Source of the DNA: Anaerolineae bacterium
GTDB lineage: Bacteria; Chloroflexota; Anaerolineae; UBA3071
Length of the DNA: 64,000 bases
Reading direction: 5' to 3'
Assembly: GCA_029907105.1 (NCBI GenBank)
Contig: JARYMM010000002.1
Coordinates: forward strand, 18,992 to 82,991
The position numbers and the translations under genes were made by a program. This document shows, piece by piece, positions 1 to 64,000 of this stretch (positions are counted from its first letter, which is position 1; every line of letters begins with the position of its first letter). The notes beneath the pieces were generated by a model. That model had not been told where the DNA came from, made no database searches, and was given only the letters and a program-made list of their open reading frames with translations.

Positions 1-808
1 GCATTTTCTCGTCTCCGAGGCCCATCTGCGGGGCATCGTGGCCGCGGCGGAGCTTGCGCCGGACGATATGGTGCTGGAGATTGGGCCGGGACTGGGCACG
101 CTGACCGCGCGGCTGGCCGCGCAGGCTGGCCACGTCGTGGCCGTGGAGCTGGACGAGCAACTCATCCCTATCCTGCAGCGCACGCTGGCTGGCCACGCCA
201 ACGTCACCATCGTCCACGGCGACATCTTGCAGCTTCAGCCTTCTGACCTGGTTTCACGTTGCACGCTTCAGGTTTCAGGTCCACTCGAAACCCGAAACGC
301 GAACCCCGAAACCTACAAAGTCGTTGCTAACCTGCCTTACTACATCACCTCCGCCGTATTGCGCCATCTGCTGGAGGCGGAGCCGCCGCCGCATTTGCTG
401 GTGCTGACCGTGCAGCAGGAGGTGGCGGAGCGCATCTGCGCCGCGCCGCCGGAGATGAGCCTGCTGGCGGTGAGCGTGCAGTTCTACGCTGAGCCGGAGC
501 TGGTGCAGCGCATTCCGGCAGGGGCCTTCTATCCCCGGCCCAAGGTGGACTCAGGCGTAGTGCGGCTCAGGCTTCGGCCACAGCCGGCAGCGGCGGTGGG
601 GGACGTGGAGCGCTTCTTCGAGATCGTGCGGGCCGGCTTCGGGCAGCGGCGCAAGCAGTTGCGCAACGCCCTGGCCCACGGCCTGGGGCAGCCGGCGGCG
701 GAGGTGGCCGCGGCGCTGGAACGGGCAGGCATCGAGCCCCGCCGCCGGGCGGAAACGCTGACCCTGACGGAATGGGGACAGGTGTATCGCCAACTGAATG
801 GCGGATGA
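1..808 (+). CDS. rsmA: 16S rRNA (adenine1518/1519-N6)-dimethyltransferase RsmA/KsgA; 5' end lies outside the window
   Basis: The ORF 38..808 stays open in the same frame back to nt 2 (HFLVSEAHLRGIV...). It has the SAM motif VLEIGPGLGTLT and the conserved NLPYYITS motif. Confidence 0.85.
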   Translation, partial: HFLVSEAHLRGIVAAAELAPDDMVLEIGPGLGTLTARLAAQAGHVVAVELDEQLIPILQRTLAGHANVTIVHGDILQLQPSDLVSRCTLQVSGPLETRNANPETYKVVANLPYYITSAVLRHLLEAEPPPHLLVLTVQQEVAERICAAPPEMSLLAVSVQFYAEPELVQRIPAGAFYPRPKVDSGVVRLRLRPQPAAAVGDVERFFEIVRAGFGQRRKQLRNALAHGLGQPAAEVAAALERAGIEPRRRAETLTLTEWGQVYRQLNGG

Positions 809-939
809 ACGGGGCGCCGTCCGATTTGACAGCTTCATGGATATGATGAAGACCTCCTGGCGCTTGGGAACTTTGAGGGTATTGAGATTATAGACGCGTG
901 CCTTCTTGGAGCGATTGGGAGCGTGAGAGGAGTAGGCTG

Positions 940-2709
940 ATGAAACTCGGCTTCTCGGTCAAGGTACTGGGCCGGCCCGGCCTCAAGTCGCATGACACCC
1001 GCCGCTGGCAGAACCATCCCCACCTCAGCGTCAGCCTGGTCTACCTGCGTGACATCTTCGCCTACCTGCGGCAGCAGGGAATCCGCATGTACCGCATGGC
1101 CTCCGAACTGGCCCCTTACCTCACCCACCCCGTCATGGGGCAGTTTCACCATCAGATTGACGAATGCCAGACGGAGCTGGCTGCCGTGGGGGAGATCGCC
1201 CGCGCCGACGGGCTGCGGCTTTCCTTTCATCCCGGTTCGCATGTCGTGCTCAACGCCCCTGACGAGGCCGTAGCTGCCAGGAGCCGGGCGGACCTGGTCG
1301 CCCTGGCACGGCTTCTGGAAGGCATGGGCCTGGGCCCGGAGGCGATGATCGTCGTGCATGTAGGCGGCGTGTATGATGACCGCCAGGCGGCGATGGCGCG
1401 CTTCGTCGAGGCCATCGGCCAACTGCCGGAAGCCACGCGGCGGCGGCTGGCGCTGGAGCATGATGATGCCCACTTCTCGCTGAGCGACTGCTATCGGCTG
1501 CACCAACACACGGGCCTGCCCCTGGTCTACGATCACCAACACCACCTGGTGCACAACCCGGAGCGGTTGCCAGCAGGCGAGGCGCTGCGATTGGCACTGA
1601 GCACCTGGCCGGCGGGCGTGCGCCCCAAGGTGCACTTCAGTTCGCCGCGCACGGAGATGCGCCTGGTGGAACGGGCCAACCCGGACGGCGGTCAGCGGTC
1701 ATTGCTCCAGCCGCCCCTCTGGACGCAACACGCCGACTACATCAACCCCTTCGAGTTCATCGCCTTCCTGCGCCTGGCGGAGGGGCTTCCGGACTTCGAC
1801 GTGTTGCTGGAGTGCAAGGCCAAGGACCTGGCCCTGCTGCGCTTGCGGGCCGACCTGGCCCGCTACGCGCCGGAACTGGCGGTCAGGCTGGAAGGCGTCG
1901 AATCCCTCCGTTTGGCCGAGGCGCGGGAACTGTACGAGGCGGAGATGGAGAGCCTGGAGGGGGTACAGCCGGACGAAGTGCGGGTGCTGGTAGTGGTGGT
2001 GAACAATCGCCGCGATTTCGAGCTGGCCCGCCGAGAGGGCTGGTACCGCATTCCCGTCAAACGGGCGCCGCCCCAGGTGGGCGCCGACATCCTGGCCTTC
2101 TACCAGACGGCGGCCTTTGGGCCGGAGGAGCGCTGGGCGGTGAACACCTATGCCCTCGTAAAGCGCTACCGCATCGTCACTCGCGCCGAGCTACTGCCCG
2201 AGGAAGCCGATCACCCGCGGGCCGGCGACCGCTACTTCAAGGTGGAGATCGGCCCGCTGCAAAAGCTGCCCCGACCGGTGCCCAGCCGGCGGCTGCGGCG
2301 CATCACCTTCATCCCCACCACGCTGGAACGGCTGCTGCATGCCGAAGAGATCAACGACCTCTGGCTGGGCAACCCCCTGCAGGAGCGGCTGTGGGCAGCG
2401 TTGAAAGCGGAGGAGATTGCTGCTGAGCGGGAGGTGGAGGTGCCGGAGGTGCTGGCCACGGAGGCCGCCGATTTCGTCATCCCCTGCGCTGAGGGAGAGG
2501 TGATAGTCCTTTGCGGCGGAAGGGTGTTGGGGGAAGGAATGCACACGCTGCGAGAGGAAGGTATCAGCTATGGCACCGCAGCGCGGCAGGTGATCTTGCG
2601 CTTCAACACCCGGCAAATAGCCGAAGCCCTGTCGGACTGCGTGACCGCCGTCGCCGAGGCCATCGCTCGCCTGGGCGGTCTGGCGGGCCAAAACCGCTCT
2701 CTTCCCTGA
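940..2709 (+). CDS. uvdE: UV-damage endonuclease UvdE (N-terminal ~300 aa) fused to a ~290-aa C-terminal extension of unknown function
   Basis: MKLGFSVKVLG...HPGSHVVLN...HDDAHF matches the UvdE TIM-barrel. ATG 940 is preceded by GAGAGGAG. A single 589-aa ORF runs through to TGA 2707..2709. Confidence 0.75.
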   Translation: MKLGFSVKVLGRPGLKSHDTRRWQNHPHLSVSLVYLRDIFAYLRQQGIRMYRMASELAPYLTHPVMGQFHHQIDECQTELAAVGEIARADGLRLSFHPGSHVVLNAPDEAVAARSRADLVALARLLEGMGLGPEAMIVVHVGGVYDDRQAAMARFVEAIGQLPEATRRRLALEHDDAHFSLSDCYRLHQHTGLPLVYDHQHHLVHNPERLPAGEALRLALSTWPAGVRPKVHFSSPRTEMRLVERANPDGGQRSLLQPPLWTQHADYINPFEFIAFLRLAEGLPDFDVLLECKAKDLALLRLRADLARYAPELAVRLEGVESLRLAEARELYEAEMESLEGVQPDEVRVLVVVVNNRRDFELARREGWYRIPVKRAPPQVGADILAFYQTAAFGPEERWAVNTYALVKRYRIVTRAELLPEEADHPRAGDRYFKVEIGPLQKLPRPVPSRRLRRITFIPTTLERLLHAEEINDLWLGNPLQERLWAALKAEEIAAEREVEVPEVLATEAADFVIPCAEGEVIVLCGGRVLGEGMHTLREEGISYGTAARQVILRFNTRQIAEALSDCVTAVAEAIARLGGLAGQNRSLP

Positions 2710-2745
2710 TCACGCTTCACGCATCACGTTTCACGCATCACGTAC
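2710..2745. repeat. REP-like element (family F4) built from CACGCATCACG units
   Basis: TCACGCTTCACGCATCACGTTTCACGCATCACGTACGG lies between the uvdE stop and the next gene. Confidence 0.7.
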
Positions 2746-2757
2746 GGAGTGTGACCC

Positions 2758-3549
2758 ATGCCTCAACCATCTCACCTGAGCACTGACCCTTTCTTCTTCG
2801 ACGGTGGCCCTGTGGGTATGCTGCTCATCCACGGCTTCACCGGCGCGCCGACGGAGATGCGGCCCATGGGCGAATACCTGGCTGCCCGTGGGCTGACCGT
2901 GGCCGGCGTGCGGCTGCCAGGGCACGGCACGACGCCGGAAGAACTGGCCCGCACCACCCGCCAGGAGTGGATCGCCGCCTGCGAGGCGGAGCTGGCCAGG
3001 CTGCGCGCCCGCTGTCCGACGCTCTTTGTCGGCGGCCTGTCGCTGGGGGCCCTGCTGACCCTCTGGCTGGGTGCCCATCACGACGACCTGGCGGGACTGA
3101 TCCTGCTGGCTCCGGCGGTCAAAGTGCGGGATTGGCGGATGCGCTTCACCCCCATCGCCAGGTATTTCATCAAGTACTCGCCGGTGGATTCCGCAGCGGA
3201 GAGTGACCTCGAGGATCCCGGGGCACTCGACCGCGTCTGGTGCTACGACACCCGACCCATCGCCGCCGCTGCCGAGGTGTATGCCCTGCAGCGCTGGGTG
3301 CAACGGGCGCTGCCCCGCATCAGGCAACCCGCGCTGATCATCCAGGGGAGGCGTGACCGTGCGCTCACGCCCGACGCGGCGCAGTTCACCTACGAGCGCA
3401 TCGGCTCGGCAGACAGGACGCTGATCTGGCTGGAGCATTCGGGGCATAATATTCTGGTGGACGGCGAGCGGGAGGAGGTCTGGGAAAAGAGCTATAGCTG
3501 GATCAGAGAGAGGATGGGGGAAGCACAGGAAACAATTCGTGTTGCGTGA
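2758..3549 (+). CDS. alpha/beta-hydrolase, carboxylesterase/monoacylglycerol-lipase-like
   Basis: Has HGFTG (oxyanion hole) and GLSLGA (nucleophile elbow) motifs. 263 aa. Confidence 0.7.
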   Translation: MPQPSHLSTDPFFFDGGPVGMLLIHGFTGAPTEMRPMGEYLAARGLTVAGVRLPGHGTTPEELARTTRQEWIAACEAELARLRARCPTLFVGGLSLGALLTLWLGAHHDDLAGLILLAPAVKVRDWRMRFTPIARYFIKYSPVDSAAESDLEDPGALDRVWCYDTRPIAAAAEVYALQRWVQRALPRIRQPALIIQGRRDRALTPDAAQFTYERIGSADRTLIWLEHSGHNILVDGEREEVWEKSYSWIRERMGEAQETIRVA

Positions 3550-3589
3550 TCCGTGTTGTATGAGGTCACGTTTCACGCATCACGCGTCA
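3544..3589. repeat. family F4 REP-like element between convergent genes
   Basis: GCGTGATCCGTG (inverted unit) ... TCACGTTTCACGCATCACGCGTCA. Confidence 0.7.
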
Positions 3590-3593
3590 TGTC

Positions 3594-4682
3594 TCAGTAA
3601 TCCCGCGAGAGCAGGTGGCGGTTGCCGATGTGCACACGGGTCAGCCCGGCAGCGCGGGCGGCGGCCTCTGCCTCCTCGGCGTGGCGCACGGAGGTGCAGG
3701 GCAGGTCGGGCATGTAGAAGTGGGGGCCGAAGCCGAGGAGCGAGTAGGGGATGGTGGGGTCCAACCCGGCGATGAAGCGGGCAATGCGCCCCACCTCTTC
3801 GGCATCCACGTAGCCGGGCACCAGCAGCGTGCTGGCAACGACCAGTGGCGGCTCCGGCCGTTCGGCAGCCCGGCGGGCCACACGGGCGAAGTTGGCCAGC
3901 GTTCCCCGGTTGGAGATGCCCGTCAGCGCCCGGTGCAGGTTCTCGTCGTAGGCCTTGAGGTCAAATTTGACGCAGCCTCCCGTACGCCGCGAGAGTTCGA
4001 CGGCGCGATCCAACAGTTTGGGGTTCTCGCTGCCGTTGGTCTCCCAGCAGATAGCCACGCCCCGTTCGGCCAGCCGTGTGGAGGCCGCCAGGGCGTGCGG
4101 CATCTGGCTGGCGGGGTCGCCGCCGAAATAGCAGACGCAGTAGGTGTGCGCGTTGGCGGTTGCTGCCAGTTCTGCGGCGCTCAGGCCCTGGCTGCGTGCC
4201 AGGTCCACCTGGCGATAGTGCCAGTTCTGACAGAAGAGACAGTCGGCGGTGCAACTGCAATAGAAGACGGCCAGGTTGTGGTAGCCCCGCTGACGGTGGC
4301 CGGCGCAGACCCAGTCGGCGACGCAGTTGGTGGGCAGCGGATCGCGGTACCAGTGCAGGATGCCCCGCTCTGGCGTGCCCGCCAGGTGGCGCAGCCGTCC
4401 CCCCTGGTTCACCCGCAACCCGCAGAAACCCCGCTCCCCCTCGCCCATCTGACAGCCGTTGGCGCAGAGCGGGCAGCGCACGCCGCCTGCCGTGCGCGGC
4501 GGGGCCTCGGGCAGGCCGAATTCGCGGCGCGCCTCGGCGTGGGCCTGTGCCGCCCGCGGCAACGCCTCATCCGGCCGTTGGCGGATGCAATCCGCGCACA
4601 CCCCCAGATGGGCGGCGATGAGGGGCGAACTCCGCCCGCACACAGCGCAGGTGGTCGAGGTCAGGATGCCGTAGTCGAACAT
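3594..4682 (-). CDS. radical SAM enzyme, AmmeMemoRadiSam-system (AmrS)/PFL-activase-like
   Basis: Has an N-terminal Cys cluster and the motif CSCTADCLFCQNW (CxxxCxxC followed by FCQN) typical of the AmrS family. 362 aa. Confidence 0.55.
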   Translation of the reverse strand: MFDYGILTSTTCAVCGRSSPLIAAHLGVCADCIRQRPDEALPRAAQAHAEARREFGLPEAPPRTAGGVRCPLCANGCQMGEGERGFCGLRVNQGGRLRHLAGTPERGILHWYRDPLPTNCVADWVCAGHRQRGYHNLAVFYCSCTADCLFCQNWHYRQVDLARSQGLSAAELAATANAHTYCVCYFGGDPASQMPHALAASTRLAERGVAICWETNGSENPKLLDRAVELSRRTGGCVKFDLKAYDENLHRALTGISNRGTLANFARVARRAAERPEPPLVVASTLLVPGYVDAEEVGRIARFIAGLDPTIPYSLLGFGPHFYMPDLPCTSVRHAEEAEAAARAAGLTRVHIGNRHLLSRDY

Positions 4683-4702
4683 GGTGAATTCGTCTTGAGA
4701 AT

Positions 4703-4785
4703 GCGCGATACGTGATCCGTGATGCGTGTTGCGCGATTTACGATGCGGGGTTACGTTTCACGCATCACGCATTACGCATCACGCC
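4703..4785. repeat. family F4 REP-like element, largest copy, with inverted (ACGTGATCCGTGATGCGTG) and direct (ACGTTTCACGCATCACGCATTACGCATCACGCC) units able to form a long hairpin
   Basis: Lies between the radical-SAM gene start and the EF-G gene end. Confidence 0.75.
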
Positions 4786-4786
4786 C

Positions 4787-6892
4787 TCACCGTTTCGGGA
4801 CCTTGCCCTCCTCTTTCCTCCGCTCGATCACCTGCTCGGCCAGGCTGTCGGGCAGCAGGTCGTAGCGGGCAAATTCCAGGGTGAAGGTGCCACGGCCGGA
4901 GGTCAGGCTGCGCAGGGTCGTGGCGTAGCCAAAGGTTTCGGCCAACGGCACTTCGCCTTCCACGTGACGCATATCCCCGCGCGGGCGCAGGTCCCTCACC
5001 AGGCCGCGCCGCTGGCTCAGGTCGCCCACGACGGCGCCCACGTGTTCCTCGCCGACGGTCATGTCCAGGGACATGATCGGTTCGAGCAGCGCAGGGCGGG
5101 CCTGGCGCACCGCCTGGCGCACGGCCATAGAGCCGGCGATCTCGAAGTCCATAGCCGCCGAGTCCACCTCGTGAAAGCGGCCGCCCAGCAGCGTCACCCG
5201 CACGTCGGTGACCGGATAGCCGGCAAGGATGCCTCTTTCCAGCGCCTGGCGTACCCCCATCTCCGTAGGGCGCACGAAATCGCGGGGGAACTCGGCGGGC
5301 GGCGCTGCGTTCTCGAAGATGACCCCCGCGCCCCGCTCCAGCGGCTCAACGCGCACCTGCACCTCGGCAAAGTGGCCGCGGCCGCCGGTCTGCTTCTTGT
5401 AGCGCCCCACGGCCTCGGCGGTGCCGCGCACCGTCTCGCGGTAGGAAACCTGCGGCGGGCTGACCCGCGGCCTGACGCCGAACTCCCGCCGCAGCCGCTC
5501 CACGGCAATCTCCAGGTGCAGTTCGCCCATGCCGGCCAGCGTCTGCTCGTCCGTCTCCGCGTCGAAGCGACCGATCAGAGTGGGGTCTTCGGTGCATAGC
5601 CGCGCCACGGCCTGGCTGAGTTTCTCCCGTTCCTCTGCGGAGGCGGGCGTCAGGGCCACGGCGATGACCGGCTCCGGAAAGCGCAAGGTCTCCAGGACGA
5701 TGGGGTGCGCGGGATCGCAGAGTGTGTCGCCGGTGATGGCCGACTTGACGCCCACCAGGGCCACCACATCGCTGGCCGCCATGTGGTCCACCTGCTCGCG
5801 CTGGTTGCCGTGTATGCGGTAGATGCGGCCCACCCGCTCCTGGACATCGGCGCGAGGGTTGTAGACCATCTCCCCTACCCGCAGCGCGCCGGAAAAGACA
5901 CGTACCCAGGTGAGATGTCCCACGTGGGGGTCGGTGACGATTTTGAAGGCCGCCGCGCACAGCGGAGCGGAGGGGTCATCGGGCCGCTCGATGACCTCCT
6001 CTTCGTCGCCGGGGAGGGTGCCCAGCACAGGGGGCATGTCCACCGGCGCCGGCAGGTAGGCGACGATGGCGTCGAGCAGCGGTTGCACGCCGATGCGCTG
6101 GCGTGAGGCACCGCAGAGCACGGGCACCAGCTTGCCGGCGATGGTGGCGCGGCGCAGCGCCGCCTGGATCACGGCCACGTCAGGTTCAGGCCCCTCCAGG
6201 CATTGTTCCAGCAGTGTCTCATCCGTCTCGCAGATGGTGTCCACAAGCTTCTGCCGGGCCTCGGCGACCTGGGCGCGCAGGGTGGCGGGAACGGGTTCCA
6301 CCGTGGGATCGTCGGCGCCGGCGCGCCATAGAAGCGCCTGCTGGCTGAGCAGGTCCACGACGCCGGTGAAGGCAGCCTCGCGGCCGATGGGCAGTTGCAG
6401 GGGCACGGCGCGGGGGGTGAGCCGCTCGCGCACCTCGGCCAGCACACGGTCGAAGTCGGCGCCCAGCCGGTCGAGCTTGTTGATGAAAATGATGCGGGCC
6501 AGGTTCTCGCGGTTGGCGTGCCTCCAGACGGCCTCGGTTTGCGGCTCCACGCCGCCGACGCCGCACAACAGGACGACGGCTCCGTCAATGACGCGGATGG
6601 AGCGCACCACTTCGGCGGTGAAGTCAATGTGGCCGGGCGTGTCAATCAGGTTGATGCGGTGGCCGCGCCAGTGACAGGCGGTGGCAGCGGAGGTGATGGT
6701 GATGCCCCGCTCTCGTTCCTGCTCCATCCAGTCCAGTTGAGTGTCGCCGGCGTCCACACTGCCCAGGCGGTGCGTGCGGCCCGTGTAGTAGAGAATCGCC
6801 TCCGACGTGGTTGTCTTACCGGCGTCTACGTGGGCGAAGATGCCGATGATGCGTACTTTCTCGATGGGGGCTTCTTGCCTTTTTGCGCTCAT
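4787..6892 (-). CDS. fusA: translation elongation factor G (EF-G family GTPase); stand-alone copy outside the str operon, so probably an EF-G2-type paralog
   Basis: Has AHVDAGKTT (G1 motif) and DTPGHIDF, with full EF-G domain length. 701 aa. Confidence 0.9.
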   Translation of the reverse strand: MSAKRQEAPIEKVRIIGIFAHVDAGKTTTSEAILYYTGRTHRLGSVDAGDTQLDWMEQERERGITITSAATACHWRGHRINLIDTPGHIDFTAEVVRSIRVIDGAVVLLCGVGGVEPQTEAVWRHANRENLARIIFINKLDRLGADFDRVLAEVRERLTPRAVPLQLPIGREAAFTGVVDLLSQQALLWRAGADDPTVEPVPATLRAQVAEARQKLVDTICETDETLLEQCLEGPEPDVAVIQAALRRATIAGKLVPVLCGASRQRIGVQPLLDAIVAYLPAPVDMPPVLGTLPGDEEEVIERPDDPSAPLCAAAFKIVTDPHVGHLTWVRVFSGALRVGEMVYNPRADVQERVGRIYRIHGNQREQVDHMAASDVVALVGVKSAITGDTLCDPAHPIVLETLRFPEPVIAVALTPASAEEREKLSQAVARLCTEDPTLIGRFDAETDEQTLAGMGELHLEIAVERLRREFGVRPRVSPPQVSYRETVRGTAEAVGRYKKQTGGRGHFAEVQVRVEPLERGAGVIFENAAPPAEFPRDFVRPTEMGVRQALERGILAGYPVTDVRVTLLGGRFHEVDSAAMDFEIAGSMAVRQAVRQARPALLEPIMSLDMTVGEEHVGAVVGDLSQRRGLVRDLRPRGDMRHVEGEVPLAETFGYATTLRSLTSGRGTFTLEFARYDLLPDSLAEQVIERRKEEGKVPKR

Positions 6893-7020
6893 ATTCTTTT
6901 GCCCTCGGTTGTATCTGTTACCTCTTGTCCGTTTCCGTTTTCCGGTTTATGGTGAATCTCATTATACCCCATCAGGGTGGAACGTCAAAGAACTGCACTG
7001 AGGGCTCGGCAGTGGTCAGT

Positions 7021-7049
7021 TTGCTCACCGGCGATACCCGTGCTATACT
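7021..7049 (+). promoter_or_regulatory. sigma70-type promoter, TTGCTC-17-TATACT with TGc extended -10, upstream of the 7078 gene
   Basis: The -35 is at 7021..7026, the -10 at 7044..7049 and the spacer is 17 nt. An AAGGAGG ribosome-binding site lies 6 nt before ATG 7078. Confidence 0.55.
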
Positions 7050-7077
7050 TTAAATAGCAATCTCCAAGGAGGATGCC

Positions 7078-8283
7078 ATGATCCGTAATCTCAGAGTGTA
7101 CGAAGTTGACATCGCCAACCGCCGGGATCGCAAGCGGTTCATCAAGGTCCCCTGGAAGGTCTACAAGGGCGATCGCTACTGGGTGCCGCCGCTGATCAGC
7201 GAGCGTATGGAGTTCCTTGACCCCGAGAAGAACCCCTCTTTCGAGCATATAGAGGCAGCCTTCTTCCTGGCCGAGGGTTTCGTGACCGGGAGACCAATTG
7301 CCTCAACAGGACCTGGATTGCCTCTGGCTGTGGGTGAGGAGCAGGAATTGGGCAGCATTTGCGCCTTCGTCAACCATCGCCACAATGAGTTTCACAATGA
7401 ACAGGTGGGCTTCTTTGGCTTCTTCGAGACGGTCAATGCCCCCGAGGTGGCCGAAGCGCTGCTGCAGACGGCCTGCGACTGGGTGCGAGAGCGGGGCATG
7501 ACCGCCATCCGCGGCCCGGCCAACTTCACCGGCAACGACGACGCCTACGGCATGCTGGTGGACGGCTTCAACGCCCGCCCCGTGGTGCTGATGAGCTACA
7601 ATCCCCCCTACTACCCGGAGATGGTGGAGGCTTTCGGCTTTCAGAAGGCCATGGACCTGTGGGCCTGGTACGTGGATACGGCCCGTTACGGCAGGAATCT
7701 GGAAAACCTGCCTCCCAAGCTGGTGCGCATCGTGGAAAAGGTGCGCGAGCGAACGAACGTCCACGTTCGCAAGATCAACCTGGACGATTGGGACGCCGAA
7801 GTGGAGCGGGTCAAGAAGGTTTACAACTCGGCCTGGGAGCTGAACTGGGGCTTCGTGCCGCTGACCGACGCCGAGATGGATCACATCGCCGCCGGGCTGC
7901 GGCAGTTCATTGCCCCCGACGTTATCTTCATGGCCGAGATTGACGGGGAGCCGGTGGGCTTCAGCCTGCCGCTGCCGGACATGTGCATCCCCTTGCAGCA
8001 CATGAACGGGCGGCTCTTTCCCATCGGCTGGCTGAAGTACCTGTGGTACAGGCGCAGGATTGATTGGCTGCGCGTTTTCGCTCTGGGGGTGGTCAAAGAG
8101 CACCGCGGGCGGGGCATTGACGCGCTGCTCTACTACGAGACGGCCAGGGCGGCTGTCCCCAAAGGCTACCGCCACGTGGAGATGTCCTGGATCCTGGAGA
8201 ACAACGACATGATGAACCGCGCCATCCAGATGTTCGGCGCCGAGGTGTACAAGACCTATCGCATCTATGAAATGCTGCTATGA
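7078..8283 (+). CDS. hypothetical protein with a C-terminal GNAT-type acyl-CoA N-acyltransferase fold
   Basis: The C-terminal HRGRGIDALLYYE resembles GNAT motif A. No closer assignment is possible by eye. 401 aa. Confidence 0.5.
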   Translation: MIRNLRVYEVDIANRRDRKRFIKVPWKVYKGDRYWVPPLISERMEFLDPEKNPSFEHIEAAFFLAEGFVTGRPIASTGPGLPLAVGEEQELGSICAFVNHRHNEFHNEQVGFFGFFETVNAPEVAEALLQTACDWVRERGMTAIRGPANFTGNDDAYGMLVDGFNARPVVLMSYNPPYYPEMVEAFGFQKAMDLWAWYVDTARYGRNLENLPPKLVRIVEKVRERTNVHVRKINLDDWDAEVERVKKVYNSAWELNWGFVPLTDAEMDHIAAGLRQFIAPDVIFMAEIDGEPVGFSLPLPDMCIPLQHMNGRLFPIGWLKYLWYRRRIDWLRVFALGVVKEHRGRGIDALLYYETARAAVPKGYRHVEMSWILENNDMMNRAIQMFGAEVYKTYRIYEMLL

Positions 8284-8347
8284 GTATGGCACTTTAGAGG
8301 CCCATATCCCGAATTCACCTTTGGCCATGAGCAAACCATGGGCATCC

Positions 8348-8758
8348 CTATTCGTGCTCCCTTAATTTGCCTTTGAGTTCTCTCGCCGTTCCTAAGACAT
8401 GTTCTGCTCCTTCTCTCGCCTCTTTGGCCTGCTCTGGACCATAGAGCCGATCCATGTAGAAAGCGGGAGCACGCTCTCTGGCCAACATGGAGGACGTTCG
8501 CTTTATCCGATCCAACGTTTCTATCTCAACTTTGATCCCCTTCTCTCGGCAAGCGCGCTCGAAAATATCGCCCACATCGTGCTCCTTCGGATATTCGACC
8601 CCCATCATCTTGAGAAGCCCCTTCAAAGAGAGTTCGACCACTTCCTGAGCTCTTCTCACCACTGTGTTCCAGGACTTTCTCTCGTAAGCCCGGAGCATCT
8701 CTTCATGATACTCCTCGGCTTCGTTGAGGAGCTTATTCCCTAACTCGAAGTTGTTCAT
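8348..8758 (-). CDS. hepT: HEPN-domain toxin (HepT-like) of a type VII HEPN/MNT toxin-antitoxin pair
   Basis: It is a small helical protein. Its ATG 8758 overlaps the upstream mntA stop codon by 4 nt (ATGA). The locus is low-GC. Confidence 0.7.
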   Translation of the reverse strand: MNNFELGNKLLNEAEEYHEEMLRAYERKSWNTVVRRAQEVVELSLKGLLKMMGVEYPKEHDVGDIFERACREKGIKVEIETLDRIKRTSSMLARERAPAFYMDRLYGPEQAKEAREGAEHVLGTARELKGKLREHE

Positions 8759-9258
8759 AGCTCGATCACCTCGCCCGGCTTCCAAGCAGGCTTCAAGTCC
8801 CAGTACCACTTTCCACTTTCCAAAATCACCTTTTTGGAGCCAAGTTCCGCAAGCCTTCTCCTTAACGCCTCGAGCCTCTCCCTCAAAAGCCCGCTATCGT
8901 AGAGTATTATCCCTTCGTCCAGGAGATCCAGGAGGATATGAGGGCTTTCCCAAAGTTCCTTCGCCGTCATGAATACCGGGTAAGGATCTGGATTCAAGCC
9001 TCTTTCCTTTAACACCCTGTACTCCTCGCTGCGCTTTAATTCAAAAAGGATGTCTACAAATCTGCTCGTCGGGTTGAACCTCACTCCCTTGTGGACAATG
9101 AGGATGTCAATATCGCTATCCGGCTTCGCCTCACCTCTAGCCACAGAACCGAAAACAGCGAAGGAGAGAATGGTGTCCTCACCGAATCTCGCTTTCAGCT
9201 CTTTCAGCAAGAGTCTCAAAAAGGCTTCGTAAGTCTCGAAACCCACATAGCCAGTCAT
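8755..9258 (-). CDS. mntA: minimal nucleotidyltransferase (MNT) antitoxin, MntA-like
   Basis: Has the GSVARGEAKPDSDIDILIV motif (GS...D.D polymerase-beta-type nucleotidyltransferase signature). Confidence 0.8.
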   Translation of the reverse strand: MTGYVGFETYEAFLRLLLKELKARFGEDTILSFAVFGSVARGEAKPDSDIDILIVHKGVRFNPTSRFVDILFELKRSEEYRVLKERGLNPDPYPVFMTAKELWESPHILLDLLDEGIILYDSGLLRERLEALRRRLAELGSKKVILESGKWYWDLKPAWKPGEVIEL

Positions 9259-9503
9259 CTCTTTTCCTCACCCCTTGCTCTTTTCCCTACAGCTAACGCG
9301 ATTTCAACAATCATCTGGACTCCGGCGAGATTAATTTCGCCGGGCTCGGTGGATTTTGTTCTGAGGGGATCGTCAGATCCCCGGTTTTGGCCTGCTACCC
9401 CATGATAATGAACCGCGGCGCACGCCTTATGAGTTTTCGGCCCGCTCACCTGGTTCGCTCCTGGAGTTTGGTGGATTGGGGATGGTGGGGGCCAGTCTCC
9501 GCT

Positions 9504-10619
9504 CTAGAAGTACGCTTCGTAGCCCTGGATTCTCAGTTCGTCGCGCATGAACTGTAGCTCCTGGCGCAGGTTGGGGTTCACGGGGATGCCCAGCCGCCGC
9601 CGTTCCTGCTCCATCTCGTATTCCTTCTCGCCGGCGACGTAGATGCGATCGTGCCCCGGCCATTTGCGGGAAGCCTGCAGGTTGCGCATGATCTGGCCGG
9701 TGATGCGGCGGGAAAGCTCCAGCGGGATGAAGTGCTCGATGTCAATGGCCAGGAAGAAGTGCCCCAGCATGTAAGGCCTCCGGCTGCCATCGGGGGCCAG
9801 GCCCAGCAGGTCCTTCAGGAACATGCCGCCCGATAGCGAGGCGGAGAGGATCTCCACCATCGTCGCCAGCCCGTAACCCTTGTGTCCTCCCATCTCCTCG
9901 CCGGCGCCGCCCAGCGGCAGCAACGCCGCCGTTGCCTGACCAAACCTCTCCAGGATCTCGGTGGGATCGGTGAGGGGCCGGCCCTCCGTGTCAATGACCC
10001 ATCCCTCCGGCACGGGCTTTTCGGCCCGCTCCAGCACCTCGATCTTGCCCCGCTGGGTGATGGGCGTGGCAGCGTCGTAGCAGAAGGGGTAGGGCAGGTC
10101 CGAAGGCGCGGCGAAGGCGATGGGATTGGTGCCCAGCATGGGCTCCGTGCCAAACGTCGGCGCCATGGCCGGACGGGCATTGGTCACCGTGAAGCCCATC
10201 ATCCCCTCCCTGGCGGCCATCAGCGGATAGTAGCCGGCGATGCCGAAGTGCGTGCCGTTGCGTACGGCGACCGCACCCACCCCATACCGTCTAGCCTTGT
10301 CCATGGCCAGGCGCATGGCGCGATAGGCGATGACGTGACCCATGCCGTGCCCTCCGTCAAGCAGGGCTGTGGTTTCCGTCTCTTTGACCACGGCGATATG
10401 CGTCTGGGTGCGCTGGACGCCGGCGACGATGCGGTCGTAGTAGTACTTCAGCCGGGCCACGCCGTGCGACTCGATGCCCCGCAAATCTGACGTGATGAGC
10501 ACGTCGGCGCAGATGCGGGCGTCCTCTTCCGGCGTGCCCAGTGCCACGAAAACATCCACCATGAGCTGTTCGACCACTTCTACGGGGATTCTGATGATTT
10601 CGGTCATGGTTCTCCTCAC
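9504..10619 (-). CDS. Ldh_2 family (malate/L-lactate/ureidoglycolate-type) NAD(P)-dependent dehydrogenase
   Basis: Has VRNGTHFGIAGYY and LGTNPIAFAAP motifs, both typical of PF02615. Confidence 0.8.
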   Translation of the reverse strand: MRRTMTEIIRIPVEVVEQLMVDVFVALGTPEEDARICADVLITSDLRGIESHGVARLKYYYDRIVAGVQRTQTHIAVVKETETTALLDGGHGMGHVIAYRAMRLAMDKARRYGVGAVAVRNGTHFGIAGYYPLMAAREGMMGFTVTNARPAMAPTFGTEPMLGTNPIAFAAPSDLPYPFCYDAATPITQRGKIEVLERAEKPVPEGWVIDTEGRPLTDPTEILERFGQATAALLPLGGAGEEMGGHKGYGLATMVEILSASLSGGMFLKDLLGLAPDGSRRPYMLGHFFLAIDIEHFIPLELSRRITGQIMRNLQASRKWPGHDRIYVAGEKEYEMEQERRRLGIPVNPNLRQELQFMRDELRIQGYEAYF

Positions 10620-10696
10620 AGGCAGTCAGGGAAACAAGTAGACAAGGAAACGACGACGTCCAACGCCGAACACCCTGAACGCGCAATGCCGAACTC

Positions 10697-12115
10697 TCAG
10701 ACGACGTGCACCTTCATCAAGTCGGTCGTGCCCGGGACGCTGCCGGCGGACCCCGCCGTCACCACCACTACATCCCCCTCTTTCACAAAGCCATGCTCCT
10801 TGGCGGTCTGCACGGCGTCGGCGATGACCTCATCGGTGCTGTCGCTGCGGTGAGAGAGCAGGGGGTACACGCCCCAGTAGAGCATCAACTGGCGCTGGGT
10901 CACGGGGCTGGGGGTGACGGCCACGATGGGGCAGCAGGGCCGGAAACGGGAGAGGGTGCGCGCCGTGTAGCCGGAGACGGTGGGGGCGATGATGGCGGCG
11001 GCGTTGAGGTCCCGGGCCGTCTCGCAGGTGGCATGGCTTACCGCTTCGGCGATGCCGGCCGCCCGCGGTGGAACGACGCCCCGTGCCGCGCAACTGCCCA
11101 GGGCCTGCTCCGCCTGCTGAGCGATGCGGGCCATCGTCTGCACCGCCCGCAGGGGATATTGGCCCACGGCCGTCTCGCCGGAGAGCATGATGGCGTCGGT
11201 GCCGTCGAGGATGGCGTTGGCCACATCGCTGGCCTCGGCGCGGGTGGGCCGTGGGTTGCGGATCATGCTGTCCAGCATCTGCGTGGCCGTGATCACCGGT
11301 TTGCCGGCGGCGTTGCAGCGGGTGATGATCATCTTCTGCACCATGGGCACCGCTTCGGGCGAGGTCTCGATGCCCAGGTCGCCGCGGGCGACCATGATGC
11401 CGTCGGCGGCGGCGATGATGGCCTCGATGTTCTCCACCGCCTCCGGCTTTTCGATCTTGGCGATCACCGGCGGGCAGTGGCCAGAGCAGGAGAGCTCGCC
11501 GATCAGCGCTTTCAGGTCCAGCACTTCCTCTGCCGTGCGCACGAAGGAGAGGGCCACCCAGTCCACCTGCTGTTCCAGCGCGAAGCGCAGGTCGTCCCGG
11601 TCCTTGTCGGTGATGGCGGGAATACTCAGCGAGGCCCGGGGCAGATTGATGCCCTTGTTTGTCTGGAGCAGGCCGCCGGTGACCACCCGGCAGACCACTT
11701 CCCTGTCCACCGTGCGCAGCGCCTCCAGCTCGATCAGCCCATCGTCAATGAGGATGGGATCGCCCCTGGCTACCGCCTGCGGCAGCCTGGCGTACTGCAC
11801 CGGCACGCGTCCCGGCTGCCCGACGATGGACTCGGTGGTCAGGATGATCTCCTCACCAGCCCTGAGCGGCAGGCCCTCTTCTGGCATCTTCCCCACCCGC
11901 AGCCGGGGGCCTTGCAGGTCGGTGAGGATGGCCACGGGTTTGCCTGTTTCCACCGCCGCGGCGCGGATGCGGCGGATGTTTTCGCCGTGAACCTCCTGTC
12001 CGCCGTGGGAGAAGTTGAGGCGGGCCACATCCATGCCCGCCGCCATGAGTTGGGCCAGCATGGCCGGCTCCCGGCTGGCCGGGCCAATCGTGCAGACGAT
12101 TTTGGTGCGCAGCAT
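10697..12115 (-). CDS. pyk: pyruvate kinase
   Basis: Has MLRTKIVCTIGPAS...ARLNFSHG. ATG 12115 is preceded by AGGAGG. The longer upstream extension in the track is not supported. Confidence 0.9.
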   Translation of the reverse strand: MLRTKIVCTIGPASREPAMLAQLMAAGMDVARLNFSHGGQEVHGENIRRIRAAAVETGKPVAILTDLQGPRLRVGKMPEEGLPLRAGEEIILTTESIVGQPGRVPVQYARLPQAVARGDPILIDDGLIELEALRTVDREVVCRVVTGGLLQTNKGINLPRASLSIPAITDKDRDDLRFALEQQVDWVALSFVRTAEEVLDLKALIGELSCSGHCPPVIAKIEKPEAVENIEAIIAAADGIMVARGDLGIETSPEAVPMVQKMIITRCNAAGKPVITATQMLDSMIRNPRPTRAEASDVANAILDGTDAIMLSGETAVGQYPLRAVQTMARIAQQAEQALGSCAARGVVPPRAAGIAEAVSHATCETARDLNAAAIIAPTVSGYTARTLSRFRPCCPIVAVTPSPVTQRQLMLYWGVYPLLSHRSDSTDEVIADAVQTAKEHGFVKEGDVVVVTAGSAGSVPGTTDLMKVHVV

Positions 12116-12203
12116 AGGGTCCTCCTGGATCAGGCTGAGAATATGATAGCATAGTTTGCCGTGATTGTCCAATAGGACAGGGTTTCAGGGAGATTAAACG
12201 CTG

Positions 12204-12232
12204 TTGCCAGCTCAGCGAAAACGTGGTATACT
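12204..12232 (+). promoter_or_regulatory. sigma70-type promoter TTGCCA-17-TATACT for the LysM/L,D-transpeptidase gene, followed by a ~130-nt structured 5'UTR
   Basis: The -35 is at 12204..12209 and the -10 at 12227..12232. An inverted repeat in the 5'UTR, TCTTTCTAGCC...GGCTAGAAAGGA, can sequester the ribosome-binding site. Confidence 0.5.
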
Positions 12233-12368
12233 GGAGGCGGCAGAGCATCGCGTCTGGCCAGGTGGCCTTGTAGGGCTGTCTTTCTAGCCCGCCTGGCTGC
12301 CCAGCGCAGGCCAGAGGGCCTGCCCATTCTCGCTCTGATGATCTGCAGAGGCTAGAAAGGAGATGGTG

Positions 12369-13364
12369 ATGAACGTTAAAATATCGCGCTGGCTCCCTAT
12401 GATTGTGTTGGCCTTGAGCCTGGTCATCTCGAGCGCGCCCGCCGCCGCGCAGGGCTCTACGGTGCACGTGGTACAAAGAGGCGAGACGCTGTCGCAGATC
12501 GCCCTGCGCTACGGCACCACGGTCAGCGCGCTGATGCAGGCCAACGGGCTGAGCAACGCCAACTTCATCTGGTGGGGGCAGCGGCTGCACATCCCCGGCG
12601 GCGCCGGCGCGCCGTCGGCCTCCACGCCGTCCACTGTCCAGGGCTACCACGTGGTGCAGCGAGGCGAGACGCTCTCACAGATCGCCCTGCGCTACGGCAC
12701 CACGGTCAGCGCGCTGATGCAGGCCAACGGGCTGAGCAACGCCAACTTCATCTGGTGGGGGCAGCGGCTGCACATCCCCGGCGGCGCCGGCGCGCCGTCG
12801 GCCTCCACGCCGTCCACTGTCCAGGGCTACCACGTGGTGCAGCGAGGTGAGACGCTCTCACAGATCGCCCGGCGCTACGGCACGACGATCAATGCCCTGA
12901 TGCAGGCCAACGGGCTGGGCAATGCCGATTTCATCTACGTTGGACAGCGGCTGCGCATCCCTGCCGGCGGCAGCGCGCCGGCATCCAATCCGTCCGTCTC
13001 CGCTCCGACCGGCGGCAAATGGATTGACATTGACCTGAGCAGCCAATGGTTGACAGCCTATGTGGGGGATACGGCGGTGTTCAGCACCGCGGTGAGCACG
13101 GGGCTGCCGGGCACGCCGACGCCGGTAGGACGTTACAGCATCCGCTATAAGGTGGCTTCGACGACCATGTCTGGCCCCGGCTACTACCTGCCCGGCGTGC
13201 CATGGGTGATGTCTTTCTCCAGCGGCTACACCATTCACGGCACCTACTGGCACAATAACTTTGGCCATCCCATGAGCCACGGCTGCGTGAACATGCGCGT
13301 CTCCGAGGCGCAATGGCTCTATAACTGGGCGCCCGTGGGCACGCCGGTCGTCATACACTGGTAA
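12369..13364 (+). CDS. secreted LysM-repeat (x3) L,D-transpeptidase (YkuD domain)
   Basis: Has a signal peptide, three LysM modules (VHVVQRGETLSQIA...) and a C-terminal HGCVNM catalytic motif. Confidence 0.85.
   Translation: MNVKISRWLPMIVLALSLVISSAPAAAQGSTVHVVQRGETLSQIALRYGTTVSALMQANGLSNANFIWWGQRLHIPGGAGAPSASTPSTVQGYHVVQRGETLSQIALRYGTTVSALMQANGLSNANFIWWGQRLHIPGGAGAPSASTPSTVQGYHVVQRGETLSQIARRYGTTINALMQANGLGNADFIYVGQRLRIPAGGSAPASNPSVSAPTGGKWIDIDLSSQWLTAYVGDTAVFSTAVSTGLPGTPTPVGRYSIRYKVASTTMSGPGYYLPGVPWVMSFSSGYTIHGTYWHNNFGHPMSHGCVNMRVSEAQWLYNWAPVGTPVVIHW
12465..12830 (+). repeat. near-perfect 183-bp tandem duplication (2 units plus a diverged third) inside the LysM L,D-transpeptidase gene, each unit encoding one LysM module
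   Basis: Units 12465..12647 and 12648..12830 differ at only a handful of positions. A third unit starting at 12831 is diverged. Confidence 0.9.
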
Positions 13365-13438
13365 CGTGGACAACCCTGTGGAATGCACCGGCTCTGCTGG
13401 TGCAGGGGGTCAACTCCTTACAGCCATCAGACGGTGAG

Positions 13439-14362
13439 TCAGCGAAACTGCGGGTCGCTTTTCAGCAATAGCCGCAGGCCCGTTTCCAGGTCCACCTGGG
13501 GCTGGTAACCGAGCAGCGCCCTGGCGCGGTGCAGGTCGGCCACCATGCGTCTGATGCCGCCGCTCTGCTGCTCGTTGGTGATCACGTTCGCCTTGCGCCC
13601 GGTGATCTGCAGGACCAGATGGGCCAGGTCGTTGATGCTGACCTCCTGGCCGGACCCGACGTTGATGATCTGACGGTCCACGGCCGGTGCAGTGGCCGCG
13701 GCGACGAGGGCATCCACAACGTCATCAATGTAGACGAAATCGCGTCGCTGCTGCCCGTCGCCGAAGATGACCAGCGAGCCTCCGCTCAGAGCCTGCTTCA
13801 GGAATTGGGGAACCACGGGGGGATGAGAAGGGGGAATGGCCTGCCAGCGTCCGTAGGCGTTGAAGATGCGCAAGGCGACCGTCTCGATGCCGTACAGCGC
13901 CCCCAGAGTGAACAGATAGTGCTCGGCGGCGATTTTGGTCACGGCATAAGGCACCAGCGGATGGGGGCGCATCTCCTCGTGCAGGGGTTGCCGGCTCTGC
14001 TCGCCGTAGACCGTGGCCGAGGAGGCCAGGATCACTCGCTGCACACCCACGTCACGCATGGCCTCCATCAGGCTTACCGTGCCGCCCACGTTGACGTCGT
14101 TGTACTCCCGTGGGAAGAGCACCGATTCGGGCACCGACACCCGGGCCGCCAGGTGAAAGACGCACTCCACGTCTTGCAACAGCGTCCAAAGCTTGGGGCG
14201 GTCTCTCACGTCGCCGCGAGTGAAGAGCACCTGCGGCCTGAGCCGCTGACGGTCGCCAGCGCTGAGGTCGTCGAGCACGCGCACGTGATGGCCCTCGGCC
14301 ACCAGGCGGTTGGCCAGGTTGGCGCCGATGAAGCCGGCACCGCCGGTGATGAGCACACGCAT
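13439..14362 (-). CDS. NAD-dependent epimerase/dehydratase (UDP-glucose 4-epimerase-like SDR)
   Basis: MRVLITGGAGFIG Rossmann motif at the N-terminus. Confidence 0.8.
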   Translation of the reverse strand: MRVLITGGAGFIGANLANRLVAEGHHVRVLDDLSAGDRQRLRPQVLFTRGDVRDRPKLWTLLQDVECVFHLAARVSVPESVLFPREYNDVNVGGTVSLMEAMRDVGVQRVILASSATVYGEQSRQPLHEEMRPHPLVPYAVTKIAAEHYLFTLGALYGIETVALRIFNAYGRWQAIPPSHPPVVPQFLKQALSGGSLVIFGDGQQRRDFVYIDDVVDALVAAATAPAVDRQIINVGSGQEVSINDLAHLVLQITGRKANVITNEQQSGGIRRMVADLHRARALLGYQPQVDLETGLRLLLKSDPQFR

Positions 14363-14517
14363 GTAATCGCCAACTCCTTGCCGATGAGACTCGGTAGATA
14401 GAATGGCTCCGCCAGGATCGCCAGTCCTGGCGAAAAGCGGAGGTCTGGCGATCCCCTCGGAGCAGGTTTCCATCCACTGAGGCTTGGGCGGCCGCTCAGG
14501 GTAAGCCGCCTGCCGAC

Positions 14518-14546
14518 ATTATAGCATAGAGGTCATCCTGCCGGAA
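14518..14546 (-). promoter_or_regulatory. extended -10 promoter (TGCTATAAT on the minus strand) upstream of the epimerase gene
   Basis: Plus-strand ATTATAGCA at 14518..14526. The -35 is weak. Confidence 0.4.
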
Positions 14547-14647
14547 ATCCTCAACCTCAAACTCGAAACCTCAAATCCCGGTCTCGTCCTCTGGCGAGTC
14601 TGGCGGGCGTAGCGGTTTTGAAGTTTGGATTTTGAGGTTTGAAGTTC
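14545..14647. repeat. heptamer-periodic palindromic element (family F1), full hairpin copy
   Basis: Left arm AAATCCT CAACCTC AAACTCG AAACCTC AAATCCC at 14545..14579. A 35-nt centre follows. The inverted right arm GTTTTGA AGTTTGG ATTTTGA GGTTTGA AGTTC at 14615..14647 ends directly at ATG 14648. Confidence 0.8.
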
Positions 14648-17113
14648 ATGTGGGATGTGTTCATTGCCGACGCTGAGCAGCCCCCGGACCCGCTCTGGGT
14701 GGCCGAGCGTCCATCCTGGCGGGAGGAGTTATTGCGCGCCTATGTGGAGGAGTTCAGTACGCCCGGCGCGCTGCTGCTGGACCCCTTTGCCCGCCATCCG
14801 GCCTTGCTGCGGGTAGCCCGGGCGACAGGGCGACGCGTCCTGGCCTCCAACTTCGACCCCCTGCCCCTGCTCCAGATCCGCCTGAGCCTCTCGCCGCCAC
14901 CGCCGCGAGCCCTGGACAGCATCGTCTCCCGCCTGGCCGACGCGCCCAAGGCGGGCAAACCCCTCTTCCGCCATCTTGACGACCTCTATCGCATCTACTG
15001 CCCGCGCTGTCAGCGTGTCCTGGCGGCCGATTACTTCGTCTGGGAAGGAGGCGTACCGGTAGAAAAGGGCTTTCATTGTGCCCGGTGTGGGGAGGAAGGC
15101 GCCGCGCCGATGACCGCCCAGGACCTGGACATCCAGGTCGCCGTGGAGGAGAAAGGCGTGACCTATTGGTGGCTGCGGCAGCGGCTGGCCGATGCGGAGA
15201 ATGAAGAGTTCGGCAAGCGGGTGGCGGAGCTTCTCGATCTGTACACGCCGCGCAACCGCTATGCTCTCGCCGAGCTGATGCTGCAGGCCGAGACTCTCTT
15301 CCTCCCCAAAGAGAAAGCGGCCCTGGAGATCATCCAGGGCCTCTGCCTGGCCTGCCTGCAACGGTGCCACTCCCTGCACAGCGAGGCCGGGCAACCCACC
15401 TTCCCCCATTCGCTGCACCGGCCGGAGCGCTTTGTGGAGCGCAACGTCTGGCGGACGTTCGAGGCCGCCTATCGCACGCTGCGAAGCTGGCCCGAGGCGC
15501 CTCCGGCCACCTGGGCGGCCAGCCTGCCGGCGTTGTTTCAACCTGTTCCTGGCCCGGACTTTGGCCCGATGCTGACCCTGCATCGTACCAGCCGCCTGCT
15601 GGTCGAGGCGTTAAGGCCATATCCCCGCCTCAGCCTCATCTGCACCGACCCGCCGCGTCCCTCCCTGGTTGCCCACACCCTGGCCTTTCTCTGGAGTGGC
15701 TGGCTTTTGGGGAGGGAAGCGACGCAGCCCTTGCGCCCGTTGCTGCGGCGGCGCACTGCGGACTGGGAGTGGTACAGCGAGGCCATGGCCGGCGTCTTCG
15801 GGGCGCTGAGCCGCCTGCTGGCCGATGGCGGGCGGTTGCTCCTGGCTTTCACCGCTGAGGAGGAGAGGCTGCTGCCGGCGCTGCTCTTGGCCGCAGCGCG
15901 GGCCGATCTGGCCCTGGAGCACAGTGTCTACCAGTTTCAGGGCGAGGGGGTTCGCGGTGAGCGCGTAACCTGCCGGCTGCTTTTCCGCCGTCATCCCCGG
16001 CCGCTTCGCCGGTCATCCGAGTCGGAAGAGGCGGTCAAACGCTGGGCGGAGGACAGCGCGCCCACATTTCAGGAAGAAGGGGCAAAGGCGGCCCGGGCGG
16101 CGCTGCGAGCTCGAGGGGAGCCGGCCTTCCCCTCCTGGCTGCAGGCGGCCATCGTCACCCACTGGGGCAGCAGTGGGCTGCTGCGAACCGTGCCGCTCCG
16201 CACCTGGTCCTTCAGGCCGCTGTCCTGGCTGATGCGCCAGGTGAAAGCGGTGATGCCGGCCGAAGGGCTGGCGCCGGGTGGGTTGCAGTGGCTGGCGCCG
16301 GGGGCGGAATCGGAAGGCAGGCCCGCTCTGGCCGCCTGTTGCTGGCTGGCCGATCCCTCGTCGGCCGCCGAGCCACTGAGCCAGCGGGTGGAACTGGCCA
16401 TGGCCGACCTGCTGCAGAGGGTCGAACCCTGGCCATGGATGGAATTGCACGATGCGCTGTGCCGCCGGTTCCGCGGCCTGTTGACGCCGGATCGCCCCTT
16501 GCTGGAGGCGTGCATCGCCTCCTACGGCCAGGAGCTGAGCACCGGCTCTTGGCAGTTGCGGCCGGAAGACCGGCCCCCGGCGCGGGCCGAAGCGCGCCGC
16601 CAGATGGTCCAGTTACTGGTGCAGACCGGGCAACGCCTGGGTTTCGACGTCTGGCTGGCGGAGGGGGAGCGACCAGGAGACAGGGAGACAAGGGGACAAG
16701 GAGACAGGGGAGAAGTCACCTTGTCACCCCCTCCCCTTGGCGCCTCCTCCCCTCTGGAAGTGGTCTGGCATGAGGGCGGCGTGCCGGCCTATGGCTTCGC
16801 TCTGAGCGACACGGCGGCGCTTGCGCCGTGGCTGGAGCCGCTGCCGCCTGCGCTGGCCGATGTTCCCCGCTACATCGTCGTGCCCGGCGGGCGCAGCGGG
16901 CTGCTGGCCTTCAAGCTGCGCTGCTGTCCCGCCTGGCGCCGCCAACTGGAGGCGCACGGTTGGATGTTCGTCAAGCAGCGTCACCTGCGCCGCCTGGCCG
17001 AGGCGGAGGACCTGGACCGCGCCGGCTGGCAGGCGCGTATCGGGCTGGACCCCATTGTGGAGCGAAGCGAGGAACAACTGGCATTATTTGAAACCACCGA
17101 TCTCCACGGATGA
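14648..17113 (+). CDS. large hypothetical protein with a degenerate N-terminal methyltransferase-like motif and a C4 zinc ribbon; very Arg/Ala/Leu-rich
   Basis: LLLDPFARHPALL resembles MTase motif I (DPFxGSGT) but lacks the glycines. Zinc ribbon CPRCQ...CARCG. 821 aa. An alternative TTG start at 14639 lies inside the repeat arm. Confidence 0.6.
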   Translation: MWDVFIADAEQPPDPLWVAERPSWREELLRAYVEEFSTPGALLLDPFARHPALLRVARATGRRVLASNFDPLPLLQIRLSLSPPPPRALDSIVSRLADAPKAGKPLFRHLDDLYRIYCPRCQRVLAADYFVWEGGVPVEKGFHCARCGEEGAAPMTAQDLDIQVAVEEKGVTYWWLRQRLADAENEEFGKRVAELLDLYTPRNRYALAELMLQAETLFLPKEKAALEIIQGLCLACLQRCHSLHSEAGQPTFPHSLHRPERFVERNVWRTFEAAYRTLRSWPEAPPATWAASLPALFQPVPGPDFGPMLTLHRTSRLLVEALRPYPRLSLICTDPPRPSLVAHTLAFLWSGWLLGREATQPLRPLLRRRTADWEWYSEAMAGVFGALSRLLADGGRLLLAFTAEEERLLPALLLAAARADLALEHSVYQFQGEGVRGERVTCRLLFRRHPRPLRRSSESEEAVKRWAEDSAPTFQEEGAKAARAALRARGEPAFPSWLQAAIVTHWGSSGLLRTVPLRTWSFRPLSWLMRQVKAVMPAEGLAPGGLQWLAPGAESEGRPALAACCWLADPSSAAEPLSQRVELAMADLLQRVEPWPWMELHDALCRRFRGLLTPDRPLLEACIASYGQELSTGSWQLRPEDRPPARAEARRQMVQLLVQTGQRLGFDVWLAEGERPGDRETRGQGDRGEVTLSPPPLGASSPLEVVWHEGGVPAYGFALSDTAALAPWLEPLPPALADVPRYIVVPGGRSGLLAFKLRCCPAWRRQLEAHGWMFVKQRHLRRLAEAEDLDRAGWQARIGLDPIVERSEEQLALFETTDLHG
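16671..16720 (+). repeat. GGAGACAAGGGGACAAGGAGACA-type repeat (family F3), in-frame inside the 824-aa gene (encodes ...ERPGDRETRGQGDRGE...)
   Basis: Shares a 20-nt identity with the reverse complement of 55831..55872. Confidence 0.7.
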
Positions 17114-17198
17114 CACGGAGGCGGGCGGTTGGTAACGTCCGTGATGCCTGGCCTTTGGGTCGTAAGTGCCGCCGGGTGCATTTCAGTTTTTTGGAAAT

Positions 17199-17328
17199 GT
17201 CATTGCGAGCCGAAGGCGAAGCAATCTCCTGCCAGCTAGTGGGAGATTGCCCTTCGGCAAAGCTCAGGGCAGGCTTCGGCACAAACCATGCCCTGAGCGC
17301 AGCGAATGGGGGCGTGCCTCGCAATGAC
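17199..17328. repeat. MITE-like element (family F2) with 12-bp terminal inverted repeats GTCATTGCGAGC...CTCGCAATGAC and an internal hairpin GCAATCTCC/GGAGATTGC
   Basis: The same termini and a GAAGCAATC internal motif recur at 20721..20825. Confidence 0.75.
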
Positions 17329-17493
17329 ACAGGCCAGGTTGGCTCTCGCTCTCGCCACTAAAGTGAAATACACCCGTGCCGCCTTGATGTTTGTGCCCGG
17401 CGGGCAGATGTGCTAAAATAGATGTGCAATACCCGATAGCGGATACCAGACTGGAGGTGGAGACTGAATTCGACAGCATTAGCCCATAGGATT

Positions 17494-17808
17494 GTGGAAC
17501 TGGTGGAGGAGAAGCAGGCCGAGGACATCGTCCTGCTCGACCTGCGCCAGGTGTCCATCCTTGCCGACTATTTCGTGATCTGCTCGGCCACGACGGAACG
17601 GCAGACGAGGGCCATCATTGACGCCCTGAGCGAGGACATCCGAAAGGAAGGGGTGCGGCCACTCCACGTGGAAGGGGAGATGGGCAGCGGCTGGCTGCTG
17701 GTGGACTATGGCAGCGTCATCGTACATGTTTTCGCCCCTGTGCAGCGGGCCTACTACCAACTGGAGGGGCTATGGCAGCATGCGGCCATGGTGGTGAAGA
17801 TCCAGTGA
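17494..17808 (+). CDS. rsfS: ribosomal silencing factor RsfS (Iojap family)
   Basis: Has DIVLLDLRQVSILADYFVICS. GTG start. Confidence 0.75.
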   Translation: MELVEEKQAEDIVLLDLRQVSILADYFVICSATTERQTRAIIDALSEDIRKEGVRPLHVEGEMGSGWLLVDYGSVIVHVFAPVQRAYYQLEGLWQHAAMVVKIQ

Positions 17809-17911
17809 ACGAGGGATGAGGGGCGAGGCCCCAGCACGCAGAGGAGGATGTGCAAAGAACCCCGCGTCAGGCAATGACGCGGGGTTCTTTCGTACACCGA
17901 CAGCGGACAGC

Positions 17912-18361
17912 CTACTCGAAGATCCAACGGTCCGTGTCCCGTGACCAGGAGATCAGCTCAGCCTGGTCGAAGAAGAGGGCCACTTCGAAGGCGGCCGTCT
18001 CCGGGCCATCGGAGCCGTGCACCAGATTGCGCCCCACCTCCAGGGCGAAGTCGGCGCGGATGGTGCCCGGCGCAGCCTCGGCCGGCCTGGTTGCGCCCAG
18101 CGTTCGCCGCACGATCTCGATGGCTTCTCGTCCTTCCAGGACCATCACCACTACGGGGGCAGAGGTGATGTAGCGGATCAGGCCGGGGAAGAAGGGCTTG
18201 CCCTCGTGGACGGCATAGTGCCGTCGGGCCAGCGCTTCGTCTATCTGCATGAGCTTCAGGCCCACAATCTTCAGGCCGCGTCGCTCCAGACGGCTGATGA
18301 TCTCGCCGATCAGGCCACGTTGCACGGCGTCGGGTTTGATGATGACCAGCGTACGTTCCAC
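17912..18361 (-). CDS. ndk: nucleoside diphosphate kinase
   Basis: Has [12 protein letters not shown] and NLVHGSD motifs. GTG start. Confidence 0.9.
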
Positions 18362-18397
18362 GTTGTCGTTCCTCCTGAGTTGTTGTTAGCTGCGTGC

Positions 18398-19441
18398 CTA
18401 CACCAGCCGATGCAGCCCCTTGAGCTGAAGCAACAGGGTGTCCACCGGCGTTTCGTCATAGGGGGAGGGCCCCAGAGGGTCCAGCACCTCTCCTTCTTCT
18501 GGCGTCAGCTCGCCCAGCAGCACGCGCAGGGTGTTGAGGATGGCGTAGGCCAGTGCTTGCAGATGGTAGCCGCCCTCCAGGGTGAAGGCCAGGCGGCCGC
18601 CACACAGCTCGTCGGCCATCGTCTTGAGGGCGTGAGCGAGATAGACATAACCACTGAGCGAGAGCTGCATTCCGGCCAATGGGTCCTGCCAGTGGGCATC
18701 GTAGCCGGCGGAGACCAGGATCAGTTGGGGCTGAAAACGCTCCGCCAGGGGCCACAGCAGTTCGTCGAAGATGCGGGCGTAGCCCTGATCGCCGACGCCG
18801 GGGCGCAGGGGCACGTTGCAGATGGTGCCCTGGCCTTCGCCGCCGCCGATTTCCCGCCAGTCGCCGCTGCCGGGATAGTAGGGGTATTGATGGGTGGAGA
18901 AGAAGAAGACCGCCGGATCGCGCCAGAAGGTGTCCTGCGTGCCGTTGCCGTGGTGCACGTCGAAGTCCACGATGAGCACCCGTTCCACGCCGCCCTCGGC
19001 CTGGGCGTAGCGGGCAGCGATGGCCACGTTGTTGAAGATGCAGAAACCCATGCCGCGGCCGGTGATGGCGTGATGGCCCGGCGGCCGCATCAGGTTGAAG
19101 CCATACGTCGCCTGGCCCTGCAGCACGGCCGCCACCAGGTTCACCAGGCCACCGGCCGACAGCAACGCCGCGTCGTAAGTGCGGGGGGCGACGTAGGTGT
19201 CCGGGTCGAGGTAGCCGCCGCCGCGTTCGGCCATGCGTTGCACCGTCTCCACGTAGGAGGGCGAGTGCACGCGTTGCAGGCGTTCCATGCTCACCGGGGT
19301 GGCCTCCACCAGGGCCATGCGGGCCAGCAGCCCCTGCTGGCGCAGCAGGTCCATCGTGCCTCGGAGCCGTTCGCGGTTTTCCGGATGGCCTGGGAGGGTG
19401 TGTTCCTGTTCCAGGGGATGATAGCAGTAGGCTACAGACAT
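18398..19441 (-). CDS. histone deacetylase-family protein (AcuC/acetylpolyamine amidohydrolase-like)
   Basis: Has HHGNGTQ and DFDVHHG motifs of the arginase/deacetylase fold. Confidence 0.8.
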   Translation of the reverse strand: MSVAYCYHPLEQEHTLPGHPENRERLRGTMDLLRQQGLLARMALVEATPVSMERLQRVHSPSYVETVQRMAERGGGYLDPDTYVAPRTYDAALLSAGGLVNLVAAVLQGQATYGFNLMRPPGHHAITGRGMGFCIFNNVAIAARYAQAEGGVERVLIVDFDVHHGNGTQDTFWRDPAVFFFSTHQYPYYPGSGDWREIGGGEGQGTICNVPLRPGVGDQGYARIFDELLWPLAERFQPQLILVSAGYDAHWQDPLAGMQLSLSGYVYLAHALKTMADELCGGRLAFTLEGGYHLQALAYAILNTLRVLLGELTPEEGEVLDPLGPSPYDETPVDTLLLQLKGLHRLV

Positions 19442-19489
19442 GGCGCACCTCGTTACGTAGGCAATGGTTTGACGTCAACATTATAGCAG

Positions 19490-19518
19490 ATGCAGTCGCT
19501 AATGTCAATGTAAAACAA
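19490..19518 (-). promoter_or_regulatory. extended -10 promoter (TGCTATAAT, -35 TTGTTT) for the deacetylase gene, divergent from the next promoter
   Basis: Plus-strand ATTATAGCA at 19490..19498. Confidence 0.4.
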
Positions 19519-19519
19519 C

Positions 19520-19548
19520 TTGACAGGAATCGCAGAAGGTGTTATACT
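19520..19548 (+). promoter_or_regulatory. sigma70 promoter TTGACA-17-TATACT for the LysM/PQPC gene; ~135-nt 5'UTR
   Basis: The -35 is at 19520..19525 and the -10 at 19543..19548. Confidence 0.55.
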
Positions 19549-19688
19549 CGTCATCGAGTTCCGGCCCCAGACGAGACCTTGGGCAGGCTTGTGCAGCAGG
19601 AACCTGGGCGCTCCCTTCGGCTCTCTCCCCGTTTCGTCATGTTGCTGCGCAAGGGCCCAGGCACAGAAGACAGGCAAAGGAGGATGCC

Positions 19689-20603
19689 ATGAGACGATTG
19701 CTTTTCCTCACCCTCATCGTGGTCTTGTTGCTGGCAATGCTGCCGGTCACAGCCGCGGCCGCCCCAATGGGATCTGGATGCACCCCCCTCTACCACCGGG
19801 TGCAGCGAGGGGAGACCCTTTCCAAGATCGCTGCTCGCTATGGTGTCAGCGTATGGGCCATCGCCAGTGCCAACGGCATCAAAAACATCAATGTCGTCTA
19901 TGTTGGCCAACTGCTGGTCATCCCCTGCGCTGCGACGCCTCCGCCTTCCTGCATCCACATCGTGCAGCGCGGGGAGTGGTTGAGCCAGATCGCCCGCCGC
20001 TACGGGGTCAGCGTGTGGGCCATCGCCAGCGCCAACGGCATCTGGAATCTCAACTACATCTATCCGGGGCAGCGGCTGGTCATCCCCGGCTGCAAGCCGA
20101 CTCCGCCGCCACCGCCGCCGAAACCGCCTGCCCCGCCTTCACCGCCGCCCTGCCCACAGCCGTGTCCACAGCCTTGCCCACAGCCATGTCCACAACCCTG
20201 CCCGCAGCCCTGTCCGCCGCAGTGCAGCATCACGCCGGTGGAGGGCTTCGGCCGCGTGTGGACCCAGAACGCCACCGTGCGCCAGAAGCTGGGCTGCCCC
20301 AAAGCAGCGGAGTACTCCGTGGACGGCGCTGAGCAACAATTCCAGCAGGGTATTGTCATCTGGCGGGGGGACATGGAGAAAGTCATTGTTCTCTACCATA
20401 GTGGGCGCTGGGGCACGGAAGACGATCCGTGGAAGGCTTGCCACTGCTACCATCCCCTGATCCCCAAGCTGGGCTGGCCGACCACGGGCCGTTGGGAGGG
20501 CAGGATTTCGGTGCAGGATTTCGAGGGCGGCACCATGCTCTGGACCCCCTGCGGTGGCATCTACGTGCTCTACAACGACGGTACGTGGAAGCATTACGAC
20601 TAA
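19689..20603 (+). CDS. secreted protein: signal peptide, two LysM domains, Pro-rich linker with a (PQPC)6 repeat, and a C-terminal domain of unknown function
   Basis: Starts MRRLLFLTLIVVLLLA.... Has two (VQRGETLSKIA) LysM modules and the linker PPPPPKPPAPPSPPP-CPQPCPQPCPQPCPQPCPQPCPPQC. AAAGGAGG lies before the ATG. Confidence 0.75.
   Translation: MRRLLFLTLIVVLLLAMLPVTAAAAPMGSGCTPLYHRVQRGETLSKIAARYGVSVWAIASANGIKNINVVYVGQLLVIPCAATPPPSCIHIVQRGEWLSQIARRYGVSVWAIASANGIWNLNYIYPGQRLVIPGCKPTPPPPPPKPPAPPSPPPCPQPCPQPCPQPCPQPCPQPCPPQCSITPVEGFGRVWTQNATVRQKLGCPKAAEYSVDGAEQQFQQGIVIWRGDMEKVIVLYHSGRWGTEDDPWKACHCYHPLIPKLGWPTTGRWEGRISVQDFEGGTMLWTPCGGIYVLYNDGTWKHYD
20148..20225 (+). repeat. 12-nt tandem repeat (CCNTGYCCRCAR)x6 encoding (PQPC/CPQP)6
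   Basis: Read directly from the sequence. Confidence 0.85.
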
Positions 20604-20702
20604 ACCGGTGATTGCCGTCCACTGCTAACGGAGGGGAGAGGACAGGCTCCGCGGGTGTGGCGCGTCCTTTACCGCGACTGCCTGCAAGAGAGGGCACCTT
20701 AC

Positions 20703-20848
20703 CTCGACAATGTTAGATTAGTCATTGCGAGCGGAGCACCGCACGGGTTTCGCGGTGCGGAGCGAAGCAATCCCCTTCGCAAAGCAAGAGATTGCTTCGT
20801 CGCAAACCCCGCTCCTCGCAATGACTGGCGAAATGTAACATTGTCGAG
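20703..20848. repeat. family F2 MITE-like element (inner TIR GTCATTGCGAGC 20721..20825) nested within an outer 13-bp inverted repeat CTCGACAATGTTA / TAACATTGTCGAG
   Basis: Same TIR as 17199..17328. Internal hairpins CCGCAC/GTGCGG and GAAGCAATC/GATTGCTTC. Confidence 0.75.
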
Positions 20849-20980
20849 TTACATCGCAGCCGTGGAGTTCCCGGCCGTCACCATGGTCGAGACAAGGCCG
20901 ACATACGAGATTGGCGAAGAAGCGGGTGAGGCTTCTCCAGATCAGGGGTCTCGAGGCTAAGTCTGTCGGGTTAAGAGGGC

Positions 20981-21029
20981 AAAGCCCCTTCGGGCTGCGA
21001 TGGTCAGCCCTGAAGGGGCTTTGTTCTTT
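20981..21029. terminator. bidirectional Rho-independent-type terminator between convergent genes
   Basis: Perfect 10-bp inverted repeat AAAGCCCCTT...AAGGGGCTTT followed by TTGTTCTTT. The 21049 gene stop lies 20 nt away on the minus strand. Confidence 0.55.
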
Positions 21030-21048
21030 CAGCGCGGGGCCTCCAGCT

Positions 21049-22527
21049 TTACATCGTCCGCAGCCGCATCCTGCCATCCGAACCAGGGACATACTCCATC
21101 GGCCCCTGCGGGATAAGATTATCCACCTCCAGGTAGCCGGCATCCATGTATTCCCATATGACCTGGAAAGGGGCTTTGCCGGACACCCACTTTTCCACGA
21201 TGGCGACACCATGCCCGGGCAGAACCGTGAAGACCACCGGGCGCGGGTCCTCGGGATGCTGCAACGCCTCCGAGCGGGCAAAGGCCTCTTTGATGCCCCG
21301 GGCCTGAGCATCTGTGCCGCAGGAAACCGGATAGTGATAGTAGGGCGGGTCCAGGGGCACGTACTCCACCCGGCGGGGATCGTAGGCAGCAAGGCCGCGG
21401 TGTCCGTGTAGCTTCGAGCGGGCCACCGGTACCCGAACCGGGGTATCCCATGCTGATCCCAGCTCAACGGTGGGCAGCGCGCTGTCCATATCCATCATCT
21501 CCACCGCCTCGACGGAAGGGGGGTCGTTGCGTTTCCCTTCCACATGGCGCACCAGCGCCCCCCGACCGTCGGGCCGCACCCCTACGATCACGGCCAGGTC
21601 ATCTTCGGTGATGTTCCCTTTATCCACAGGGCGGGCGCTTCCCGTCACCGTGGCGATGAGCGCGTTCAGCGTCGCATCCCAGGTGGCGAAGCAGCCCTCG
21701 CTGTATTGGCTGGCCACGGCATCCGAGACGACGGGTACTGATACCAAATCGGCAATGCGCACCATCTCGGTGAAGAAACGCCGCCGATCCAGTTGCTGGC
21801 CAGCGGCACACATGGCCGCAGGCGTGCTGATCTGTTGCCAAAGCGGGCGAGGGATGGGGTCTTCCACAACCTGGTGTTGATTGACCTCAATGGCGCTGAG
21901 CGTGGTGACCATGCGCAGCACGATGTCTTCGTAGAACGATTCCCGGTCCTCCGCCTCGCTGCGGGGATGGGCACCCACCAGGTCGAAATGATACACCGCC
22001 TGCGGATGGTCCTCCCCGACCAGAAGCAGGACACGGATGCTCTTGGTTTGAGCCTGTACCAGCCGTTCCAGAGCCAGAATGGGGCCGCCACGGTGGCCTT
22101 GCTCGAAGAGGACGCGGTAGGCCCGGGGAGCAAGGCCGGGGAAATCGTAGTCGGCCGGGTCAGGAGGTTCCTTCATCAACAGAGCCCGAAGGCGATCCAG
22201 CAATTGTTGAAACCTCAGGGGAGCCACTGGTACCAGCGTGTAGAGGGTGGGAGTGCGCTTGAGCTTGAAACGCCGACGAGCGGTGAAGAAGAGAGCCTCA
22301 TGCCAATCCAAAGGCTCACCAAAGAGGGCGGTGGTCAGAATGGCATCCGTGCGCTCATCGGGTGTTGACTGGACCTGATGGCCCAGACGGCGGAGGTGAC
22401 GCTTCAGACCATCCACTACTTCCTCAAGCAGGGGTGTCATGGGGCCGGGTATGAAGGCCACCTGCACCCTGCGCAGCCATGGATGGATAGGTTTGACGGC
22501 TGTGGATTTCCTGAGCGCAATACTCAT
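21049..22527 (-). CDS. hypothetical protein, 492 aa, apparently co-transcribed with the upstream Zn-dependent dehydrogenase
   Basis: Long ORF with a clean codon pattern. No recognisable motif. Confidence 0.55.
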   Translation of the reverse strand: MSIALRKSTAVKPIHPWLRRVQVAFIPGPMTPLLEEVVDGLKRHLRRLGHQVQSTPDERTDAILTTALFGEPLDWHEALFFTARRRFKLKRTPTLYTLVPVAPLRFQQLLDRLRALLMKEPPDPADYDFPGLAPRAYRVLFEQGHRGGPILALERLVQAQTKSIRVLLLVGEDHPQAVYHFDLVGAHPRSEAEDRESFYEDIVLRMVTTLSAIEVNQHQVVEDPIPRPLWQQISTPAAMCAAGQQLDRRRFFTEMVRIADLVSVPVVSDAVASQYSEGCFATWDATLNALIATVTGSARPVDKGNITEDDLAVIVGVRPDGRGALVRHVEGKRNDPPSVEAVEMMDMDSALPTVELGSAWDTPVRVPVARSKLHGHRGLAAYDPRRVEYVPLDPPYYHYPVSCGTDAQARGIKEAFARSEALQHPEDPRPVVFTVLPGHGVAIVEKWVSGKAPFQVIWEYMDAGYLEVDNLIPQGPMEYVPGSDGRMRLRTM

Positions 22528-22576
22528 GATGTGCTGCTCCCTCTATGGAGTAAACCTTCGTGTGGGCCTGCCTGCG

Positions 22577-23704
22577 TCAATCAAACACGAAGATGGACTT
22601 GATCGCCCGATGTCGGCCTTTGTTGGCTGTGACGGCCAGAGCTCTCTTGTAATCCTCCAACTGGAAACGATGGGTCACCATCGGGGAAAGATCAAGCTTG
22701 CCTTCGGCCATCCACTCCAGGGCCAGTTGTATAGTGCGCACCGCCCGGCCCTGGAACGTTTCCACCCCGCCCCAAACACTGCCCTTGACCGTCAGCTCAT
22801 TCAGCCAGATGGGGGTCCAGTCCACCTGCTGGAGGAGGCCGGCCATGCCCAGCAGCACCACGGTGCCGCCGCTGCGGGCCAGGCGCAGGCTATCGTCCAC
22901 GCTGTGCTTGGTGCCCACGCATTCGTAGACGATGTCGGCGCCGCCCACCAGGATCCTCTTGCCCAGCACCGGCTTATACAGCTTGCCGCCCGTGGCCTCG
23001 GCTACGGCCTGGAAATAATCCCCATCCCGTAGATAAATGATCTCGTCGGCGCCGAAGCGGCGGGCCATCTCGCCCTGGAAGGGATACTTGGCTACAACCA
23101 GCACTCGCGCCTTGCAGCCCAGGGCCCGCAGGGCGGCCACAACGCACAGGCCGGCGGTGCCGGCCCCTGACACCAAGACGGTGTCCTCATCTTTCGGCAG
23201 GTTGCGCATCACCGGATGCAGGGCCACGGAAAAGGGTTCGGCCATCAGCGCATTCTCATCGCTGACGTTTTGGGGCACTCGAACAAGCTGAGAGCGATGC
23301 GCCACAAAGTAGGGGCCCCAGCTTCCGCCCGTATCCCGACAGAAGCCGATGCTGAGGCCGGACACCACGCCTTTTTCGGCCAGGTTCTGACATAAAGAGA
23401 TCTCACCCCGCCGGCAGAAATCGCACGGCTCCTCGATGCCGCGCGCGACGCAGGGGAGCAGGGGGTCCGCCACCACCCGATCGCCGGGGGCGAAGCCTTC
23501 TGCCTCCTGCCCTGCCTCAACGATGGTCCCCACGTTCTCGTGGCCCAGGATGGTGGGCAGTGGAACGAGAACGGAGAGGGCCGGGTTCACCTTCAGCAGG
23601 ACGGCATTCATGTCGCTGCCGCAGATGCCACCATAACGGGTCTTGATCTTCACCCACTGGGGGCCGGGAAGGGCGGGCTCAGGCACTTCACTGTGGCGGA
23701 TCAT
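22577..23704 (-). CDS. zinc-dependent medium-chain alcohol/polyol dehydrogenase (sorbitol/threonine-dehydrogenase-like)
   Basis: Has the GICGSDMNAV structural-zinc motif and a GxGxxG Rossmann motif. Start taken at MIRHSE (ATG 23704). Confidence 0.8.
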   Translation of the reverse strand: MIRHSEVPEPALPGPQWVKIKTRYGGICGSDMNAVLLKVNPALSVLVPLPTILGHENVGTIVEAGQEAEGFAPGDRVVADPLLPCVARGIEEPCDFCRRGEISLCQNLAEKGVVSGLSIGFCRDTGGSWGPYFVAHRSQLVRVPQNVSDENALMAEPFSVALHPVMRNLPKDEDTVLVSGAGTAGLCVVAALRALGCKARVLVVAKYPFQGEMARRFGADEIIYLRDGDYFQAVAEATGGKLYKPVLGKRILVGGADIVYECVGTKHSVDDSLRLARSGGTVVLLGMAGLLQQVDWTPIWLNELTVKGSVWGGVETFQGRAVRTIQLALEWMAEGKLDLSPMVTHRFQLEDYKRALAVTANKGRHRAIKSIFVFD

Positions 23705-24123
23705 GGCCAGGGGACCCCAAAGAACCGGCGGATAGAGCGCTCCCACGGCTCTGGCCAGGAGGTAGCGGGGAATGTGTTGGGTCAACTCGATCAACTGGAT
23801 GGCTTTCACGGCAGCCTCGTATAATTGGAGCTCCTGCTGGACGGCCACGTCCAGCCCTTGCTTCTGAGAGTGTAATGAATTATACGCCTTCCCCTGGTTT
23901 CCTACAAGCTTCTACACCCCAGGCTTGTGCAGCGATCAGGCGCAAGCCTCAGCAAATGCCCACCCCGATTTGGCGCAGTGCTCCCATTCAAGCCCTTACT
24001 GCCCTTTCAGACCTCCCTGCTTCTTCAACCACACTTGAACATAGTGGTCCCTGCGTGCTCTGCGGTGAGATAAACCTGTCGGTTTGAGGCGAAGCTTCAC
24101 TGGGCAGTTACAGGCAAAGAAGA

Positions 24124-26769
24124 TCAGGGAGCAAGCTCGATGGCTTTCAAGATCACATATTCACCGCGCAGAAGCCCGAAGGGGCCGCGGCGGGCGGGGA
24201 TGCGCTGGCCGTCGCTGGCCCGTTCCAGGGCGACGACGAGCCGGTAGCGGCCAGGCGGCGCGTCAGCGGGGACAGTCAGCTCGTGGCGGTCGCCCACAGG
24301 GTAATCCGTCGCCCAGAGCGAGGTGGGATAACGGCCATCCACCGGCCGGCCCGCGGCGCGGGCCACGATGCGGTCGCCTGCGTCCAGCAGTTGCAGCACC
24401 ACCAGATAGTCGTCCACGTACGGCGAGGGACGGGGACGCCAACACAGCTTGACGGGGATGACATCGCCGGGCCGCAGCCGCGTGGCCGGGCTGTAAGCTT
24501 CGAGCAGTTCGATATAGTCGAAGCGGGCCAGCGGGCGCTCGCCAGGCCTCATGGACGGCTCCTCGGGCAGGGTGATCTCCACGCCGCCCAGTTGCAGGCG
24601 ATGGCCATCGGCCACGGAGAGGCCATCTTCGGAGACCGCAGGCAGCGGTTCAGCCATGGCCGGGTCATACAGCACCAGCTCGACGCTGTACCGGCCGGGA
24701 GGCGTATCCCCAGGCACAGGCAGGCGCACAGGCTGGCGTTCAACGCCCCCCGCTGGCCAGCGGGAGGTGGTATAGAGGCTGCCCAACGGGCGCTCGTCCG
24801 GCGGCTGGCTCCAGACGCGGCCCTGGGCATCCACCAGGCGCAGCGAGGTGGCGTAGTCGGCGGCCGGAGGCTGGCGTACCTGCCAAAAGAGGGCCGTGTA
24901 CAGCGTCTGCCCGGCGGCAAGGGTGCCGCAACAGGGCGGGACGTAGAGCGTGAACAGGTCGCCGAAGGCAGCGCGGCGGGCATCGGCCGGCGGCTCAACA
25001 GCACGCTGGCGGGGCAGCACCCCCTGCACCCGCATGTTGGCCTCGCCAGTGAAGACCCGATCCTCGAACAGCTCCCCATAGGCGTCCAACAGGCCCCGGA
25101 TCACCCCCTGCGGGTCGTTGACCGTGTCGTAGATGCGGTAGTGCCACAGGCGAGGATGGGTGGCCAGGAGCAGGGCGAGCTTCTCCTTCGCCAGGTCGCC
25201 GGGCAAGGCGTAAAAGTCGGACGCCGGATCGCCCCAGCCCAGGCGGGGGTCGCCGTCAATGTGCCCTGTCTGCACGATGACCGCGCCGTCGGCGGAAGCC
25301 GCTGCTGGGGTGTAGTCGCTCAGCCGCCCGCGCCAGGCGATGGGCAACTGCAAGTAGGTCAGCAGCGCCGTGTAGCTATAGCCGGCGTTGACCAGGATGA
25401 CGTCACCGGGCCGCCACTGTTCGCTCAGCAAGCGTGCGGCGGCGCGGTGGTCGTCGCTGGCGTAGCGCGGGTCGCCCCACAGGTTGTGCAGGGAGAAGCC
25501 GGAAGCGGCGAGGATGACGGCCAGCGCGCCGACGGCCAGCGGCCGCCTCCAGCGCCGCCAGCGGAGGAGAGCCACAATGCCTGCCGCCAGGACCAGGCTG
25601 AAGGGCGGTGCGTAGGCGAAGACGTAGCGGACGTGATATAGCGGCGTGAACAAAGAAGCCAGGAAGACAAGCAGCACCGGGACGAGAGTATGGATGGCCA
25701 GGGGAAAGGAAGGAAAGGAGGGAAAGGAAGGGACGATCTCTTGCATTCCCTCCATTTCCTTCTCTTCCTTCGTTTCCCTTCTTAGAAGCCCAAGTATGTA
25801 AAGGGCAGCCGTCATGACTAAGAGCGGCCACACGCGTTGCGGTTCCACGGATTGTCCGAAGCTGAGCGCACTCCAGGTTTCCGTCAGCATGTCCCACAGC
25901 CCGGTAAAGGTGCGCCAGGGCGGCACGGGCGGGTCGGTGGCCTGCCGCCAGGCGATGGGCAGCCAGGGTGCGTACAGGAGCAGAACGGCGGCCTGGGCGA
26001 GGAACCAGGCCCGAAGCCGGAACCTGGAACCTGAAACCTGGAACCCTCCGGGCCGAGCGCCTCGGCCGACGCCTCGGCGGAGGCCCTCAGGGCGAAGCCT
26101 GGAACACGCCACTACGATGACCCATAGATTAAGGGCGACGAGGAGGAAGGCGAAGTAGTAGAGAACGTAGAGGCCAGCGGCAGCAGCGAGGACGTAAAGG
26201 ATGAGTGCGCAGCGGTCAGGGGTCAAGGGATAGGGGTTAGGGGAGGTTCCCTTTGGCTCAGAACCTGAAACCATCTGGGGGCTCACGAAGTGGATGATGC
26301 ACCGAAGACAGATCAGCCCCAGCACCGCGCCGAGGGTGTACATGCGCACCTCTTGCGCGTACCAGACGTGGAAGGGGGAGATGGCCGTGAGCGCTGCCGC
26401 CAAAAGCGCCGTCGGCTCATCGTACAGGCGGCGGCCCAGGGTGTAGATGAGCGGGATCAGCATCATGCCGAAGACGAGGGAGAGGAGCGCAGCAGCGAAC
26501 TCCAGGCCGTGGCCGTCGGCGTCGGCATGGCCGGTGGGATAGCCGAAGAGAAGCAGCCAGCCGCGCAGCAGCAGATAGTAGCCGGGCGGATGGATGTCGC
26601 CGGCGGTGTGGGCGATGAGGGCGGGCACGGGCTTGCCCGCCAGGTGCACGCTGACCGTCTCGTCGTACCAGAGGCTCTGCGCGCCGAGCCGGTGCAGGCG
26701 CAGGCCAAAGGCGGCCAGCAGGATGAGCAGCAGGATCAGGCGAGAGCGAGCAGCGGCATGGCGAACCAT
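24124..26769 (-). CDS. GT39/GT83-family (ArnT/PMT-like) membrane glycosyltransferase with a large C-terminal extracytoplasmic domain
   Basis: N-terminus LILLLILLAAFGLRLHRLGAQSLWYDE...DIHPPGYYLLLRGW. Multiple transmembrane helices. 881 aa. Contains an in-frame F1 repeat insertion. Confidence 0.65.
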   Translation of the reverse strand: MVRHAAARSRLILLLILLAAFGLRLHRLGAQSLWYDETVSVHLAGKPVPALIAHTAGDIHPPGYYLLLRGWLLLFGYPTGHADADGHGLEFAAALLSLVFGMMLIPLIYTLGRRLYDEPTALLAAALTAISPFHVWYAQEVRMYTLGAVLGLICLRCIIHFVSPQMVSGSEPKGTSPNPYPLTPDRCALILYVLAAAAGLYVLYYFAFLLVALNLWVIVVACSRLRPEGLRRGVGRGARPGGFQVSGSRFRLRAWFLAQAAVLLLYAPWLPIAWRQATDPPVPPWRTFTGLWDMLTETWSALSFGQSVEPQRVWPLLVMTAALYILGLLRRETKEEKEMEGMQEIVPSFPSFPSFPLAIHTLVPVLLVFLASLFTPLYHVRYVFAYAPPFSLVLAAGIVALLRWRRWRRPLAVGALAVILAASGFSLHNLWGDPRYASDDHRAAARLLSEQWRPGDVILVNAGYSYTALLTYLQLPIAWRGRLSDYTPAAASADGAVIVQTGHIDGDPRLGWGDPASDFYALPGDLAKEKLALLLATHPRLWHYRIYDTVNDPQGVIRGLLDAYGELFEDRVFTGEANMRVQGVLPRQRAVEPPADARRAAFGDLFTLYVPPCCGTLAAGQTLYTALFWQVRQPPAADYATSLRLVDAQGRVWSQPPDERPLGSLYTTSRWPAGGVERQPVRLPVPGDTPPGRYSVELVLYDPAMAEPLPAVSEDGLSVADGHRLQLGGVEITLPEEPSMRPGERPLARFDYIELLEAYSPATRLRPGDVIPVKLCWRPRPSPYVDDYLVVLQLLDAGDRIVARAAGRPVDGRYPTSLWATDYPVGDRHELTVPADAPPGRYRLVVALERASDGQRIPARRGPFGLLRGEYVILKAIELAP
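26001..26107. repeat. family F1 element (half hairpin plus conserved 43-bp core) inserted in-frame in the GT39 gene
   Basis: Heptamers CGGAACC TGGAACC TGAAACC TGGAACC are followed by the core CGGGCCGAGCGCCTCGGCCGACGCCTCGGCGGAGGCCCTCAG. The core is identical at 42/43 positions to 53820..53862. It encodes ...LRPEGLRRGVGRGARPGGFQVSGSRFRLRAW... in the glycosyltransferase. Confidence 0.8.
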
Positions 26770-26855
26770 ACTTTCATCTTACCACAATCGGCCCGTTCTG
26801 GCAATCGAGTGCCCTCGGCCCTTGACGAGAACCGCCTTTGTGCATATCCTGCTTC

Positions 26856-26894
26856 GAAAATGTCACCCTGAGCGCAGCGAAGGGTGACATTTTC
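26856..26894. repeat. perfect 14-bp inverted repeat GAAAATGTCACCCT-(11)-AGGGTGACATTTTC, related to the interior of family F2
   Basis: The loop GAGCGCAGCGA matches CCTGAGCGCAGCGAA in the 17199 element. Confidence 0.6.
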
Positions 26895-26962
26895 AACTTC
26901 AGGGTGGCCCGTTGGGCCATGACGACTGCCTCCAAGTTGGCTGCACAAGTCTATACACAAAT

Positions 26963-26991
26963 TTGACAAAGCTTTGACATTGTGCTATAAT
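26963..26991 (+). promoter_or_regulatory. consensus sigma70 promoter TTGACA-17-TATAAT (TGc extended -10)
   Basis: The -35 is at 26963..26968 and the -10 at 26986..26991. It drives the 27090 gene via a ~90-nt leader. Confidence 0.6.
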
Positions 26992-27089
26992 GATGGCCGA
27001 GTTCAGGCGAGCGCCATGTGTTCTGGCCACAGCCCACAGGACGCCCAGGGCGCTCCAACCGCCGACCGCGCACTGTTCAGGAGGATGAC

Positions 27090-27713
27090 ATGAGAATACT
27101 ACGCCTCGCCGCTTTTCTGCTGCTGGCCACAGCAATGTTGGCCGGAGTCTCTCCCGCCTATGCCCATGTGCCCTACATCGAGCGGGAAGACTACACGGAG
27201 GAGGCTCCCGCCGTTGTGCGTAACGTCGAGCAGTCCAAGGCGTTCTATGCCTGGCTGCAATCGGCCGATGACGTGGACTATTATCGCCTGCAAGTACAGG
27301 GGCCGACCCGGATCTTCGCCCAGGTCATTGTCCCCGTCTGCCCCGGCTACGAGGAGTTCCGGCCCAGTTTCGCCGTGATCGGCCCGGGTCTGCCCGATCC
27401 CACCGAGGAGCTGCCGGTGCTGTTGCCCGAAGGCTATGGCGCTATCATCGTGCCCAACGGAACCCCCGGCCAGCCGCGGGAGAGCTTCTACGAGCCCTTT
27501 GGCGGCAAATCCTATTACGACGGCCCCCTGTTCGACCAGACGGTCGAGATGCCCGGCGATTGGCAACTGATCGCCTGGGACCCCTACGGCATGGGCGGTG
27601 ACTACGTCACTGTGGTGGGGGCCGGAGAGCAGTTCGCACCCGCTGACATCCTGCGCTCCATCCACAACACGCTGATCATCCGGCGGAACGGTGAATTACA
27701 CACCGACTGCTGA
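27090..27713 (+). CDS. secreted hypothetical protein (signal peptide)
   Basis: Starts MRILRLAAFLLLATAMLAGVSPAYA. GGAGGA ribosome-binding site. Confidence 0.55.
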   Translation: MRILRLAAFLLLATAMLAGVSPAYAHVPYIEREDYTEEAPAVVRNVEQSKAFYAWLQSADDVDYYRLQVQGPTRIFAQVIVPVCPGYEEFRPSFAVIGPGLPDPTEELPVLLPEGYGAIIVPNGTPGQPRESFYEPFGGKSYYDGPLFDQTVEMPGDWQLIAWDPYGMGGDYVTVVGAGEQFAPADILRSIHNTLIIRRNGELHTDC

Positions 27714-27786
27714 GATCCCGGACCGTGGACAAAGCAGGAACCGCATCTGTCCCGTTAGAGGTAGAAGACGGGTTTCTGGGGCTATC

Positions 27787-29109
27787 ATGACCTACACGAC
27801 GCCGATGTTCAATCTGAAAGCTGTCGTCGAAGAGACCGGCATCACCGCCCACACGCTGCGCGCCTGGGAACGGCGCTATGGCCTGCCGCGGCCGGCGCGC
27901 AGCGAAGCTGGACACCGCCTCTATTCGCAGCGGGACATTGATGTGCTCAAATGGCTGATAGCCCGCCAACAGGAAGGCCTGAGCATCGGGAGAGCAGCGG
28001 AATTGTGGCAGGCGCTGGAAGCCGAAGGCCGGGAACCTCTGCAGGCGATGCCATTGCTTCCTCCAGCCGCCATGCCGGCTGGAGGAAAGCTCGCCGAATT
28101 GCGCCAGGCTTGGGTCTCGGCCTGCCTGGCCTTCGACGAAGCCCGCGCCGAACAGGTGGTCACGGGGGCTTTCGCCCTCTACGGGCCGGAGATGGCCTGC
28201 CTGGAGGTGCTGCAGAGGGGGCTTGCGCAGATCGGCGAGGCCTGGTACGCTGGCCAGGCCAGCGTGCAGCAGGAACACTTCGCCACCGCGCTGGCCATGC
28301 GCCGCCTGGACGGATCGGTCCTGGCCACGCCGCCACCGACACGGGCTGGCCGCATCCTGGTTGCCTGCCCGCCGGAGGAGGAACACGCCTTCAGCCTGCT
28401 GCTGGCCGCCTTCCTGTTGCGGCGACGGGGTTGGGATGTGCTCTACCTGGGTGCCAATGTGCCCATCGCCCGCCTGGAGACGGCCATCGCTGCTCGCCGG
28501 CCGCAACTGGTGCTCTCAGCGGCCCAACAGTTGCCCACAGCGGCCACCCTGCTGGAGATGGCGCGCTTCCTGTACGGGGAGCAGATTCCGCTGGCCTTTG
28601 GCGGGTGGATCTTCAACCGCCTGCCGGCATTGCCTGCCCGCATCCCCGGTCACTTCCTGGGCCAGACTATCCCGCAGGGAGTGCAGGCAGCGGAGCAATT
28701 GATGCTGGCGCCCCGCCCGCTGCCTCAGGCCGGGGGTCAGGAGGTCGCCTTCGAACACGAGAGCAGCCAGGAGCGGCGTCGGGCGCTGGCCCACTACCGT
28801 GAGCGCCAACCGCGCATCGAGGCGGAGCTGTGGCAGAACCTGGCCACGATGGGCATGGCCGAAAAGGACCTGACCATGGCCAACGACGCGCTGGCGCGCC
28901 ATATCAGTGCTGCCCTGATCCTGTGCGAGATGAGTTTTCTCGACACCTGCCTGGATTGGGCGCAGGGTCTGTTGCACAACCATGGCCTGCCCTTGGACGT
29001 CCTGTCAAACTATCTGCGCGCTTACCATCGAGCCGCCCAGGCACATCTGGATGAACGCGCCACGCCTATCGTCAATTGGCTGGCCACACAATTATCACAG
29101 GAGAAATAG
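27787..29109 (+). CDS. carH: MerR-family regulator with a cobalamin (B12)-binding domain, CarH/LitR-type light sensor, with ~130 extra C-terminal residues
   Basis: N-terminal MerR helix-turn-helix (ITAHTLRAWERRYGLPRPARSEAGHRLYS). B12-binding Rossmann motif ILVACPPEEEHAFSLLLAAFLLRRRGWDVLYLGANVP. Confidence 0.75.
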   Translation: MTYTTPMFNLKAVVEETGITAHTLRAWERRYGLPRPARSEAGHRLYSQRDIDVLKWLIARQQEGLSIGRAAELWQALEAEGREPLQAMPLLPPAAMPAGGKLAELRQAWVSACLAFDEARAEQVVTGAFALYGPEMACLEVLQRGLAQIGEAWYAGQASVQQEHFATALAMRRLDGSVLATPPPTRAGRILVACPPEEEHAFSLLLAAFLLRRRGWDVLYLGANVPIARLETAIAARRPQLVLSAAQQLPTAATLLEMARFLYGEQIPLAFGGWIFNRLPALPARIPGHFLGQTIPQGVQAAEQLMLAPRPLPQAGGQEVAFEHESSQERRRALAHYRERQPRIEAELWQNLATMGMAEKDLTMANDALARHISAALILCEMSFLDTCLDWAQGLLHNHGLPLDVLSNYLRAYHRAAQAHLDERATPIVNWLATQLSQEK

Positions 29110-29111
29110 AA

Positions 29112-29897
29112 ATGCGAAAAGACATCGTCAGACAATGGGTCAATGTGCTGGCATTGGTCGTGACCTTCGTTATCAACTCGTTGGCCGCGGCCCTGCCCCT
29201 GGGCGGGCTGACCACGGGAGAGATATCCGATCTCTTCCCTGTCTACTTCACGCCCGCCAACTATGTGTTCAGGATCTGGTTCCTGATCTACGCGGCACTG
29301 TTTGGTTTCATCGTCTACCAGGCTCTCCCTTCGCAACGGGAGAACCCACGTCTGCGCCGCGTCGGCTACCTGTTTGTCCTCAGTGCTCTGGCCAATACCG
29401 TCTGGCTGCTGCTGTGGCACTTCTGGCGCTTCCCGCTCAGCCTGGTGGCCATGATCGTGCTGCTGCTGACGCTGATCGTCATCTACCTGCGCCTGGGCAT
29501 CGGCCGCACCAGGGTCAGCACGGCCGAGACCTGGCTGGTGCGCGTGCCCTTCAGCATTTACCTGGGCTGGATCACCGTGGCCACCATCGCCAACGCCACC
29601 ACAGTCCTGCAGTATTTCAACTGGAGCGGCTGGGGCCTTAGCCCGCAGGTCTGGACGGTGATCATGCTGGCCGCGGCCACGGTCATCGGCGCGCTGGTGA
29701 GCCTGAGGCGGGGCGATGCGGCTTACATGCTCGTCCTCGTCTGGGCCTTCGCCGGCATCGCCGTGAAGCATGCGGCCACGCCCGTGGTGGCCATCGCCGC
29801 CTGGGTGGCCGCGGCGCTGGCCGCCGTCATGCTCGTTGTGGGCGTGCTGCTGAAAAGGGCGAGAGGCGGGGGACGAGAGGCGAGAAGCGAGGCGTGA
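29112..29897 (+). CDS. TspO/MBR-like tryptophan-rich membrane protein with a C-terminal extension
   Basis: Five or more transmembrane helices and high Trp content. FTPANYVFRIWFLIYAALFG and YLGWITVATIAN resemble TspO TM1 and TM5. AGGAGA ribosome-binding site; the start follows the carH stop by 2 nt. Confidence 0.5.
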   Translation: MRKDIVRQWVNVLALVVTFVINSLAAALPLGGLTTGEISDLFPVYFTPANYVFRIWFLIYAALFGFIVYQALPSQRENPRLRRVGYLFVLSALANTVWLLLWHFWRFPLSLVAMIVLLLTLIVIYLRLGIGRTRVSTAETWLVRVPFSIYLGWITVATIANATTVLQYFNWSGWGLSPQVWTVIMLAAATVIGALVSLRRGDAAYMLVLVWAFAGIAVKHAATPVVAIAAWVAAALAAVMLVVGVLLKRARGGGREARSEA

Positions 29898-30035
29898 GAG
29901 GCGAGGGGCAAAGATGAGCATCGTCCTGCTGGAAGGCCAGCGGGGTGTGCCGCGCTGCCTGCGGGAACTGGGCTCACCTTTCGTTTCCCGGAAGCGGAGA
30001 GGGCCCTGTGCGACGTGCTTGGAGCAGCGTGACAG

Positions 30036-31457
30036 ATGAGCACGGCGATCTGGTGGGCGCGGCGCGATCTGCGTCTGGCCGACAACCAGGCCCTGCAAGC
30101 GGCGCTGGCCCACGCCGGGCAGGTGGTCCCCGTCTTCGTGCTTGACCCGGTGCTGCTGACGGCGCCCGAAGCCGGGGCGAAGCGCGCGGCCTTCCTCTTC
30201 GGCGGGCTGCGAGCGCTGGATGCGCAACTGCGCGCCCGCGGCAGCCGGCTGATCATCCGCCAGGGCGACCCGCGGGACGAGCTGGCCGCGCTGCTCGCCG
30301 AAAGCGGTGCCACGGCCATCTTCGCCGAGGAGGACCCCTGGCCCTACGGCCGGCAGCGGGACCTGCGCGTGGCGGCGACGTTGCCCCTGCACCTGGTCGG
30401 CGGCCTCACCGTACAGCCGCCGGGGGCTGTGCTGAAGGCCGACGGCAATCCCTACACCGTCTTCACCCCCTTCAGCCGGCAATGGCAGGCCCTGCTGTCG
30501 TCCCAAGAGCCCACACCCCTTCCGGCGCCCGAGCGGCTGGCCGCGCCGCCTGCTGTGGCCAGTCTGCCCATACCGGAGAAACCGGCCTTGCCTGCGGCAG
30601 TGCCCTTTCCGCCTGGCGAGGGTGAAGCCTGGAAGCGGCTGCGCGGTTTCGCCGTGGGCGAAAATGCACCCATCTATGACTATGCGACGCGGCGCGACCG
30701 GCTGGACCTGGAGGGCACGTCGCGCCTTTCGCCGTACCTGCGCTTCGGCATGCTCTCTGCCGGCCAGGCTGTGGCTGCGGCGCGCCAGGCGATGGACGCT
30801 GCCCCGAACGCGGCCGCCCGCCGGGGTGCGGAGACCTGGCTCAACGAGCTCATCTGGCGCGAGTTCTACATACATATCCTGCACCATTTCCCATACGTGC
30901 TGGAGCAAAGCTTCCGCGCCGACCTGCGGGCCATTCCCTGGGCCAACGACGAGGGGGACTTCGCCGCCTGGTGCGCCGGGCGCACCGGCATCCCCGTGGT
31001 GGATGCCGCGTTGCGCCAGTTGGCCGAGACCGGCTGGATGCATAACCGGGCGCGCATGATCGTGGCTTCGTTCCTGACCAGGGATTTGCTGATTGACTGG
31101 CGCTGGGGGGAACGCGTTTTCATGCAGCACCTGGTGGATGGCGACCCGGCGGCCAACAACGGCGGCTGGCAGTGGACGGCGGGCACCGGCAGCGACGCCG
31201 CGCCCTACTTCCGCCTCTTCAACCCCACCCTGCAGGGTCAAAGACACGACCCGCAGGGGGCCTACGTGCGGCACTGGCTGCCGGAACTGGCCCGCGTGCC
31301 CGAACGCTTTATCCACGAACCTTGGAAAATGCCGCTGGAGATGCAGCGCGCAGCCGGCTGCATCATCGGCGTGGACTACCCCGCCCCCATCGTGGATCAC
31401 CGCTGGGCCCGCGAGAGGGCACTGGACGCCTATGGTGCCGCTCGTCGCAGGATGTGA
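30036..31457 (+). CDS. phr: deoxyribodipyrimidine (CPD) photolyase, class I
   Basis: Starts [21 protein letters not shown]-terminal FAD-binding domain motifs WREFY and [13 protein letters not shown]. Confidence 0.9.
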
Positions 31458-31566
31458 AGCTCGAGCAGAAGGATCGGAACGGACAGGCTCAATCACTTAT
31501 CCCGCGATTGCGCTGATAGATCAGGAGGCGGCCAGGAGATCGCCTCTGAAGGACGGAGACAGAAAA

Positions 31567-32571
31567 ATGATTCCCAATCAGTGGTATGTCGTCCTGGATT
31601 CCAGCCAGGTCAAAGAAAGGCCCGTGGGCGTGACGCGCCTGGGCGAGAAGCTGGTGTTCTGGCGAGACCGAAGCGGGCAGGTGAACTGCTTCGGCGACCG
31701 CTGCGTACACCGCGGTGTCCAACTGAGCAAGGGCAAGGTCCTGGATAACGGCTGTCTGCAGTGCCCATTCCATGGCTTCCAGTACGATGCCTCTGGCCGC
31801 GTCATCATGATCCCGGCCAACGGCAAGAACATGCCGGTGCCTGAGCGCTACCGGGTGCATCGCTATCCCACTCACGAGGCACACGACTTCATCTGGATCT
31901 GGTGGGGCGAGGAGCCGCCCACAGAGTTGAAGCCGCCGCGCTTCTTTGACGACATAGACGATAGCTTCTGCTATGGCAAAGCCTATGATCCCTGGAACGC
32001 CCATTACTCTCGCGTCATTGAAAACCAACTCGACGTGGTGCACTTGCCCTTCGTCCACTACAACACCATTGGACGGGGCGGTCGCACATTGGTGGACGGC
32101 CCTGGTCTGCAGTGGGTAGACGACGACATGTTCTTCGTCTACGTCTTCAACCGTGTGGACGACGGCAGGCCTCCGCGCAGGCCCGATGAGGTGCCTACCC
32201 CCGACCCCACACGGGAGTACAAACTGGAGTTCATCTTCCCTAACCTGTGGCAGAACTACATCCATAGAGATATGCGCGTGGTGGGTGCCTTCGTGCCCGT
32301 GGACGATGAGCATACCCTGTTGTACCTGCGCTACTACCAGAGGTTCCTGACCATGCCCATCCTGGGAAACCTGGTCAGCCGCCTGGCCATGCCTTTCAAC
32401 CTCTACGTCGCCCATCAGGACCGGCGGGTGGTCATCACCCAGCAGCCCAAGGCCTCCGCCCTGGTCATGGGCGAAAAGCTGATCCAGGGCGACCATCCCA
32501 TCGTGGCCTACCGCAGACGACGGCAGGAACTGATGGAAGCAGCGGCGCGAGGCAAGGGAGACAAAGTGTAG
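31567..32571 (+). CDS. Rieske [2Fe-2S] non-heme-iron oxygenase (small PAO/KshA-like type)
   Basis: Has CVHRG...CPFHG (Rieske motif) and DVVHLPFVH (mononuclear iron site). Confidence 0.8.
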   Translation: MIPNQWYVVLDSSQVKERPVGVTRLGEKLVFWRDRSGQVNCFGDRCVHRGVQLSKGKVLDNGCLQCPFHGFQYDASGRVIMIPANGKNMPVPERYRVHRYPTHEAHDFIWIWWGEEPPTELKPPRFFDDIDDSFCYGKAYDPWNAHYSRVIENQLDVVHLPFVHYNTIGRGGRTLVDGPGLQWVDDDMFFVYVFNRVDDGRPPRRPDEVPTPDPTREYKLEFIFPNLWQNYIHRDMRVVGAFVPVDDEHTLLYLRYYQRFLTMPILGNLVSRLAMPFNLYVAHQDRRVVITQQPKASALVMGEKLIQGDHPIVAYRRRRQELMEAAARGKGDKV

Positions 32572-32590
32572 GGGTGTGTGGAGAGATCGC

Positions 32591-33796
32591 ATGAGGAATA
32601 TGAGAAGAGAACTGGTACTGATCCTGCTCTTCGTCTTCATTGACGTCTTGGGCTTCAGCCTGATCCTGCCGCTGCTGCCCTTCTACGCCGAGACCTTCGC
32701 CGCCACCCCCACCACGGTGGGCCTGCTGCTGGGGGCCAACGCCTTGACCCAACTCATCGGGGCACCGATCATCGGACGGCTCTCCGACCGCTACGGTCGG
32801 CGGCCGTTGCTCATCCTGAGCATCGCCGGCACCCTGGTCGGATTCATCATGCTGGGCCTGGCCAATTCCCTGGCCATGCTCTTCGCCAGCCGCATCCTCG
32901 ATGGCTTCCTGGGCGGCAATGTCTCCCTGGCCCAGGCCTACATCAGCGACGTGACAGACAGCAAAGAGCGAGCCAGGGGGCTGGGGCTGATCGGCGCTGC
33001 CTTTGGCCTGGGCTTCATCATTGGCCCGGCTCTGGGCGGGACGCTGGCCAGAAACGGGAACTACGCCCTGCCTGCCCTGGTTGCCTCGGCATTCTCGTTC
33101 CTCAACCTGCTCGGAGTACTCCTGTGGTTGCCCGAGTCGTTGCCGCCAGAAGAGCAGGCACGGCGGGCCGCAGAGCCTCGTGCCGCCTTCACGGCGCGGG
33201 CGCTGTGGGAGGCCCTGCAATTGCCTTGTGTGGGCCCTCTTTTGCAGAGCCAACTCGTTTTCGCCCTGGCCTTTACCACCTTCGAGACGATCTTTTCCCT
33301 CTTCGCCCAGCAACGCCTGGCCTTGAACGCCCAGCGCACCGGTTATGTGCTCACCTATGTGGGCGTTCTGGTGGTGCTGGTACAGGGAGTGGGCATCCGT
33401 TTCCTGGTGAGACGGTTCAACGACAAGCAACTGGTCTTCGGCGGAGCGATTCTGGGCCTCTTCTCCCTGCTCGCCTGGGCGCTCACGCCCTCGCTGGCCG
33501 TGCTCCTGGTGGTGCTGGCCCCGCTGGCTCTGGCTTCCGGCGTGCTGCGCGTCTCCATCAGCAGCGCGCTGACCAAGTCCGTCTGGCCGGAGGAGGTGGG
33601 TGGGGTGTTGGGACTCTCCGCCTCCCTGGGAAGCCTGGCGCGCGTCGTCTCGCCCACCGTGGGTGGGTTCCTGCTCAGCCAGGTGGGGACCGCCGCGCCG
33701 GGGATTCTGGGGGCCTTGTTAATGGGCTGGCTGATCTACTACACGCGGAAGCGAGTGCTCTTCGTGCCCGACCTGCAATGCCCGGCGCCGCGCTGA
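32591..33796 (+). CDS. MFS transporter
   Basis: 12 predicted transmembrane helices. GRLSDRYGRRP loop motif. Confidence 0.8.
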   Translation: MRNMRRELVLILLFVFIDVLGFSLILPLLPFYAETFAATPTTVGLLLGANALTQLIGAPIIGRLSDRYGRRPLLILSIAGTLVGFIMLGLANSLAMLFASRILDGFLGGNVSLAQAYISDVTDSKERARGLGLIGAAFGLGFIIGPALGGTLARNGNYALPALVASAFSFLNLLGVLLWLPESLPPEEQARRAAEPRAAFTARALWEALQLPCVGPLLQSQLVFALAFTTFETIFSLFAQQRLALNAQRTGYVLTYVGVLVVLVQGVGIRFLVRRFNDKQLVFGGAILGLFSLLAWALTPSLAVLLVVLAPLALASGVLRVSISSALTKSVWPEEVGGVLGLSASLGSLARVVSPTVGGFLLSQVGTAAPGILGALLMGWLIYYTRKRVLFVPDLQCPAPR

Positions 33797-33916
33797 GGTA
33801 ACGGCCACTTTTTCCAGAAGGGAGAGAAACGATGAAATGGATAGACGTATTGGAGGAAACCCAATTCATCTTCCCGGTCAAGATCGAGGCCGGGCGCGTG
33901 TGGGGGGTGTGAGCTC

Positions 33917-34528
33917 TTGCCTGGGGCCGTGTTCCTCTGGTCGCTGTTGGGTTTTCTTTGCGGCGCGCTTCCCTTCTCGCTGTGGATAGGCCATCTGATC
34001 GCCCGCACTGACATCCGTCGCTACGGTGATGGCAACCCCGGTGCTACCAACGCCTGGCGGGCCGGCGGGTGGCGGGCGGGAGTCCCGGCGAGCCTGCTGG
34101 ATTATCTGAAGGGGGTGGCGCCGGTGTCGCTGGCCTGCTACGGCGCCGGCCTCAGCGGTTGGGCCCTGCTGCCGGTGGCCCTGGCCCCGGTCCTGGGCCA
34201 TGCCTTCTCCCCGTTCCTGGGCTTCCGGGGCGGCAAAGCCCTTGCCGTCACCTTTGGCATCTGGACAGGGCTGACCTTGTGGGCGGGGCCGACCATGCTG
34301 GGCCTGGGCCTGGCCCTTGGCGCTCTCATCAACTCCGCCGATGCCTGGTCAGCGCTCTTCGGCCTGCTGGCCCTTCTGAGCTACCTGGTGCTCTCACATG
34401 CCCCGGCAACGTTCCTGGCCATCTGGGCGGGGAACCTGGCCATCTTTCTCTACAAGCACCGGCAGGACCTGAGAGCACCGCTCTGTATCCGCCCCTGGCT
34501 GCGCAAGCTGCTGAAGAGGTCCCCGTGA
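33917..34528 (+). CDS. plsY: glycerol-3-phosphate acyltransferase PlsY
   Basis: Has RYGDGNPGATNAWRAGG (GSGNxGATN-type motif). TTG/GTG start. The TGA stop overlaps the GTG of the next gene. Confidence 0.8.
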   Translation: MPGAVFLWSLLGFLCGALPFSLWIGHLIARTDIRRYGDGNPGATNAWRAGGWRAGVPASLLDYLKGVAPVSLACYGAGLSGWALLPVALAPVLGHAFSPFLGFRGGKALAVTFGIWTGLTLWAGPTMLGLGLALGALINSADAWSALFGLLALLSYLVLSHAPATFLAIWAGNLAIFLYKHRQDLRAPLCIRPWLRKLLKRSP

Positions 34529-35688
34529 GTTCCTCCTTCTGGCTACAGCATCAGGTGAGCATCGCCGTCTTCCTGGCCGTTCTGCTTCTCATCGTCCTGA
34601 GCAACCTGCGGGCGCTGCGTCCGCTGGGCACCTATCCTGCTCCTCCCCGCATGCCGCGGGTCTCGATGCTCCTCCCCGTGCGCGACGAGGCGGAGACAGT
34701 CGTCTCCTGCCTGCGCTCGCTGCTGGCCCAGGACTATCCCGATTTCGAGGTGCTGGTGCTGGATGATGGCTCCACTGATGGGACAGGAGATCGCCTGGCC
34801 GAACTGCAGGCGCAAAACCGGCGGTTGCAGGTATTGCCAGGACAGCCGCTGCCAGAAGGGTGGCTGGGCAAGCATTGGGCCTGTCAGCAACTGGCGCAGA
34901 AGGCCTCGGGTGACCTGCTCCTCTTCACCGACGCCGATACCCGCCACGGGCCGGGCATGCTGCGGGCAGCCGTGGCCGCCTTGCTGGCCGAGGAGGCGGA
35001 CCTGATGACGGCGTTTGTGCAGCAAGAGGTCATCTCCTGGGGGGAGCGGCTGACGGTGCCCGTCGTCTTCTGGTGTTTCTTCTCCGTGCTGCCCATAGGC
35101 CTGGCCCATCGGCTGCGCCTCCCCGGTCTGTCCCTGACCAACGGACAGTTCATGCTCTTTCGACGGGCAGCCTATGAGGCCATCGGCGGGCACGAGGCGG
35201 TGCGGGCCAACCCCGTAGACGACATCGCCCTGGGCCGACGGGTGAAAGAAGCAGGGCTGCGCTGGCGGCTGGTGGATGCCTTGGAGTTCGTGCGCTGTCG
35301 GATGTATCGCTCCTTTGGCCAGGCGCTGGAAGGGTTCGGCAAGAACCTCTTCGCCGCCTTTGACTTTCGGCTGCTGGAGTACCTGTTCGTCTGGCTCTGG
35401 ATGATGTGGATCGTCTGGGAGCCGCTGGTCGTGCTGATGCTGAAGGCGACGGCGATGTCGCCGCCGAAGCCTATGCTCTGGCCGGCAACCCTGGCCGTTG
35501 CCGAGACCCTGGCCCTGTGGCTCATCGTCCTCAGCCGCCTCCGCTTCCCGCGCGTTCTGGCCTTCCTCTATCCGCTCAGTGTGTCCCTGCTCCTGGGCGT
35601 TGCCCTCCGCTCCCTGGCCTGGACGGTGGCCGGCAGGGCCGCCTGGAAGGGCCGGCCGCTGCCCCGTCAGCGGGTGAGACTGGTGTAA
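34525..35688 (+). CDS. family 2 glycosyltransferase with an N-terminal transmembrane helix
   Basis: Has LVLDDGSTDGT and DAD motifs. GTG start overlapping the plsY stop (GTGA). Confidence 0.75.
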   Translation: MSSSFWLQHQVSIAVFLAVLLLIVLSNLRALRPLGTYPAPPRMPRVSMLLPVRDEAETVVSCLRSLLAQDYPDFEVLVLDDGSTDGTGDRLAELQAQNRRLQVLPGQPLPEGWLGKHWACQQLAQKASGDLLLFTDADTRHGPGMLRAAVAALLAEEADLMTAFVQQEVISWGERLTVPVVFWCFFSVLPIGLAHRLRLPGLSLTNGQFMLFRRAAYEAIGGHEAVRANPVDDIALGRRVKEAGLRWRLVDALEFVRCRMYRSFGQALEGFGKNLFAAFDFRLLEYLFVWLWMMWIVWEPLVVLMLKATAMSPPKPMLWPATLAVAETLALWLIVLSRLRFPRVLAFLYPLSVSLLLGVALRSLAWTVAGRAAWKGRPLPRQRVRLV

Positions 35689-35692
35689 GCCG

Positions 35693-36613
35693 TCAGAGGT
35701 TTCCAAGCAGATCCCCCAGCTCCTCCTCCCAGAGATCCCTGAAGGGCATGAACTGCCTTTCAGTGAACTCGGCGTTCACCTTTTGCAGGTAACCGGCCAC
35801 ATCGAGCTGCGGCATGGCCCGGGCCAGGTGGTCCATCTTGGCCTCCCATTCGGCGATGAGCCTGTCGGCGCGCCGGGCCAGGTCTGCAAGATCCAGACCC
35901 AGACGGAACATGTGGTCGAGCCTGCGCATCAGGTCGTACCAGGCCTTGAAGTCTTCCTCCATGGCCACCTGTTGCACGAGCACCGCAGGCTGGGAGAAGT
36001 CATAGGCCGGAACGAAGGCATAGAAGCTGAAGAACTCGATCCCCCTCGCCTCTGCCTTATCTGCCAGGTACGTGCTGATGGTGGCGCCACCCTCGTAGTC
36101 GGAAAAGCGGACAGCGTACTCGGCCAATTCGGCCTTCAGCGCCGGCAGGCTGTAGATGCAGGAAATGTCCCTCTCCTTGTTGTAGGGAACCGGCGCATGG
36201 ACGCCTCCCAGGGCCGCCACCCGTTGGATGCCCAGGGCCTCCACAGCGTCGAAAAACGCCTCCGCATAACGCTCCTCGTTCAGGTGAGGCTCCTCTCCCA
36301 GGAAGATGACGAACCCCTTTCGATCATCACCGGCATAGAAGAACTCGTTGCTTCTGCGCTCTAACGATTCCCGGTACCCCTCGCTGAGTTTGACCACCGG
36401 CCGGAGAAAGTGGTGCGCGCCGGGGAGCTGGAACAGATAGAACCCCTCCGGGGCCATTTCCCCGATGCGTCTGGCCGAGGTCTGTTCGATCAAGTACCTG
36501 GGCAAACCGGAGGACACATTGCCGGCATCTGCCCATTGCTGCCAGCCGGCGATCATGTACTGCGCAGCCTGGGGAAACTCCCAGAGTTGGATCACATCGC
36601 TCATTGCCATCAC
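35693..36613 (-). CDS. PAC2-family (proteasome-assembly-chaperone-like) protein
   Basis: The N-terminal YMIAGWQQWADAGN resembles the PAC2 GW.DAG motif. Weak call. Confidence 0.45.
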   Translation of the reverse strand: MMAMSDVIQLWEFPQAAQYMIAGWQQWADAGNVSSGLPRYLIEQTSARRIGEMAPEGFYLFQLPGAHHFLRPVVKLSEGYRESLERRSNEFFYAGDDRKGFVIFLGEEPHLNEERYAEAFFDAVEALGIQRVAALGGVHAPVPYNKERDISCIYSLPALKAELAEYAVRFSDYEGGATISTYLADKAEARGIEFFSFYAFVPAYDFSQPAVLVQQVAMEEDFKAWYDLMRRLDHMFRLGLDLADLARRADRLIAEWEAKMDHLARAMPQLDVAGYLQKVNAEFTERQFMPFRDLWEEELGDLLGNL

Positions 36614-36628
36614 CTCCTCAGGTGGCTG

Positions 36629-37747
36629 TCACCTGGCTGCCGCAACATCGCGGATGACCAGGGGGAAATAGGTGACGGGCCAGGCGTCGTTGATCGCCGC
36701 AAACCAGTCTTCCGCGCGGCGATAGTCGGAATGTTGCTCCATATGGATAAAATGCCCGGAATAGCCGGAAGCCTCTGTGCCGCAGACCTGATCACCCGGC
36801 ACGCCGTTGAGCAGCCGTCCTTCCACGTTCGTCGTGCCATTCAGGTGGCATTCGGGGTTCTCTCCCGGCCCATTCGCTATCCATGTCGGATTGTGTTGTA
36901 CCAGGTTGGCCCTCAGTTCCAACACCTTATCGCCTGCAACCGGCGGTGAGGCCGAACCGTGCGTCAGATAGACATCCACTCCAGGGCAGCTTGAACTGCC
37001 CATGCCGTGAAACTGCAGGTGGTAGAACGGGACGCCGCGACCGTCGTAGTACTCCAGCAGCTCGGCCACGGTGGCGTAGAACATGTGCTGCGTGTTGTGC
37101 GCGGCGTCGGAGCGCTTGCCGTCGGCCTGGCAATCGCTGCCCACATCGCTGGCGTAGCGGTGGGCACCGTTCATCAGCAGCGTGCGGCTGCGCGTGCGCT
37201 TGAAGATGCCGGCAGCCTGGCGGTCGGTCCAGGCCTCGTATTTGATGTGCGGGGCGGCGATGCTCAGCTCCCGCAGGGCGAGCGGGTTGTAGACAAACGT
37301 GCCCCAGCCGTGGGTCAGGCGGGGCCCCGCCGGGTCAGGGTAGGTCTCGTAGCGGGTCTCCATGAGGATGCAGTAGGTGCTGCTGGCCTCAACATCGGTG
37401 AAAGTGGTTACCGTGAAATCGCCGCCCCAGTCGTAGCCGTTCAGGTCAATGCTCTCGCATTGGCCATTCATCATCTGTGCCACCACCTCACGCCACTGCG
37501 CCACCTCCTCCGCCGTAGGCACGTCGAAACCATCGCGGCCATCCTTGCTGTAGCGGTCAGGCACGTAGTCGTAGAAGCAATAGACCAGCTCTTCCAACGT
37601 GTCGCTGCTGCCCAGGCAGGGCACAGTCCCCCCTTGGGCTGCCGGGCTGCCCTCGGCAACAGACCAGACGAAAAGCAGACACAGCAAAAGGGTCACCGTT
37701 GCCCGCGTTGAAGAGAAGCGATGAACTTTCCCCTCCCTGGCCTTCAT
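36629..37747 (-). CDS. secreted hypothetical protein
   Basis: Starts MKAREGKVHRFSSTRATVTLLLCLLFVWSVAEGSPAAQG (signal peptide). 372 aa. GGAGG lies before ATG 37747. Confidence 0.5.
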   Translation of the reverse strand: MKAREGKVHRFSSTRATVTLLLCLLFVWSVAEGSPAAQGGTVPCLGSSDTLEELVYCFYDYVPDRYSKDGRDGFDVPTAEEVAQWREVVAQMMNGQCESIDLNGYDWGGDFTVTTFTDVEASSTYCILMETRYETYPDPAGPRLTHGWGTFVYNPLALRELSIAAPHIKYEAWTDRQAAGIFKRTRSRTLLMNGAHRYASDVGSDCQADGKRSDAAHNTQHMFYATVAELLEYYDGRGVPFYHLQFHGMGSSSCPGVDVYLTHGSASPPVAGDKVLELRANLVQHNPTWIANGPGENPECHLNGTTNVEGRLLNGVPGDQVCGTEASGYSGHFIHMEQHSDYRRAEDWFAAINDAWPVTYFPLVIRDVAAAR

Positions 37748-38255
37748 GTCTTTCACCTCCAAATCGTTTATAGCTGGAGCAGCGAGCAACAGGCAGCGCC
37801 TGTGGCAGGGGGGCGCACAAGGAAGCGCAGGCGGCCCTTACTGGCAAGTATAGCACAATCAGACCGGGACTGCAACAGTGGGGAAAGCGCCCAGGGTGCG
37901 GAATCCCTTCTTGATGAGGAAGCGCAGGTTGCCGGCTTTAGTGCCCACAGCGGGCGGCAACCTGGCCTCCCTCAGATCAAACAGATAACGCTGGCGCATG
38001 GGTCATCCTCGATGGGCAAAAGGCGCGGTGCTTGTTGGCACAAAGATGAGAGATGTGGTATGATATAGTGAATCTACTACATGATACACCAATATGCATC
38101 CCTGTCCAAAACGACATAGCGGTACCAGCCCGGGCTGACCGCGGGCGGCCAGGCTGTATGGTCGGATTGCGGCGATTATTCAGCCGCCAGGAGCAGCAGC
38201 GTCAGATCGTCGCTGCCACGCTGGAACTTCTGCAAGACCTGGAGGGAAGAAGACG

Positions 38256-39224
38256 ATGAAGCGATCCCTGCGTATCGTGTTGACCCTGTTAGCCGTCCTG
38301 CTGGCCATCCTGGCCATAGGCCCTTTTCTGGTGCCCGTGCCCGCGCTGCAGGATACCGTCCCGCCGCAACAACTGGCCGACCCCGACAGCCGCTTCATCG
38401 AGGTGAACGGCCTGACCGTCCATTACAAGATGGCCGGTCAGGGCGAGCCGGCGCTGGTGCTTTTGCACGGCTTCGCTGCCAGCACCTTCTCCTGGCGAGA
38501 GGTCATGGCCCCGCTGGCCGAGCTCGGCACCGTCGTGGCCTTCGATCGGCCTTCCTCCGGCCTGACCGAACGGCCCCTGCCCGGCGATTGGGTCGGCGAG
38601 AGTCCCTATAGCCGGGAGGCTCAAGCTGACCTCACCATCGGCCTGCTGGACGCCCTGGGCATCGGACAGGCGGTGCTGGTGGGCAACTCTGCCGGCGGCA
38701 CCATCGCTGCCCTCACCGCCCTGCGCTATCCGCAGCGCATCAGGGCATTGGTGCTGGTAGATGCGGCCATCTACGAGGGAGGCGGCTCCCCCGCCTGGTT
38801 GCGTCCGCTCTTCCACACGCCGCAGATGCGCCATCTTGGCCCGCTCATCGCCCGCACCATCCGCAGGCAGGGCGAGGAGCTGCTGCGCCTGGCCTGGCAC
38901 GATCCCTCCCGCATCACCGCCGAGGTGATGGATGGCTACCGCGAGGCTTTGCAAGCGGAGAACTGGGATCGCGCTCTGTGGGAGCTGACTCTGGCCAGCC
39001 GTGCTTCCGACCTGCCGGAGCGGCTGGACGAACTCACGTTGCCGGTGCTGGTCATCACCGGTGACGACGACCGCATCGTGCCCCCCGAACTGAGCGTGCG
39101 CCTGGCCGGGGAGCTGCCCAATGCTGAACTGGCGGTGCTTGCCAATTGCGGCCATGTGCCGCACGAGGAATGCCCGCAGCCCTTCCTGCAGGCGGTGACG
39201 GCGTTTCTGGATAGACTCCCGTAG
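38256..39224 (+). CDS. alpha/beta-hydrolase
   Basis: Has HGFAAS and GNSAGG nucleophile-elbow motifs. N-terminal transmembrane/signal segment. Confidence 0.75.
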   Translation: MKRSLRIVLTLLAVLLAILAIGPFLVPVPALQDTVPPQQLADPDSRFIEVNGLTVHYKMAGQGEPALVLLHGFAASTFSWREVMAPLAELGTVVAFDRPSSGLTERPLPGDWVGESPYSREAQADLTIGLLDALGIGQAVLVGNSAGGTIAALTALRYPQRIRALVLVDAAIYEGGGSPAWLRPLFHTPQMRHLGPLIARTIRRQGEELLRLAWHDPSRITAEVMDGYREALQAENWDRALWELTLASRASDLPERLDELTLPVLVITGDDDRIVPPELSVRLAGELPNAELAVLANCGHVPHEECPQPFLQAVTAFLDRLP

Positions 39225-39239
39225 AACTGAGGGGAGAAC

Positions 39240-39725
39240 ATGGCCAAAAGAGTACAAATCAACACACCAGCTCCAGACTTCACCCTGGAGGATTTCCGCG
39301 GGCAGGCTGTCAGCCTGGCCGATTTCCGCGGCCAGAAACACGTCTTCCTGGTCTTCAACCGCGGCTTCGCCTGACCCTTCTGCCGCCGGCACATGGCGCA
39401 GTTGCGCCAGGACTATGCGGAGTTCACGGCCCGAGATGCCGAGATCGTGGTCGTCGGCCCAGAGGATGCGACGGCCTTCGAACGTTACTGGACGCAGGAG
39501 AAGCTGCCTTTCCTTGGCCTGCCCGACCCCCAATCCAGCGTGCTCAAGCTGTACGGCCAGGAGGTGAACCTCTTCAAACTTGGCCGCATGCCGGCGCAAG
39601 TCCTGGTGGACAAGGACGGCACGGCCCGTTACGTGCACTACGGCCACTCCATGAGCGACATCCCCTCCAACGAGGAGTTGCTCGCCCTGCTGGATGAGCT
39701 GAAGTCCGCCATCGGCGCGCAATAG
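39240..39725 (+). CDS. PRXL2/AhpC-TSA_2-type thiol-disulfide oxidoreductase with in-frame TGA (codon 45) at the first Cys of its CxxC motif; candidate selenoprotein (UPFC)
   Basis: ATG 39240 is preceded by GAGGGGAG. The sequence ...HVFLVFNRGFA-TGA-PFCRRHMAQL... continues in the same frame into ORF 39393..39725. A hairpin lies 20 nt downstream of the TGA. Confidence 0.6.
39372..39374 (+). other. in-frame UGA, putative selenocysteine codon
   Basis: Occupies the Cys position of the RGF-C-P-x-C redoxin motif. Confidence 0.55.
39395..39408 (+). promoter_or_regulatory. hairpin GGCGC-AGTT-GCGCC, putative bacterial SECIS apical stem-loop
   Basis: Lies 20 nt 3' of the UGA. Shares the loop context GCAGTTGC with the hairpin after the second UGA. 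Confidence 0.4.
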
Positions 39726-39984
39726 CCTGTGGGTAGCCGTCAACCGCCTGCGCCGTCTGTTGGAGCCGGAGGCGAGCGGCGATTTCTACGTGGGCTTCTT
39801 CCATCTGGAGAACTACCGCCCCACTCTGGGGATTGACACCACCTTCGCCGACGGCCGCAGCTTCGAGGTGGACGGGGCATACTGGGAGCAACAGGCCAGC
39901 GACTACATGATCCGGGCGGTGGTTGTACACCGCTAAAGCTGTTTCAGAGCGGTCACCTGATTATTTTCGAGGGAGGTAAGCAAA

Positions 39985-40233
39985 ATGAGCAGCAAGAGAA
40001 TCCTGACGATCATTGTCATCGCCAGCACTGTGATGCTGGCAGTAGGGGCCGGCCCCCAGGTTAGCGGCAACGTCTATGCGCTGCCTGCTGCCCAGGCCGG
40101 CGTGACCATCCCCTACTCGGGGCGTCTGTCCCTTGCTTCGCCTGGGGATGCTGCGCAGAGCGCCGAGGCCGGGCAGCCTGCGGCCGACGGAGCCTACGAT
40201 TTCAGCTTCGCCCTGTACTTTAGTTTCCGCTAA
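39985..40233 (+). CDS. small secreted hypothetical protein (82 aa)
   Basis: Signal peptide MSSKRILTIIVIASTVMLAVGAG. Confidence 0.4.
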   Translation: MSSKRILTIIVIASTVMLAVGAGPQVSGNVYALPAAQAGVTIPYSGRLSLASPGDAAQSAEAGQPAADGAYDFSFALYFSFR

Positions 40234-40244
40234 CTTGTTTTGCC

Positions 40245-40289
40245 ACTACATGTAGTAGCTTTGTTGATTCAGGCTACCGCATGTAGTAG
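40245..40289. promoter_or_regulatory. two copies of CATGTAGTAG (the first within the 12-bp palindrome ACTACATGTAGT) spaced ~34 bp apart, 30-70 nt upstream of the repeat-protein gene; candidate operator
   Basis: 40245..40258 and 40280..40289. Confidence 0.35.
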
Positions 40290-40315
40290 GTCATCGGAGC
40301 GCAAAATGGCCCAAA

Positions 40316-42037
40316 ATGGCTCAAAACCCCAACTTAGCGGAAAGTAGAGTGTACGATGTCCCGGCTGGCGGGGAGCCGCTGTGGACGGAGACGCAGGAAG
40401 GCGTGATGGTGCAGGGGGGCGCCTTCACGGCCTTGCTGGGGAGCGTGAACGGCATTCCCCCGGAGGTATTGGCGGGGAAAGAGCTCTGGCTGGCGGTGGC
40501 TGTGCGCGGGCCAGGGGAGGGGGAGTTCACGCTGCTGGCGCCGCGGCAGGGGGTGAGCGCCGCCTCGTCGCCGACCGGCGCGGCCGGCGGCATGACCTGC
40601 CCTCACGACCACTTTGGGGAAACCTGGACCGGCAGCGGCTCTTCTGGGCTGAACATCACGAACACCGGCGCCGGCAACGGCATCACGCTCCACAATAACA
40701 GCCAGTTTGCCACACTCCTGGCATACAACGCCTCCAGCGGCACCGGCGTGTACGGTTCCAGCAGCACCAGCGGCAAGGGCGTGTGGGGCTTCAGCACCAC
40801 CGGCTTCGGGGTGTATGGAGAAAGCCCCCGCGGCACGGGCGTGTATGGGACGACCGCGATCACGACGGGCACGACGAGCGGCGTAGTAGGCGTGGTCTCC
40901 TCGCCCGACGGCTACGGCGTGTACGGCATGAACACCACTAACGGCACGGGCGTGTATGGCTATAGCAACGGCGGTGCTGGCGTGAATGCCCGGGGTGCGA
41001 ACGCCGTAGTGGGTATCTCCAGCTCGCCCGGCTATGCCGCGATCTACGGTCGCAATGACGCCACCACGGGCACCGGCAGCGGCATCTGGGGCGAGGCCAA
41101 GTCTCCCGACGGCTATGGCGGCTACTTCAAGAACACGGCCGGCGATGGCGTGCGTGTGGAGTCGGTTGGCGGCAATGGTGTGTACGTGCACTCGGCGACC
41201 GATAATGGCGTGGAAGTGCGGTCGGCGGGCGATCATGGTGTGAAGGTGGAGTCGGCGTACTACGACGGTGTGTTTGTGAACTCCGCGGGCATCCACGGCC
41301 TGTACGTGAATTCGGCGGGCGGCAACGGCGTACTCGTGGGGTCAGCCGTGGATAGCGGCGTGTACGTGCAGTCGGCGCACAAAGGCTTGTATGTGGAGTC
41401 GTCAGAGTTGTACGGCGTGCACGCATTTGGAAAGTGGATGGGAGTATGGGGCGAAGTAGAAGGAACCCGCCATGATTGGGGCCTCCACACAACCGACTAC
41501 ATATACGCGCTTAGCTACTTTCTGCTTGGTTCGGTGATGCACGTCATGCAGAACGGGGGCAGCGAGCCTCTGGAACCGGGGGATGTGGTCGTCTTCAGCG
41601 GCCTGGGCGCGCCCCTGGAGGAGGGTGTGCCGACGGTCCAGGTGGCCAAAGCTGCCTCAGCTAACAGCACCGGCGTGGCCGGCGTGGTGTTCAGCCGCTA
41701 TAATCCCCTCATTGTGCCGGAGAACGCGAAGCCGGGAGAGGACAGCATGCCCTCTGGCTGGGAGTTCATGCCGGCGGGGCCCGTGCCGCCGGGCGAATAC
41801 CTGACGGTGGTGATTCAGGGCCCGGCTCAGGTGAAAGCCAGCGCCGTCGCCGGCCCCATCCGGTCCGGCGACCTGCTCTCCAGCGCCCCTGAGGCCGGCT
41901 ATGCCGCCAAAGCGGCCGAGGTCTCGCTGGGAGGGGTCAAGATGGCCCTGCCGGGGACGGTCTTCGGCAAGGCGCTGGAAGCGCTGGACGCCGGCCAAGA
42001 CACCGGCCTGGTATGGGTATGCGTGACGCTGCAGTGA
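40316..42037 (+). CDS. repetitive beta-solenoid-like protein (Gly/Tyr/Val-rich 10-11-residue repeats), function unknown
   Basis: Repeats GTGVYG, NGVYVHSATD, NGVEVRSAGD, HGVKVESAYY, DGVFVNSAGI, HGLYVNSAGG, NGVLVGSAVD, SGVYVQSA. No signal peptide. Confidence 0.6.
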   Translation: MAQNPNLAESRVYDVPAGGEPLWTETQEGVMVQGGAFTALLGSVNGIPPEVLAGKELWLAVAVRGPGEGEFTLLAPRQGVSAASSPTGAAGGMTCPHDHFGETWTGSGSSGLNITNTGAGNGITLHNNSQFATLLAYNASSGTGVYGSSSTSGKGVWGFSTTGFGVYGESPRGTGVYGTTAITTGTTSGVVGVVSSPDGYGVYGMNTTNGTGVYGYSNGGAGVNARGANAVVGISSSPGYAAIYGRNDATTGTGSGIWGEAKSPDGYGGYFKNTAGDGVRVESVGGNGVYVHSATDNGVEVRSAGDHGVKVESAYYDGVFVNSAGIHGLYVNSAGGNGVLVGSAVDSGVYVQSAHKGLYVESSELYGVHAFGKWMGVWGEVEGTRHDWGLHTTDYIYALSYFLLGSVMHVMQNGGSEPLEPGDVVVFSGLGAPLEEGVPTVQVAKAASANSTGVAGVVFSRYNPLIVPENAKPGEDSMPSGWEFMPAGPVPPGEYLTVVIQGPAQVKASAVAGPIRSGDLLSSAPEAGYAAKAAEVSLGGVKMALPGTVFGKALEALDAGQDTGLVWVCVTLQ

Positions 42038-42048
42038 GGAGGCCGGCG

Positions 42049-42321
42049 ATGAAGGGGATAATGCTTCTGCTAACCTTGCTGGTTCTCCTCCTGCTGGTCG
42101 GCGCCGTGCTGGCCCAACCGGGCGGGCCCGGCCCGGCCGTCTGGTACACGGTCGAGGAGGGGATGGCCTCCGGCGGGGGTTATCGCCTGACCGGGCTGGC
42201 CTGGCAGTTTAGCGGCATTGCCAGCGGCGGAAAGTATCGTCTGCTGGGGCCGGCGGCGCCGGCCCTGCGGGGCAACGGCTGCTGCTGCACCTATCTGCCC
42301 TGTATCGTGCGGAGGTGGTGA
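42049..42321 (+). CDS. small secreted Cys-containing protein (90 aa) with duplicated GGxYRLxG motif and C-terminal GNGCCCTYLPCIVRRW
   Basis: GAGGAGG ribosome-binding site 7 nt before ATG 42049. Signal peptide MKGIMLLLTLLVLLLLVGAVLA. Confidence 0.45.
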   Translation: MKGIMLLLTLLVLLLLVGAVLAQPGGPGPAVWYTVEEGMASGGGYRLTGLAWQFSGIASGGKYRLLGPAAPALRGNGCCCTYLPCIVRRW

Positions 42322-42448
42322 GAGATATCCGAGCCTCAGGCAACACACAAGTCGCTCGTGGCCGTCCAGCAGGAGCACGTGTTATACGAGCGGTATCGGG
42401 CAGCACGCCCCAACGCCGATCGTGGATGCCACATAACCGTTCATTGCT

Positions 42449-42877
42449 CTACAAATCCAGCACACACTGCACCACGTGCTGCCCGTTCTCGTCCAGGAAG
42501 TACTTCAATCCCCCGTAGGTGGCGGCTTTGACTTCCACCTTCGGCTGGTGCCGCTCGATGTCCATCGGCTCGCCGCGGGCGATGCCCTCCAGCACATAGC
42601 CGTCATCGGTCCGCTCCAGGCGGGTGACCTGGAAATCGCTGAAGAACAGCCCCTCGATGTCGCGCTGCGCCAGTAACTCGTTGAGCAGCTCCACGAACAA
42701 AGCCGCCGGGTCACCCGCCGCGCAGCGGATAGGGACTTCCTGCCGCGCCACAACCCGCTCCAGATCCACCATCAAATGAAACAGGCCGAGGGCACCATCT
42801 GTCAGCGCCTCGGCCAGCGTCCGCCCGCAACTCCGCAGCCCCACGTCGGCTGTGTGGTCAAGATATTCGTAAGGCAT
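42449..42877 (-). CDS. archease (RtcB ligase activator/chaperone)
   Basis: Starts MPYEYLDHTADVGLR (archease N-terminal signature). 142 aa. Confidence 0.85.
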   Translation of the reverse strand: MPYEYLDHTADVGLRSCGRTLAEALTDGALGLFHLMVDLERVVARQEVPIRCAAGDPAALFVELLNELLAQRDIEGLFFSDFQVTRLERTDDGYVLEGIARGEPMDIERHQPKVEVKAATYGGLKYFLDENGQHVVQCVLDL

Positions 42878-42916
42878 AGATTTTCTCCAAAGCCGAAGGC
42901 AAAAACCTGAACCCGC

Positions 42917-43570
42917 CTACCTCCGCCAGAAGCGCCAATCCCAGCCGCCTTCCTCCTTCTCTGGCCAGCCATGCTCGCCGATCAGCGGCACGAAGGCCAC
43001 GGGGGCCATGTTGCGGGTGGTCGTGCTCTGGCCCTTCTTGCGCACGCAGATCAGATTCTGGAACCCTGCCGGGCCCACGGGAGCCACCAGCCGCCCGCCG
43101 TCGGCCAGTTGATCCAGCAAAGGCTGGGGCACCTCCGGCGCGGCGGCAGTGACGATGATGGCCTCGAAGGGCGCATGCTCTGGCCAGCCGGCCGTGCCAT
43201 TGCCCACCCGCACGTGCACGTTGTGATAGCCCAACTCGGCCAGCAATCTCTGCGCCCGTTCGGCCAGCACGGCGTGGCGCTCGATGGTGTAGACGTCCCG
43301 GGCCAGCTTGCTGAGGATGGCGGCCTGGTAGCCCGACCCTGTGCCGATCTCCAGCACTCGCTCGTGGCTTTGTAATTCCAGCGCCTCCGTCATCAGGGCC
43401 ACGATGTAGGGCTGTGAGATCGTCTGCCCCTCGCCGATGGGCAGCGCACAGTCGGCGTAGGCCGAGGAGAGAAGATGCTCGGGAACGAAGCGATGGCGGG
43501 GCACCTCGCGCATGGCCTGCAGCACCCGCTCATCGGCAATGCCCCGGCTGGCGATCTGGGTCTCCACCAT
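42917..43570 (-). CDS. pcm: protein-L-isoaspartate O-methyltransferase
   Basis: Has TISQPYIVALMTE and LEIGTGSGYQAA motifs. ATG 43570 is preceded by GGGAG. The track's upstream TTG extension overlaps rpoD. Confidence 0.85.
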   Translation of the reverse strand: MVETQIASRGIADERVLQAMREVPRHRFVPEHLLSSAYADCALPIGEGQTISQPYIVALMTEALELQSHERVLEIGTGSGYQAAILSKLARDVYTIERHAVLAERAQRLLAELGYHNVHVRVGNGTAGWPEHAPFEAIIVTAAAPEVPQPLLDQLADGGRLVAPVGPAGFQNLICVRKKGQSTTTRNMAPVAFVPLIGEHGWPEKEEGGWDWRFWRR

Positions 43571-43638
43571 CCGCTCCCGCAGCCGTTGATATTCGGCCGA
43601 AGAGGCTTTCACCTCGCCACTTCCTCCAGGCCGCCAGC

Positions 43639-44838
43639 TCAATCAATGAAGTCGCGCAGACGGCGGCTGCGGCTGGGGTGGCGCAGCCGGTTGAGGGCGT
43701 GGGCTTCGATCTGGCGGATACGCTCCCGGGTCAGGCCGAACTTCTGGCCCACTTCCTCCAGTGTGTAGCTGCGCCCGTCTTGCAGGCCGAAGCGCAGGCG
43801 CAGGATGCGCGCCTCCCGCGGTTGCAATGTCTCCAGGATCTCTTCCAATTCCTCGCGCAGGAGAGCGTTGTCGGCCATCGCCGGCGGTGGCGGCGCTTCC
43901 TCGTCGGCGATAAAGCTGCCCAGCATCGTCTCCTCCTCCTCGCCGACAGGCTGTTCCAGCGACAGCGGACGGCGGGAGAGACGCAACAGTCGCCGCACCC
44001 GGTCAGGGGCCGATTCCATCCGGTCGGCGATCTCCTCGGGGGTGGCGGGGCGTCCCTGATCCTGCTCCAATTCCCGCGAGGCGCGATGCAACAGGCGCAG
44101 CTTGTCGCCGATGTGCACGGGCAGGCGGATGGTGCGCCCCTGATCGGATACGGCACGGCTGACCGCCTGGCGGATCCACCAGGTGGCGTAGGTGCTGAAC
44201 TTGTAGCCCCGTGTGTGATCGAACTTGTCCACCGCCTTCATCAGCCCCAGGTTCCCCTCCTGCACCAGATCGAGGAAGGGCACGCCCTGGCCGATGTAGC
44301 GCTTGGCCACGCTGATCACCAGGCGGGTGTTGGCCTTGATCAGTCGCCGGCGGGCCGCTTCACCTTCCTGTACCGCTTTCTTCAGGGCTTCGATCTTCCT
44401 GGCGCTGAGTCGCCCATCGTCCCTGGCCAGCCGCTCGGCGGCCTCTGCCCCTTTGGCCACGGCTTTGGCCAGTTCCACCTCTTCTTCGGCGGTGAGCAGG
44501 GGCTCCCGCCCCATCTCCCGAAAATAGAGATCGGTGGGGTCGCCCACAGGCACGTCGCTCAGATCGGGCACCTCCTCCTCTCGCTTCGGGGGCTGCCCTC
44601 GGCGTGGCGGCCTGTCCTCCCAGACGTCAATGCCGCGCTCGTGCAACTGAGCAAACAGGTCCTCCAGCAGGTCCAGGCGCTCCTCTGCGTTGGGCAGGGA
44701 GTACAGGATATCGTCATAGGTGATATACCCCTGCTCTTCGGCCTGGCTCAGCAGCTCTTCCATGATGGCCTCAGCCGGCTCAATTTCCATTTCTGTTTCT
44801 GTGGTCTGACCCAGTTCTTCGTAAATCTCGTCCTTCAT
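43639..44838 (-). CDS. rpoD: RNA polymerase primary-type sigma-70 factor
   Basis: Region 2.4 YATWWIRQA and region 4 helix-turn-helix are present. 399 aa. Confidence 0.9.
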   Translation of the reverse strand: MKDEIYEELGQTTETEMEIEPAEAIMEELLSQAEEQGYITYDDILYSLPNAEERLDLLEDLFAQLHERGIDVWEDRPPRRGQPPKREEEVPDLSDVPVGDPTDLYFREMGREPLLTAEEEVELAKAVAKGAEAAERLARDDGRLSARKIEALKKAVQEGEAARRRLIKANTRLVISVAKRYIGQGVPFLDLVQEGNLGLMKAVDKFDHTRGYKFSTYATWWIRQAVSRAVSDQGRTIRLPVHIGDKLRLLHRASRELEQDQGRPATPEEIADRMESAPDRVRRLLRLSRRPLSLEQPVGEEEETMLGSFIADEEAPPPPAMADNALLREELEEILETLQPREARILRLRFGLQDGRSYTLEEVGQKFGLTRERIRQIEAHALNRLRHPSRSRRLRDFID

Positions 44839-44995
44839 TCTCTCAACCTCGCCTCTGCATGAAACACAGATAGCTGTGAACGAACACAGAGAAACGTCAT
44901 GGTGCTTCTCCGCGTTTGTCCGCGTCTGATTGATCTTAACTCAATCTGCACCGTGTGCATATGATGTAAAGCATACCGCCGCGCCGCCCGCCGGA

Positions 44996-47900
44996 TCAAG
45001 GCCTGGACGGGCGCTGACGCGCCGCCTTCAGCTCCCGCACGCGCCCACGGCGATCAATCTGGAAACGCCGCACGTAGCGGGGCGGCAACTCGAAAGCAAA
45101 ACGTGAAGGGCCGCGCAGGAAACCATCGCCCCGATCGCGGGTGGAACAGAGATAGAGCCGTTCCCTGGCCCGCGTCATGCCCACGTAAAACACCCGCCGT
45201 TCCTCGGCCAGCGCGGCTTCCTGCCCCTCCTGCAGCGTCGTCCACAGCGGCAGGTTCTCTTCCTCCACGCCGATGATGATGACCACCGGAAACTCGGTGC
45301 CCTTGGCGTTATGCAGGGTCATCAACGTCACCCGGTCTGGCCGGGTCTCGTGGGCGAAGGTGTCCACGTTGACCACCAGCGCCTGATAGTCAAGAAAGGC
45401 GGAAAGGGAACGGTCTGCGCTGAAACGCAGGAAGGCGGCCACCTGCTGCTGGAACGCCTCCCGCAGGCGATCCCAGGCTTCGTCCACCAGCGGTGGCGGT
45501 TCCTCCGCCTCCAGCCGTGCGGCAAGCAAGGTCAGCCTCTCCTCCGCCTGTGGCCGCAGCTCCCGCACCCGTGCCAGACCCACGATCTCCCCCGAACGCT
45601 GCACGACCCGTCGCGCCGCATTGAGCAGGGCCGCCATCGGGATCATTCCGCCATCCGCATTCCGCTTTTCGCAATGCAGCTCCAGCAGTCCCAGGACGGC
45701 CAACGGCAACAACTCGGGCAGAGCACGCAACGCCGTCTGCCAGCGGTTCTCGGCCAGCAAACGCTCGAAGAGCGCCGCTACCTGGCGCACATCCCCGGCC
45801 GCGCGGTGCTCCACCCGCTCTCCCAGGCCGAAATAGCGCAGCAGGCTCTCCAGACTGTAGCTCGCCGGCGCATCCGGCCCATCGCGCAGCAGGCGGCGGG
45901 CCAGCGTCAACGTGTCCAGGTACGGGTTGCGAAAGCCCCGTCCCAGCAACCGCCCGGCCTCGCGGTCGAGAAAGCGATTGTCGAAGCCTTCGACATTGTG
46001 CCCGACCACGGTGTCGGTGCCGACGTAGGCCAGGAAGCGGGGCAGCACCCTCTCGATGCCCTCGGCGTCCCTGACGTCTTCCCAGCGCAATCCGTGAACC
46101 TGGGTGGCCGCTTTGGGAATGAAACCCTGTTCCGGCCGCACCCTGGCGTAGAAGGGTTCCCCGGCCGGCCTGCCTCCCCGCATGGCCATCCCACCGATCT
46201 CGATGATCTCATCACGTCGGGCATTGGTGCCCGTGGTCTCCAGATCGTAGACGACGAAAGAACCTTCGCCCAGCCGCTCGTGGGCGGCCAGCAGGTCCTG
46301 GGCGAAACGGTAGGCAACCACGCTGCACGGAGTTTCGGGTTCCAGGTTCCGGGTTTCAGGCTCCAGGCTCCAGGCTTCGGGTTCTGAGGCCGGGCTTCTG
46401 GCCTCGAGTCTTAAACCCCCGGCTTCGGGGATGAGTTCAATGTCCAACGGGCGGCCCAGGTAGTGCTGCAGGGTGTGCTCCAGGATGGCCGCCGCGCAGG
46501 CGCCGTCGAGGGTAGCCGGCGCAGTCAGCCGGAGGCGGGCACCCGCCTGGAGTTGGTCGCGCAGCCGTCCAGCCTCCTCGGAAAACGCGCATCCGCTGGC
46601 CCAGGTGCGCCATTTCTGCCATTCTCCCCGCTCAAAGGGACTGCGCCGCTGCTCCAGCAGGGTGAACAGCTTTTCCATGATGACGTCTACGGCCTCCGCG
46701 CTGGCCGGTTTCAACTCCTCCTCGAACAGGCGCAGAAAGCCTTGCAGATTGGCGCGGGTGAGCGGGCTGAGCTCGGGGAAGGCCTGGGCACGGCGGGCCA
46801 GATCGGCCAACCCCACGGCGTGGAAGTCCGCCAGCCTTTGCAACTGCATCACCGTCAGCTCGTCGGCCAGCGTCTGCGGGAAGTTGAGCGCTTCGAGGAT
46901 GGCCTGGTCGTCGGCCAGCGAGCGAATGAGGTGCAGGTAGCGCACCACTTCCCGCGCCCCCGGTTGCTCGAAGAAGTTTTTCTTGCGCACCCGCTGCAGC
47001 GGGATCTGCTCTTGTCCCAGGTATCCCTCCAGGTCGTCGGCCAGTTGATGGGTGCGATAAAAGATGGCGATGTCCCCGCAGGCATAGCCATGCCCGTCGG
47101 CCAGGCGGCGGATGAGACGGGTGATCAGGCGATGCTCCTGTGCGACATCGGCCAGCAGATAGTGATGGATGGGAGCCCCGCGGCCCCGGCTGGTGTGCAG
47201 AAACCGCCGGCGCTGCGGCGACCGCTGGCGGGCGATCATGTTCTGGGCAGCATAGAGAATGGTCTCCGTGCTGCGATAACACTCGGTGAGTTCGATCACC
47301 CGCGGGTGATAGCGGGCGATGAACTCGTCCACCAACTGCGGCTGCGCCCCTCGCCATTCGTAGATGGACTGGTCGTCGTCGGCCACGGCCATGACGTCGG
47401 CCCCTGGCGGGCACAGCAGGGTGAGCAGTTCGTATTGGGCGCGGTTGATGTCCTGATACTCATCCACCAGCACGTGCGGCAGCAGGCGTTGCAACTCCTG
47501 GCGCACCTCCGCCCGCTCCCGCAGCAGGCGCACGGTTTCGCCGATGAGATCGTCGAAGTCGAGGGCCCGGCGGGCACGCAAACCTTCGGCATAATCGGCA
47601 GCCAATTCGGCCCACAGTGGATCCCCGACGCTTTCGCCCGAGGCAGCTCGCGCCAGATCGCGCAACGCCGCTTTCTCGTAGCTGACGAAATCCCGCAGGC
47701 GATAGACCGGGTACAGCTCCTGGCTCAGGTTGCGCCGCGTGATGACGCTCCGCCAGATGGCGTCCTGCAGTACTTCGTCGGCGACGATGAAATCGGGCAG
47801 CAGGCCGATGGCCGCGCCATGCCGGCGCAGGATGCGCAGGCAGGCGGCGTGAAAGGTGTGGATCCAGATGTCTGCTGCCGCCGGCCCCAGCAGGTGTTCC

Positions 47901-48130
47901 AGGCGCGAGCGCATCTCCTCAGCGGCTTTGTTGGTAAAGGTCACGCAGAGCAACCGCGTGGGGGGCACCTTTCGCTCGACGACGAGATAGGCCACACGGG
48001 AGGTCAGGGTACGGGTCTTGCCGCTCCCCGGGCCGGCCAGCACCAACACCGGACCGGGCTCGAGTGTCACTGCCTGCCGTTGGCTGTCGTTCAGGCTTGC
48101 CAGAATCTCTTCCGTCGTGTGCAGGGTCAT
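44996..48130 (-). CDS. UvrD/PcrA-family SF1 helicase with an inserted DnaQ-type (DEDDh) 3'-5' exonuclease domain
   Basis: N-terminal VLVLAGPGSGKTRTL (Walker A). Middle segment VVYDLETTG...HNVEGFD...HRAAGD has exonuclease motifs I-III. C-terminal MTLHNAKGTEFP...VGMTRAR (UvrD C-domain). Start at MTLHTTEE (ATG 48130). Contains an in-frame F1 heptamer insertion. Confidence 0.8.
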   Translation of the reverse strand: MTLHTTEEILASLNDSQRQAVTLEPGPVLVLAGPGSGKTRTLTSRVAYLVVERKVPPTRLLCVTFTNKAAEEMRSRLEHLLGPAAADIWIHTFHAACLRILRRHGAAIGLLPDFIVADEVLQDAIWRSVITRRNLSQELYPVYRLRDFVSYEKAALRDLARAASGESVGDPLWAELAADYAEGLRARRALDFDDLIGETVRLLRERAEVRQELQRLLPHVLVDEYQDINRAQYELLTLLCPPGADVMAVADDDQSIYEWRGAQPQLVDEFIARYHPRVIELTECYRSTETILYAAQNMIARQRSPQRRRFLHTSRGRGAPIHHYLLADVAQEHRLITRLIRRLADGHGYACGDIAIFYRTHQLADDLEGYLGQEQIPLQRVRKKNFFEQPGAREVVRYLHLIRSLADDQAILEALNFPQTLADELTVMQLQRLADFHAVGLADLARRAQAFPELSPLTRANLQGFLRLFEEELKPASAEAVDVIMEKLFTLLEQRRSPFERGEWQKWRTWASGCAFSEEAGRLRDQLQAGARLRLTAPATLDGACAAAILEHTLQHYLGRPLDIELIPEAGGLRLEARSPASEPEAWSLEPETRNLEPETPCSVVAYRFAQDLLAAHERLGEGSFVVYDLETTGTNARRDEIIEIGGMAMRGGRPAGEPFYARVRPEQGFIPKAATQVHGLRWEDVRDAEGIERVLPRFLAYVGTDTVVGHNVEGFDNRFLDREAGRLLGRGFRNPYLDTLTLARRLLRDGPDAPASYSLESLLRYFGLGERVEHRAAGDVRQVAALFERLLAENRWQTALRALPELLPLAVLGLLELHCEKRNADGGMIPMAALLNAARRVVQRSGEIVGLARVRELRPQAEERLTLLAARLEAEEPPPLVDEAWDRLREAFQQQVAAFLRFSADRSLSAFLDYQALVVNVDTFAHETRPDRVTLMTLHNAKGTEFPVVIIIGVEEENLPLWTTLQEGQEAALAEERRVFYVGMTRARERLYLCSTRDRGDGFLRGPSRFAFELPPRYVRRFQIDRRGRVRELKAARQRPSRP
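46331..46432. repeat. family F1 heptamer array (about 14 consecutive 7-nt units: GGTTCCA GGTTCCG GGTTTCA GGCTCCA GGCTCCA GGCTTCG ...) in-frame inside the helicase gene
   Basis: Encodes ...ARSPASEPEAWSLEPETRNLEPETP... between the helicase and exonuclease domains. Confidence 0.8.
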
Positions 48131-48179
48131 GATCAGGTGTCCACCGCCTCGTGCGGTTGCCCGGCTTGCTCTATGTTCT

Positions 48180-48207
48180 ATTATAGCATACTCCTGGCGT
48201 AAGTCAA
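48180..48207 (-). promoter_or_regulatory. promoter TTGACT-16-TATAAT (TGc extended -10) for the helicase-exonuclease gene
   Basis: Plus-strand ATTATA at 48180..48185 and AGTCAA at 48202..48207. Confidence 0.5.
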
Positions 48208-48276
48208 GGGGTTTTTTGAAACGAGTTTCGATCGTTGAGGCTTGTGCGCCATCCTTGCACAGGTCTGGCCTCCAAC

Positions 48277-48305
48277 TTGACAAATATCAAGGGACATGCT
48301 ACAAT
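48277..48305 (+). promoter_or_regulatory. consensus sigma70 promoter TTGACA-17-TACAAT for the perR-led oxidative-stress operon
   Basis: The -35 is at 48277..48282 and the -10 at 48300..48305. The imperfect dyad TTAGAATGGTTATCGTTTAA (48314..48333) over the transcript start is a possible autoregulatory box. Confidence 0.6.
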
Positions 48306-48357
48306 CTCCTCAGTTTAGAATGGTTATCGTTTAATGAGGCTTGTCGTGAGGCAGACG

Positions 48358-48828
48358 ATGCTGACAACTGAGGAGATGTGTCGGAAGTTTCGGGCCCTGG
48401 GGCTGAAGGTGACGCCCCAGAGGCGCTTCATCTTCCAGGTGCTGGAGGGAAACCCCCATCACCCCTCGGCCGAGGCGGTTTACGCAGAAGTGCGTGCTTT
48501 TATCCCTGAGATCTCTCTGGCTACCGTGTACAACACGCTGCGCGAGCTGGTGGACCTGGGTGAACTGCGCGAGTTGAACCTGGGGGATGGCAAGAGCCAT
48601 TACGATCCCGACCTGAGCAACCACCAACATCTGGTGTGCGTGCGCTGCCACGCCGTCGCAGACGTGACCTGTGATATCGGTGGCCTTACCCTGACTCCGG
48701 AGCAAAGCCGGGGCTACCGACTTCTGGGCACTGATGTGACGTTCTACGGCCTGTGCCCCGCCTGCCAGCAGCAGGCGGATTGGCCGGGGCAGGCTTTGCA
48801 CCTGTGGGGGGTATCACCCGCAGCCTGA
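48358..48828 (+). CDS. perR: Fur-family metalloregulator, PerR-like
   Basis: Has a KVTPQRRFIFQVL DNA-binding helix and the HHxHxxCxxC metal site (NHQHLVCVRCH). Position heads a peroxide-stress operon. Confidence 0.7.
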   Translation: MLTTEEMCRKFRALGLKVTPQRRFIFQVLEGNPHHPSAEAVYAEVRAFIPEISLATVYNTLRELVDLGELRELNLGDGKSHYDPDLSNHQHLVCVRCHAVADVTCDIGGLTLTPEQSRGYRLLGTDVTFYGLCPACQQQADWPGQALHLWGVSPAA

Positions 48829-48861
48829 ATGCACATTACGATCGAAAGAAAGGATGACCCA

Positions 48862-49356
48862 ATGGCAAGAACAGATTTCGATTACATGAGCGGGGAGCAA
48901 TACCTGGAGGAGATCCTTCGCCAGGCGATCCGCTTCGAAGAGGAATCGTACGCCCTTTACACCAACGCCATCCGGATCAGCACGATGGCCGATGCCCGGG
49001 CCATGCTGGAGGACCTGGCTGCGCAGGAGTTGGGGCACAAACAGAAATTGCAGCGCCTTCAGGCACAGGGAGTCGCCAACCTTGTCCCTGTGGTGAGGAC
49101 GGCGGAGGCTCGGGACCTCAAACTGGCCGAGGTCTTGCAGGCGCCCTCGGAACTGGATGAAGAAGCCGACCTGCAGGACGTATTACTGGTGGCCATGCAG
49201 CGAGAGAAATCCACTCGCGAGTTCTATCTGAAGCTGGGACAGGTCACCGAAGAAGGGCCGGTCAGGAGCCTGTTCGATTTTCTGGCCGAAGAGGAGTTGA
49301 AGCATAAGCAGCGGGTCGAGTCGCTCTACGAGCAACTGGTCTACCGGGAGTTCTGA
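48862..49356 (+). CDS. rubrerythrin-like ferritin-fold diiron protein (no rubredoxin domain)
   Basis: Has two E...ExxH pairs ([30 protein letters not shown]). Confidence 0.6.
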
Positions 49357-49411
49357 TCGGAAAACGGCCAATGCGATTGGCCTTCTACCCTTTACACGAG
49401 GAGAACATAGC

Positions 49412-49573
49412 ATGAAGAAGTACGAATGTCTCGCTTGCGGCTACATTTACGATCCTGAGCTGGGCGATCCCGATGGGGGCATCGCTCCCGGCACCGCTTT
49501 CGAGGACTTGCCCGACGATTGGGTCTGCCCTCAGTGCGGTGTGGGCAAGGACATGTTCGAGCCCCTGGATTGA
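49412..49573 (+). CDS. rub: rubredoxin (53 aa); not present in the supplied ORF track
   Basis: Sequence [53 protein letters not shown] has two CxxCG knuckles. GAGGAG ribosome-binding site. Confidence 0.85.
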
Positions 49574-49590
49574 GTGAGGCCGGCGAAAGC

Positions 49591-50793
49591 ATGTCAGCCA
49601 TTGCCATCAAACCCGACGTCTATTGGATCGGTGTCAACGATCGGACGACCGACCTTTTTGAGGGCTTGTGGCCGATCTCGCAAGAGGGCGTTTCCTACAA
49701 CGCCTACCTCATCAACGACGAGAAGAAAGCGCTCATAGACCTGGCCAAAGCCTTCAAGGCGGACGAATTCTTCGACCACATCGGCGAAGTGGTGGATCCC
49801 TCGCGGCTTGACTACGTCATCATCAACCACATGGAGCCCGACCACACCGGCGTCTTGAACACGCTGCGCCGCATTGCCCCGCAGGTGACCCTTCTGGGTT
49901 CGGCCAAGACGAAGGAGATGCTGGCCTCTTTCTACGGTGTCACGGAAAACGTCGAGGTGGTCGGCGATGGCGATACCCTCTCTCTGGGCCACAGCACATT
50001 GCAGTTTTTCTCCACGCCCTTTGTGCACTGGCCGGAGACGATGATGACCTACGAGACCGGGCGGCGCATCCTTTTCTCCTGCGACGCTTTCGGTGGCTAC
50101 GGCGCGCTGCGCGGGGCCATCTTCGACGACGAGTACCCCGACCTGGGCTTCTATCAGCGGGAGGCCCTTCGCTACTATGCGAACATCATCGCCGGTTTCA
50201 GCAAACGGGTGCTGATGGCCATCGAGAAGCTGGCCGATGTGCCCGTGGAGATCATCGCCCCTTCGCACGGGCTGATCTGGCGGCAGCATCCCCAGCTCAT
50301 CGTCAACCTTTACCGCCAATGGGCCGAGTATGCCGAGAGCGGTGGCGAGGTCGGCGTGACCCTCGTCTACGGGTCCATGTACGGCTACACGGAGAAGATG
50401 ATGAATGCGGTGGCGCAAGGCATCTCCCGCGCTGGCGTGCCGGTGGAGATTTTCGACGCCGCCAGGACGCACGTCAGCTACATCCTGCCCTCCCTGTGGG
50501 CCCGGATCGGCGTGATGGTCGGCGCTCCGACCTACGAGGTCTCCCTGTTTCCTCCCGTGGCCCAGGTGCTGGACATGGCCGTGCACAAGCGCGTACGGCA
50601 TAAGAAGGCAGCCCGGTTCGGCAGCTACGGCTGGAGCGGCGGCGCGCAGAAACACTTCGAGCGCCTCGTTGAATCGGCAGGCTGGGAATTGCTGGACGTT
50701 TTCGAGTTCGTGGGCAGCCCTTCGCCGGAGGAGCTGGAGCAGGGCGAGGAATTCGGTGCCCGCTTCGCTGCACGGATCAGGGAGGGGCGATGA
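49591..50793 (+). CDS. fprA: flavodiiron protein (FprA; rubredoxin:oxygen/NO oxidoreductase)
   Basis: N-terminal metallo-beta-lactamase fold with HxExDH (HMEPDH) and a C-terminal flavodoxin domain. 400 aa. Confidence 0.85.
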   Translation: MSAIAIKPDVYWIGVNDRTTDLFEGLWPISQEGVSYNAYLINDEKKALIDLAKAFKADEFFDHIGEVVDPSRLDYVIINHMEPDHTGVLNTLRRIAPQVTLLGSAKTKEMLASFYGVTENVEVVGDGDTLSLGHSTLQFFSTPFVHWPETMMTYETGRRILFSCDAFGGYGALRGAIFDDEYPDLGFYQREALRYYANIIAGFSKRVLMAIEKLADVPVEIIAPSHGLIWRQHPQLIVNLYRQWAEYAESGGEVGVTLVYGSMYGYTEKMMNAVAQGISRAGVPVEIFDAARTHVSYILPSLWARIGVMVGAPTYEVSLFPPVAQVLDMAVHKRVRHKKAARFGSYGWSGGAQKHFERLVESAGWELLDVFEFVGSPSPEELEQGEEFGARFAARIREGR

Positions 50794-50811
50794 CGGTTGT
50801 CACATAATGTC

Positions 50812-52029
50812 ATGAATTTCACGATTATCGGCAACGGTGTGGCCGGCAACACCGCCGCCCTGGCCCTGAGCAGGCTCGTCCCAGGGGCGCGGGTTGACGT
50901 CTATGCTGCCGAAGCGCATCCCTACTACCCCCGCCCGCTGCTGCCCGAATTCCTGGCCGGCGAGCTGGACCTGGAACACCTGTACTTCAAGCCCCTGTCC
51001 TGGTATGCCGGGCGGAGCATCGCCCTGCACCTGGGCGTGCCGGTGGTCGCCATCATCCTGCAGGAACATCGCATCACGCTGGCGGATGGCACGAAGGCTG
51101 GCTACGATCGTTTGCTCCTGGCCGCCGGTGGCCAGGCCTGGGTTCCCCCCATTCGGGGCGCAGACAAGCCGGGGGTGTTTACCCTGCGCACGGTGGACGA
51201 TGCCCTGGCCATCCAGTCCTATGCCCGCCGGGCGCGCCGGGCCATCGTCATCGGCGGTGGCCTGCTGGGCCTGGAGGCGGCGCGGGCGCTGCGTGTCCTG
51301 GGTCTCCAGGTGAAAGTGGTCGAGTTTCTGCCCCGCCTGTTGCCCCGCCAGCTCGATGCCGAAGGCGCTGCCGTGCTGCAGGGGCTGATCGAGGGCCGGG
51401 GCATCGAGGTCATGGTGGATGCGGCTGCGGAGGAAATCCTGGGAGCAGATGGCGTGACGGGGCTGCGGCTCAAAGACGGTCGGGAGATCGAAGGGGAGCT
51501 TGTGCTGGTCTCCACGGGCATCCGCAGCAACGTCGCCCTGGCCCGAGAGGCGGGCCTGGAGGTGAACCATGGCGTGGTCGTAGACGAACATCTGCGCACC
51601 AGCGCCGCCGACGTCTACGCCGCGGGGGACGTGGCGGAGTTCGATGCTCGGGTCTATGGCATTGTGCCCGCGGCCATCGAGCAGGCGCGGGTTGCCGCTG
51701 CCCACATGGCCGGCGACGAGAGCGCCACTTATCAGGGCACCGTGCCCTTTACCACGCTGAAGGTCACCGGCATTGATCTGACCAGCGTGGGCGTGATCAT
51801 GCCGGAGGAGGGCCGGGAAGCGGAATATCAGGAGCTGCGGCGCACGGATGGCGCCCAGGGGCTGTACCGCAAGCTGGTGTTGAAGGACGGCTGCATTGTG
51901 GGGGCCATCCTGCTGGGCGACAAGGCCCGTGTGGGCCCCGTCACGCAGTTGATCAACCGGTCAGTGGATGTCTCGGCTCACGTCGAGCGGCTCCTGGATG
52001 ACGATTTCGACCTTAAATCCCTGCTGTGA
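50812..52029 (+). CDS. NAD(P)H:rubredoxin oxidoreductase (FAD-dependent pyridine nucleotide-disulfide oxidoreductase family)
   Basis: Has FTIIGNGVAGNTAA and IVIGGGLLGLEAA dinucleotide-binding motifs. Confidence 0.75.
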   Translation: MNFTIIGNGVAGNTAALALSRLVPGARVDVYAAEAHPYYPRPLLPEFLAGELDLEHLYFKPLSWYAGRSIALHLGVPVVAIILQEHRITLADGTKAGYDRLLLAAGGQAWVPPIRGADKPGVFTLRTVDDALAIQSYARRARRAIVIGGGLLGLEAARALRVLGLQVKVVEFLPRLLPRQLDAEGAAVLQGLIEGRGIEVMVDAAAEEILGADGVTGLRLKDGREIEGELVLVSTGIRSNVALAREAGLEVNHGVVVDEHLRTSAADVYAAGDVAEFDARVYGIVPAAIEQARVAAAHMAGDESATYQGTVPFTTLKVTGIDLTSVGVIMPEEGREAEYQELRRTDGAQGLYRKLVLKDGCIVGAILLGDKARVGPVTQLINRSVDVSAHVERLLDDDFDLKSLL

Positions 52030-52077
52030 AGCGATGGTTTCCCTCTGGAAGCACTGTTTCCACCTGTGTGGTTGGTA

Positions 52078-52105
52078 GTAGGACAACTGCGAGCAGTTGT
52101 CCTAC
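52078..52105. promoter_or_regulatory. perfect 28-bp palindrome GTAGGACAACTGC-GAG-GCAGTTGTCCTAC between nror and rbr, flanked by direct repeats AGCACTGTTTC (52050 and 52143)
   Basis: Read directly. No U-tract follows, so this is not a classical terminator. Confidence 0.5.
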
Positions 52106-52205
52106 GCTGGTAGCCAGCAGCGCCCATCGCAACCGCACAGGTAGCACTGTTTCAGGATGTGTTGGCATCCTGACCACGACTCTTCACATTCAAGGAGAAG
52201 CAACG

Positions 52206-52709
52206 ATGAAACTGATGACCAAAGACAATCTGCAAGCTGCCTTTGCCGGCGAGAGCCAGGCGCACATGAAGTATCTGATCTTCGCCGATCAGGCGGAGAA
52301 GGAAGGCTTTCCCGATGTCGCCCGTCTCTTCCGCGCCATTGCCTTCGCCGAGCAGGTCCATGCCACCAACCACTTCCGCACCCTGGGCAAAATCGGCCAG
52401 ACGGCGGAGAACCTGCAGGCGGGGATTGATGGGGAGACCTATGAGGTGAACGAGATGTACCCCGCCTTCCGCGCCGTGGCTGAGCTGCAGGAGGAAAAAG
52501 GGGCGAACCGCTCGATGAGCTGGGCCCTGGAGGCGGAGAAGGTGCATGCCGGGATGTACGAACAGGCCCGCCAGGCCGTCCTCTCCGGCAAGGATGCCGA
52601 GGTGGGTGAGGTGTACATCTGCGAAGTCTGCGGCTGGACCGTCGAAGGCGAGCTGCCTGAGCGTTGCCCCATCTGCGGGGCCAGGAAGGAGAAGTTCCGC
52701 CGCTTCTGA
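52206..52709 (+). CDS. rbr: rubrerythrin (ferritin-like diiron domain plus C-terminal rubredoxin-like CxxC...CxxC)
   Basis: Has AFAGESQAHMKY and the C-terminal CEVCGW...CPICGA. AAGGAGA ribosome-binding site. Confidence 0.85.
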   Translation: MKLMTKDNLQAAFAGESQAHMKYLIFADQAEKEGFPDVARLFRAIAFAEQVHATNHFRTLGKIGQTAENLQAGIDGETYEVNEMYPAFRAVAELQEEKGANRSMSWALEAEKVHAGMYEQARQAVLSGKDAEVGEVYICEVCGWTVEGELPERCPICGARKEKFRRF

Positions 52710-52907
52710 GATGGGCGGACAGGAAAGACACGGTGTTGCCACGTTGATCGTCGCAGGTTGCCTGTGGGGTGCTGAACAGGAGGTTTGCTCATGGCAGAGA
52801 AGGAAAAGATCCCCTCTTGCGTGCAACCAGCAGCCGGCCCGTTAGTGCCGGCACCGAAGCTCGCCTCCGCCAAAGGCGAGCCGGCAACCGAGAAGGAGGT
52901 ACCTGAG

Positions 52908-53498
52908 ATGATCGCACGTGTGGGCAAGGAAGCGCCGGATTTTGAGACCAATGCCTTTGTGGACGGAGGCTTTAAGAACATCAAGCTGTCGGACTATCGC
53001 GGCCAGTGGGTGGTGCTCTGCTTCTACCCCGGCGACTTCACCTTCGTTTGACCGACGGAACTGACGGCAGTTGCCGCCAGGTATCCGGAGCTGAAGGCGT
53101 TGGGCGTCGAGGTGCTGGCCATGAGCGTGGACAGCGTCTTCGTTCACAAGGTCTGGCAGGAAGAAGAGCTGTCCAGGATGATCGAGGGGGGAGTTCCCTA
53201 TCCCATGCTCTCCGACCGGGGCGGGCGCATCGGCACCGTCTACGGAGTCTACGACGAGGCCGCTGGTGTGGACATTCGGGGCCGTTTCCTGATTGACCCC
53301 GATGGCGTGATCCAGGCCATGGAGGTCCTGACACCGTCTGTGGGCCGCAACCCGGACGAGCTGGTCCGCCAGGTCAAGGCGTATCAGCATGTGCGGGAAA
53401 CGGGCGAAGTCACCCCCTCCGGCTGGACACCAGGCCAACCCACCCTCAAACCAGGTCCTGGTCTGGTGGGCAAGGTCTGGAAGGTGTGGAAGCCCTGA
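52908..53498 (+). CDS. AhpC/Prx1-type peroxiredoxin with in-frame TGA at the peroxidatic cysteine ([14 protein letters not shown]); candidate selenoperoxiredoxin with no resolving Cys
   Basis: ATG 52908 is preceded by AAGGAGGT. ORFs 52785..53051 and 53100..53498 share a frame across TGA 53049..53051. A hairpin lies 13 nt downstream. Confidence 0.65.
53049..53051 (+). other. in-frame UGA, putative selenocysteine codon
   Basis: Replaces the Cys codon of the universal peroxiredoxin motif DFTFVCPTE. Confidence 0.6.
53065..53076 (+). promoter_or_regulatory. hairpin CGGC-AGTT-GCCG, putative bacterial SECIS apical stem-loop
   Basis: Lies 13 nt 3' of the UGA. Loop context GCAGTTGC is shared with 39395..39408. 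Confidence 0.4.
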
Positions 53499-53559
53499 GC
53501 ATCCTGGAGGCAACCGTCCGACGATCAGCGTGGCTATTCTTCGAGAGGAGGGAGGGGCG

Positions 53560-53736
53560 ATGACAGAGTTGAAATGCGATTTCTGCGGCGATCCTATCGA
53601 GGGGGAAGCGATCAGGCGCGGCGATCGCGTCTACTGCTGCGAGGCCTGTGCCTTTGAGGCCACCCGCAGCAAGGATTGCGGCGGCCGCGGCGATTCCCAT
53701 CTGCCTCACCAGGTCGCGGAACCCGTCGAGCGGTGA
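53560..53736 (+). CDS. small Cys-rich metal-binding protein (TRASH/zinc-ribbon-like), 58 aa
   Basis: Sequence MTELKCDFCGDPIEGEAIRRGDRVYCCEACAF... has C-x2-C...CC-x2-C. GGAGGGG ribosome-binding site. It is the last gene of the operon. Confidence 0.4.
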   Translation: MTELKCDFCGDPIEGEAIRRGDRVYCCEACAFEATRSKDCGGRGDSHLPHQVAEPVER

Positions 53737-53756
53737 GACCTGATCAGTGCATGGAA

Positions 53757-53909
53757 GGGTTTCAGGTTTCAGGTTCCAGGTTCCCGGTTTCCGGACCGAA
53801 CCTGAAACCTGAAACCCTTCGGGCTGAGCGCCTCGGCCGACGCCTCGGCGGAGGCCCTCAGAGCTTGCCCTGAGTGAAGCGAAGGGGCGAAGCCTTTGAA
53901 TCTGGAACC
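53757..53909. repeat. family F1 element, most complete copy: 38-nt heptamer arm (GGGTTTC AGGTTTC AGGTTCC AGGTTCC CGGTTTC CGG), 4-nt loop, inverted arm, then the conserved 43-bp core and tail; it acts as an intergenic hairpin/terminator between convergent operons
   Basis: Arms at 53757..53794 and 53799..53817. The core at 53820..53862 is 42/43 identical to 26050..26092. The tail GAAGCCT..GGAAC is shared with 26096..26105. The metalloprotease stop and last ~15 codons lie inside the element. Confidence 0.85.
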
Positions 53910-56041
53910 GCAGAGGGCGGTCGGATCTCGAAGGTATAAGATGCCTCTTCCGTGGTCACCGGCGCCAGCGCGCTGACCACCAATACGGCCTTTCTCCCCG
54001 TCTGCCCCAGGCCCTTGATGGGCAACTGCCCGCATCCCGTATCGTCTATCGTCATGCGCTGCACGCTGAGGCTGAGGAGGCCCTGCTCGATGACCTGCAC
54101 CAGCCAGCGCTGCGGCAGGCGACCGTCAGTCAGCACCCAGCCTTCGGTTTGCCAGTCTCCCTCCCCGCTCTCGCCGTCATCGAAAAAACCCAGCGCAGGG
54201 ATGGCGATATCGTCCACGAACCAGCCGGGGTAGTTCACCGCATCGTCGGTGACGTACTCGAAACGCACCAGCACCTCCTGCCCGACATACGGGCTCAAGT
54301 CCATCCGCTCCTTCACCCACTCCGCCTCTGCCGATGTTGGCGTTTGGATTTTGGTTTTTGGATTTTGAGCTCCGGACTTCCCTGTATAGCCGACGCCGAA
54401 AGCGTTGCCCACCGGATTGTAGTCGCTGCTGTGCTCTCCTTCCAGAATGTGCCAGGTGGCCCCGCCATCGGTGGAGACCTCCACGTAACCGTAGTCGTAC
54501 CCTTCTTCGAGGTCGTACCAGAGCCAGAACTCCAGCGTGGCCTGGCTGACCTCGCTGAGGTCGAAGGCATGGGTCAGGCGGGTGTCGCTATCGTCGGCGC
54601 GGTGCGCCCACCAGGCGAAACGGCCGCTGTGCGCGGCGGTGGCTGCCAGCCGTGTCTCCGTTGCTCCGCAAAAGTCAATCACCACATCTCCCCGCCCGCT
54701 CAGCTCGAAGTAGTCGGCAGCATACTGGTGGACGGTCGTCCTTTCGCTGACAGGGTAGCTGCGATAACGGGCCTCCAGGGCCACCGGGCGGGGATTGTCC
54801 CGCTCGTAGCCGTAACGGCCATCCTCCAGCCTGGGCCTGTCCAGAAGGTTGGCGATCACCCAGTCGGCGAAGACGTCATCGAAGCGCAGGTCATAGCCTG
54901 CAGCAGCCAGTGCCTCATCGAAGCCGGCCGGCCCGTTGGCCGGCGAGGCCACCACGGCTTGCGTCAGCTCTTCGCCGAAGCGGTCGAGGAAGTAGCTCAT
55001 GAAAAGATAGGCGTTGCCATAGTGGTAGGCATTCAACTCCGGATCGTCGGTCCAGGTGGTGAGCTGCGTGTCCGGCTCCTGGCTGAAGACCACATCTGCC
55101 CCGCCGCGGGAGAAGCCGTTCAGCTCCGTGGCCAGCTCTGAAAGCCCCTCGTTGACCCAGGTCTCCTCGTTGCGGTCGTTGGCCCAATGGATCATGTGCT
55201 GGAACTCGTGGGCCAGCGTGCCATCGTAGAAGGCGGTCCCCGGCGGGTTGTTCTCCAGGTTGATGTAGAAGATCTCCCGCTCGTTGGAGTAGGGGTTGGC
55301 CAGGCGGGAGAACTCATCGGCAGAGGAGAAGTAACCGGCCACGCTGTCGCCCAGGTTGGTGGCGTTCAGGATGGTCAGATGCACATCGTTGTCCACGCCG
55401 GGCGACCATTCGGAGCCGAAGAAGGCGCGGTTGGTGGGGTAAGTCCGCTCCTCGAAGCGCCGCGCCGAGCGCTCCAGGTCGTCCAGGTCCACGTCCACCC
55501 CCTTCTCCACCCACATGTAGACGTGCGGCAGCTTCACCAGCAGCTCCGCTTCGATCTGGAAGTGCTCTTCCGTGTCCACGTTGCCCAGCCAGAAAGTCTC
55601 CACATCGCCCACCTCGTAGTGGGGCGGGGTGGCGTTGACCACCACGGGGATCTCGCCGGCGTGGTGGCGCAGGCGCAAGGCCAGGTCGCGCAGGTCCCGC
55701 GTGGGCAACACGGCCTGCGCCAGGTGTTCCTCGGTGCTGGGCGCGGGTGTGGCCATGGCCTTCGCGGTGGGTGTCGGCGCCGGCGTATCTGTGACGAGAG
55801 GGGGAGACGGGGAGAGGGGGAGACCTTCTTCCTGTCCCCTTGTCTCCTTGTCCCCTTGTCCCCCTGTCTCAGAAGGCGTGGGCGTGCGTGTGGGCGTCGG
55901 TATCGCTGTCGGCGTCGGCGGCTGACAGGAGACGAGCAGCGAGGTCATCAGGCAAACGGCTGCCAGGCAGCAGCAGGCGAGGATGACCAATGTGACAAGG
56001 AGGATGATGAGATTACGGTTGGTGGTGCTCATTGATGCCAT
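53858..56041 (-). CDS. secreted/membrane-anchored zinc metalloprotease (HExxH; InhA/M6-like) with a Pro/Thr-rich linker
   Basis: Has HEFQHMIHWAND...NEGLSE (HExxH plus downstream Glu). N-terminal transmembrane anchor. Linker TPTAIPTPTRTPTPSE. 727 aa. Confidence 0.65.
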   Translation of the reverse strand: MASMSTTNRNLIILLVTLVILACCCLAAVCLMTSLLVSCQPPTPTAIPTPTRTPTPSETGGQGDKETRGQEEGLPLSPSPPLVTDTPAPTPTAKAMATPAPSTEEHLAQAVLPTRDLRDLALRLRHHAGEIPVVVNATPPHYEVGDVETFWLGNVDTEEHFQIEAELLVKLPHVYMWVEKGVDVDLDDLERSARRFEERTYPTNRAFFGSEWSPGVDNDVHLTILNATNLGDSVAGYFSSADEFSRLANPYSNEREIFYINLENNPPGTAFYDGTLAHEFQHMIHWANDRNEETWVNEGLSELATELNGFSRGGADVVFSQEPDTQLTTWTDDPELNAYHYGNAYLFMSYFLDRFGEELTQAVVASPANGPAGFDEALAAAGYDLRFDDVFADWVIANLLDRPRLEDGRYGYERDNPRPVALEARYRSYPVSERTTVHQYAADYFELSGRGDVVIDFCGATETRLAATAAHSGRFAWWAHRADDSDTRLTHAFDLSEVSQATLEFWLWYDLEEGYDYGYVEVSTDGGATWHILEGEHSSDYNPVGNAFGVGYTGKSGAQNPKTKIQTPTSAEAEWVKERMDLSPYVGQEVLVRFEYVTDDAVNYPGWFVDDIAIPALGFFDDGESGEGDWQTEGWVLTDGRLPQRWLVQVIEQGLLSLSVQRMTIDDTGCGQLPIKGLGQTGRKAVLVVSALAPVTTEEASYTFEIRPPSAVPDSKASPLRFTQGKL
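54339..54375. repeat. family F1-like heptamer stretch (GGCGTTT GGATTTT GGTTTTT GGATTTT GAGCTCC) in-frame inside the metalloprotease gene
   Basis: Encodes the AQNPKTKIQTPTS segment. Confidence 0.7.
55801..55872. repeat. family F3 repeat (reverse complement GACAAGGGGACAAGGAGACA...) in-frame inside the metalloprotease gene
   Basis: Encodes SETGGQGDKETRGQEEG. It pairs with 16671..16720, which encodes ETRGQGDRGE. Confidence 0.7.
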
Positions 56042-56068
56042 GCCTTGTTGCCCCGTTGCCTTGTTGCC

Positions 56069-59000
56069 CTATTCCCGCGGCGGCAGGGGTTCGATCGCCG
56101 AAATGCGCCAGTCGGTGACATCCCTTCGGAAATGGACGCGGAAATGAAAGGCGCTGTCGCCCTCGGAGAAGAACTCGATGGGCTCTCCTTCCGCCTCCAG
56201 ATAGCCACCGGTGGCCAGCAGGCGATCGCCTTCGGGCCGCGGCAGCGACCAGCCTAGACCCAGCGCGGCTTCCACCAGCGCCTGATCGCTGACCCGTTCC
56301 GCCGCCGCGTCCAGGTCCCCCTCCCGCAGGGCGGCGATGAACTGGCTGAGCACGCTCATCGGCGTCTGCTGCAACTGCGCCGTCACCCGCACGTAGCTGT
56401 CCCCCTGCCGTTCCCAGACGGCGCCCACCCGCTGTTTGCTGTAATCGCCGATCTCGGCAAAGATTCGCGGCGCGGCGACGAAATCATCCGGCGGAGCGCC
56501 TGTCAGCCGCAGTTGCTCCAGGCCCCTGCCAGTAAACTGCACCTGCCCATCCACGCCACCCCAACTGCCGGGTGGCGCGTCCCACCAGGTCCACACCGGC
56601 TCCCAGTGGCCCGCTATCCTGCCGCTGCTGCTTATCTGCGAGGCGCAAAGCCGCAGCAACTGGTAATGCGCCTGCCGGCGGCTCCCCAGACGGTCGCCGG
56701 CAATGCCCAGTTCCAGGCCCTTCTCTCCATAGGCCGATCGCACGGCCTGCGGCGGCCGGCGCAGCGCTTCCCACATCCCGGTGCCGCTCGCCCACCACTG
56801 CTGCCACAGCTCGCCATTCTCCGGCCACAGCAGGTAGACCCACTCCCCCAGGGCAGCTACGGCGACCGGCCCTGCCCCTTCGCCGATGAAGAGGTACTCC
56901 TGGGTGCCGCGCTGGAAAACCAGCCCGCGGCCGGGCGAAGCGAGGAGGGCGCGCAGCGCGTCGGCGGCTTCTCCGCTGACCAGCCCGGACCCGCTGCTGG
57001 CGGGGGCGACGTCCGGCCGGGTCGCGGCCAGCGCTTCGGCCAGGAGGGTGGCAGTGTCACCCACGTAGACCATTGCGCCGTTCACCGTGGACGTCAGCGG
57101 CGGCCGCGGTGCATTCACGCCGCAGCCGACGATGGGCTCATCTTCCAGCGGGAAATAAGTGCGTGCATCGGCCCCATGCGCCCAGATGGTAGGGTAGGTG
57201 GTCACACCTTCCACCTCTGCCCACAGGTAGAGCTTGTTCCACGGGTTGCGGGCGGCGCGCACATCCACGTTGTTGAAATCCCACACCGGAAAGGTGATCG
57301 CCCCACGCCGCACCAGCCGCTTCTCCGCTTTCGTGGCCAGCGGCTTGCCCGTGCCCTGATTCCAGGCTCCATAGAGGGTGAGGCCGGCCGGCTCCCAGTC
57401 AACGGGCACGCTGCGGCCTGTCTCCGGCTCGAAGAGGGCCACGGTGACATTGGCCCAATCGGCCCGCTCCGCCGGCTGTTCGTGACCCAGGCCATCGTGC
57501 GGCCAGACGATCTGGATGCGCGCCTCTACTGCTTCCGGCGGGGCAGTGGCGATGCCTGTCGGCGTGTCCTGCTGGGGGAAATAGGTGCGGGGGTCGGCAC
57601 CGTGCGCCCAGATGCTGGTGGCCGTCTCCACGCCGGGCACCCGCACCAGGAAATAGAGCGTGCTCTGCCCATCGCGGGCGAGGGAGACATCCACGTCGTT
57701 CAGCTCCCAGAAGGGGAAGGGGCGGCCTTCCACGGAGCGCGGTTCGGCGGGCTTCAGCAAGCGCGCCGGCTCCGTGTTTACCGCCTGCCACACTTCGACG
57801 CGCGGCGTCCAGTGGCAGGGCGGCGGCACCAGGCTGCCAGGCCAGAAGAGCCGCAGGCCCAGGTTGGCCAGGGTTGCTTCCTGCACGGGCGCGCCGCCAT
57901 GCGGCCAGACGATCTCGATGCGGGCGTCCACCGCCTGAGGCGATGGGGGCGGCTGGGCTTCTTCTCCGGGGTTCAGGGCCCAAAGGCCGGCGGTGTCCGT
58001 GGCCGCCAGCAGGCCGGACCGTTCGCCGTGGCTTTCGGCCAGCGCCAGGACCAGGTTCTCGCCCAGGCCAGCAGCCACATTCTGCCAGCGCTGGCCACCG
58101 TCTGTGGAACGGTACACGCCGCCGCCATCGCGGCTGGCCCAGAGGGTCCCATCGGCCGTTTGCAGGAGCGAGAGGATGTCGCTGCCCGCCGGCAGCCCGG
58201 CGTGGCTGGCTTCCCAGCTCTCGCCGCCATCGCCGGAACGATAGAGGCCGGCACCGCTGGGGGCGATGTACACCTTCTCTGGGTTGGCCGCGTCCAGCAA
58301 TACACGGCGAACGGACGTCGTTTCCAGGCCCCTCGCCGCCGTGGTCAGCCGCTCCCAGCTCTGCCCGCCGTCGGACGAACGGTACAGGCCGCCCTGCTTC
58401 TCGCCGGACGATTGGGTCGCGGCGTAGAGGTCACCGCCGGCAGTCACGGCCAGGTCGTGGACGGGGAGAGGTTCCAGGCCGCTGGCCATCCAGGTGCGCC
58501 CGCCGTCTGTCGAGCGGTAGACGCCGCCATAGGTCCCGGCATAGAGCGTGTCGGCATCGTCGGGATCGAAGGCCAGGGCCTGGACAGGATGAGCATCGAG
58601 TGACACTTCCGCCCACGTCGTGCCGCTGTCTGCGCTCCACACCAGACCCCGGGAGGTGGCCACGAAGAGGTGAGAAGCCCACTTGGGGTGCTGCGTGAGG
58701 GCCCGCACGTCTTCCCACGGCCCTGTGGCCAGCGTGCGCCAGCTCTGGCCCCCATCGTCGCTGGAGAGCAGGGAGACCAACGGCTGGCCGAAAGCGGCAT
58801 GGGCCCACTGTAAGGCGACGGTGATGGTGCCGGGCGGAAACGGCGAGGTGAGCAACGCTCGCAGTTTGCTATTGGGCGGCAGGCCGACGCCGGTGGGCTG
58901 CCAGTGCTCCCCCGCGTCGGGGCTGAGGTACAGGCCGTGGCCGGTGGCGGCGAAGACGCTGCCCGGCTGAGCGGGGCGGGCCAGCAATGCCGTGGCTCCG

Positions 59001-60172
59001 GCCACTTCCAGGCCCCCCGGCAGCCGTTCCCAACGTTCGCCGCCGTCCAGGGAGCGATACAGGGCGCGGTCTGTGGCCAGCAAGAGAGCGGCGGGGTCGC
59101 CGGGAAGCCAGGCCAGGGCCTGTGCGCTGCCCGGCAGGGGGTCGCCGGGCAGCTCCCGCCAGGTGGCGCCGCCGTCGTCGCTGCGCAGCAGGCGCGTGGC
59201 GGTGAAGCCCTCGCCCGTCTCCGGGCAGGTCAGATAAAGCCGGGACGGGAGCACTTTGCCTCTGGATACGGCGATCAGCGTCTTCTGTCCCACCGGGCAG
59301 CGGGGCAGTGTGGCTTCCTGCCAGCTCTGTCCGCTGTCGTTGCTGATGAAGAGCCCGCCATAGGTGACCAGGTACAGCCGTCGGGCGTGCTGGGGGTCGA
59401 GCACGAGGTCGGTGAGGATGCCGTCGGGTGGCTGCCCGGACGCCAGAGCCTGGAACTCCTGCCAGGTGGTGCCGTTGTCGTCGCTGCGGTAGACGAGGGT
59501 GCGGGGGGATGCGGCGGCTTCCACGGCCCCCACGTACAGGGCGGCGCCATCGCTGCTGCGGCCGATGGCCAGGACCTTGAGCCGCCGGTAGGCAGGTGCC
59601 AGGTCCACTTTCTGCCAGGTAGTCCCGCCATCGCCGGAGCGGAGGAGGCCCTGGAACGGCGTGAGTTCTTCGCCATCGCCTGCCAGTCCGGCGTAGAGCT
59701 GGGCGGAGAACGAATCATAGGTCAGCGCCGTGATCTTGCCGTAAGGAAGGCTGTTGCCGGCGGGCTGCCAGGTATCGCCGCCATCGGTGGAGCGGTAGAG
59801 GGCCTGGGCCTGGCGGAGGGTGCCCCGCGCCAGCCATTGGGCATGGTCGTCCCCGCGTGTGCATTGCGTGGCGGCCACTGCCCACAGGCGGTCGGGCTGG
59901 CGCGTGTCCCAGGTCAGCAGGGTGACGGTGCCCGGCGGCCCATTCAGCGCCTGCCACAGCGGTTCCGGGGGCGGCGCAGCATGCACAGGCGCCGTCAGGG
60001 CCAGGGCACACAAAATCCAAAGCTCAAAGCTCAAAATCCAAAGCTTATGGCGAATGGGACGAAGGATGGCGAAAGAGACGATCGGTTTTCGCGTCTTTTG
60101 TGGGGTTTCGAGCTGTTCGCAGGCGGTTTTGAGGTTTGAACTTTGAGCTTTGACATCTAAAGAATTGTTCAC
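56069..60172 (-). CDS. very large secreted BNR/Asp-box-repeat beta-propeller protein (sialidase/xyloglucanase/Ycf48-like folds), ~1370 aa
   Basis: At least 13 S-x-D-x-G-x-T/S-W repeats (STDGGDTWQ, SGDGGTTWQ, SDDNGTTWQ, ...). Start proposed at GTG 60172 overlapping the upstream stop (GTGA). The signal peptide region is partly built from an F1 repeat arm. Confidence 0.65.
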   Translation of the reverse strand: MNNSLDVKAQSSNLKTACEQLETPQKTRKPIVSFAILRPIRHKLWILSFELWILCALALTAPVHAAPPPEPLWQALNGPPGTVTLLTWDTRQPDRLWAVAATQCTRGDDHAQWLARGTLRQAQALYRSTDGGDTWQPAGNSLPYGKITALTYDSFSAQLYAGLAGDGEELTPFQGLLRSGDGGTTWQKVDLAPAYRRLKVLAIGRSSDGAALYVGAVEAAASPRTLVYRSDDNGTTWQEFQALASGQPPDGILTDLVLDPQHARRLYLVTYGGLFISNDSGQSWQEATLPRCPVGQKTLIAVSRGKVLPSRLYLTCPETGEGFTATRLLRSDDGGATWRELPGDPLPGSAQALAWLPGDPAALLLATDRALYRSLDGGERWERLPGGLEVAGATALLARPAQPGSVFAATGHGLYLSPDAGEHWQPTGVGLPPNSKLRALLTSPFPPGTITVALQWAHAAFGQPLVSLLSSDDGGQSWRTLATGPWEDVRALTQHPKWASHLFVATSRGLVWSADSGTTWAEVSLDAHPVQALAFDPDDADTLYAGTYGGVYRSTDGGRTWMASGLEPLPVHDLAVTAGGDLYAATQSSGEKQGGLYRSSDGGQSWERLTTAARGLETTSVRRVLLDAANPEKVYIAPSGAGLYRSGDGGESWEASHAGLPAGSDILSLLQTADGTLWASRDGGGVYRSTDGGQRWQNVAAGLGENLVLALAESHGERSGLLAATDTAGLWALNPGEEAQPPPSPQAVDARIEIVWPHGGAPVQEATLANLGLRLFWPGSLVPPPCHWTPRVEVWQAVNTEPARLLKPAEPRSVEGRPFPFWELNDVDVSLARDGQSTLYFLVRVPGVETATSIWAHGADPRTYFPQQDTPTGIATAPPEAVEARIQIVWPHDGLGHEQPAERADWANVTVALFEPETGRSVPVDWEPAGLTLYGAWNQGTGKPLATKAEKRLVRRGAITFPVWDFNNVDVRAARNPWNKLYLWAEVEGVTTYPTIWAHGADARTYFPLEDEPIVGCGVNAPRPPLTSTVNGAMVYVGDTATLLAEALAATRPDVAPASSGSGLVSGEAADALRALLASPGRGLVFQRGTQEYLFIGEGAGPVAVAALGEWVYLLWPENGELWQQWWASGTGMWEALRRPPQAVRSAYGEKGLELGIAGDRLGSRRQAHYQLLRLCASQISSSGRIAGHWEPVWTWWDAPPGSWGGVDGQVQFTGRGLEQLRLTGAPPDDFVAAPRIFAEIGDYSKQRVGAVWERQGDSYVRVTAQLQQTPMSVLSQFIAALREGDLDAAAERVSDQALVEAALGLGWSLPRPEGDRLLATGGYLEAEGEPIEFFSEGDSAFHFRVHFRRDVTDWRISAIEPLPPRE
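60011..60154. repeat. family F1 element with inverted heptamer arms (CAAAATC CAAAGCT CAAAGCT CAAAATC CAAAGCT ... GGTTTTG AGGTTTG AACTTTG AGCTTTG AC) overlapping the 5' coding region of the BNR gene
   Basis: Arms at 60011..60045 and 60125..60154. The minus-strand translation of the arm gives HKLWILSFELWIL within the predicted signal peptide. Confidence 0.8.
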
Positions 60173-60915
60173 TGTCCCACCGTGACCTGTACGCGACAGG
60201 GTGGAGCGATCCAGTTGCCCGTGTAGTCTACCACCTTCAGTTGCAGCGTGTACACCCCAGGGGGAAGGCCGGAGACGTCCCACGTGCCCAGCACGCCATC
60301 GTACACCGGGGTGTCACCGCGCAGGATGAAGGAGAGGTCCTCGTCCCTTGGGTTGGGTCCCACCCCGAATTCCAGCTTGTAATACTCGAACCCCTCCCGG
60401 TAAGCCGAACCGGTCACCTGTACAGCGCCTCGCAGCACGGCATTCACTCCCGGCCAGGTCAGACGCGAGCGGGGGTCAGGGCAGGCCGGTGGCTGCACCG
60501 GTGGTGTTTCGGGAGTGGGCGGTTCCGTGGGCCGCGGGGTCGGCCGGGGCCGTGGCGTGGGCGTCACCGTGGGCGTGGGGGTGGGAGGGAGCGGCGTGGG
60601 TGTCGGCGTGGGCAGCAATAGCGCCGAGGTCGGTGTGAGGGCCTTGACTTCCTCTTCTATGGTCGGCGTGGGCACGGCCTCCACCAGGTAGGTGCTGATG
60701 TAGTAGACCACCCCTATCACGGCGAGGAGAACGAAGGCCACGCCGAAGATACCGCGCAGGCGGGCCAGGGCCGTCTCCCGCTCCAGGGTGTACATGGCCT
60801 GCCGCCGCTCTCGGCGCACGCGAAAGGTTTCGCGCAGATACCAGAGGGCGATCACGCCGCACAGGGCGTAGATCCAGGGGGCGTAATCTGCGATGAGCTG
60901 GATCAGCACACTCAT
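60169..60915 (-). CDS. membrane protein with two transmembrane helices, a Pro/Thr-rich linker and a C-terminal beta-rich domain
   Basis: Linker TPTPTPLPPTPTPTVTPTPRPRPTPRPTEPPTPETPP. Its start overlaps the pnp stop (ATGA). Confidence 0.55.
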   Translation of the reverse strand: MSVLIQLIADYAPWIYALCGVIALWYLRETFRVRRERRQAMYTLERETALARLRGIFGVAFVLLAVIGVVYYISTYLVEAVPTPTIEEEVKALTPTSALLLPTPTPTPLPPTPTPTVTPTPRPRPTPRPTEPPTPETPPVQPPACPDPRSRLTWPGVNAVLRGAVQVTGSAYREGFEYYKLEFGVGPNPRDEDLSFILRGDTPVYDGVLGTWDVSGLPPGVYTLQLKVVDYTGNWIAPPCRVQVTVGQ

Positions 60916-61769
60916 GGCTGTTGCCTCGCCAGCTCGGCCAGGATGCCCCGCAGCAGGGCCGTCAGGCGGGGCACCAGTAAGCGGCCAGCTTCCAGCACTT
61001 CCTCGTGGCTGGCTTCGCCGGCGGCGTCCGCCTCGGCGATGGCCACGTTGCTGATGCCGGAGATGCCCAACACGCGCATGGAGCCATGGCGGGCGACGAT
61101 GGCCTCGGGGACGGTGGACATGCCCACGGCATCGGCGCCGATAAGGCGCAGGAAGCGGATGTCGGCAGGGGTCTCGAAGGTAGGCCCGGCCAGGCCGATG
61201 TAGACGCCTTGTTGCAGGGGGATGTTCAGCTCGCCGGCCACGCGCAGGGCCAGCCGCCGCAGGCCGGGGTCGTACACTTTGGACATGTCGGGGAAGCGAG
61301 GCCCCAGGGCCGGATCGTTCGGCCCGCGCAGCGGGTTCAGGCCGGTCATGCCCATGAGGTTGATGTGGTCGGTGATCAGCATCAGGTCACCGGCCCGGAA
61401 GGCGGGATTGAGCCCGCCGGCGGCGTTGGTCAGGATCAACGTGTGCACGCCCAGGGTGCGCATGACGCGCACAGGGAAGGTGACCTGCTGCATGGAGTAG
61501 CCTTCGTAGTAATGCACACGCCCTTGCATGACCAACACAGGCATCCCCTGCAGCAGCCCCAGAAGCAGACGGCCGACGTGTCCCTCGACGGTGGCCGCAG
61601 GGAAGTAGGGGATCTCTTCGTAGGGGATGACATCCGCCTGGGCGATCTCTTCGGCCAGGGGGTTAAGACCGGAACCCAGCACCACGCCCACAGTGGGGCG
61701 GTGGGCGCTTCTGGCGCGGATATAGGCTGCCGCCTTCTCGAATTCTGCACGACCGAAGGTGTCAGGCAT
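60912..61769 (-). CDS. punA: purine nucleoside phosphorylase (PNP-I/PunA family)
   Basis: Has VVLGSGLNPLAE, HVGRLLLG and THGVY-type family motifs. Start at MPDTFG (ATG 61769). Confidence 0.85.
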   Translation of the reverse strand: MPDTFGRAEFEKAAAYIRARSAHRPTVGVVLGSGLNPLAEEIAQADVIPYEEIPYFPAATVEGHVGRLLLGLLQGMPVLVMQGRVHYYEGYSMQQVTFPVRVMRTLGVHTLILTNAAGGLNPAFRAGDLMLITDHINLMGMTGLNPLRGPNDPALGPRFPDMSKVYDPGLRRLALRVAGELNIPLQQGVYIGLAGPTFETPADIRFLRLIGADAVGMSTVPEAIVARHGSMRVLGISGISNVAIAEADAAGEASHEEVLEAGRLLVPRLTALLRGILAELARQQP

Positions 61770-61780
61770 GGCTTGGCTGT

Positions 61781-62701
61781 CTACTCTCCCTGCTCTTTGG
61801 CGCGCGGGTGGGCCTCGTCGTAAACCTCTCGCAGCCGTTGGTTGGAGACGTGTGTGTAGACCTGGGTTGTGGAAAGGCTGGCGTGCCCCAGCAGGTCCTG
61901 CACGTTGCGCAGGTCGGCCCCGCGGTCGAGCATGTGCGTGGCGAAGGAGTGGCGCAACGTGTGTGGGGTGACGTTCATATCGAGGTTGGCCTCCTGAACG
62001 TACTGCTTGACGATCAGCCACAGGCCCTGACGGGTCAGCCGCTGCCCGCGGGGGTTCAGGAACAGGGCCTGTTCATCCTGCCGATCGTGCAGGAGGCGGG
62101 CACGTCCCTTCTCCAGGTAGCGCTTCAGGGCTTCCACCGACCGGGCGTGGATCGGTAACTCCCGTTCTTTGGCCCCTTTGCCGTAGCAGCGGATGGTGCC
62201 CGTTTCCAGGTCCACATCGGTCAGATTCAGAGAGACAAGTTCCGTCACCCTCATGCCGGTGGCGTAGAGGAGTTCCAGCAGTGCCGTATCGCGCAGGGCT
62301 TTGGGGGATTCGCCTCTGGCCGCTGCCAGCAACCGCTCGATGTCTTCCGTAGCGGCCGCCCGCGGCAAGCGTTTCTTCACACGAGGGGAATCCAGGGTTA
62401 CTGTGGGGTCATCGGCGAGGACACCGCTCTGCAACAGATGGTGGAAGAAGGACTTGACGGCGGCTATCTTGCGGGCGACGGTGGATGAAGCATACTCGCG
62501 CTCCTTGAGATAGAGGATGTAAGCAATGATGGTATCCCTGCTCACCTTTTTCCAGTCCAGAGGGCTTTCCATACCGCGCTCTTGCGCCAGATACCTGGTC
62601 AATTGTGAAAGGTCATTGCGGTAGGCGGCAATGGTGTTGTTGGAGTAGCCCTTTTCCACCAGCAAGAAATCCAGAAAGCGCTGCACTTGCTCGTCAGTCA
62701 T
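61781..62701 (-). CDS. tyrosine site-specific recombinase, XerC/XerD family
   Basis: N-terminal SAM-like domain (NTIAAYRNDL) and C-terminal catalytic RHSFATHML...LGHASLSTTQVYTH with the Tyr. Confidence 0.85.
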   Translation of the reverse strand: MTDEQVQRFLDFLLVEKGYSNNTIAAYRNDLSQLTRYLAQERGMESPLDWKKVSRDTIIAYILYLKEREYASSTVARKIAAVKSFFHHLLQSGVLADDPTVTLDSPRVKKRLPRAAATEDIERLLAAARGESPKALRDTALLELLYATGMRVTELVSLNLTDVDLETGTIRCYGKGAKERELPIHARSVEALKRYLEKGRARLLHDRQDEQALFLNPRGQRLTRQGLWLIVKQYVQEANLDMNVTPHTLRHSFATHMLDRGADLRNVQDLLGHASLSTTQVYTHVSNQRLREVYDEAHPRAKEQGE

Positions 62702-62776
62702 GATACTCCCTCCCTGGTTTCAACCGAAAGATGAGATGTCGTCCTTGCCATCAGATGCTGACAAGCACTCCGGGTA

Positions 62777-62805
62777 AGCCATGTCTATTATAGCATAGCT
62801 TTTCA
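62777..62805 (-). promoter_or_regulatory. extended -10 promoter (TGCTATAAT) upstream of the recombinase gene; weak -35
   Basis: Plus-strand ATTATAGCA at 62777..62785. Confidence 0.35.
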
Positions 62806-62851
62806 TAAAGACAAAACGGGCAAGCTCAGGGCGTGCGTATTGGATTTCATA

Positions 62852-64000
62852 TCACCATTCCCCAGGCTCCAGCAATGGGTCCATGCCTACCACATCACCA
62901 TTTCGCAGGTAGACCCGTGTGACCCGCGGAAGGATGCTCGTCGTCACCTCGTAGTTGATGGTCTCGGCCCAGCCGGCCACTTCTTCGGCGGTGATCTCCG
63001 CCTCCCCCTGCCGTCCGAAGAGCACCACTTCGTCGTCCTGTTGCACGCCGGCGGTGCCACTGACGTCCACCACGAACTGGTCCATGCACACGCGGCCCAC
63101 GATGGGGGCGCGCTGGCCGCCGATGAGCACGGCACCGCGGTTGGACAGGAGGCGGTGGTAGCCGTCGCCATAGCCCACCGGCACCAGGGCCACCTCCGTC
63201 GGCCGCGTGGTGATGTAAGTGCGCCCGTAGCTGATGCTGGAGCCGGCGGGCAGCGTGCGCAGGCGGGCCACGCGGCTCTTGAGGCTCATCGCCGGGCGCA
63301 GGGGGACAGGCGGCTCCACCTCGGCGGAAGGGCGCAGCCCGTAGAGGGCGATGCCGCAGCGCACCGCGTCCAGGGACATCTCCGGCAGGTCCAGCGTGGC
63401 GGCGGAGTTGGCGACGTGGCGCAGGGGGATGGAGATGCCCACGTCCTGCAGCCGCGTCAGCAGTTGGCAGTAAATGGCGAACTGACGACGGGTGTAGGTT
63501 TTGTCGGCCGCATCGGCGGTGGCGAAGTGGGTGTAGAAGCCTTCCAGGTGCAGCCCGGGAAGCTGCACCAACGCCTGGGCGAAGTCGGCCACCTCTTCCG
63601 GCAGCAGCCCGAAGCGGCCCATGCCTGTGTCGGCCTTGATGTGTACGGGGAGCGACACGCCCGCCGCCGTCGCTGCGGCGCTGAGCGCTTGCGCCTGCGC
63701 CCAGGTGTTCACCGTAGGCGTGAGCCGCCAGCGGACGATAGTTTCCGCCTCGGCGGGCAAGGTGTAGCCCATAAGCAGGATGGGGGCCTCGATGCCTGCC
63801 CGGCGCAACTGCACGCCTTCCAGCGTGCGCACCACGGCCAGGCGGCTGGCCGCGGCCTGCAATGCGGCGCGGGCCACGGCCACCGCGCCGTGACCGTAGG
63901 CGTTGGCCTTGACCACAGCGATGAGTTCAGCCTGTTCGCCGGCCCGCCGCTTGAGTTGGCGGGCATTGTGCGCTACAGCGTCCAGATCAATCTCCGCCCA
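62852..64000 (-). CDS. alr: alanine racemase; N-terminus beyond the window end
   Basis: Has the AVVKANAYGHG PLP-lysine motif. The reading frame continues open to nt 64000 (WAEIDLDAV...). Confidence 0.85.
   Translation of the reverse strand, partial: WAEIDLDAVAHNARQLKRRAGEQAELIAVVKANAYGHGAVAVARAALQAAASRLAVVRTLEGVQLRRAGIEAPILLMGYTLPAEAETIVRWRLTPTVNTWAQAQALSAAATAAGVSLPVHIKADTGMGRFGLLPEEVADFAQALVQLPGLHLEGFYTHFATADAADKTYTRRQFAIYCQLLTRLQDVGISIPLRHVANSAATLDLPEMSLDAVRCGIALYGLRPSAEVEPPVPLRPAMSLKSRVARLRTLPAGSSISYGRTYITTRPTEVALVPVGYGDGYHRLLSNRGAVLIGGQRAPIVGRVCMDQFVVDVSGTAGVQQDDEVVLFGRQGEAEITAEEVAGWAETINYEVTTSILPRVTRVYLRNGDVVGMDPLLEPGEW

Follow-up and report, generated by a model that had tools for sequence, protein, structure and literature searches.

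The fusion gene and its domains

The window, by which we mean the whole stretch of 64,000 nucleotides analysed here, carries rsmA, a uvdE fusion gene and genes for an alpha/beta-hydrolase, a radical-SAM protein and EF-G, in this order. The complete fusion gene (940..2709, plus strand; 589 codons and a TGA) was delineated from the list of open reading frames, a homologue search and alignment. It is a single unbroken frame on the plus strand, which runs from either a GTG at 898 or an ATG at 940 to the TGA at 2707-2709. The ATG yields a protein of 589 amino acids with the N-terminus MKLGFSVKV, in agreement with the start of the homologues (consensus MRLGF); the homologues give no support to the GTG as a start. 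No second copy of uvdE, of its C-terminal tail or of a PF01663 gene is present in the window, and a scan for promoters and terminators around the fusion gene found nothing.

The encoded protein comprises a UvdE domain (residues 1-320), a linker (321-347) and two tail domains, here called tailN (348-475) and tailC (476-589). The original prediction, which is partly supported overall, had recognised UvdE in the N-terminal ~300 residues and a reading frame continuing beyond it without a stop; both points are confirmed, with ~270 further residues following UvdE. It had also taken the extension to be a single C-terminal domain of 290 residues; the tail is real, but it is made up of a ~27-residue linker and, after it, one domain of ~128 residues and another of ~114. 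Its remark that the tail has no obvious known match holds for Pfam, NCBIfam, PADLOC, PHROGs and the sequences of the PDB. Structure prediction, which it had proposed as a check on the tail, gave a confident AF2 model of the full-length protein (pLDDT 88, pTM 0.86), in which only the linker and one loop of tailC are disordered; the pTM is no more than suggestive of an interface between tailN and UvdE.

The linker (1900..1980, plus strand) is acidic (pI 4.05) and predicted to be flexible (pLDDT 49-54), and linkers among the fusions described below measure 30-43 residues, with 29% Asp or Glu. The linker of the window protein contains a methionine, Met336 (1945-1947), with the sequence GAGG 5 nt upstream, and stand-alone tail proteins begin near this point. 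An internal start at Met336 was rejected as a conserved feature, as Met is found there in just one of 75 fusions.

The UvdE domain and its probing finger

The current view of UVDE is of a single-domain enzyme that suffices by itself, nicks one strand only and finds lesions by its own probing finger. Enzymes of this family cut directly 5' of CPD and 6-4PP lesions. Characterised UvdEs are ~300 residues long, with an N-terminal extension in Schizosaccharomyces pombe Uve1. The steps around UVDE incision are poorly defined in bacteria, and we know of no accessory factor for this enzyme.

The UvdE TIM-barrel domain of the window protein (940..1899, plus strand) was assigned from matches in Pfam, NCBIfam and PHROGs, from alignment with two crystal structures, from invariant columns and from its dN/dS values (given below). 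Residues 36-304 match PF03851 (E=1.5e-45; 156.1 bits, cutoff 24), the TIGR00629 score lies above its threshold (134.4 against 124.45 bits), and the PHROGs match is phrog_8420. Among known structures, the UVDEs of Thermus thermophilus (2J6V, E=7e-34) and Sulfolobus acidocaldarius (3TC3, E=8e-30) were matched. Ten putative metal-binding or catalytic positions are invariant in 75 fusion proteins (H97, H140, E173, D198, H201, K230, H232, H264, D266 and E291), and the metal-site motifs HPG, HVGG, LALE, D..HH and PKVH, as aligned with 2J6V, are all kept. From this invariance and the Thermus structure, we take H264, D266 and E291 to be putative metal ligands. The UvdE part thus retains every invariant catalytic or metal position.

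Residues 1-320 therefore form the same full-length TIM barrel as in the characterised UvdE/UvsE enzymes (2J6V; 3TC3/4GLE). These enzymes are single-domain proteins with a Gln-Tyr finger, whereas the window protein has Ser-His in its place and a further 270-residue C-terminal module of a putative reader and an apparently dead nuclease. In characterised UVDEs the conserved Gln-Tyr probing finger is pushed in between the two strands. Its Tyr, whose mutation abolishes activity, stacks on the flipped opposite purine, and its Gln stabilises the flipped lesion (PMC3553973).

The altered finger of the window protein, Ser100-His101 (1237..1242, plus strand), lies in a motif that reads HPGSH, against HPGQY in Thermus and Sulfolobus; it was assessed by alignment, a table of locus classes, controls and Fisher tests. 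None of the 75 fusion proteins has Gln at the first finger position, where A or S is found instead, and the second residue is His in 50 of them. When a canonical finger was scored as [Q/H][Y/F/W], it was present in none of 17 fused UvdEs and in none of six from operons in which a PF01663 gene lies between uvdE and the tail, both residues being lost in the latter. It was found in 11 of 34 directly adjacent UvdEs and in five of eight encoded nearby, giving 16 of 65 for all tail-linked UvdEs, and in 11 of 12 unlinked controls. The controls comprised ten plasmid-borne UvdEs (from Alpha- and Gammaproteobacteria, Bacillota and haloarchaea) and the two crystal structures; plasmids were used because a scan for control UvdEs on viral contigs found none. 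The second finger residue is aromatic in all 12 controls. Against these 12 controls from other phyla, the Fisher test gives p=1.8e-5 for all linked UvdEs and p=3.5e-7 for the fused ones.

Judged by these alignments, the canonical Gln-Tyr finger has been lost from many tail-linked UvdEs. Since 16 of the 65 still have it, the tail does not require finger loss, and because the control set is small and drawn from other phyla, the change could reflect lineage drift.

Recurrence of the fusion

A search with the whole protein recovered 74 further fusion clusters of 470-627 residues, at 47-89% identity, from NCBI, JGI, ENA and Logan assemblies. The closest fusion, P0121, is 89% identical and lies in the gene order of the window on two independent contigs. 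Comparison with two fused orthologues gave dN/dS values of 0.08-0.14 for UvdE, 0.17-0.20 for tailN and ~0.17-0.30 for tailC, consistent with purifying selection on all three domains; the 27-codon linker gave 0.57 against one sequence (L005) and 0.16 against another (L007). In a tree of tailN, non-fused forms are interspersed among the fused ones, which fall into two or more separate regions, although this simple neighbour-joining tree of 128 residues is not robust. The reading frame of the tail is not open by mere chance: the tail shares 51-63% identity with more than 100 stand-alone proteins, and the fusion recurs at 47-89% identity.

The fusion is therefore real and recurrent. Separate uvdE and tail genes abut or share 4 nt in relatives, so that a single error could fuse them, but an artefact of the kind feared at the outset (a sequencing frameshift, a lost stop or a chimeric assembly joining two adjacent genes) is excluded for practical purposes, as four sources provide independent assemblies with the same fusion, the fusions share a dedicated linker with a motif conserved within the clade of the window, and purifying selection acts on both tail domains and on the linker, with the higher of the two linker estimates noted above.

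Stand-alone tail genes and their coupling to uvdE

A search with the tail alone returned more than 1,200 proteins. The 120 best matches are all stand-alone, 199-293 residues long and 51-63% identical to the window tail. Most come from Anaerolineae and other Chloroflexota, and their annotations read hypothetical, DUF559 or 'very short patch repair endonuclease'. When one genome per species was scanned, tail relatives were found in 357 genomes, almost all of them Chloroflexota, with the closest match in an uncultured Anaerolineales MAG (L007). That relatives might encode the tail as a separate gene had been put forward as a check, and this is the case in most Anaerolineae and Caldilineae, where the start of the tail gene overlaps or abuts the stop of uvdE.

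The arrangement was counted in the 80 best loci of the species-level scan. The two parts are fused in frame at 13 loci; uvdE lies directly upstream as a separate reading frame at 36, on the same strand within 3 kb at ten, and at a distance of 4.8 kb at one. An upstream uvdE on the same strand is thus found at 60 of the 80 loci, within 3 kb at 59 of these; no uvdE lies within reach (8 kb) at the other 20, two of which have no upstream sequence. Among 27 non-fused neighbours, the uvdE stop and the tail start overlap by 4 nt in ten and lie between -11 and +9 nt of each other in 12 more. Such overlap or abutment indicates that uvdE and the stand-alone tail gene are probably translationally coupled. 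In one clade a PF01663 phosphodiesterase gene is placed between uvdE and the tail, and its stop overlaps the tail start; this phosphodiesterase apart, the loci with the tail alone have no alternative common partner.

On the few long contigs sampled, the genes around window-type loci are ordinary ones, including those for URO-D, YceG, citrate synthase, TsaD/RimI, FTHFS and CODH/ACS. Some operons lie directly upstream of nusA-ylxR-infB, in only a few close relatives. A conserved housekeeping gene order around the pair was considered and rejected, as the flanking genes are common to close relatives only. Literature searches on UvdE with DUF559, and on 'EVE domain' with 'UV damage endonuclease', found no paper describing such a partner of UvdE, and the main survey of EVE contexts makes no mention of UvdE, Vsr or DUF559.

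TailN, a PUA-like domain

TailN (1981..2364, plus strand) is a basic PUA-like beta-barrel of the EVE/YTH/ASCH class. Within this domain lies the WYRIP pattern that had been read as nuclease-like. Its pI of 10.2 compares with 4.7 for tailC, and it has a conserved aromatic and basic core (W368, Y369, R370, P372, F387, Y388, R415 and Y432), in which W368, Y369, F387, Y388 and Y432 are candidate pocket residues. T390, H425 and K434 are conserved in stand-alone and fused tailN alike, and E436 hardly varies among stand-alone proteins.

PUA-like domains bind nucleic acid by capturing an extruded base. Many of them (YTH, PUA and some ASCH domains) bind RNA, the EVE domain of THYN1 and the ASCH domain of TRIP4 bind DNA, and some ASCH domains are hydrolases or ribonucleases, ZmASCH being a ribonuclease. 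TailN resembles members of this class (PH1033, AF2351, THYN1, YTHDC1, ZmASCH and TRIP4) in its barrel, its basic character and its conserved aromatic core. Among its closest folds are the RNA readers YTH and ZmASCH; further fold matches of the tail include VcaM4I, McrB-N and PvuRts1I.

The Pfam models of PUA-like domains (EVE PF01878, YTH PF04146 and ASCH PF04266) matched neither the window protein nor any of 100 close homologues or 147 diverse representatives, and a tailN profile searched against the sequences of the PDB gave nothing at E<=10. By these searches tailN is a new sequence family, with no sequence counterpart in Pfam or the PDB. An exhaustive profile search placed 978 clusters at 50% identity in this family, 608 of them at E<1e-10. 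Its usual partner is DUF559/MTES_1575, and rarely RadC with HhH, a methyltransferase, HIT, HEAT or DUF3800; a DNA endonuclease domain accompanies tailN in 27-30 of the 147 representatives, and RadC/HhH does so in one case. Across the fusions, tailN is 55-93% identical as against 27-66% for tailC, which identifies tailN as the constant partner of UvdE. The suggestion that the tail might be a novel accessory domain may hold for tailN; tailC belongs to a known fold.

TailC, a degenerate nuclease domain

TailC (2365..2706, plus strand) has a Vsr/DUF559-like endonuclease fold with a degenerate active site, and shows the alpha-beta-beta-beta-alpha-beta arrangement of restriction-endonuclease-like folds. 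It is related to the DUF559/Vsr-like group (PF04480 and PF18741; 3HRL, Escherichia coli Vsr 1CW0 and I-Bth0305I 3R3P), yet lies below every Pfam threshold: the window tail has no match to DUF559 (PF04480) at E<=1, and 85 of 100 close homologues match only weakly, whereas distant sisters pass the PF04480 threshold with 38-43 bits (cutoff 20.6). 3HRL and the sister subgroup have the catalytic E-x-D, His and D..R elements, and the window tailC is without them. Of the catalytic signature only D511 survives; the canonical Glu and Asp are replaced by L524 and G526, and neither the His nor the D..R motif is present. In the stand-alone family, the first Asp of the signature is the one fixed residue (99%); L, I or F stands in place of the canonical Glu, and at the site of the canonical Asp 73% have E and 12% have G. 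Near-invariant residues of the family are replaced in the window tailC as well, at A187I, E191G, D208S, G214R and W215Q. TailC is whole in 28 of 76 fusions; in 14 only its first half is present and 34 end just after tailN, so that it is truncated or absent in 48.

The residues lost show tailC to be a predicted dead nuclease. The idea that the tail is a second nuclease, already voiced in the original prediction, fits the fold of tailC but probably not its chemistry. In its strongest form, tailC would cut 3' of the lesion and produce a dual incision, as UvrC does. The fold, the retention of D511 and the purifying selection on tailC would all fit such a role, but with the catalytic motif found in none of 80 window-type loci, the additional departures listed above and the frequent loss of tailC, an active second nuclease is improbable. 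TailC may instead keep some non-catalytic role, because purifying selection on it persists.

A sister group with an intact nuclease

Distant members of the tailN family carry the full nuclease signature D-F...[IV]-E-x-D-G-D-x-W-H...D-N-x-R-N-N, and the window-like subgroup is without it. Loci of the two forms were compared, drawing on a metagenome scan with four sequences. Among 80 loci of the window type (L007-L086), [IVL]ExDG is found in none and uvdE lies nearby at 60; among 80 of the intact sister type (L092-L171), the motif is found in 75 and uvdE is nearby at none, 37 of these loci having at least 1.2 kb of upstream sequence. The nuclease motif thus appears to be dead only where UvdE is linked. 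The aromatic and Arg core of tailN is kept in both subgroups.

The intact form comprises at least 2,868 proteins, including some from MAGs of Anaerolineae and Armatimonadetes. On a handful of long contigs its neighbours are GmrSD_N, AAA_23/SMC-like, AbiEi/AbiEii, AAA_14/DUF4143 and STAND-like genes, as well as an Eco57I-type methyltransferase with an SNF2/PLD helicase, and by their gene content these settings are apparently defence islands. A reader followed by a nuclease is the standard architecture of Type IV restriction. The ancestral architecture of the tail family, a PUA-like reader and then a nuclease, resembles that of Type IV enzymes (the EVE-HNH protein VcaM4I, 6YEX; the McrB N-domains 6N0S and 6P0G; PvuRts1I/AbaSI), and the likeness extends to the location of its catalytically intact sisters. 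The window protein also has a reader and a nuclease, the latter being UvdE; it differs from Type IV enzymes in that its reader is of a separate family, its own nuclease domain is apparently dead, a DNA-repair enzyme would do the cutting and its context is non-defence, with no PADLOC match.

A model for the tail, and its rivals

Together these observations point to the tail as an unrecognised helper in DNA-damage recognition. The domain structure and evolutionary history of the protein are well supported; for its mechanism we infer the following. TailN would bind DNA at or beside the lesion, perhaps through a flipped base, and take over or assist the base extrusion and damage probing that the Gln-Tyr finger performs in an ordinary UvdE. 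UvdE would then incise 5' of the lesion, supplying the only cut, and tailC would serve as a non-cutting scaffold or contact surface. In evolutionary terms, a protein of the defence-island type, with a reader and a Vsr-like nuclease, may have been recruited to UvdE, and once UvdE had become the sole nuclease the Vsr domain would have decayed. That tailN is an accessory that binds DNA or a flipped base and assists or replaces probing by UvdE, with tailC as a non-catalytic scaffold, has in our estimate an even chance of being correct. The ~20 of 80 tail genes without uvdE within 8 kb count against it. A bolder version, which we put forward only tentatively, is that a Type IV-like reader of flipped bases became the damage sensor of UvdE in Anaerolineae and Caldilineae, where it replaces the finger and may redirect incision to different or wider classes of lesions, or to modified bases.

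The tail might, alternatively, have nothing to do with lesion recognition: it could bind RNA or another macromolecule and so localise or regulate UvdE, for instance in transcription coupling, or tailN could itself be an enzyme. The RNA readers and the ribonuclease among its closest folds, the operons upstream of nusA-ylxR-infB, and the conserved T390, H425 and K434 with the nearly invariant E436 are in keeping with this. We nevertheless consider it unlikely, as tailN is by default paired with a DNA endonuclease domain, the nusA neighbourhood is limited to few close relatives, and the degeneration of the finger is specific to a DNA-probing element.

The main rival is a role in defence, in which the reader would recognise a modified (for example, phage-type) base and UvdE would replace the Vsr-like domain as effector, making the protein akin to Type IV restriction and not a repair factor. 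The intact sisters in defence islands and the Type IV architecture among the fold matches speak for it, and the core shared by both tailN subgroups means that the class of ligand may be the same. The genes around the loci and the degree to which UvdE is conserved make it less likely, and we rate it slightly more doubtful than the previous alternative. There is no PADLOC match, window-type loci lie among metabolic and housekeeping genes, and the pair is widespread in one phylum rather than sporadic; purifying selection on UvdE is strong, with all its invariant catalytic positions kept, and an enzyme that nicks one strand would make a poor restriction effector. As flanking order is shared by close relatives only, the non-defence argument rests on annotated neighbourhoods.

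Under the bolder version, in which the reader became the damage sensor of UvdE, the UVDE pathway would gain its first dedicated subunit for recognition or assistance, and a defence module would have been exapted for DNA repair. UvdE has a conserved partner in hundreds of Chloroflexota species, to which it has repeatedly been fused, and the constant part of this partner is a new family of putative PUA-like readers, with ~1,000 clusters at 50% identity and no Pfam model. The family links defence-type base readers to DNA repair, illustrates how a nuclease domain may decay after its role has passed to a neighbouring enzyme, and leads to a hypothesis of two-module damage recognition that is testable by mutagenesis. 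Current labels are misleading for both forms, the stand-alone proteins bearing the annotations given above and the fusions that of 'UvsE'.

An intact tailN-DUF559 family and the possible ancestry of the nuclease motif

Proteins in which the PUA-like barrel of the tail (tailN) is joined to a DUF559 domain with its catalytic motif intact number at least 2,868 and make up a large family that is so far uncharacterised (including those at loci L172-L177 and L087-L091). Genes of this intact type are found in defence islands, where they adjoin GmrSD, AbiE and Eco57I-type restriction-modification/SNF2 genes, and their products may constitute a new defence family of the reader-nuclease (Type IV-like) kind.

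The only matches of the genome scan from outside the Chloroflexota were L046 and L054, from an uncultured bacterium and a Zixibacteria metagenome-assembled genome, respectively. In both, the nuclease motif is still near-canonical (VECNGDxWH...DNxRNN) and uvdE is absent from the neighbourhood, and both branch close to the base of the tailN tree, which was rooted at its midpoint; this is consistent with the intact nuclease form being ancestral. Nested within a clade of fused genes in the same tree is an unfused uvdE/tail pair (L084, 5727-7107), in which the spacer between the UvdE and tailN matches has a length not divisible by three. Either the genes split secondarily here, or a frameshift in the sequencing makes them look split.

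Further fusions of tailN are uncommon, and comprise tailN-DUF559-HhH-RadC(JAB) (protein cluster P0289), tailN-DUF559-SAM methyltransferase (P0350), methyltransferase-HIT-tailN (P0348), tailN-DUF3800 (P0274) and tailN-DUF559-HEAT (P0324).

Genes adjoining uvdE and the tail

At loci L002, L004, L019, L029 and L034, uvdE is followed by a PF01663 (type I phosphodiesterase / nucleotide pyrophosphatase) gene and then by the tail gene, the start of which is overlapped by the PF01663 stop (PF01663 genes at 6149-7471 in L002 and 5032-6348 in L004). A PF01663 gene of ~45% identity also lies directly 5′ of the tail at six loci with no uvdE nearby (L026, L033, L035, L053, L071 and L077). The PF01663 protein may belong to the module as its third component, with a role in, for instance, end processing. 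UvdE-phosphoesterase pairing may also occur in other phyla, since uvsE is overlapped by an upstream gene annotated as 'phosphoesterase' or 'DHH family phosphoesterase' on alphaproteobacterial plasmids (L181, 2003-2989; L183, 1919-2986).

At one fused locus (L178), a gene for a restriction-type nuclease (Mrr_cat / NA-iREase1; 10695-11441) is located ~1 kb downstream of the uvdE-tail gene, in surroundings that are otherwise housekeeping.

Divergence and a possible insertion within the fused gene

Synonymous divergence of the window gene from L005, the fused orthologue closest to it, is 0.24-0.26 for UvdE and tailN, but 0.85, as estimated from only 108 codons, for the degenerate nuclease domain tailC (2365-2706), a value equal to that against the more distant L007. 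This jump suggests either that recombination or gene conversion had a breakpoint close to where tailN meets tailC, or that the estimate for so short a segment is noisy.

In the UvdE domain of the window, a β-hairpin is predicted at 1657-1725 (residues 240-262; strands 241-246 and 252-257), and both the Pfam and the Thermus alignments end at this hairpin (residues 239-241). The predicted element may have been inserted into the barrel in this lineage specifically.

Follow-up and report, generated by a model that had tools for sequence, protein, structure and literature searches.

The repeats described here appear to have their closest analogues in the STRR and SDR of cyanobacteria, the heptamer repeats of Xanthomonas and Geobacter and the RPEs of Rickettsia. 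The SDRs of the Nostocaceae, 21-27 nt long and with a conserved hairpin, are reportedly nested inside tandem heptamer arrays and mini-transposons, and they are said to be confined to the Nostocaceae. For the STRR of heterocystous cyanobacteria, dispersed tandem heptanucleotides with several unit sequences per genome are described (Mazel 1990, as summarised in PMC4692102). In the same summary their function is given as unknown, polymerase slippage is named as their proposed origin, and Mrazek 2007 is cited for heptamer simple-sequence repeats being generally over-represented in bacteria (PMC4692102). Xanthomonas genomes carry hundreds of arrays of one G-rich, quadruplex-prone unit, GGGAATC, and 89-93% of them are intergenic; 70-75 cases are convergent inverted pairs capable of forming stem-loops, and related species differ strongly in the length and sequence of the arrays at corresponding intergenic sites (PMC4692102). 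The four-heptanucleotide elements of Geobacter metallireducens (GGACCGG, 49 copies) form one conserved family with four units throughout, recoverable by BLAST (PMC2700814). RPEs of Rickettsia are, in the account of Ogata et al. 2000 given in PMC10969869, palindromic repeats of ~150 bp with one conserved peptide in one frame. In REP/BIME and REPIN-RAYT systems, palindromes of 20-40 nt join other motifs as mosaic intercistronic elements (PMC3733652, PMC3116915).

In the window, i.e. the whole 64-kb stretch of Anaerolineae DNA that was analysed, no fewer than 19 arrays with units of 7 nt (in some cases 8-9 nt) were found (Table 1), which for this part of the source genome corresponds to about one heptamer element per 3-4 kb. 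We consider it probable, if only just, that two stacked layers exist in this Anaerolineae clade, namely tandem arrays changing in place and a distinct palindromic module. With TRF, 12 non-overlapping period-7 arrays were detected in the window, compared with 1.9±1.4 (maximum 6) in 100 dinucleotide shuffles; for periods of 14 and 21 the window gave three and four arrays and the shuffles 0.5 and 0.04. A pattern search of the window for three RGNTTYM units with at most two mismatches yielded 19 matches, with 0.24 expected. The periodicity is not due to chance. The array units are more AT-rich (~52% GC) than the window (64.6%). Over 175 kb of syntenic loci in relatives, 69 arrays were counted with a period of 7-8. 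The arrays are located at gene boundaries or, within genes, keep the reading frame and occupy loops and linkers as well as a signal-peptide leader and a C-terminus; at least 10 of the ~19 elements are within ORFs whose identity has Pfam support. A few unit families recur at many loci (GGTTYCR type at at least 15, CACG type at at least 12), an observation favouring copying over change in place.

Table 1 Repeat arrays, hairpins and composites in the window (z, folding score against shuffles)
Position	Feature	Location	z
250..313	heptamer element, arms (GGTTTCA)-like left, (CGAAACC)-like right	in frame, rsmA/ksgA	-1.9
2709..2743	single array (ATCACGC/TTCACGC) x5	between uvdE and hydrolase gene	
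3538..3592	hairpin, CACG-type heptamer arms	converging hydrolase / radical-SAM genes	-3.4
4703..4784	hairpin, arms (GCGTGAT)n / (ATCACGC)n	between EF-G stop and radical-SAM start	
14545..14647	hairpin, arms (CCTCAAA)-like / (TTTGAGG)-like	divergent intergenic region	-3.9
16669..16743	octamer-unit inverted repeat, GGGGACAA / TTGTCCCC type	in frame, 824-aa ORF	-0.9
25702..25771	hairpin, GGAAAGGAA / TTCCTTTCC type	in frame, GT39 loop 3	-4.1
26001..26045	direct array (GGAACCT)n	GT39 loop 2, host of composite A	
26046..26099	composite A, 54 nt: shell CTCCGGGCCGAGC + 26-nt palindromic core (26059-26084) + CCTCAGGGCGAAGCC	GT39 loop 2	
26210..26243	array (CAGGGGT)n	GT39 loop 1, adjoins GGTTYCA-type units	
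26856..26894	perfect 14-bp hairpin GAAAATGTCACCCT-GAGCGCAGCGA-AGGGTGACATTTTC	upstream of GT39	-4.6
29858..29909	array (GGCGAGA) x7	across 3' end of ORF 29076-29897	
45644..45673	array (CATTCCG) x4	in frame, UvrD-like helicase	
46331..46432	single array (GGTTCCA/GGCTCCA)n + two small GC hairpins	in frame, UvrD-like helicase	-1.2
53754..53820	perfect 23-bp hairpin, arms (GGTTTCA)n / (TGAAACC)n	convergent peroxiredoxin/protease spacer	-8.1
53817..53894	composite B, 78 nt: shell + 26-nt core (53830-53855) + 39-nt right part	interrupts one arm array	
53895..53915	remainder of interrupted arm	with part of composite B encodes 19-aa C-terminal extension PSAVPDSKASPLRFTQGKL	
54339..54375	single array (TTTGGAT/TTTTGGT)n	InhA MAM domain loop, in frame as AQNPKTKIQTP	-1.0
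55796..55868	octamer-unit inverted repeat	in frame, P/T-rich linker after protease membrane anchor	
60011..60154	hairpin, arms (CAAAGCT/CAAAATC)n / (AGCTTTG)n, 86-nt spacer	from stop of upstream gene to conserved part of BNR signal peptide	-3.5

A sequence-only reading of the same DNA had reported at least six copies of one repeat family. All six intervals contain 7-nt periodic sequence (TRF rows at 26019-26045, 46338-46374, 53758-53791, 53799-53816, 54343-54367, 60018-60035 and 60135-60153), but the count was too low, and the features starting at 250, 2709, 3538, 4703, 16669, 25702, 26210, 29858, 45644 and 55796 had not been listed. The proposed consensus RGNTTYM fits the copies at 26001, 46331 and 53757 and also the unlisted element at 250, but not those at 14545, 54339 and 60011, whose units are TTTGAGG, TTTGGAT and AGCTTTG. 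Folding into two-armed hairpins could be shown for 14545, 53757 and 60011, three of the six copies. Those at 46331 and 54339 are single arrays folding no better than shuffles, and 26001 folds through its core only. The best inverted array pairs reach z -3.4 to -9.3 against shuffles. The assumption of one repeat family had to be given up, as unit sequences differ between loci. Moreover, arrays persist at orthologous sites while the number and sequence of units change, and hence they are no single family of copies. The heptamers had also been merged with a separate core module.

In relatives, different arrays were found at the same sites in ksgA, in the uvdE and radical-SAM/EF-G spacers, in three GT39 loops, in the BNR leader and in the MAM loop. 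The rsmA/ksgA element folds weakly and encodes ...LVSRCTLQVSGPLETRNANPET... in the variable loop preceding NLPYY. The loci L010, L011 and L013 have an element at this site too, with another number and type of units; in L014 and other relatives (73-75% identity) the site is empty. The first base of the array behind uvdE is also the final one of the uvdE stop codon. The array is shorter in L010, split by a nested 9-mer hairpin in L011 and missing from L013. At the site of the 3538 hairpin, L010 has a hairpin of other sequence. The 4703 hairpin has arms of 26 nt that are 85% complementary, and L010 carries (ACGTAAG/ACGTGAA)n and (TTTACGT)n in its place, both arms being altered together. Identical sites, differing units and jointly altered arms thus point mainly to change in place. 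Judged from the compared sequences, the arrays are altered mostly by gain, loss and replacement of units, with the arms staying complementary.

Short, low-complexity repeats in a metagenome-assembled genome could be assembly artefacts or ancient low-complexity protein linkers, an explanation to which we give hardly any credence. Five independent assemblies from different samples have arrays at the same sites, and this agreement excludes an assembly artefact. The elements occur both between and inside genes, and identical DNA is read in several frames. Orthologues differ from one another at corresponding positions and, at 73-77% identity, have empty sites. Therefore they are nucleotide-level elements rather than conserved protein linkers, as the sequence-only reading had held. 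The orthologue comparison that it had proposed shows them to be lineage-specific; thus the same segments in all relatives, as expected of ancient linkers, were not found.

Intergenic hairpins keep their positions across species with compensatory sequence change, and several adjoin stop or start codons. The 14545 copy does end at the start codon of the 824-aa gene, its right arm abutting ATG 14648. This arm holds GAGG 11 nt upstream of the ATG, which would pair with CCTC of the other arm. These features would suit selected RNA or DNA structures, i.e. transcript stabilisers, attenuators, terminators or translation control at the start codon, with the intragenic copies as spill-over. Such a function for the hairpins in general seems quite improbable to us. 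No heptamer hairpin in the window matches the consensus of a stem plus T-tract, and terminator-like sites in the window are not enriched over shuffles. The hairpin at 53757, formerly taken for a bidirectional terminator, is not followed by a T-tract. No Rfam match at the gathering threshold was obtained in the window or in 10 core-bearing loci. Relative to transcripts the positions are inconsistent (divergent, convergent and intercistronic spacers, coding sequence), and roughly every second element is intragenic or consists of a single array. Furthermore, stem mismatches of the transition type show no preference for G-U pairs in the sense strand (8 in sense versus 23 in antisense, the counts being non-independent).

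Within genes, arrays changing in place were found in all three GT39 loops. In loop 3, L057 has one arm only and L058 another hairpin; in loop 2, L058 has only a longer (GGTTCCG)n array; in loop 1, two GGTTYCR units are present in the window, four in L057 and eight in L058. The hairpin at 26856 is not heptamer-based. Its loop motif resembles the composite shell, and the segment containing it is missing from L057. In the UvrD-like helicase, whose true start is probably M52, the 45644 array constitutes an insertion of ~6 aa compared with distant homologues and is kept at the same length in L059. The 46331 array occupies the hypervariable linker from the helicase core to the RNase T domain. The proximal arm of the 60011 hairpin encodes ...HKLWILSFELWIL and supplies the hydrophobic part of the signal peptide of the BNR protein, as had been suspected. 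The BNR leader of L055 has arrays unlike those of the window, (GCAAGAG)x6 and (TGCATCC)x5, which encode the n- and h-regions with MSKKQEARGKKQEARGEFASCILHLASCILCTLALAVPVHA at the same position. The earlier placement of copies within GT39, the UvrD-like helicase, the InhA-like protease and the BNR protein holds. The octamer repeats at 16669, which folds weakly, and 55796 match in 31 of 32 positions of the left arm. The latter is missing from L061 and L059 (92-94% identity), where the segment is unrelated (ACCCCTA)n sequence; these two observations favour copying.

Near the InhA-like protease gene, the 53754 hairpin is shared by L061 and L059, with unit differences in both arms. At its tip a compensatory change was found (CCGGAAACCGG versus CCGCAAAGCGG in the comparison with L061 and L059), the window having CCGG..CCGG where L061 has CCGC..GCGG. 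The L061 stem has 20 bp with 2 mismatches, against the perfect 23 bp of the window. L055 and L056 have no hairpin in this spacer. The MAM-loop array has the same length in L061 and L059, and L056 has an empty site. In L055 the reading frame changes from 0 to 2 at this array and the protease gene is split; the same truncated product was found on 7 contigs. Several hosts are secreted or envelope proteins (InhA-like protease, BNR protein, GT39). Both points agree with contingency loci, in which slippage of 7-nt units in intragenic arrays switches surface or secreted proteins on and off by frame. We regard this as very improbable, since arrays are also present in rsmA/ksgA and the UvrD-like helicase, most intragenic arrays are equal in length in close relatives, and the units are imperfect, which lowers slippage.

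The palindromic module differs from the arrays. Its core, the 26-mer GCCTCGGCCGACGCCTCGGCGGAGGC, is exact in both window copies and GC-rich, and folds as an interrupted 15-bp palindrome (GCCTC-G-GCCGA-CGCC-TCGGC-G-GAGGC). The 43-bp core shared by these copies, as reported earlier, is real and matches in 47 of 49 positions over an extended stretch, although the string first given differs at one position. The common tail also exists as GGCGAAGCC, following a 24-nt indel. The core had been regarded as part of the heptamer elements; it is instead a separate nested insertion with its own polymorphism and distribution, lying inside composites A and B, which both sit at the same phase of a GGTTYCA array. 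Composite A is read in frame as ...PEGLRRGVGRGARPGG..., and the GT39 orthologue of L057 (85-88% aa identity) is without exactly 27 nt (9 aa) spanning the core. As the 26-mer is divisible into two 12-nt direct half-units (TRF reports period 12), this difference could be a change in copy number and not an insertion. The right part of composite B includes a 24-nt inverted partial duplication. This composite carries the protease stop codon (53858-53860) and is precisely missing from L061 and L059, whose array runs through without a break (92-94% nt identity). Either indel, of 78 nt or of 27 nt, may be an insertion or a precise deletion. An element holding the protease stop and its last ~15 codons had been described, and the stop and the last ~19 codons indeed lie inside; more distant orthologues end at FEIRPQ.

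Exact copies of the 26-mer were found in genomes (9 loci) and metagenomes (40 loci), and their contexts are of several unrelated kinds. In other Anaerolineae the 26-mer is inside ArgC (with ~25 aa inserted relative to the Thermus structure), MurC and PEP carboxylase, and it is also inside a MurT-like protein, an S1-domain protein and an AAA ATPase. Its translations cover at least five frames (ASAEASAEA, ASADASAEAS, LGRRLGGGL, GLRRGVGRG, PPPRRRPRR). Furthermore, it is present in heptamer/decamer arrays and, at the tip, in a family of mosaic repeats of 100-230 nt.

This spread across species and contexts, the position at the tip of the mosaic family and the common array phase of both composites would also be expected if all repeats were non-autonomous MITE- or REPIN-like elements. 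They would be moved by a transposase encoded elsewhere (e.g. RAYT/IS200-type, hairpin-recognising), with the heptamer arms as recognised ends and the unit types as sub-families. The presence or absence of composite B and the octamer hairpin between genomes 92-94% identical, the intact empty site of composite B in L061 and L059, the 27 nt missing in L057 and the near-identical octamer left arms fit as well. We consider this explanation unlikely, but not negligible. Among ~50 window ORFs scanned against Pfam no transposase was detected; the only recombinase in the window is a XerC/D-like integrase in conserved synteny, and no RAYT gene is present in the window. Compared with L061 and L059, the junction of composite B shows a 2-nt GG ambiguity only and no clear target-site duplication, the terminal inverted repeats of this composite are weak (6/9), and the heptamer hairpins are without defined ends. 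The core begins with GCCTC and is without the GTAG/CGTC tag of REPs at its 5' end, CGTC being present only in the reverse-strand loop. Finally, most arrays stay at orthologous sites while their units change, a behaviour not predicted by repeated independent insertion.

We therefore return to the two layers. The first consists of arrays of 7-nt (sometimes 8-9-nt) units, mostly inverted pairs able to form 20-38-bp hairpins, at fixed sites, namely gene boundaries and tolerant protein regions such as surface loops, inter-domain linkers, the signal-peptide leader and the C-terminus. Replication slippage would change the number of units, intrastrand template switching would correct one arm against the other, and ectopic conversion may occasionally take place between arrays with common units. 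Selection would act only as a filter, with intragenic versions surviving if they are in frame, stop-free and in loops. At the protein level, a newly made signal-peptide region, an extended C-terminus or a shifted frame would be by-products. The second layer would be the GC-rich palindrome, a discrete insertion with its 26-nt core in a 54-78-nt composite; it may be moved by a trans-acting enzyme whose gene lies elsewhere, or spread by homology-driven conversion.

Rather improbable, in our opinion, is the bolder idea that the hairpins are a self-propagating 'palindromic microsatellite', growing and spreading by a dedicated, as yet undescribed hairpin-targeting enzyme or replication-linked process and routinely making coding sequence. 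The 26-nt palindrome would then be among the smallest known mobile elements outside cyanobacteria, and signal-peptide regions, linkers and C-termini would be created routinely in this lineage.

The loci allow the evolution of such repeats to be followed, from in-place array change and joint arm change to a nested tiny palindrome and clean empty sites at 92-94% identity. Essential and secreted proteins can absorb non-triplet repeats as a signal-peptide region, a 19-aa C-terminal extension or loop insertions, and arrays can also break genes, as with the split protease of L055. Gene calls in Anaerolineae MAGs are probably distorted by the arrays with respect to starts, to the fusion or splitting of ORFs and to spurious low-complexity regions, and the assemblies probably are as well. 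For telling strains apart the arrays could be sensitive markers.

The statement of the sequence-only reading that the repeats belong to no named family is half right, as close analogues are described in other phyla. Like STRR, the arrays are dispersed tandem heptamers with several unit sequences. Compared with the STRR as summarised in the source cited above, they differ in their host (Chloroflexota, class Anaerolineae, 65% GC), in that most arrays form self-complementary pairs and in that about half lie in frame inside genes. Inverted heptamer pairs able to fold as stem-loops are common to Xanthomonas and the window. Here, in contrast, many unit types without G-tracts occur, and intragenic placement is frequent. 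With the Geobacter elements the arrays share tandem heptanucleotides both within and between genes, but the number and sequence of units vary by locus. The 26-nt core is, compared by description and partly on the basis of PMC5861425, likewise a hairpin nested in heptamer arrays and a mosaic repeat, as are the SDRs; it differs in being enclosed, as a rule, by a shell of 54-78 nt, and it possibly represents a 12-nt unit in dimeric form. Because its host belongs to the Anaerolineae, it is at best an SDR analogue. As far as the cited account of RPEs goes, these resemble the present elements in their in-frame insertion into unrelated housekeeping genes at positions tolerated by the fold. In-frame hosts are rsmA/ksgA, the UvrD-like helicase, GT39 and the InhA-like protease in the window and ArgC, MurC and PEP carboxylase elsewhere. 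In contrast to the RPEs of that account, the elements are 30-100 nt long and the 26-mer DNA is not bound to one frame. As in REP and REPIN systems a palindrome is combined with other motifs into mosaics, but the REP tag and a RAYT in the window are missing and the elements are not restricted to extragenic DNA. If the pattern holds genome-wide, the dispersed heptamer repeats of cyanobacteria, Xanthomonas and Geobacter are extended to Chloroflexota. The repeat types known from cyanobacteria, Xanthomonas and Rickettsia are poorly understood, and the Anaerolineae form is a new version of them.

The six intervals listed by the sequence-only reading (14545, 26001, 46331, 53757, 54339 and 60011, named by their first position in the window) all contain 7-nt periodic sequence. 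With TRF, 12 non-overlapping period-7 arrays were detected, compared to 1.9±1.4 (max 6) in 100 dinucleotide-preserving shuffles. For period 14 three arrays were found vs 0.5 in the shuffles, for period 21 four vs 0.04. The proposed unit RGNTTYM, searched as three units with up to two mismatches, matched 19 times in the window at 0.24 expected matches. It recovered only 26001, 46331, 53757 and an unlisted ksgA copy (250-313); 14545, 54339 and 60011 are built of other units (TTTGAGG, TTTGGAT, AGCTTTG). The assumption of one RGNTTYM family covering all six copies was rejected, because the pattern picks up the GGTTYCR group only. "At least six copies" had been reported; these are real, but the count is too low, as at least 19 elements are present including hairpins of octamer and nonamer units. 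At least 10 elements lie inside ORFs. Folding of two inverted arms into a hairpin was confirmed for 14545, 53757 and 60011 (DNA folding z -3.9, -8.1 and -3.5), but not for the single arrays 46331 and 54339 (z -1.2 and -1.0) and not for 26001, which folds through its core only. The repeat feature is real, statistically solid and broader than first reported. The best reading is not one family but two repeat layers, one nested in the other: arrays of 7-nt (some 8-9-nt) units, and a 26-nt core within a shell.

Syntenic DNA of relatives was retrieved through KsgA, protease and GT39 homologues. Period-7 arrays predominate in close relatives and are rare at unrelated control loci. In this clade 69 arrays of period 7-8 were counted over 175 kb; the commonest groups are GGTTYCR and CACG, many unit types occur once only, and the GC content of the units is about 52%. 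The orthologue comparison proposed for lineage-specificity identified the arrays as a lineage trait that changes at fixed sites, the ksgA array being absent at 73-75% identity. In the spacer between EF-G and the radical-SAM gene the arms of the window and of the relative L010 differ as a pair; hence, both arms changed together. An origin as assembly artefacts was excluded, since matching sites carry arrays in each of five independent assemblies. Upstream of EF-G, L010 has an additional stretch of about 440 nt (its positions 8600-9000), GC-rich and rich in hairpins, which is missing from the window at 6900-7062.

Repeat features of the window, their counterparts in relatives (L010, L011, L013, L057, L058) and side features
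Feature	Position in the window (strand)	Observation
ksgA, between ...DLVSR and YKVVANLPYY		Array also in relatives with protein identities as low as 79%
ksgA site, L010 and L011		L010 +15 nt; L011 left arm decayed
ksgA site, L013		(ATCACGC)x3 expansion; other arm with AACCTGA units
ksgA site, relatives at 73-75% identity		Short sequence, no array
After uvdE stop		Window 5 units; L010 fewer; L013 none
After uvdE stop, L011		Array interrupted by nested hairpin of 9-nt units
EF-G / radical-SAM spacer		Window (GCGTGAT)n/(ATCACGC)n arms; L010 (ACGTAAG)n/(TTTACGT)n
EF-G / radical-SAM spacer, L011		(ATTGGAT)n array
GT39, three variable loops		Each with arrays that differ among window, L057 and L058
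GT39 loop 1, GGTTYCR units		Window 2, L057 4, L058 8
Composite A with 26-mer	26046-26099	54 nt
Composite B with 26-mer	53817-53894	78 nt
Hairpin upstream of GT39	26856-26894	Perfect 14-bp hairpin, GAAAATGTCACCCT-GAGCGCAGCGA-AGGGTGACATTTTC
Hairpin next to composite B	53754-53820	Perfect 23-bp stem in the window
Octamer element	16669-16743	
Octamer hairpin	55796-55868	
HEPN / nucleotidyltransferase pair	8348-9258 (-)	Toxin-antitoxin type
CCACTTT x2.4 repeat	8806-8822	Within the overlap of the HEPN/nucleotidyltransferase genes
L,D-transpeptidase repeat	12465-12980	183-nt tandem repeat (2.8 copies, 92% matches), three LysM domains
Second LysM/LGFP protein	20147-20215	12/24-nt repeat
UvrD-type helicase	44996-48130 (-)	
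AhpC/TSA-like protein, in-frame TGA	39372-39374 (+)	GFA[TGA]PFC
1-Cys peroxiredoxin, in-frame TGA	53049-53051 (ORF 52839-53498, +)	DFTFV[TGA]PTE
XerC/D-like integrase	61781-62701	

The "43-bp core" described for 26001 and 53757 contains a 26-mer, GCCTCGGCCGACGCCTCGGCGGAGGC, which is indeed shared, but it is a separate nested element and no part of the heptamer family. The 26-mer is an interrupted palindrome, with a 15-bp stem when the CTGAG/CTCAG flanks are included. Both composites of the window are located in the same phase of a GGTTYCA array. Exactly the 78 nt of composite B are missing from L061 and L059, two relatives of 92-94% nucleotide identity from different samples. There the heptamer array is unbroken (...GGTTCAAA|GGTTTCAGGTTCCAGG...) and the protease ORF crosses the hairpin and ends at a TGA of the far arm. 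In GT39, L057 kept the shell and lacks 27 nt, i.e. 9 aa (GLRRGVGRG); L058 has a heptamer array only. The 26-mer can also be read as two 12-nt direct half-units, so that the 27-nt difference could be a change in copy number; in the locus L001 a longer 12-13-nt periodic run surrounds it. The hairpin upstream of GT39, whose segment is missing in L057, contains a motif (CTGAGCGC...CGAAGG) resembling the shell of the composites.

Exact copies of the 26-mer were located at 9 genome loci, most of them in MAGs of Anaerolineae or Chloroflexota, and at 40 metagenome loci; a scan of viral contigs found none. The matches in L002/L051 and L009 lie in Ala/Glu-rich coding sequence with no shell. They look like chance matches and were rejected as elements and not counted. 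In L003, L004 and L006 the 26-mer is situated within heptamer or decamer arrays, in L019 in a shell of the window type. At about 30 of the metagenome loci it forms the tip of a mosaic repeat of 100-230 nt. Many 26-mers lie within genes (ArgC, MurC, PEP carboxylase, MurT-like ligase, S1-domain protein, AAA ATPase), with at least five reading frames in use; the ArgC copy corresponds to about 25 residues extra relative to the Thermus structure.

The mosaic repeat (L015-L052, e.g. L034 3720-3955, L048, L043) is modular and occurs in several metagenomes, on up to 12 contigs in one. Its layout is GCCCGACGG-CCACGCCGCGAG-CGGC-[26-mer]-CTCGCCGCGTGG-CGGTTTA-CCGTCGGGC, with the core capping a long hairpin, and no Rfam match was obtained for it. 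The copies compared for empty sites had all been chosen by presence of the core. L003 (NZ_JADHVT010000148.1), labelled as Acidovorax sp. MAG, has the core within a heptamer-arm hairpin and is identical to the metagenome contig L037 over the aligned stretch. By element type it looks like a misbinned Chloroflexota contig.

Two modes of array change, in place or by copying, were compared. For change in place, array positions are stable while the units turn over, and the arms stay matched. In L061 the stem of the hairpin next to composite B is 20 bp long with two mismatches, and the hairpin has one additional unit; its tip shows a compensatory double change (window CCGG-AAA-CCGG vs L061 CCGC-AAA-GCGG). 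In favour of copying is the octamer hairpin, which is replaced by an unrelated (ACCCCTA)n in L061 and L059 and whose left arm is identical to the octamer element in 31/32 positions. The common insertion phase of the two composites was also counted for copying. Slippage together with template switching from arm to arm would be our preferred account of array change, with occasional conversion between arrays of common units. The composite would be a small insertion. Change in place is further favoured by composite B, in which part of its own shell is duplicated as a 24-nt inverted copy, an outcome expected of fold-back template switching.

Several host proteins are altered by the arrays. The 54339 array of the InhA-like protease encodes AQNPKTKIQTP, an addition to the MAM domain behind YTGKSG; in L056 the corresponding site is empty. 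At this position L055 carries (CAAATCC)x3, shifting frame 0 to frame 2. Its protease gene (10001-12129 of that locus) is split by the array frameshift into ORFs of 568 aa and 145 aa, and the identical truncated product was found on 7 contigs. The 53757 element supplies the C-terminal 19 residues of the window protease, PSAVPDSKASPLRFTQGKL. Orthologues at a greater distance end at FEIRPQ; L055 and L056 retained the original stop and have no hairpin. The leader of the BNR protein, from the GTGA at 60172, where the TGA of the upstream gene overlaps the GTG, to the conserved C(A/T)LAL..PVHA|(A/D)PPPEP, is made up entirely of the 60011-60154 hairpin. L055 has (GCAAGAG)x6 and (TGCATCC)x5 in its place, which encode a typical basic n-region and a hydrophobic h-region. 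Both leaders support the suggestion that an array forms part of a predicted signal peptide, and the comparison shows a leader rebuilt from other repeats in each of the two genomes. The arrays of the UvrD-like helicase sit in a linker that is hypervariable across all homologues, with the same array length in L059. A 52-aa length difference to L059 proved to be mere start-codon choice; the first 51 codons of the long ORF are probably untranslated. Between its helicase and C-terminal domains this protein carries an RNase T / DnaQ-like exonuclease domain, an insertion common to many homologues.

The window has a G+C content of 64.6%. RsmA/KsgA and the InhA-like protease of the window match NCBI MDH7484817.1 and MDH7484866.1, respectively, at 100% identity; these two proteins are encoded on a 160,027-nt contig of an Anaerolineae MAG. 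Pfam identities were assigned to about 50 ORFs of the window, and no transposase was among them. The sole recombinase is the XerC/D-like integrase, for which one relative has the same gene order. The repeats in the two LysM proteins belong to ordinary coding sequence and have nothing to do with the heptamer arrays. The CCACTTT repeat and the HEPN/nucleotidyltransferase pair are both kept in L010; thus, the repeat is likely to be coding sequence rather than an element. Two thioredoxin-fold genes contain an in-frame TGA at the expected active-site Cys and appear truncated in the ORF list. From their sequence, both are selenoprotein candidates. In L059 and L061 about 374 nt of the peroxiredoxin gene (window 52962-53336), TGA codon included, are missing, and the gene appears partly deleted.

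A "bidirectional terminator" had been proposed for the 53757 element. In a consensus scan none of the heptamer hairpins fitted a stem plus T-tract and such sites were not enriched; the terminator reading was rejected. Rfam gave no match in the window or in the core-bearing loci, and the element positions relative to transcripts are mixed. For stem mismatches (G-T vs A-C) 8 sense and 23 antisense cases were counted, numbers inflated by repeated units; this weak test with non-independent counts gave no support for selection on sense-strand RNA structure. Hence, we regard the elements as neutral or selfish DNA and their effects as incidental. They may play a part in transcript stability.

The arrays behave like cyanobacterial STRRs, Xanthomonas GGGAATC repeats and Geobacter heptanucleotide elements. 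For the Xanthomonas repeats 70-75 convergent pairs were reported, with 89-93% of arrays intergenic (PMC4692102); the Geobacter elements occur within and between genes (PMC2700814). With their in-frame position in housekeeping genes the elements resemble Rickettsia RPEs (PMC10969869). A literature search on Chloroflexi or Thermoflexus heptamer repeats gave nothing specific, and no description for Chloroflexota was found in the literature searched. The STRR, Xanthomonas, Geobacter, SDR and RPE families each have at least one defining feature that rules out membership, e.g. taxon, intergenic bias, tag, conserved peptide or transposase. The SDRs of Nostocaceae are 21-27 nt long and nested in heptamer arrays and mini-transposons. 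The 26-nt core behaves in an analogous way to these SDRs (see also PMC5861425).

Follow-up and report, generated by a model that had tools for sequence, protein, structure and literature searches.

A palindromic repeat nested in heptanucleotide arrays and apparently read in frame within an Anaerolineae GT-C glycosyltransferase gene

The host gene and its insert-bearing loop

The window (the whole 64-kb stretch of Anaerolineae DNA that was analysed) contains two copies of a palindromic repeat, one inside a gene for a predicted membrane glycosyltransferase and one mostly intergenic, as well as arrays of heptanucleotides (Table 1). The host protein is a 100% match to an NCBI entry (P0001) from an Anaerolineae MAG, named "glycosyltransferase family 39 protein". 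Protein searching found 1411 homologues, and the best 120 of these are mostly 800-1000 aa long, with query coverage of 95-100% in most. The Pfam domain PMT_2 (PF13231) is matched over residues 60-146 only, and marginally (27.3 bits against a cut-off of 26.1), while NCBIfam gives weak, sub-threshold matches only. Precomputed PF13231 labels are attached to many of the homologues. The AlphaFold (AF2) model of the host protein (pLDDT 86.4, pTM 0.82) has the GT-C architecture of 11 transmembrane (TM) helices and a beta-rich C-terminal domain of ~450 aa. Its Foldseek matches include ArnT (5ezm, E 1.4e-7, TMt 0.56), STT3, Pmt4, AftD and ALG9/12, identity to any solved GT-C enzyme being ~12%. The acidic motif looked for in GT-C enzymes, D36-E37, is invariant across 27 aligned sequences. 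The original prediction had called the protein GT39/ArnT-like; the Foldseek matches and the marginal PMT_2 hit bear out a GT-C fold, but the narrower label is not established, "GT39" being the depositor's name, and only the predicted GT-C fold with marginal PMT_2 can be assigned.

Table 1. Positions of the host gene, the repeat copies and the variable loops in the window
Feature	Position	Strand	Evidence
Host gene, GT-C fold membrane glycosyltransferase, PMT_2-like, 881 aa	24124..26769	-	ORF list
Insert, 93 nt, residues 225-255, LRPEGLRRGVGRGARPGGFQVSGSRFRLRAW, TM6-TM7 loop	26005..26097	-	ORF translation, loop comparison
GC-rich imperfect palindrome (hairpin core), 15-bp stem, two symmetric mismatches, loop CGCC	26053..26091	.	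folding, repeat copies
Heptanucleotide array, GGTTYCA on coding strand, translated GFQVSGSRFR	26014..26047	-	TRF period 7, 3.9 copies; inverted repeats I2, I12
Candidate inserted block, 81 nt (27 codons), between GGCTTCG direct repeats 26093-26099 and 26012-26018	26012..26099	-	
Variable loop 1, residues ~163-187, GGTTTCA-type and CCTNACC heptamers	26185..26290	-	heptamer sites, TRF
Variable loop 3, residues ~331-356, RETKEEKEMEGMQEIVPSFPSFPSFP; complete in-frame palindrome GGAAAGGAAGG.../...CCTTCCTTTCC	25695..25790	-	TRF, folding
Second copy, part 1: inverted GGTTTCA / TGAAACC heptamer arrays, ~25-bp hairpin	53756..53816	.	TRF, folding
Second copy, part 2: 43-bp core hairpin	53820..53862	.	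repeat match
Second copy, part 3: third small hairpin with motif CCTGAGTGAAGCGAAGG, lacking in the genic copy	53863..53900	.	folding

The repeat lies in the middle of a long ORF, and high-GC genomes such as this one often contain long spurious ORFs; it was originally suggested as an alternative that the element had wrongly joined two genes. The probability of this is, in our estimation, close to nil: more than 1000 full-length homologues run across the site, conserved motifs flank the insert on both sides, and TM6 and TM7, between which it falls, belong to one contiguous GT-C fold that matches ArnT and STT3. GC3 is 0.82 across the entire ORF, and Ka/Ks relative to the closest ortholog is 0.21 on either side of the insert, outside the loops. 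Judged from its sequence, the host is a single, functional-looking gene.

In the AF2 model the insert is placed between helices 206-225 and 247-278, in the low-confidence TM6-TM7 loop, in agreement with its originally proposed position between TM segments. The model has pLDDT below 50 solely at residues 166-181, 235-246 and 334-349, which correspond to three loops, i.e. the TM6-TM7 loop and variable loops 1 and 3. The site appears structurally permissive, being a low-pLDDT segment in a loop that is hypervariable in length. TM parity counted from an N-in start, together with the charge of the loop (9 K+R against 1 D+E), points to a cytoplasmic position for the TM6-TM7 loop, and all three disordered loops are probably cytoplasmic. 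The motif RWRRWRR is on the same side of the membrane as the insert loop, with the conserved motifs on the opposite side. The integrity of the ORF and the purifying selection on the flanks suggest that the insert is translated, and the protein is presumably made and working with it; the tryptic peptide predicted from the insert region is GARPGGFQVSGSR.

Copies of the repeat within and beyond the window

The 43-bp core at 26049-26091 is identical to that of the second copy at 41 of 43 positions, and the match extends over 67 nt at 94% (26027-26093 against 53798-53864, repeat family D9). A 36-mer, GAGCGCCTCGGCCGACGCCTCGGCGGAGGCCCTCAG, is exact at both window sites (53826-53861 at the second), with 0 matches in 100 shuffles. 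The heptamer stretch of the genic copy is 91% complementary to 53756-53789, the opposite arm of the intergenic element (I2). Given these matches to the repeat core and to a heptamer arm, the whole 93 nt is repeat-derived, and the composition first proposed for the 31-residue segment, a half-arm plus the 43-bp core, holds. The apex of the hairpin is a 26-mer, GCCTCGGCCGACGCCTCGGCGGAGGC, at 26059-26084. Folding of the genic hairpin yields -16.5 kcal/mol as DNA and -30.8 kcal/mol as RNA, with a z-score of -1.5 to -1.9 that is unremarkable at such a GC content; the entire 149-nt second copy folds at -53.2 kcal/mol (z -7.9). Compared with Rfam, neither the window nor any of 20 related loci matched an RNA family at the element; the only hits were two tRNAs elsewhere.

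The second copy was originally described as an intergenic recurrence. The copy itself is confirmed, and it is intergenic only in part, since the last ~14 codons and the stop of ORF 53858..56041 on the reverse strand lie within it, the TGA stop (53858-53860) being supplied by the CTCAG stem of the core hairpin. Both heptamer arms of this copy flank one side of the core, so that no clear terminal inverted repeats bracket the repeat unit, and no unambiguous target-site duplication was found around the element. Nor was a transposase, a RAYT gene or a parent IS identified among those ORFs of the 64-kb window that were scanned. For the genic copy, in-silico removal of the 81-nt candidate block leaves the ORF intact, reading ...VVACSRLRAWFLAQ...; as an insertion boundary, however, the GGCTTCG repeat is suggestive only, because a heptamer array would give such a direct repeat anyway.

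The GGTTYCA/GAACCTG heptamer family is over-represented, with 10 window sites where 0.31 would be expected. Period-7 arrays are detected by TRF at more than 12 window sites, and inverted pairs of heptamer arrays are found at 250-313, 4701-4784 and 53758-53816. The palindrome of variable loop 3 has a fold z-score of -3.1.

The 26-nt apex was found at 49 further loci in public collections, with one or two exact 26-mers per species-representative genome. In other Chloroflexota genomes it lies in frame within the genes for MurT (MurT_C), PEP carboxylase (PEPcase), ArgC (Semialdhyde_dh; ArgC/LysY) and a Mur ligase (Mur_ligase_M), and copies outside genes are located upstream of the starts of glmS and iscS. 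The element is thus no purely intergenic one, about half of the non-redundant copies elsewhere being within genes. Of the six reading frames of the core, two are interrupted by TGA; the remaining four, all open, are all in use in genes elsewhere. The TGAAACC orientation of the heptamer has TGA in every frame. The 26 nt of the apex are identical across several genomes despite different flanks. At two loci, encoding a GXGXG domain (L021) and a permease N-terminus (L025), the hairpin coincides with the start of the domain match or precedes it. The 26-mers of Kiritimatiellaeota (L004 and L048) and of a delta-proteobacterium (L011) lack the CTGAG/CTCAG flanks and were rejected as chance-like low-complexity coding matches. 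Viral contigs gave 0 matches to the 26-mer and hence no sign of a phage vehicle. Full-text literature searches with the core and related motif sequences returned irrelevant matches only, and nothing on heptanucleotide repeats in Chloroflexi.

The loop in orthologs and across the family

The closest ortholog (L001, from ENA assembly ERZ4756919) is 85% identical to the host and syntenic on both sides, and all six indels between the two are confined to the three loops. With flanks ...GCCCTGAG and GCGCAGCCCGAAGG... on either side of the junction, L001 lacks 27 nt at the centre of the hairpin, and has the outer stem and the heptamers at equivalent codon positions. The presence of the outer stem in both sequences argues that part of the element is older than their split; the 27 nt may have been gained by the window lineage, or L001 may have lost the apex by deletion. 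In the outgroup L002 the site is occupied by a pure heptamer array, the 3' end of which is identical to that of the window, and the array at 26014-26047 is common to L001 and L002. On this comparison, the heptamer array was already in the loop before the three closest orthologs diverged, and the hairpin part alone would be lineage-specific. The two window copies of the element differ by 6%, as against a Ks of 0.24 to L001, which suggests that the copying was recent.

A metagenomic mis-join, or a collapse over the repeat, would also place such a sequence in the gene, and repeats are classic points of mis-assembly; the sequence comes from a MAG, and only one contig is known to carry P0001. An assembly artefact is nevertheless very improbable in view of the exact preservation of the reading frame and of the independent assembly of L001, in which the flanks, outer stem and heptamers match and synteny extends to both sides.

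Among 95 homologues, the anchors YYFAFLL and PPVPPWR are separated by as few as 45 and as many as 163 aa. In minimal homologues the loop is free of any insert, no homology is seen between the loops of different homologues, and the peptide GLRRGVGRG is found in one of the 120 closest homologues, namely the host itself (0 of the 119 others). Different repeats have settled in the loop independently of one another, and many are heptanucleotide arrays whose translation gives peptides with a 7-aa period. In a search of locus L053 and all other loci, the LARSGDRPEQ unit (42 nt) of the homologue P0050 was found within its own gene only, which leaves it at most a putative dispersed repeat.

At this position many homologues do carry a loop of about the same length, and the heptamers are common to the two closest orthologs, as would be expected if the segment were a native ancestral loop whose likeness to intergenic sequence is compositional or convergent. 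This is hardly credible, however, given that 0 matches like that over 67 nt are expected by chance, that the loops of homologues are mutually non-homologous and the hairpin peptide is confined to the host, and that the 26-mer also occurs in unrelated genes and at intergenic sites of other genomes.

It is also conceivable that the insert has been exapted, with selection acting on the mRNA hairpin or on the Arg-rich peptide (through pausing during TM6/TM7 insertion, mRNA stability or topology). The strength of the RNA hairpin and the 8 Arg that the peptide contributes to a presumably cytoplasmic loop are in keeping with this, and the constancy of the apex among genomes with different flanks hints at sequence constraint. 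We regard exaptation as unlikely, since L001 does without the apex and minimal homologues without the insert, the genic fold is ordinary for its GC content, and the occurrence of unrelated repeats in the same loop across lineages is a better fit to tolerance than to function. In-frame tolerance of a dispersed palindromic element in coding sequence, the main claim of the original prediction, is supported by the integrity of the ORF together with the ortholog lacking the apex.

Proposed origin and comparison with known repeat systems

We consider it quite probable that a dispersed repeat was copied into the GT-C gene, is read through as a disordered linker between TM6 and TM7, and has been kept by a selective filter. 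The repeat is a GC-rich imperfect palindrome of 38-43 bp nested within a GGTTYCA heptanucleotide array, and its read-through product would be an Arg/Gly-rich disordered linker of 27-31 residues. Persistence would depend on a purely selective filter acting on length, frame or orientation, and site: the length is a multiple of three (27 nt by comparison with L001, 81 nt from one GGCTTCG repeat to the other), the frame is one of the four stop-free hairpin frames combined with the sole heptamer orientation without TGA, and the site is a presumably cytoplasmic loop, distant from the periplasmic catalytic face, whose length and sequence vary freely within the family. The net positive charge of the loop agrees with the positive-inside rule. 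As the route of copying, gene conversion or template switching between heptamer arrays may be preferred because the loop already carried a heptamer array, with transposition in trans as the alternative.

More tentatively, and with rather more doubt than confidence, Anaerolineae and other Chloroflexota might harbour an undescribed, actively copied repeat system that inserts into housekeeping genes frequently enough to contribute to the evolution of loops and linkers, with the invariant 26-nt apex lying within genome-specific heptamer arrays or longer nested palindromes. Copying would depend on an enzyme that recognises hairpins or on conversion from array to array, and the cytoplasmic loops of membrane proteins would be preferred sites. 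If true, this system would parallel the RPEs of Rickettsia in free-living bacteria of high GC content. On the present finding, the in-frame colonisation of genes by palindromic repeats is not peculiar to reduced intracellular genomes such as those of Rickettsia, and extends also to free-living, GC-rich Chloroflexota. The three presumably cytoplasmic loops of this one family, filled with different repeats by different lineages, amount to a natural experiment, useful for studying tolerated insertions and selection on frame and orientation. In practical terms, such inserts inflate apparent protein divergence and yield low-complexity "domains", and in work on metagenome-assembled genomes they may lead both gene calling and homology searching astray.

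Palindromic repeats tolerated within genes are a known phenomenon (Rickettsia RPEs, intragenic REPs and MITEs), to which the present locus would, by analogy, add a Chloroflexota case. RPEs, in the accounts of Ogata et al. 2000 given in PMC10969869 and PMC3733652, are palindromic repeats that occur between genes and in frame within housekeeping genes. Like them, the Anaerolineae element is found both outside genes and in frame within unrelated intact genes, and the insert is placed where the host fold tolerates insertion. Unlike RPEs, it belongs to a free-living Chloroflexota/Anaerolineae host of 65% GC, has a shorter palindrome, set within heptanucleotide arrays that are missing from RPEs, and encodes no conserved long peptide, four different frames being used. 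Its sequence looks unrelated, the two being set apart by phylum and GC content rather than by comparison with an RPE consensus. By analogy, the element may be said to work like RPEs rather than to be a member of that family, homology being very unlikely.

REP/BIME elements, including intragenic REPs (Di Nocera et al. 2013, PMC3733652), are GC-rich imperfect palindromes of 20-40 bp, and the element is comparable, its 15-bp stem containing two mismatches and closing on a loop of 4 nt. The likeness extends to location, often downstream of convergent genes and sometimes within ORFs, and to the occasional supply of a stop codon to a flanking ORF, as here the TGA of ORF 53858..56041. The element differs in lacking a GTAG or CGTC end tag, its ends being CTGAGC... 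and ...CCCTCAG, and its copy number is apparently modest here. The sole CGTC in the element is in the loop region, on the reverse strand.

Bacterial MITEs that make in-frame fusions (ERIC, BOX and Anabaena MITEs, reviewed in PMC10969869) are likewise small and non-autonomous, and translation can pass through them where they have inserted into a gene. In contrast to MITEs, no clear terminal inverted repeats were found around the unit of the element, nor an unambiguous target-site duplication. Heptanucleotide repeats called STRR were reportedly described in cyanobacteria by Mazel and colleagues in 1990. The heptamer units of the window differ from those of cyanobacterial STRR1-3, which makes them an analogue and not a member. 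The insertion of STRR repeats in RNase P RNA is mentioned in PMC2858038. Like STRR, the window arrays consist of tandem 7-nt units, often in inverted arrays, that are dispersed in the genome and occasionally tolerated within functional genes; unlike STRR, they belong to another phylum and are translated into 7-residue periodic peptides, with a conserved hairpin at or near the centre.

The repeat and its host gene

The original prediction that a repeat lies in frame within the glycosyltransferase gene is confirmed by comparison of this genic copy with the second copy (see table). The two match over 67 nt of the plus strand at 94% identity, with 41 of 43 positions identical in the core (a GC-rich imperfect palindrome of 43 bp) and an exact 36-mer common to both sites, for which 100 shuffles gave no match. 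The heptamer part of the genic copy shows 91% complementarity to the second copy's other arm, and heptamers of the GAACCTG/GGTTYCA family occur 10 times in the window versus 0.31 expected. The repeat identity of the insert is real, and far above chance level. The second copy forms three hairpins in succession: the first is a heptamer array in inverted arrangement, the second the palindromic core, and the third a small one whose loop carries the motif CCTGAGTGAAGCGAAGG (fold −53.2 kcal/mol, z −7.9 for the whole stretch). Its description as intergenic holds in that it lies between two genes, a small ORF and an InhA-like gene with a MAM domain, but it also supplies the TGA stop and last ~14 codons of the latter. 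The genic copy is made of the core with a single heptamer arm and, from the far side, a short remnant (GGCGAAGCC..TGGAAC); the third hairpin is absent from it.

The host protein is 100% identical to an NCBI entry, “glycosyltransferase family 39 protein”, of an Anaerolineae MAG, and has a marginal Pfam match to PMT_2. Its AlphaFold model, built from a 27-sequence alignment (pLDDT 86.4, pTM 0.82), matches ArnT (5ezm), STT3, Pmt4, AftD and ALG9/12, and therefore has a GT-C fold. The alternative that the element had joined two genes is rejected: the best 120 of 1411 homologues are mostly 800–1000 aa long (range 659–1012), most with 95–100% query coverage; the GT-C model is confident; the nearest ortholog (P0002, 85% identical, at locus L001) is syntenic, lying between a Zn-ADH gene and a MerR/B12-binding regulator; and Ka/Ks without the loops is 0.21 in the comparisons with L001 and with L002, the locus of a second ortholog.

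In the model the insert is located between helices 206–225 and 247–278 (TM6 and TM7), in agreement with the expected loop position. Only residues 166–181, 235–246 and 334–349 have pLDDT below 50, and these are exactly the three places where the family alignment is hypervariable; loops 1 and 3 are repeat-built like the flagged loop. Counted from an N-in start, the helices would place all three loops in the cytoplasm. The N-terminus is positively charged, and the invariant residues D36-E37 fall in the first loop on the outside, the place of an acidic motif in other GT-C enzymes too (ArnT, PMT). The flagged loop carries 9 K+R versus 1 D+E, an RWRRWRR loop is on the same side, and by helix count the conserved motifs YDETVS, PPVPPWR and PLYHVRY are all on the opposite, periplasmic side.

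Coordinates of repeats and host genes in the window
Feature	Position	Strand	Content
Glycosyltransferase ORF	24124-26769	-	881 aa
Genic copy	26005-26097	-	residues 225-255, LRPEGLRRGVGRGARPGGFQVSGSRFRLRAW
Genic heptamer part	26014-26047		
67-nt match	26027-26093; 53798-53864	+	
Loop 1	26185-26290	-	GGTTTCA-type and CCTNACC heptamers
Loop 3	25695-25790	-	RETKEEKEMEGMQEIVPSFPSFPSFP; full GGAAAGGAAGG/CCTTCCTTTCC palindrome in frame; fold z -3.1
Promoter hairpin	26856-26895		GAAAATGTCACCC-TGAGCGCAGCGAA-GGGTGACATTTTC
Small ORF	53389-53736	+	
Second copy	53752-53900		
InhA-like gene	53858-56041	-	element part 53858-53900
InhA-like arrays	54325-54380; 55796-55868		
KsgA/RsmA ORF	2-808		Pfam RrnaAD
KsgA/RsmA hairpin	250-313	+	GGTTTCA x4 / CGAAACC x4
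UvrD-helicase/RNase_T ORF	44996-48283	-	1095 aa
UvrD/RNase_T arrays	46332-46384; 45644-45673		GGTTCCA family; CATTCCG
8-nt arrays	16671-16754; 55793-55870		GACAAGGA / GGGGACAAGGAGA
183-nt repeats x3	12465-13013		in ORF 12363-13364
Weaker 183-nt copies	19793-20107		in ORF 19539-20603
Heptamer array	2709-2743		ATCACGC
Heptamer array	4701-4784		ATGCGTG/TCACGCA inverted
Heptamer array	14606-14647		GTTTTGA
Heptamer array	29858-29909		GGCGAGA
Heptamer array	60018-60158		CAAAGCT/TTTGAAC

Loop histories across the family

The nearest syntenic ortholog bears out a lineage-specific hairpin. At this site L001 reads ...GGCTTTGCCCTGAG|GCGCAGCCCGAAGGCTTCCAGGTTTCAGG..., with outer stem and heptamers as in the window, but the hairpin's middle 27 nt (9 codons) are absent; 21 extra nt (TCGTCGT x3) stand farther along. 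The peptide GLRRGVGRG is found in the query alone among the closest 120 of the 1411 homologues. At L002 (P0003, 75%) the loop holds heptamers only, with the same array 3′ end as in the window, so the loop of the common ancestor already had a heptamer array. The palindrome arrived after it. The 27-nt apex may have been gained by the window lineage or lost by L001; as the window copies are 6% apart and synonymous divergence to L001 is 0.24, recent copying or homogenisation in the window genome is favoured. An 81-nt block (27 codons) of the window gene has a GGCTTCG direct repeat at both ends, and its removal leaves an intact ORF reading ...VVACSRLRAWFLAQ..., like the minimal loops of short homologues. 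This is only suggestive of an inserted unit, since 7-nt direct repeats are expected inside a heptamer array. The main reading, that a palindromic element is tolerated in frame, is supported, with translation suggested by the intact ORF.

Across 95 homologues, the distance between the YYFAFLL and PPVPPWR anchors ranges from 45 to 163 aa (median 62, query 69), and the loop sequences show no homology to one another. Many have a 7-residue periodicity (e.g. KSQIANR, HEWRIAN, SAVSRQP, FRVPSSR), which at the DNA level corresponds to heptanucleotide arrays in the loci examined. The P0019 loop is NNCGAAT x14.7, with the identical heptamer x12.7 intergenically 5 kb away; P0016 has GCAAATC and TCCAGCT arrays across all three loops, and 9 of the 12 period-7 array calls in its 22.6-kb locus (TRF rows, overlapping in part) are inside the glycosyltransferase gene. 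In P0050 (L053:10718-11060) eight tandem 42-nt palindromic units (CTGGCTCGGTCGGGAGACCGGCCAG...), encoding (LARSGDRPEQGGAE)x8, stretch the anchor distance to 163 aa. LARSGDRPEQ, the peptide of these P0050 units, occurs at this loop in 7 homologues and ETGFLRRNPVS in 5, and the six indels that separate the window gene from L001 are all within the three loops. Judging from these sequences, the TM6-TM7 loop is a repeated landing site for different repeats; such colonisation of three loops of one protein family moderately raises the value of the finding.

The hairpin apex in other genomes

The 26-nt apex GCCTCGGCCGACGCCTCGGCGGAGGC was found at 9 loci among species-representative genomes, most of them Anaerolineae or Chloroflexota MAGs, and in 40 metagenome contigs, with no match in a scan of a viral contig collection. 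About 28 metagenome matches are one family (loci within L012-L049; Ga0209162, Ga0209227, Ga0197142 and others), a multi-hairpin element of roughly 170–230 nt in which the 26-mer tops a longer nested palindrome, its longest hairpin. This element ends sharply at its 3′ side after CCGTCGGGC, has two subfamilies, lies in some copies directly before the start codons of glmS and iscS, and has no Rfam match. In the remaining matches the apex is mostly flanked by CTGAGC/CCTCAG, and often embedded in heptamer or decamer arrays with units varying by genome. It lies in frame in the MurT C-terminal domain (L016; peptide LRPEGLRRGVGRGAQPEGF, frame and flanks as in the window gene), PEP carboxylase (L010), ArgC/LysY (L007) and a Mur ligase (L008/L039). 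It also separates the ATPase domain of one protein from its Mrr_cat domain, and in the case of an S1-domain protein it lies upstream of the N-terminus or inside it (L028, L003). All these copies belong to further Chloroflexota MAGs or metagenomes. The ArgC/LysY alignment to PDB 5eio is split, with about 30 query residues unaligned at the hairpin, roughly 25 beyond those of the solved protein. A 10.9-kb contig assigned to a betaproteobacterial bin (NZ_JADHVT010000148.1, L005/L034, labelled Acidovorax sp. MAG) carries the hairpin in the middle of an inverted CACTGAG/CTCAGTG heptamer-array palindrome; either the repeat system extends beyond Chloroflexota or this contig is mis-binned. The sharing of the apex by several genomes, in frame within several housekeeping genes, again raises the value moderately.

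Passive tolerance under a selective filter is the best-supported reading of how the insert persists. TGA closes two of the core's six frames, and each of the four open frames is used among the genic copies (MurT, PEP carboxylase, ArgC/LysY, Mur ligase). From three units up, the TGAAACC heptamer orientation brings TGA in every frame, which explains why the gene carries a single arm, in the GGTTTCA orientation. Copying would have proceeded from one heptamer array to another, by conversion or template switching, a route favoured because the target already had a same-family array and the hairpin is array-flanked on both sides. Transposition of a discrete unit is a possible alternative, since the ~60-nt unit (GGCTTCGCC-CTGAGG...CCTCAGC-CCGAAGGGTTCC) is also in the MurT gene of another genome without long arrays; at the element copies neither terminal inverted repeats bracketing the unit nor a clear target-site duplication was seen, and no transposase was seen among the part of the window ORFs scanned. 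Rickettsia RPEs are an established case of palindromic repeats lying in frame within genes, and the same has been reported of REPs, ERIC and several MITEs (PMC10969869, PMC3733652). The window element works likewise but by sequence probably belongs to none of these, and it lacks the GTAG/CGTC tag of REPs; its heptamer arrays share with cyanobacterial STRRs only their form. In the literature library searched, no paper was found on the hairpin or on heptamer arrays in Chloroflexi, and Rfam, searched with the window and related loci, has no family for the element.

Other repeats in the window

The KsgA/RsmA rRNA dimethyltransferase gene contains an in-frame inverted heptamer hairpin, encoding LVSRCTLQVSGPLETRNANPET right before the conserved VVANLPYYIT, which escapes stop codons because its reverse arm is CGAAACC, not TGAAACC; alignment with B. 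subtilis KsgA gives an 11-residue excess at the hairpin. Of the two in-frame arrays in the UvrD-helicase/RNase_T fusion, the first encodes EPEAWSLEPETRNLEPET, within the linker ahead of the exonuclease domain. The InhA-like gene has a heptamer array within the MAM domain match and an 8-mer array near the N-terminus; the latter is 74% complementary over 78 nt to an array in an 824-aa ORF without Pfam match, both being in frame (..GDRETRGQGDRGE.. and ..GGQGDKETRGQEEG..). A hairpin with a perfect 13-bp stem lies in the divergent promoter region directly upstream of the glycosyltransferase, and its motif CCTGAGNGNAGCGAAGG occurs three times in the window (there, at 17292 and at 53869) versus 0.27 expected; the related CCCTGAGGCGCAGCCCGAAGG stands in L001 where the window has the full hairpin. 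The 183-nt tandem repeats share 97% and 74% identity and have weaker relatives near 19.8–20.1 kb; they look like repeated protein domains and are unrelated to the palindromic element. More heptamer arrays, with different units (see table), are at gene ends or intergenic, and the genome carries several heptamer families rather than one.
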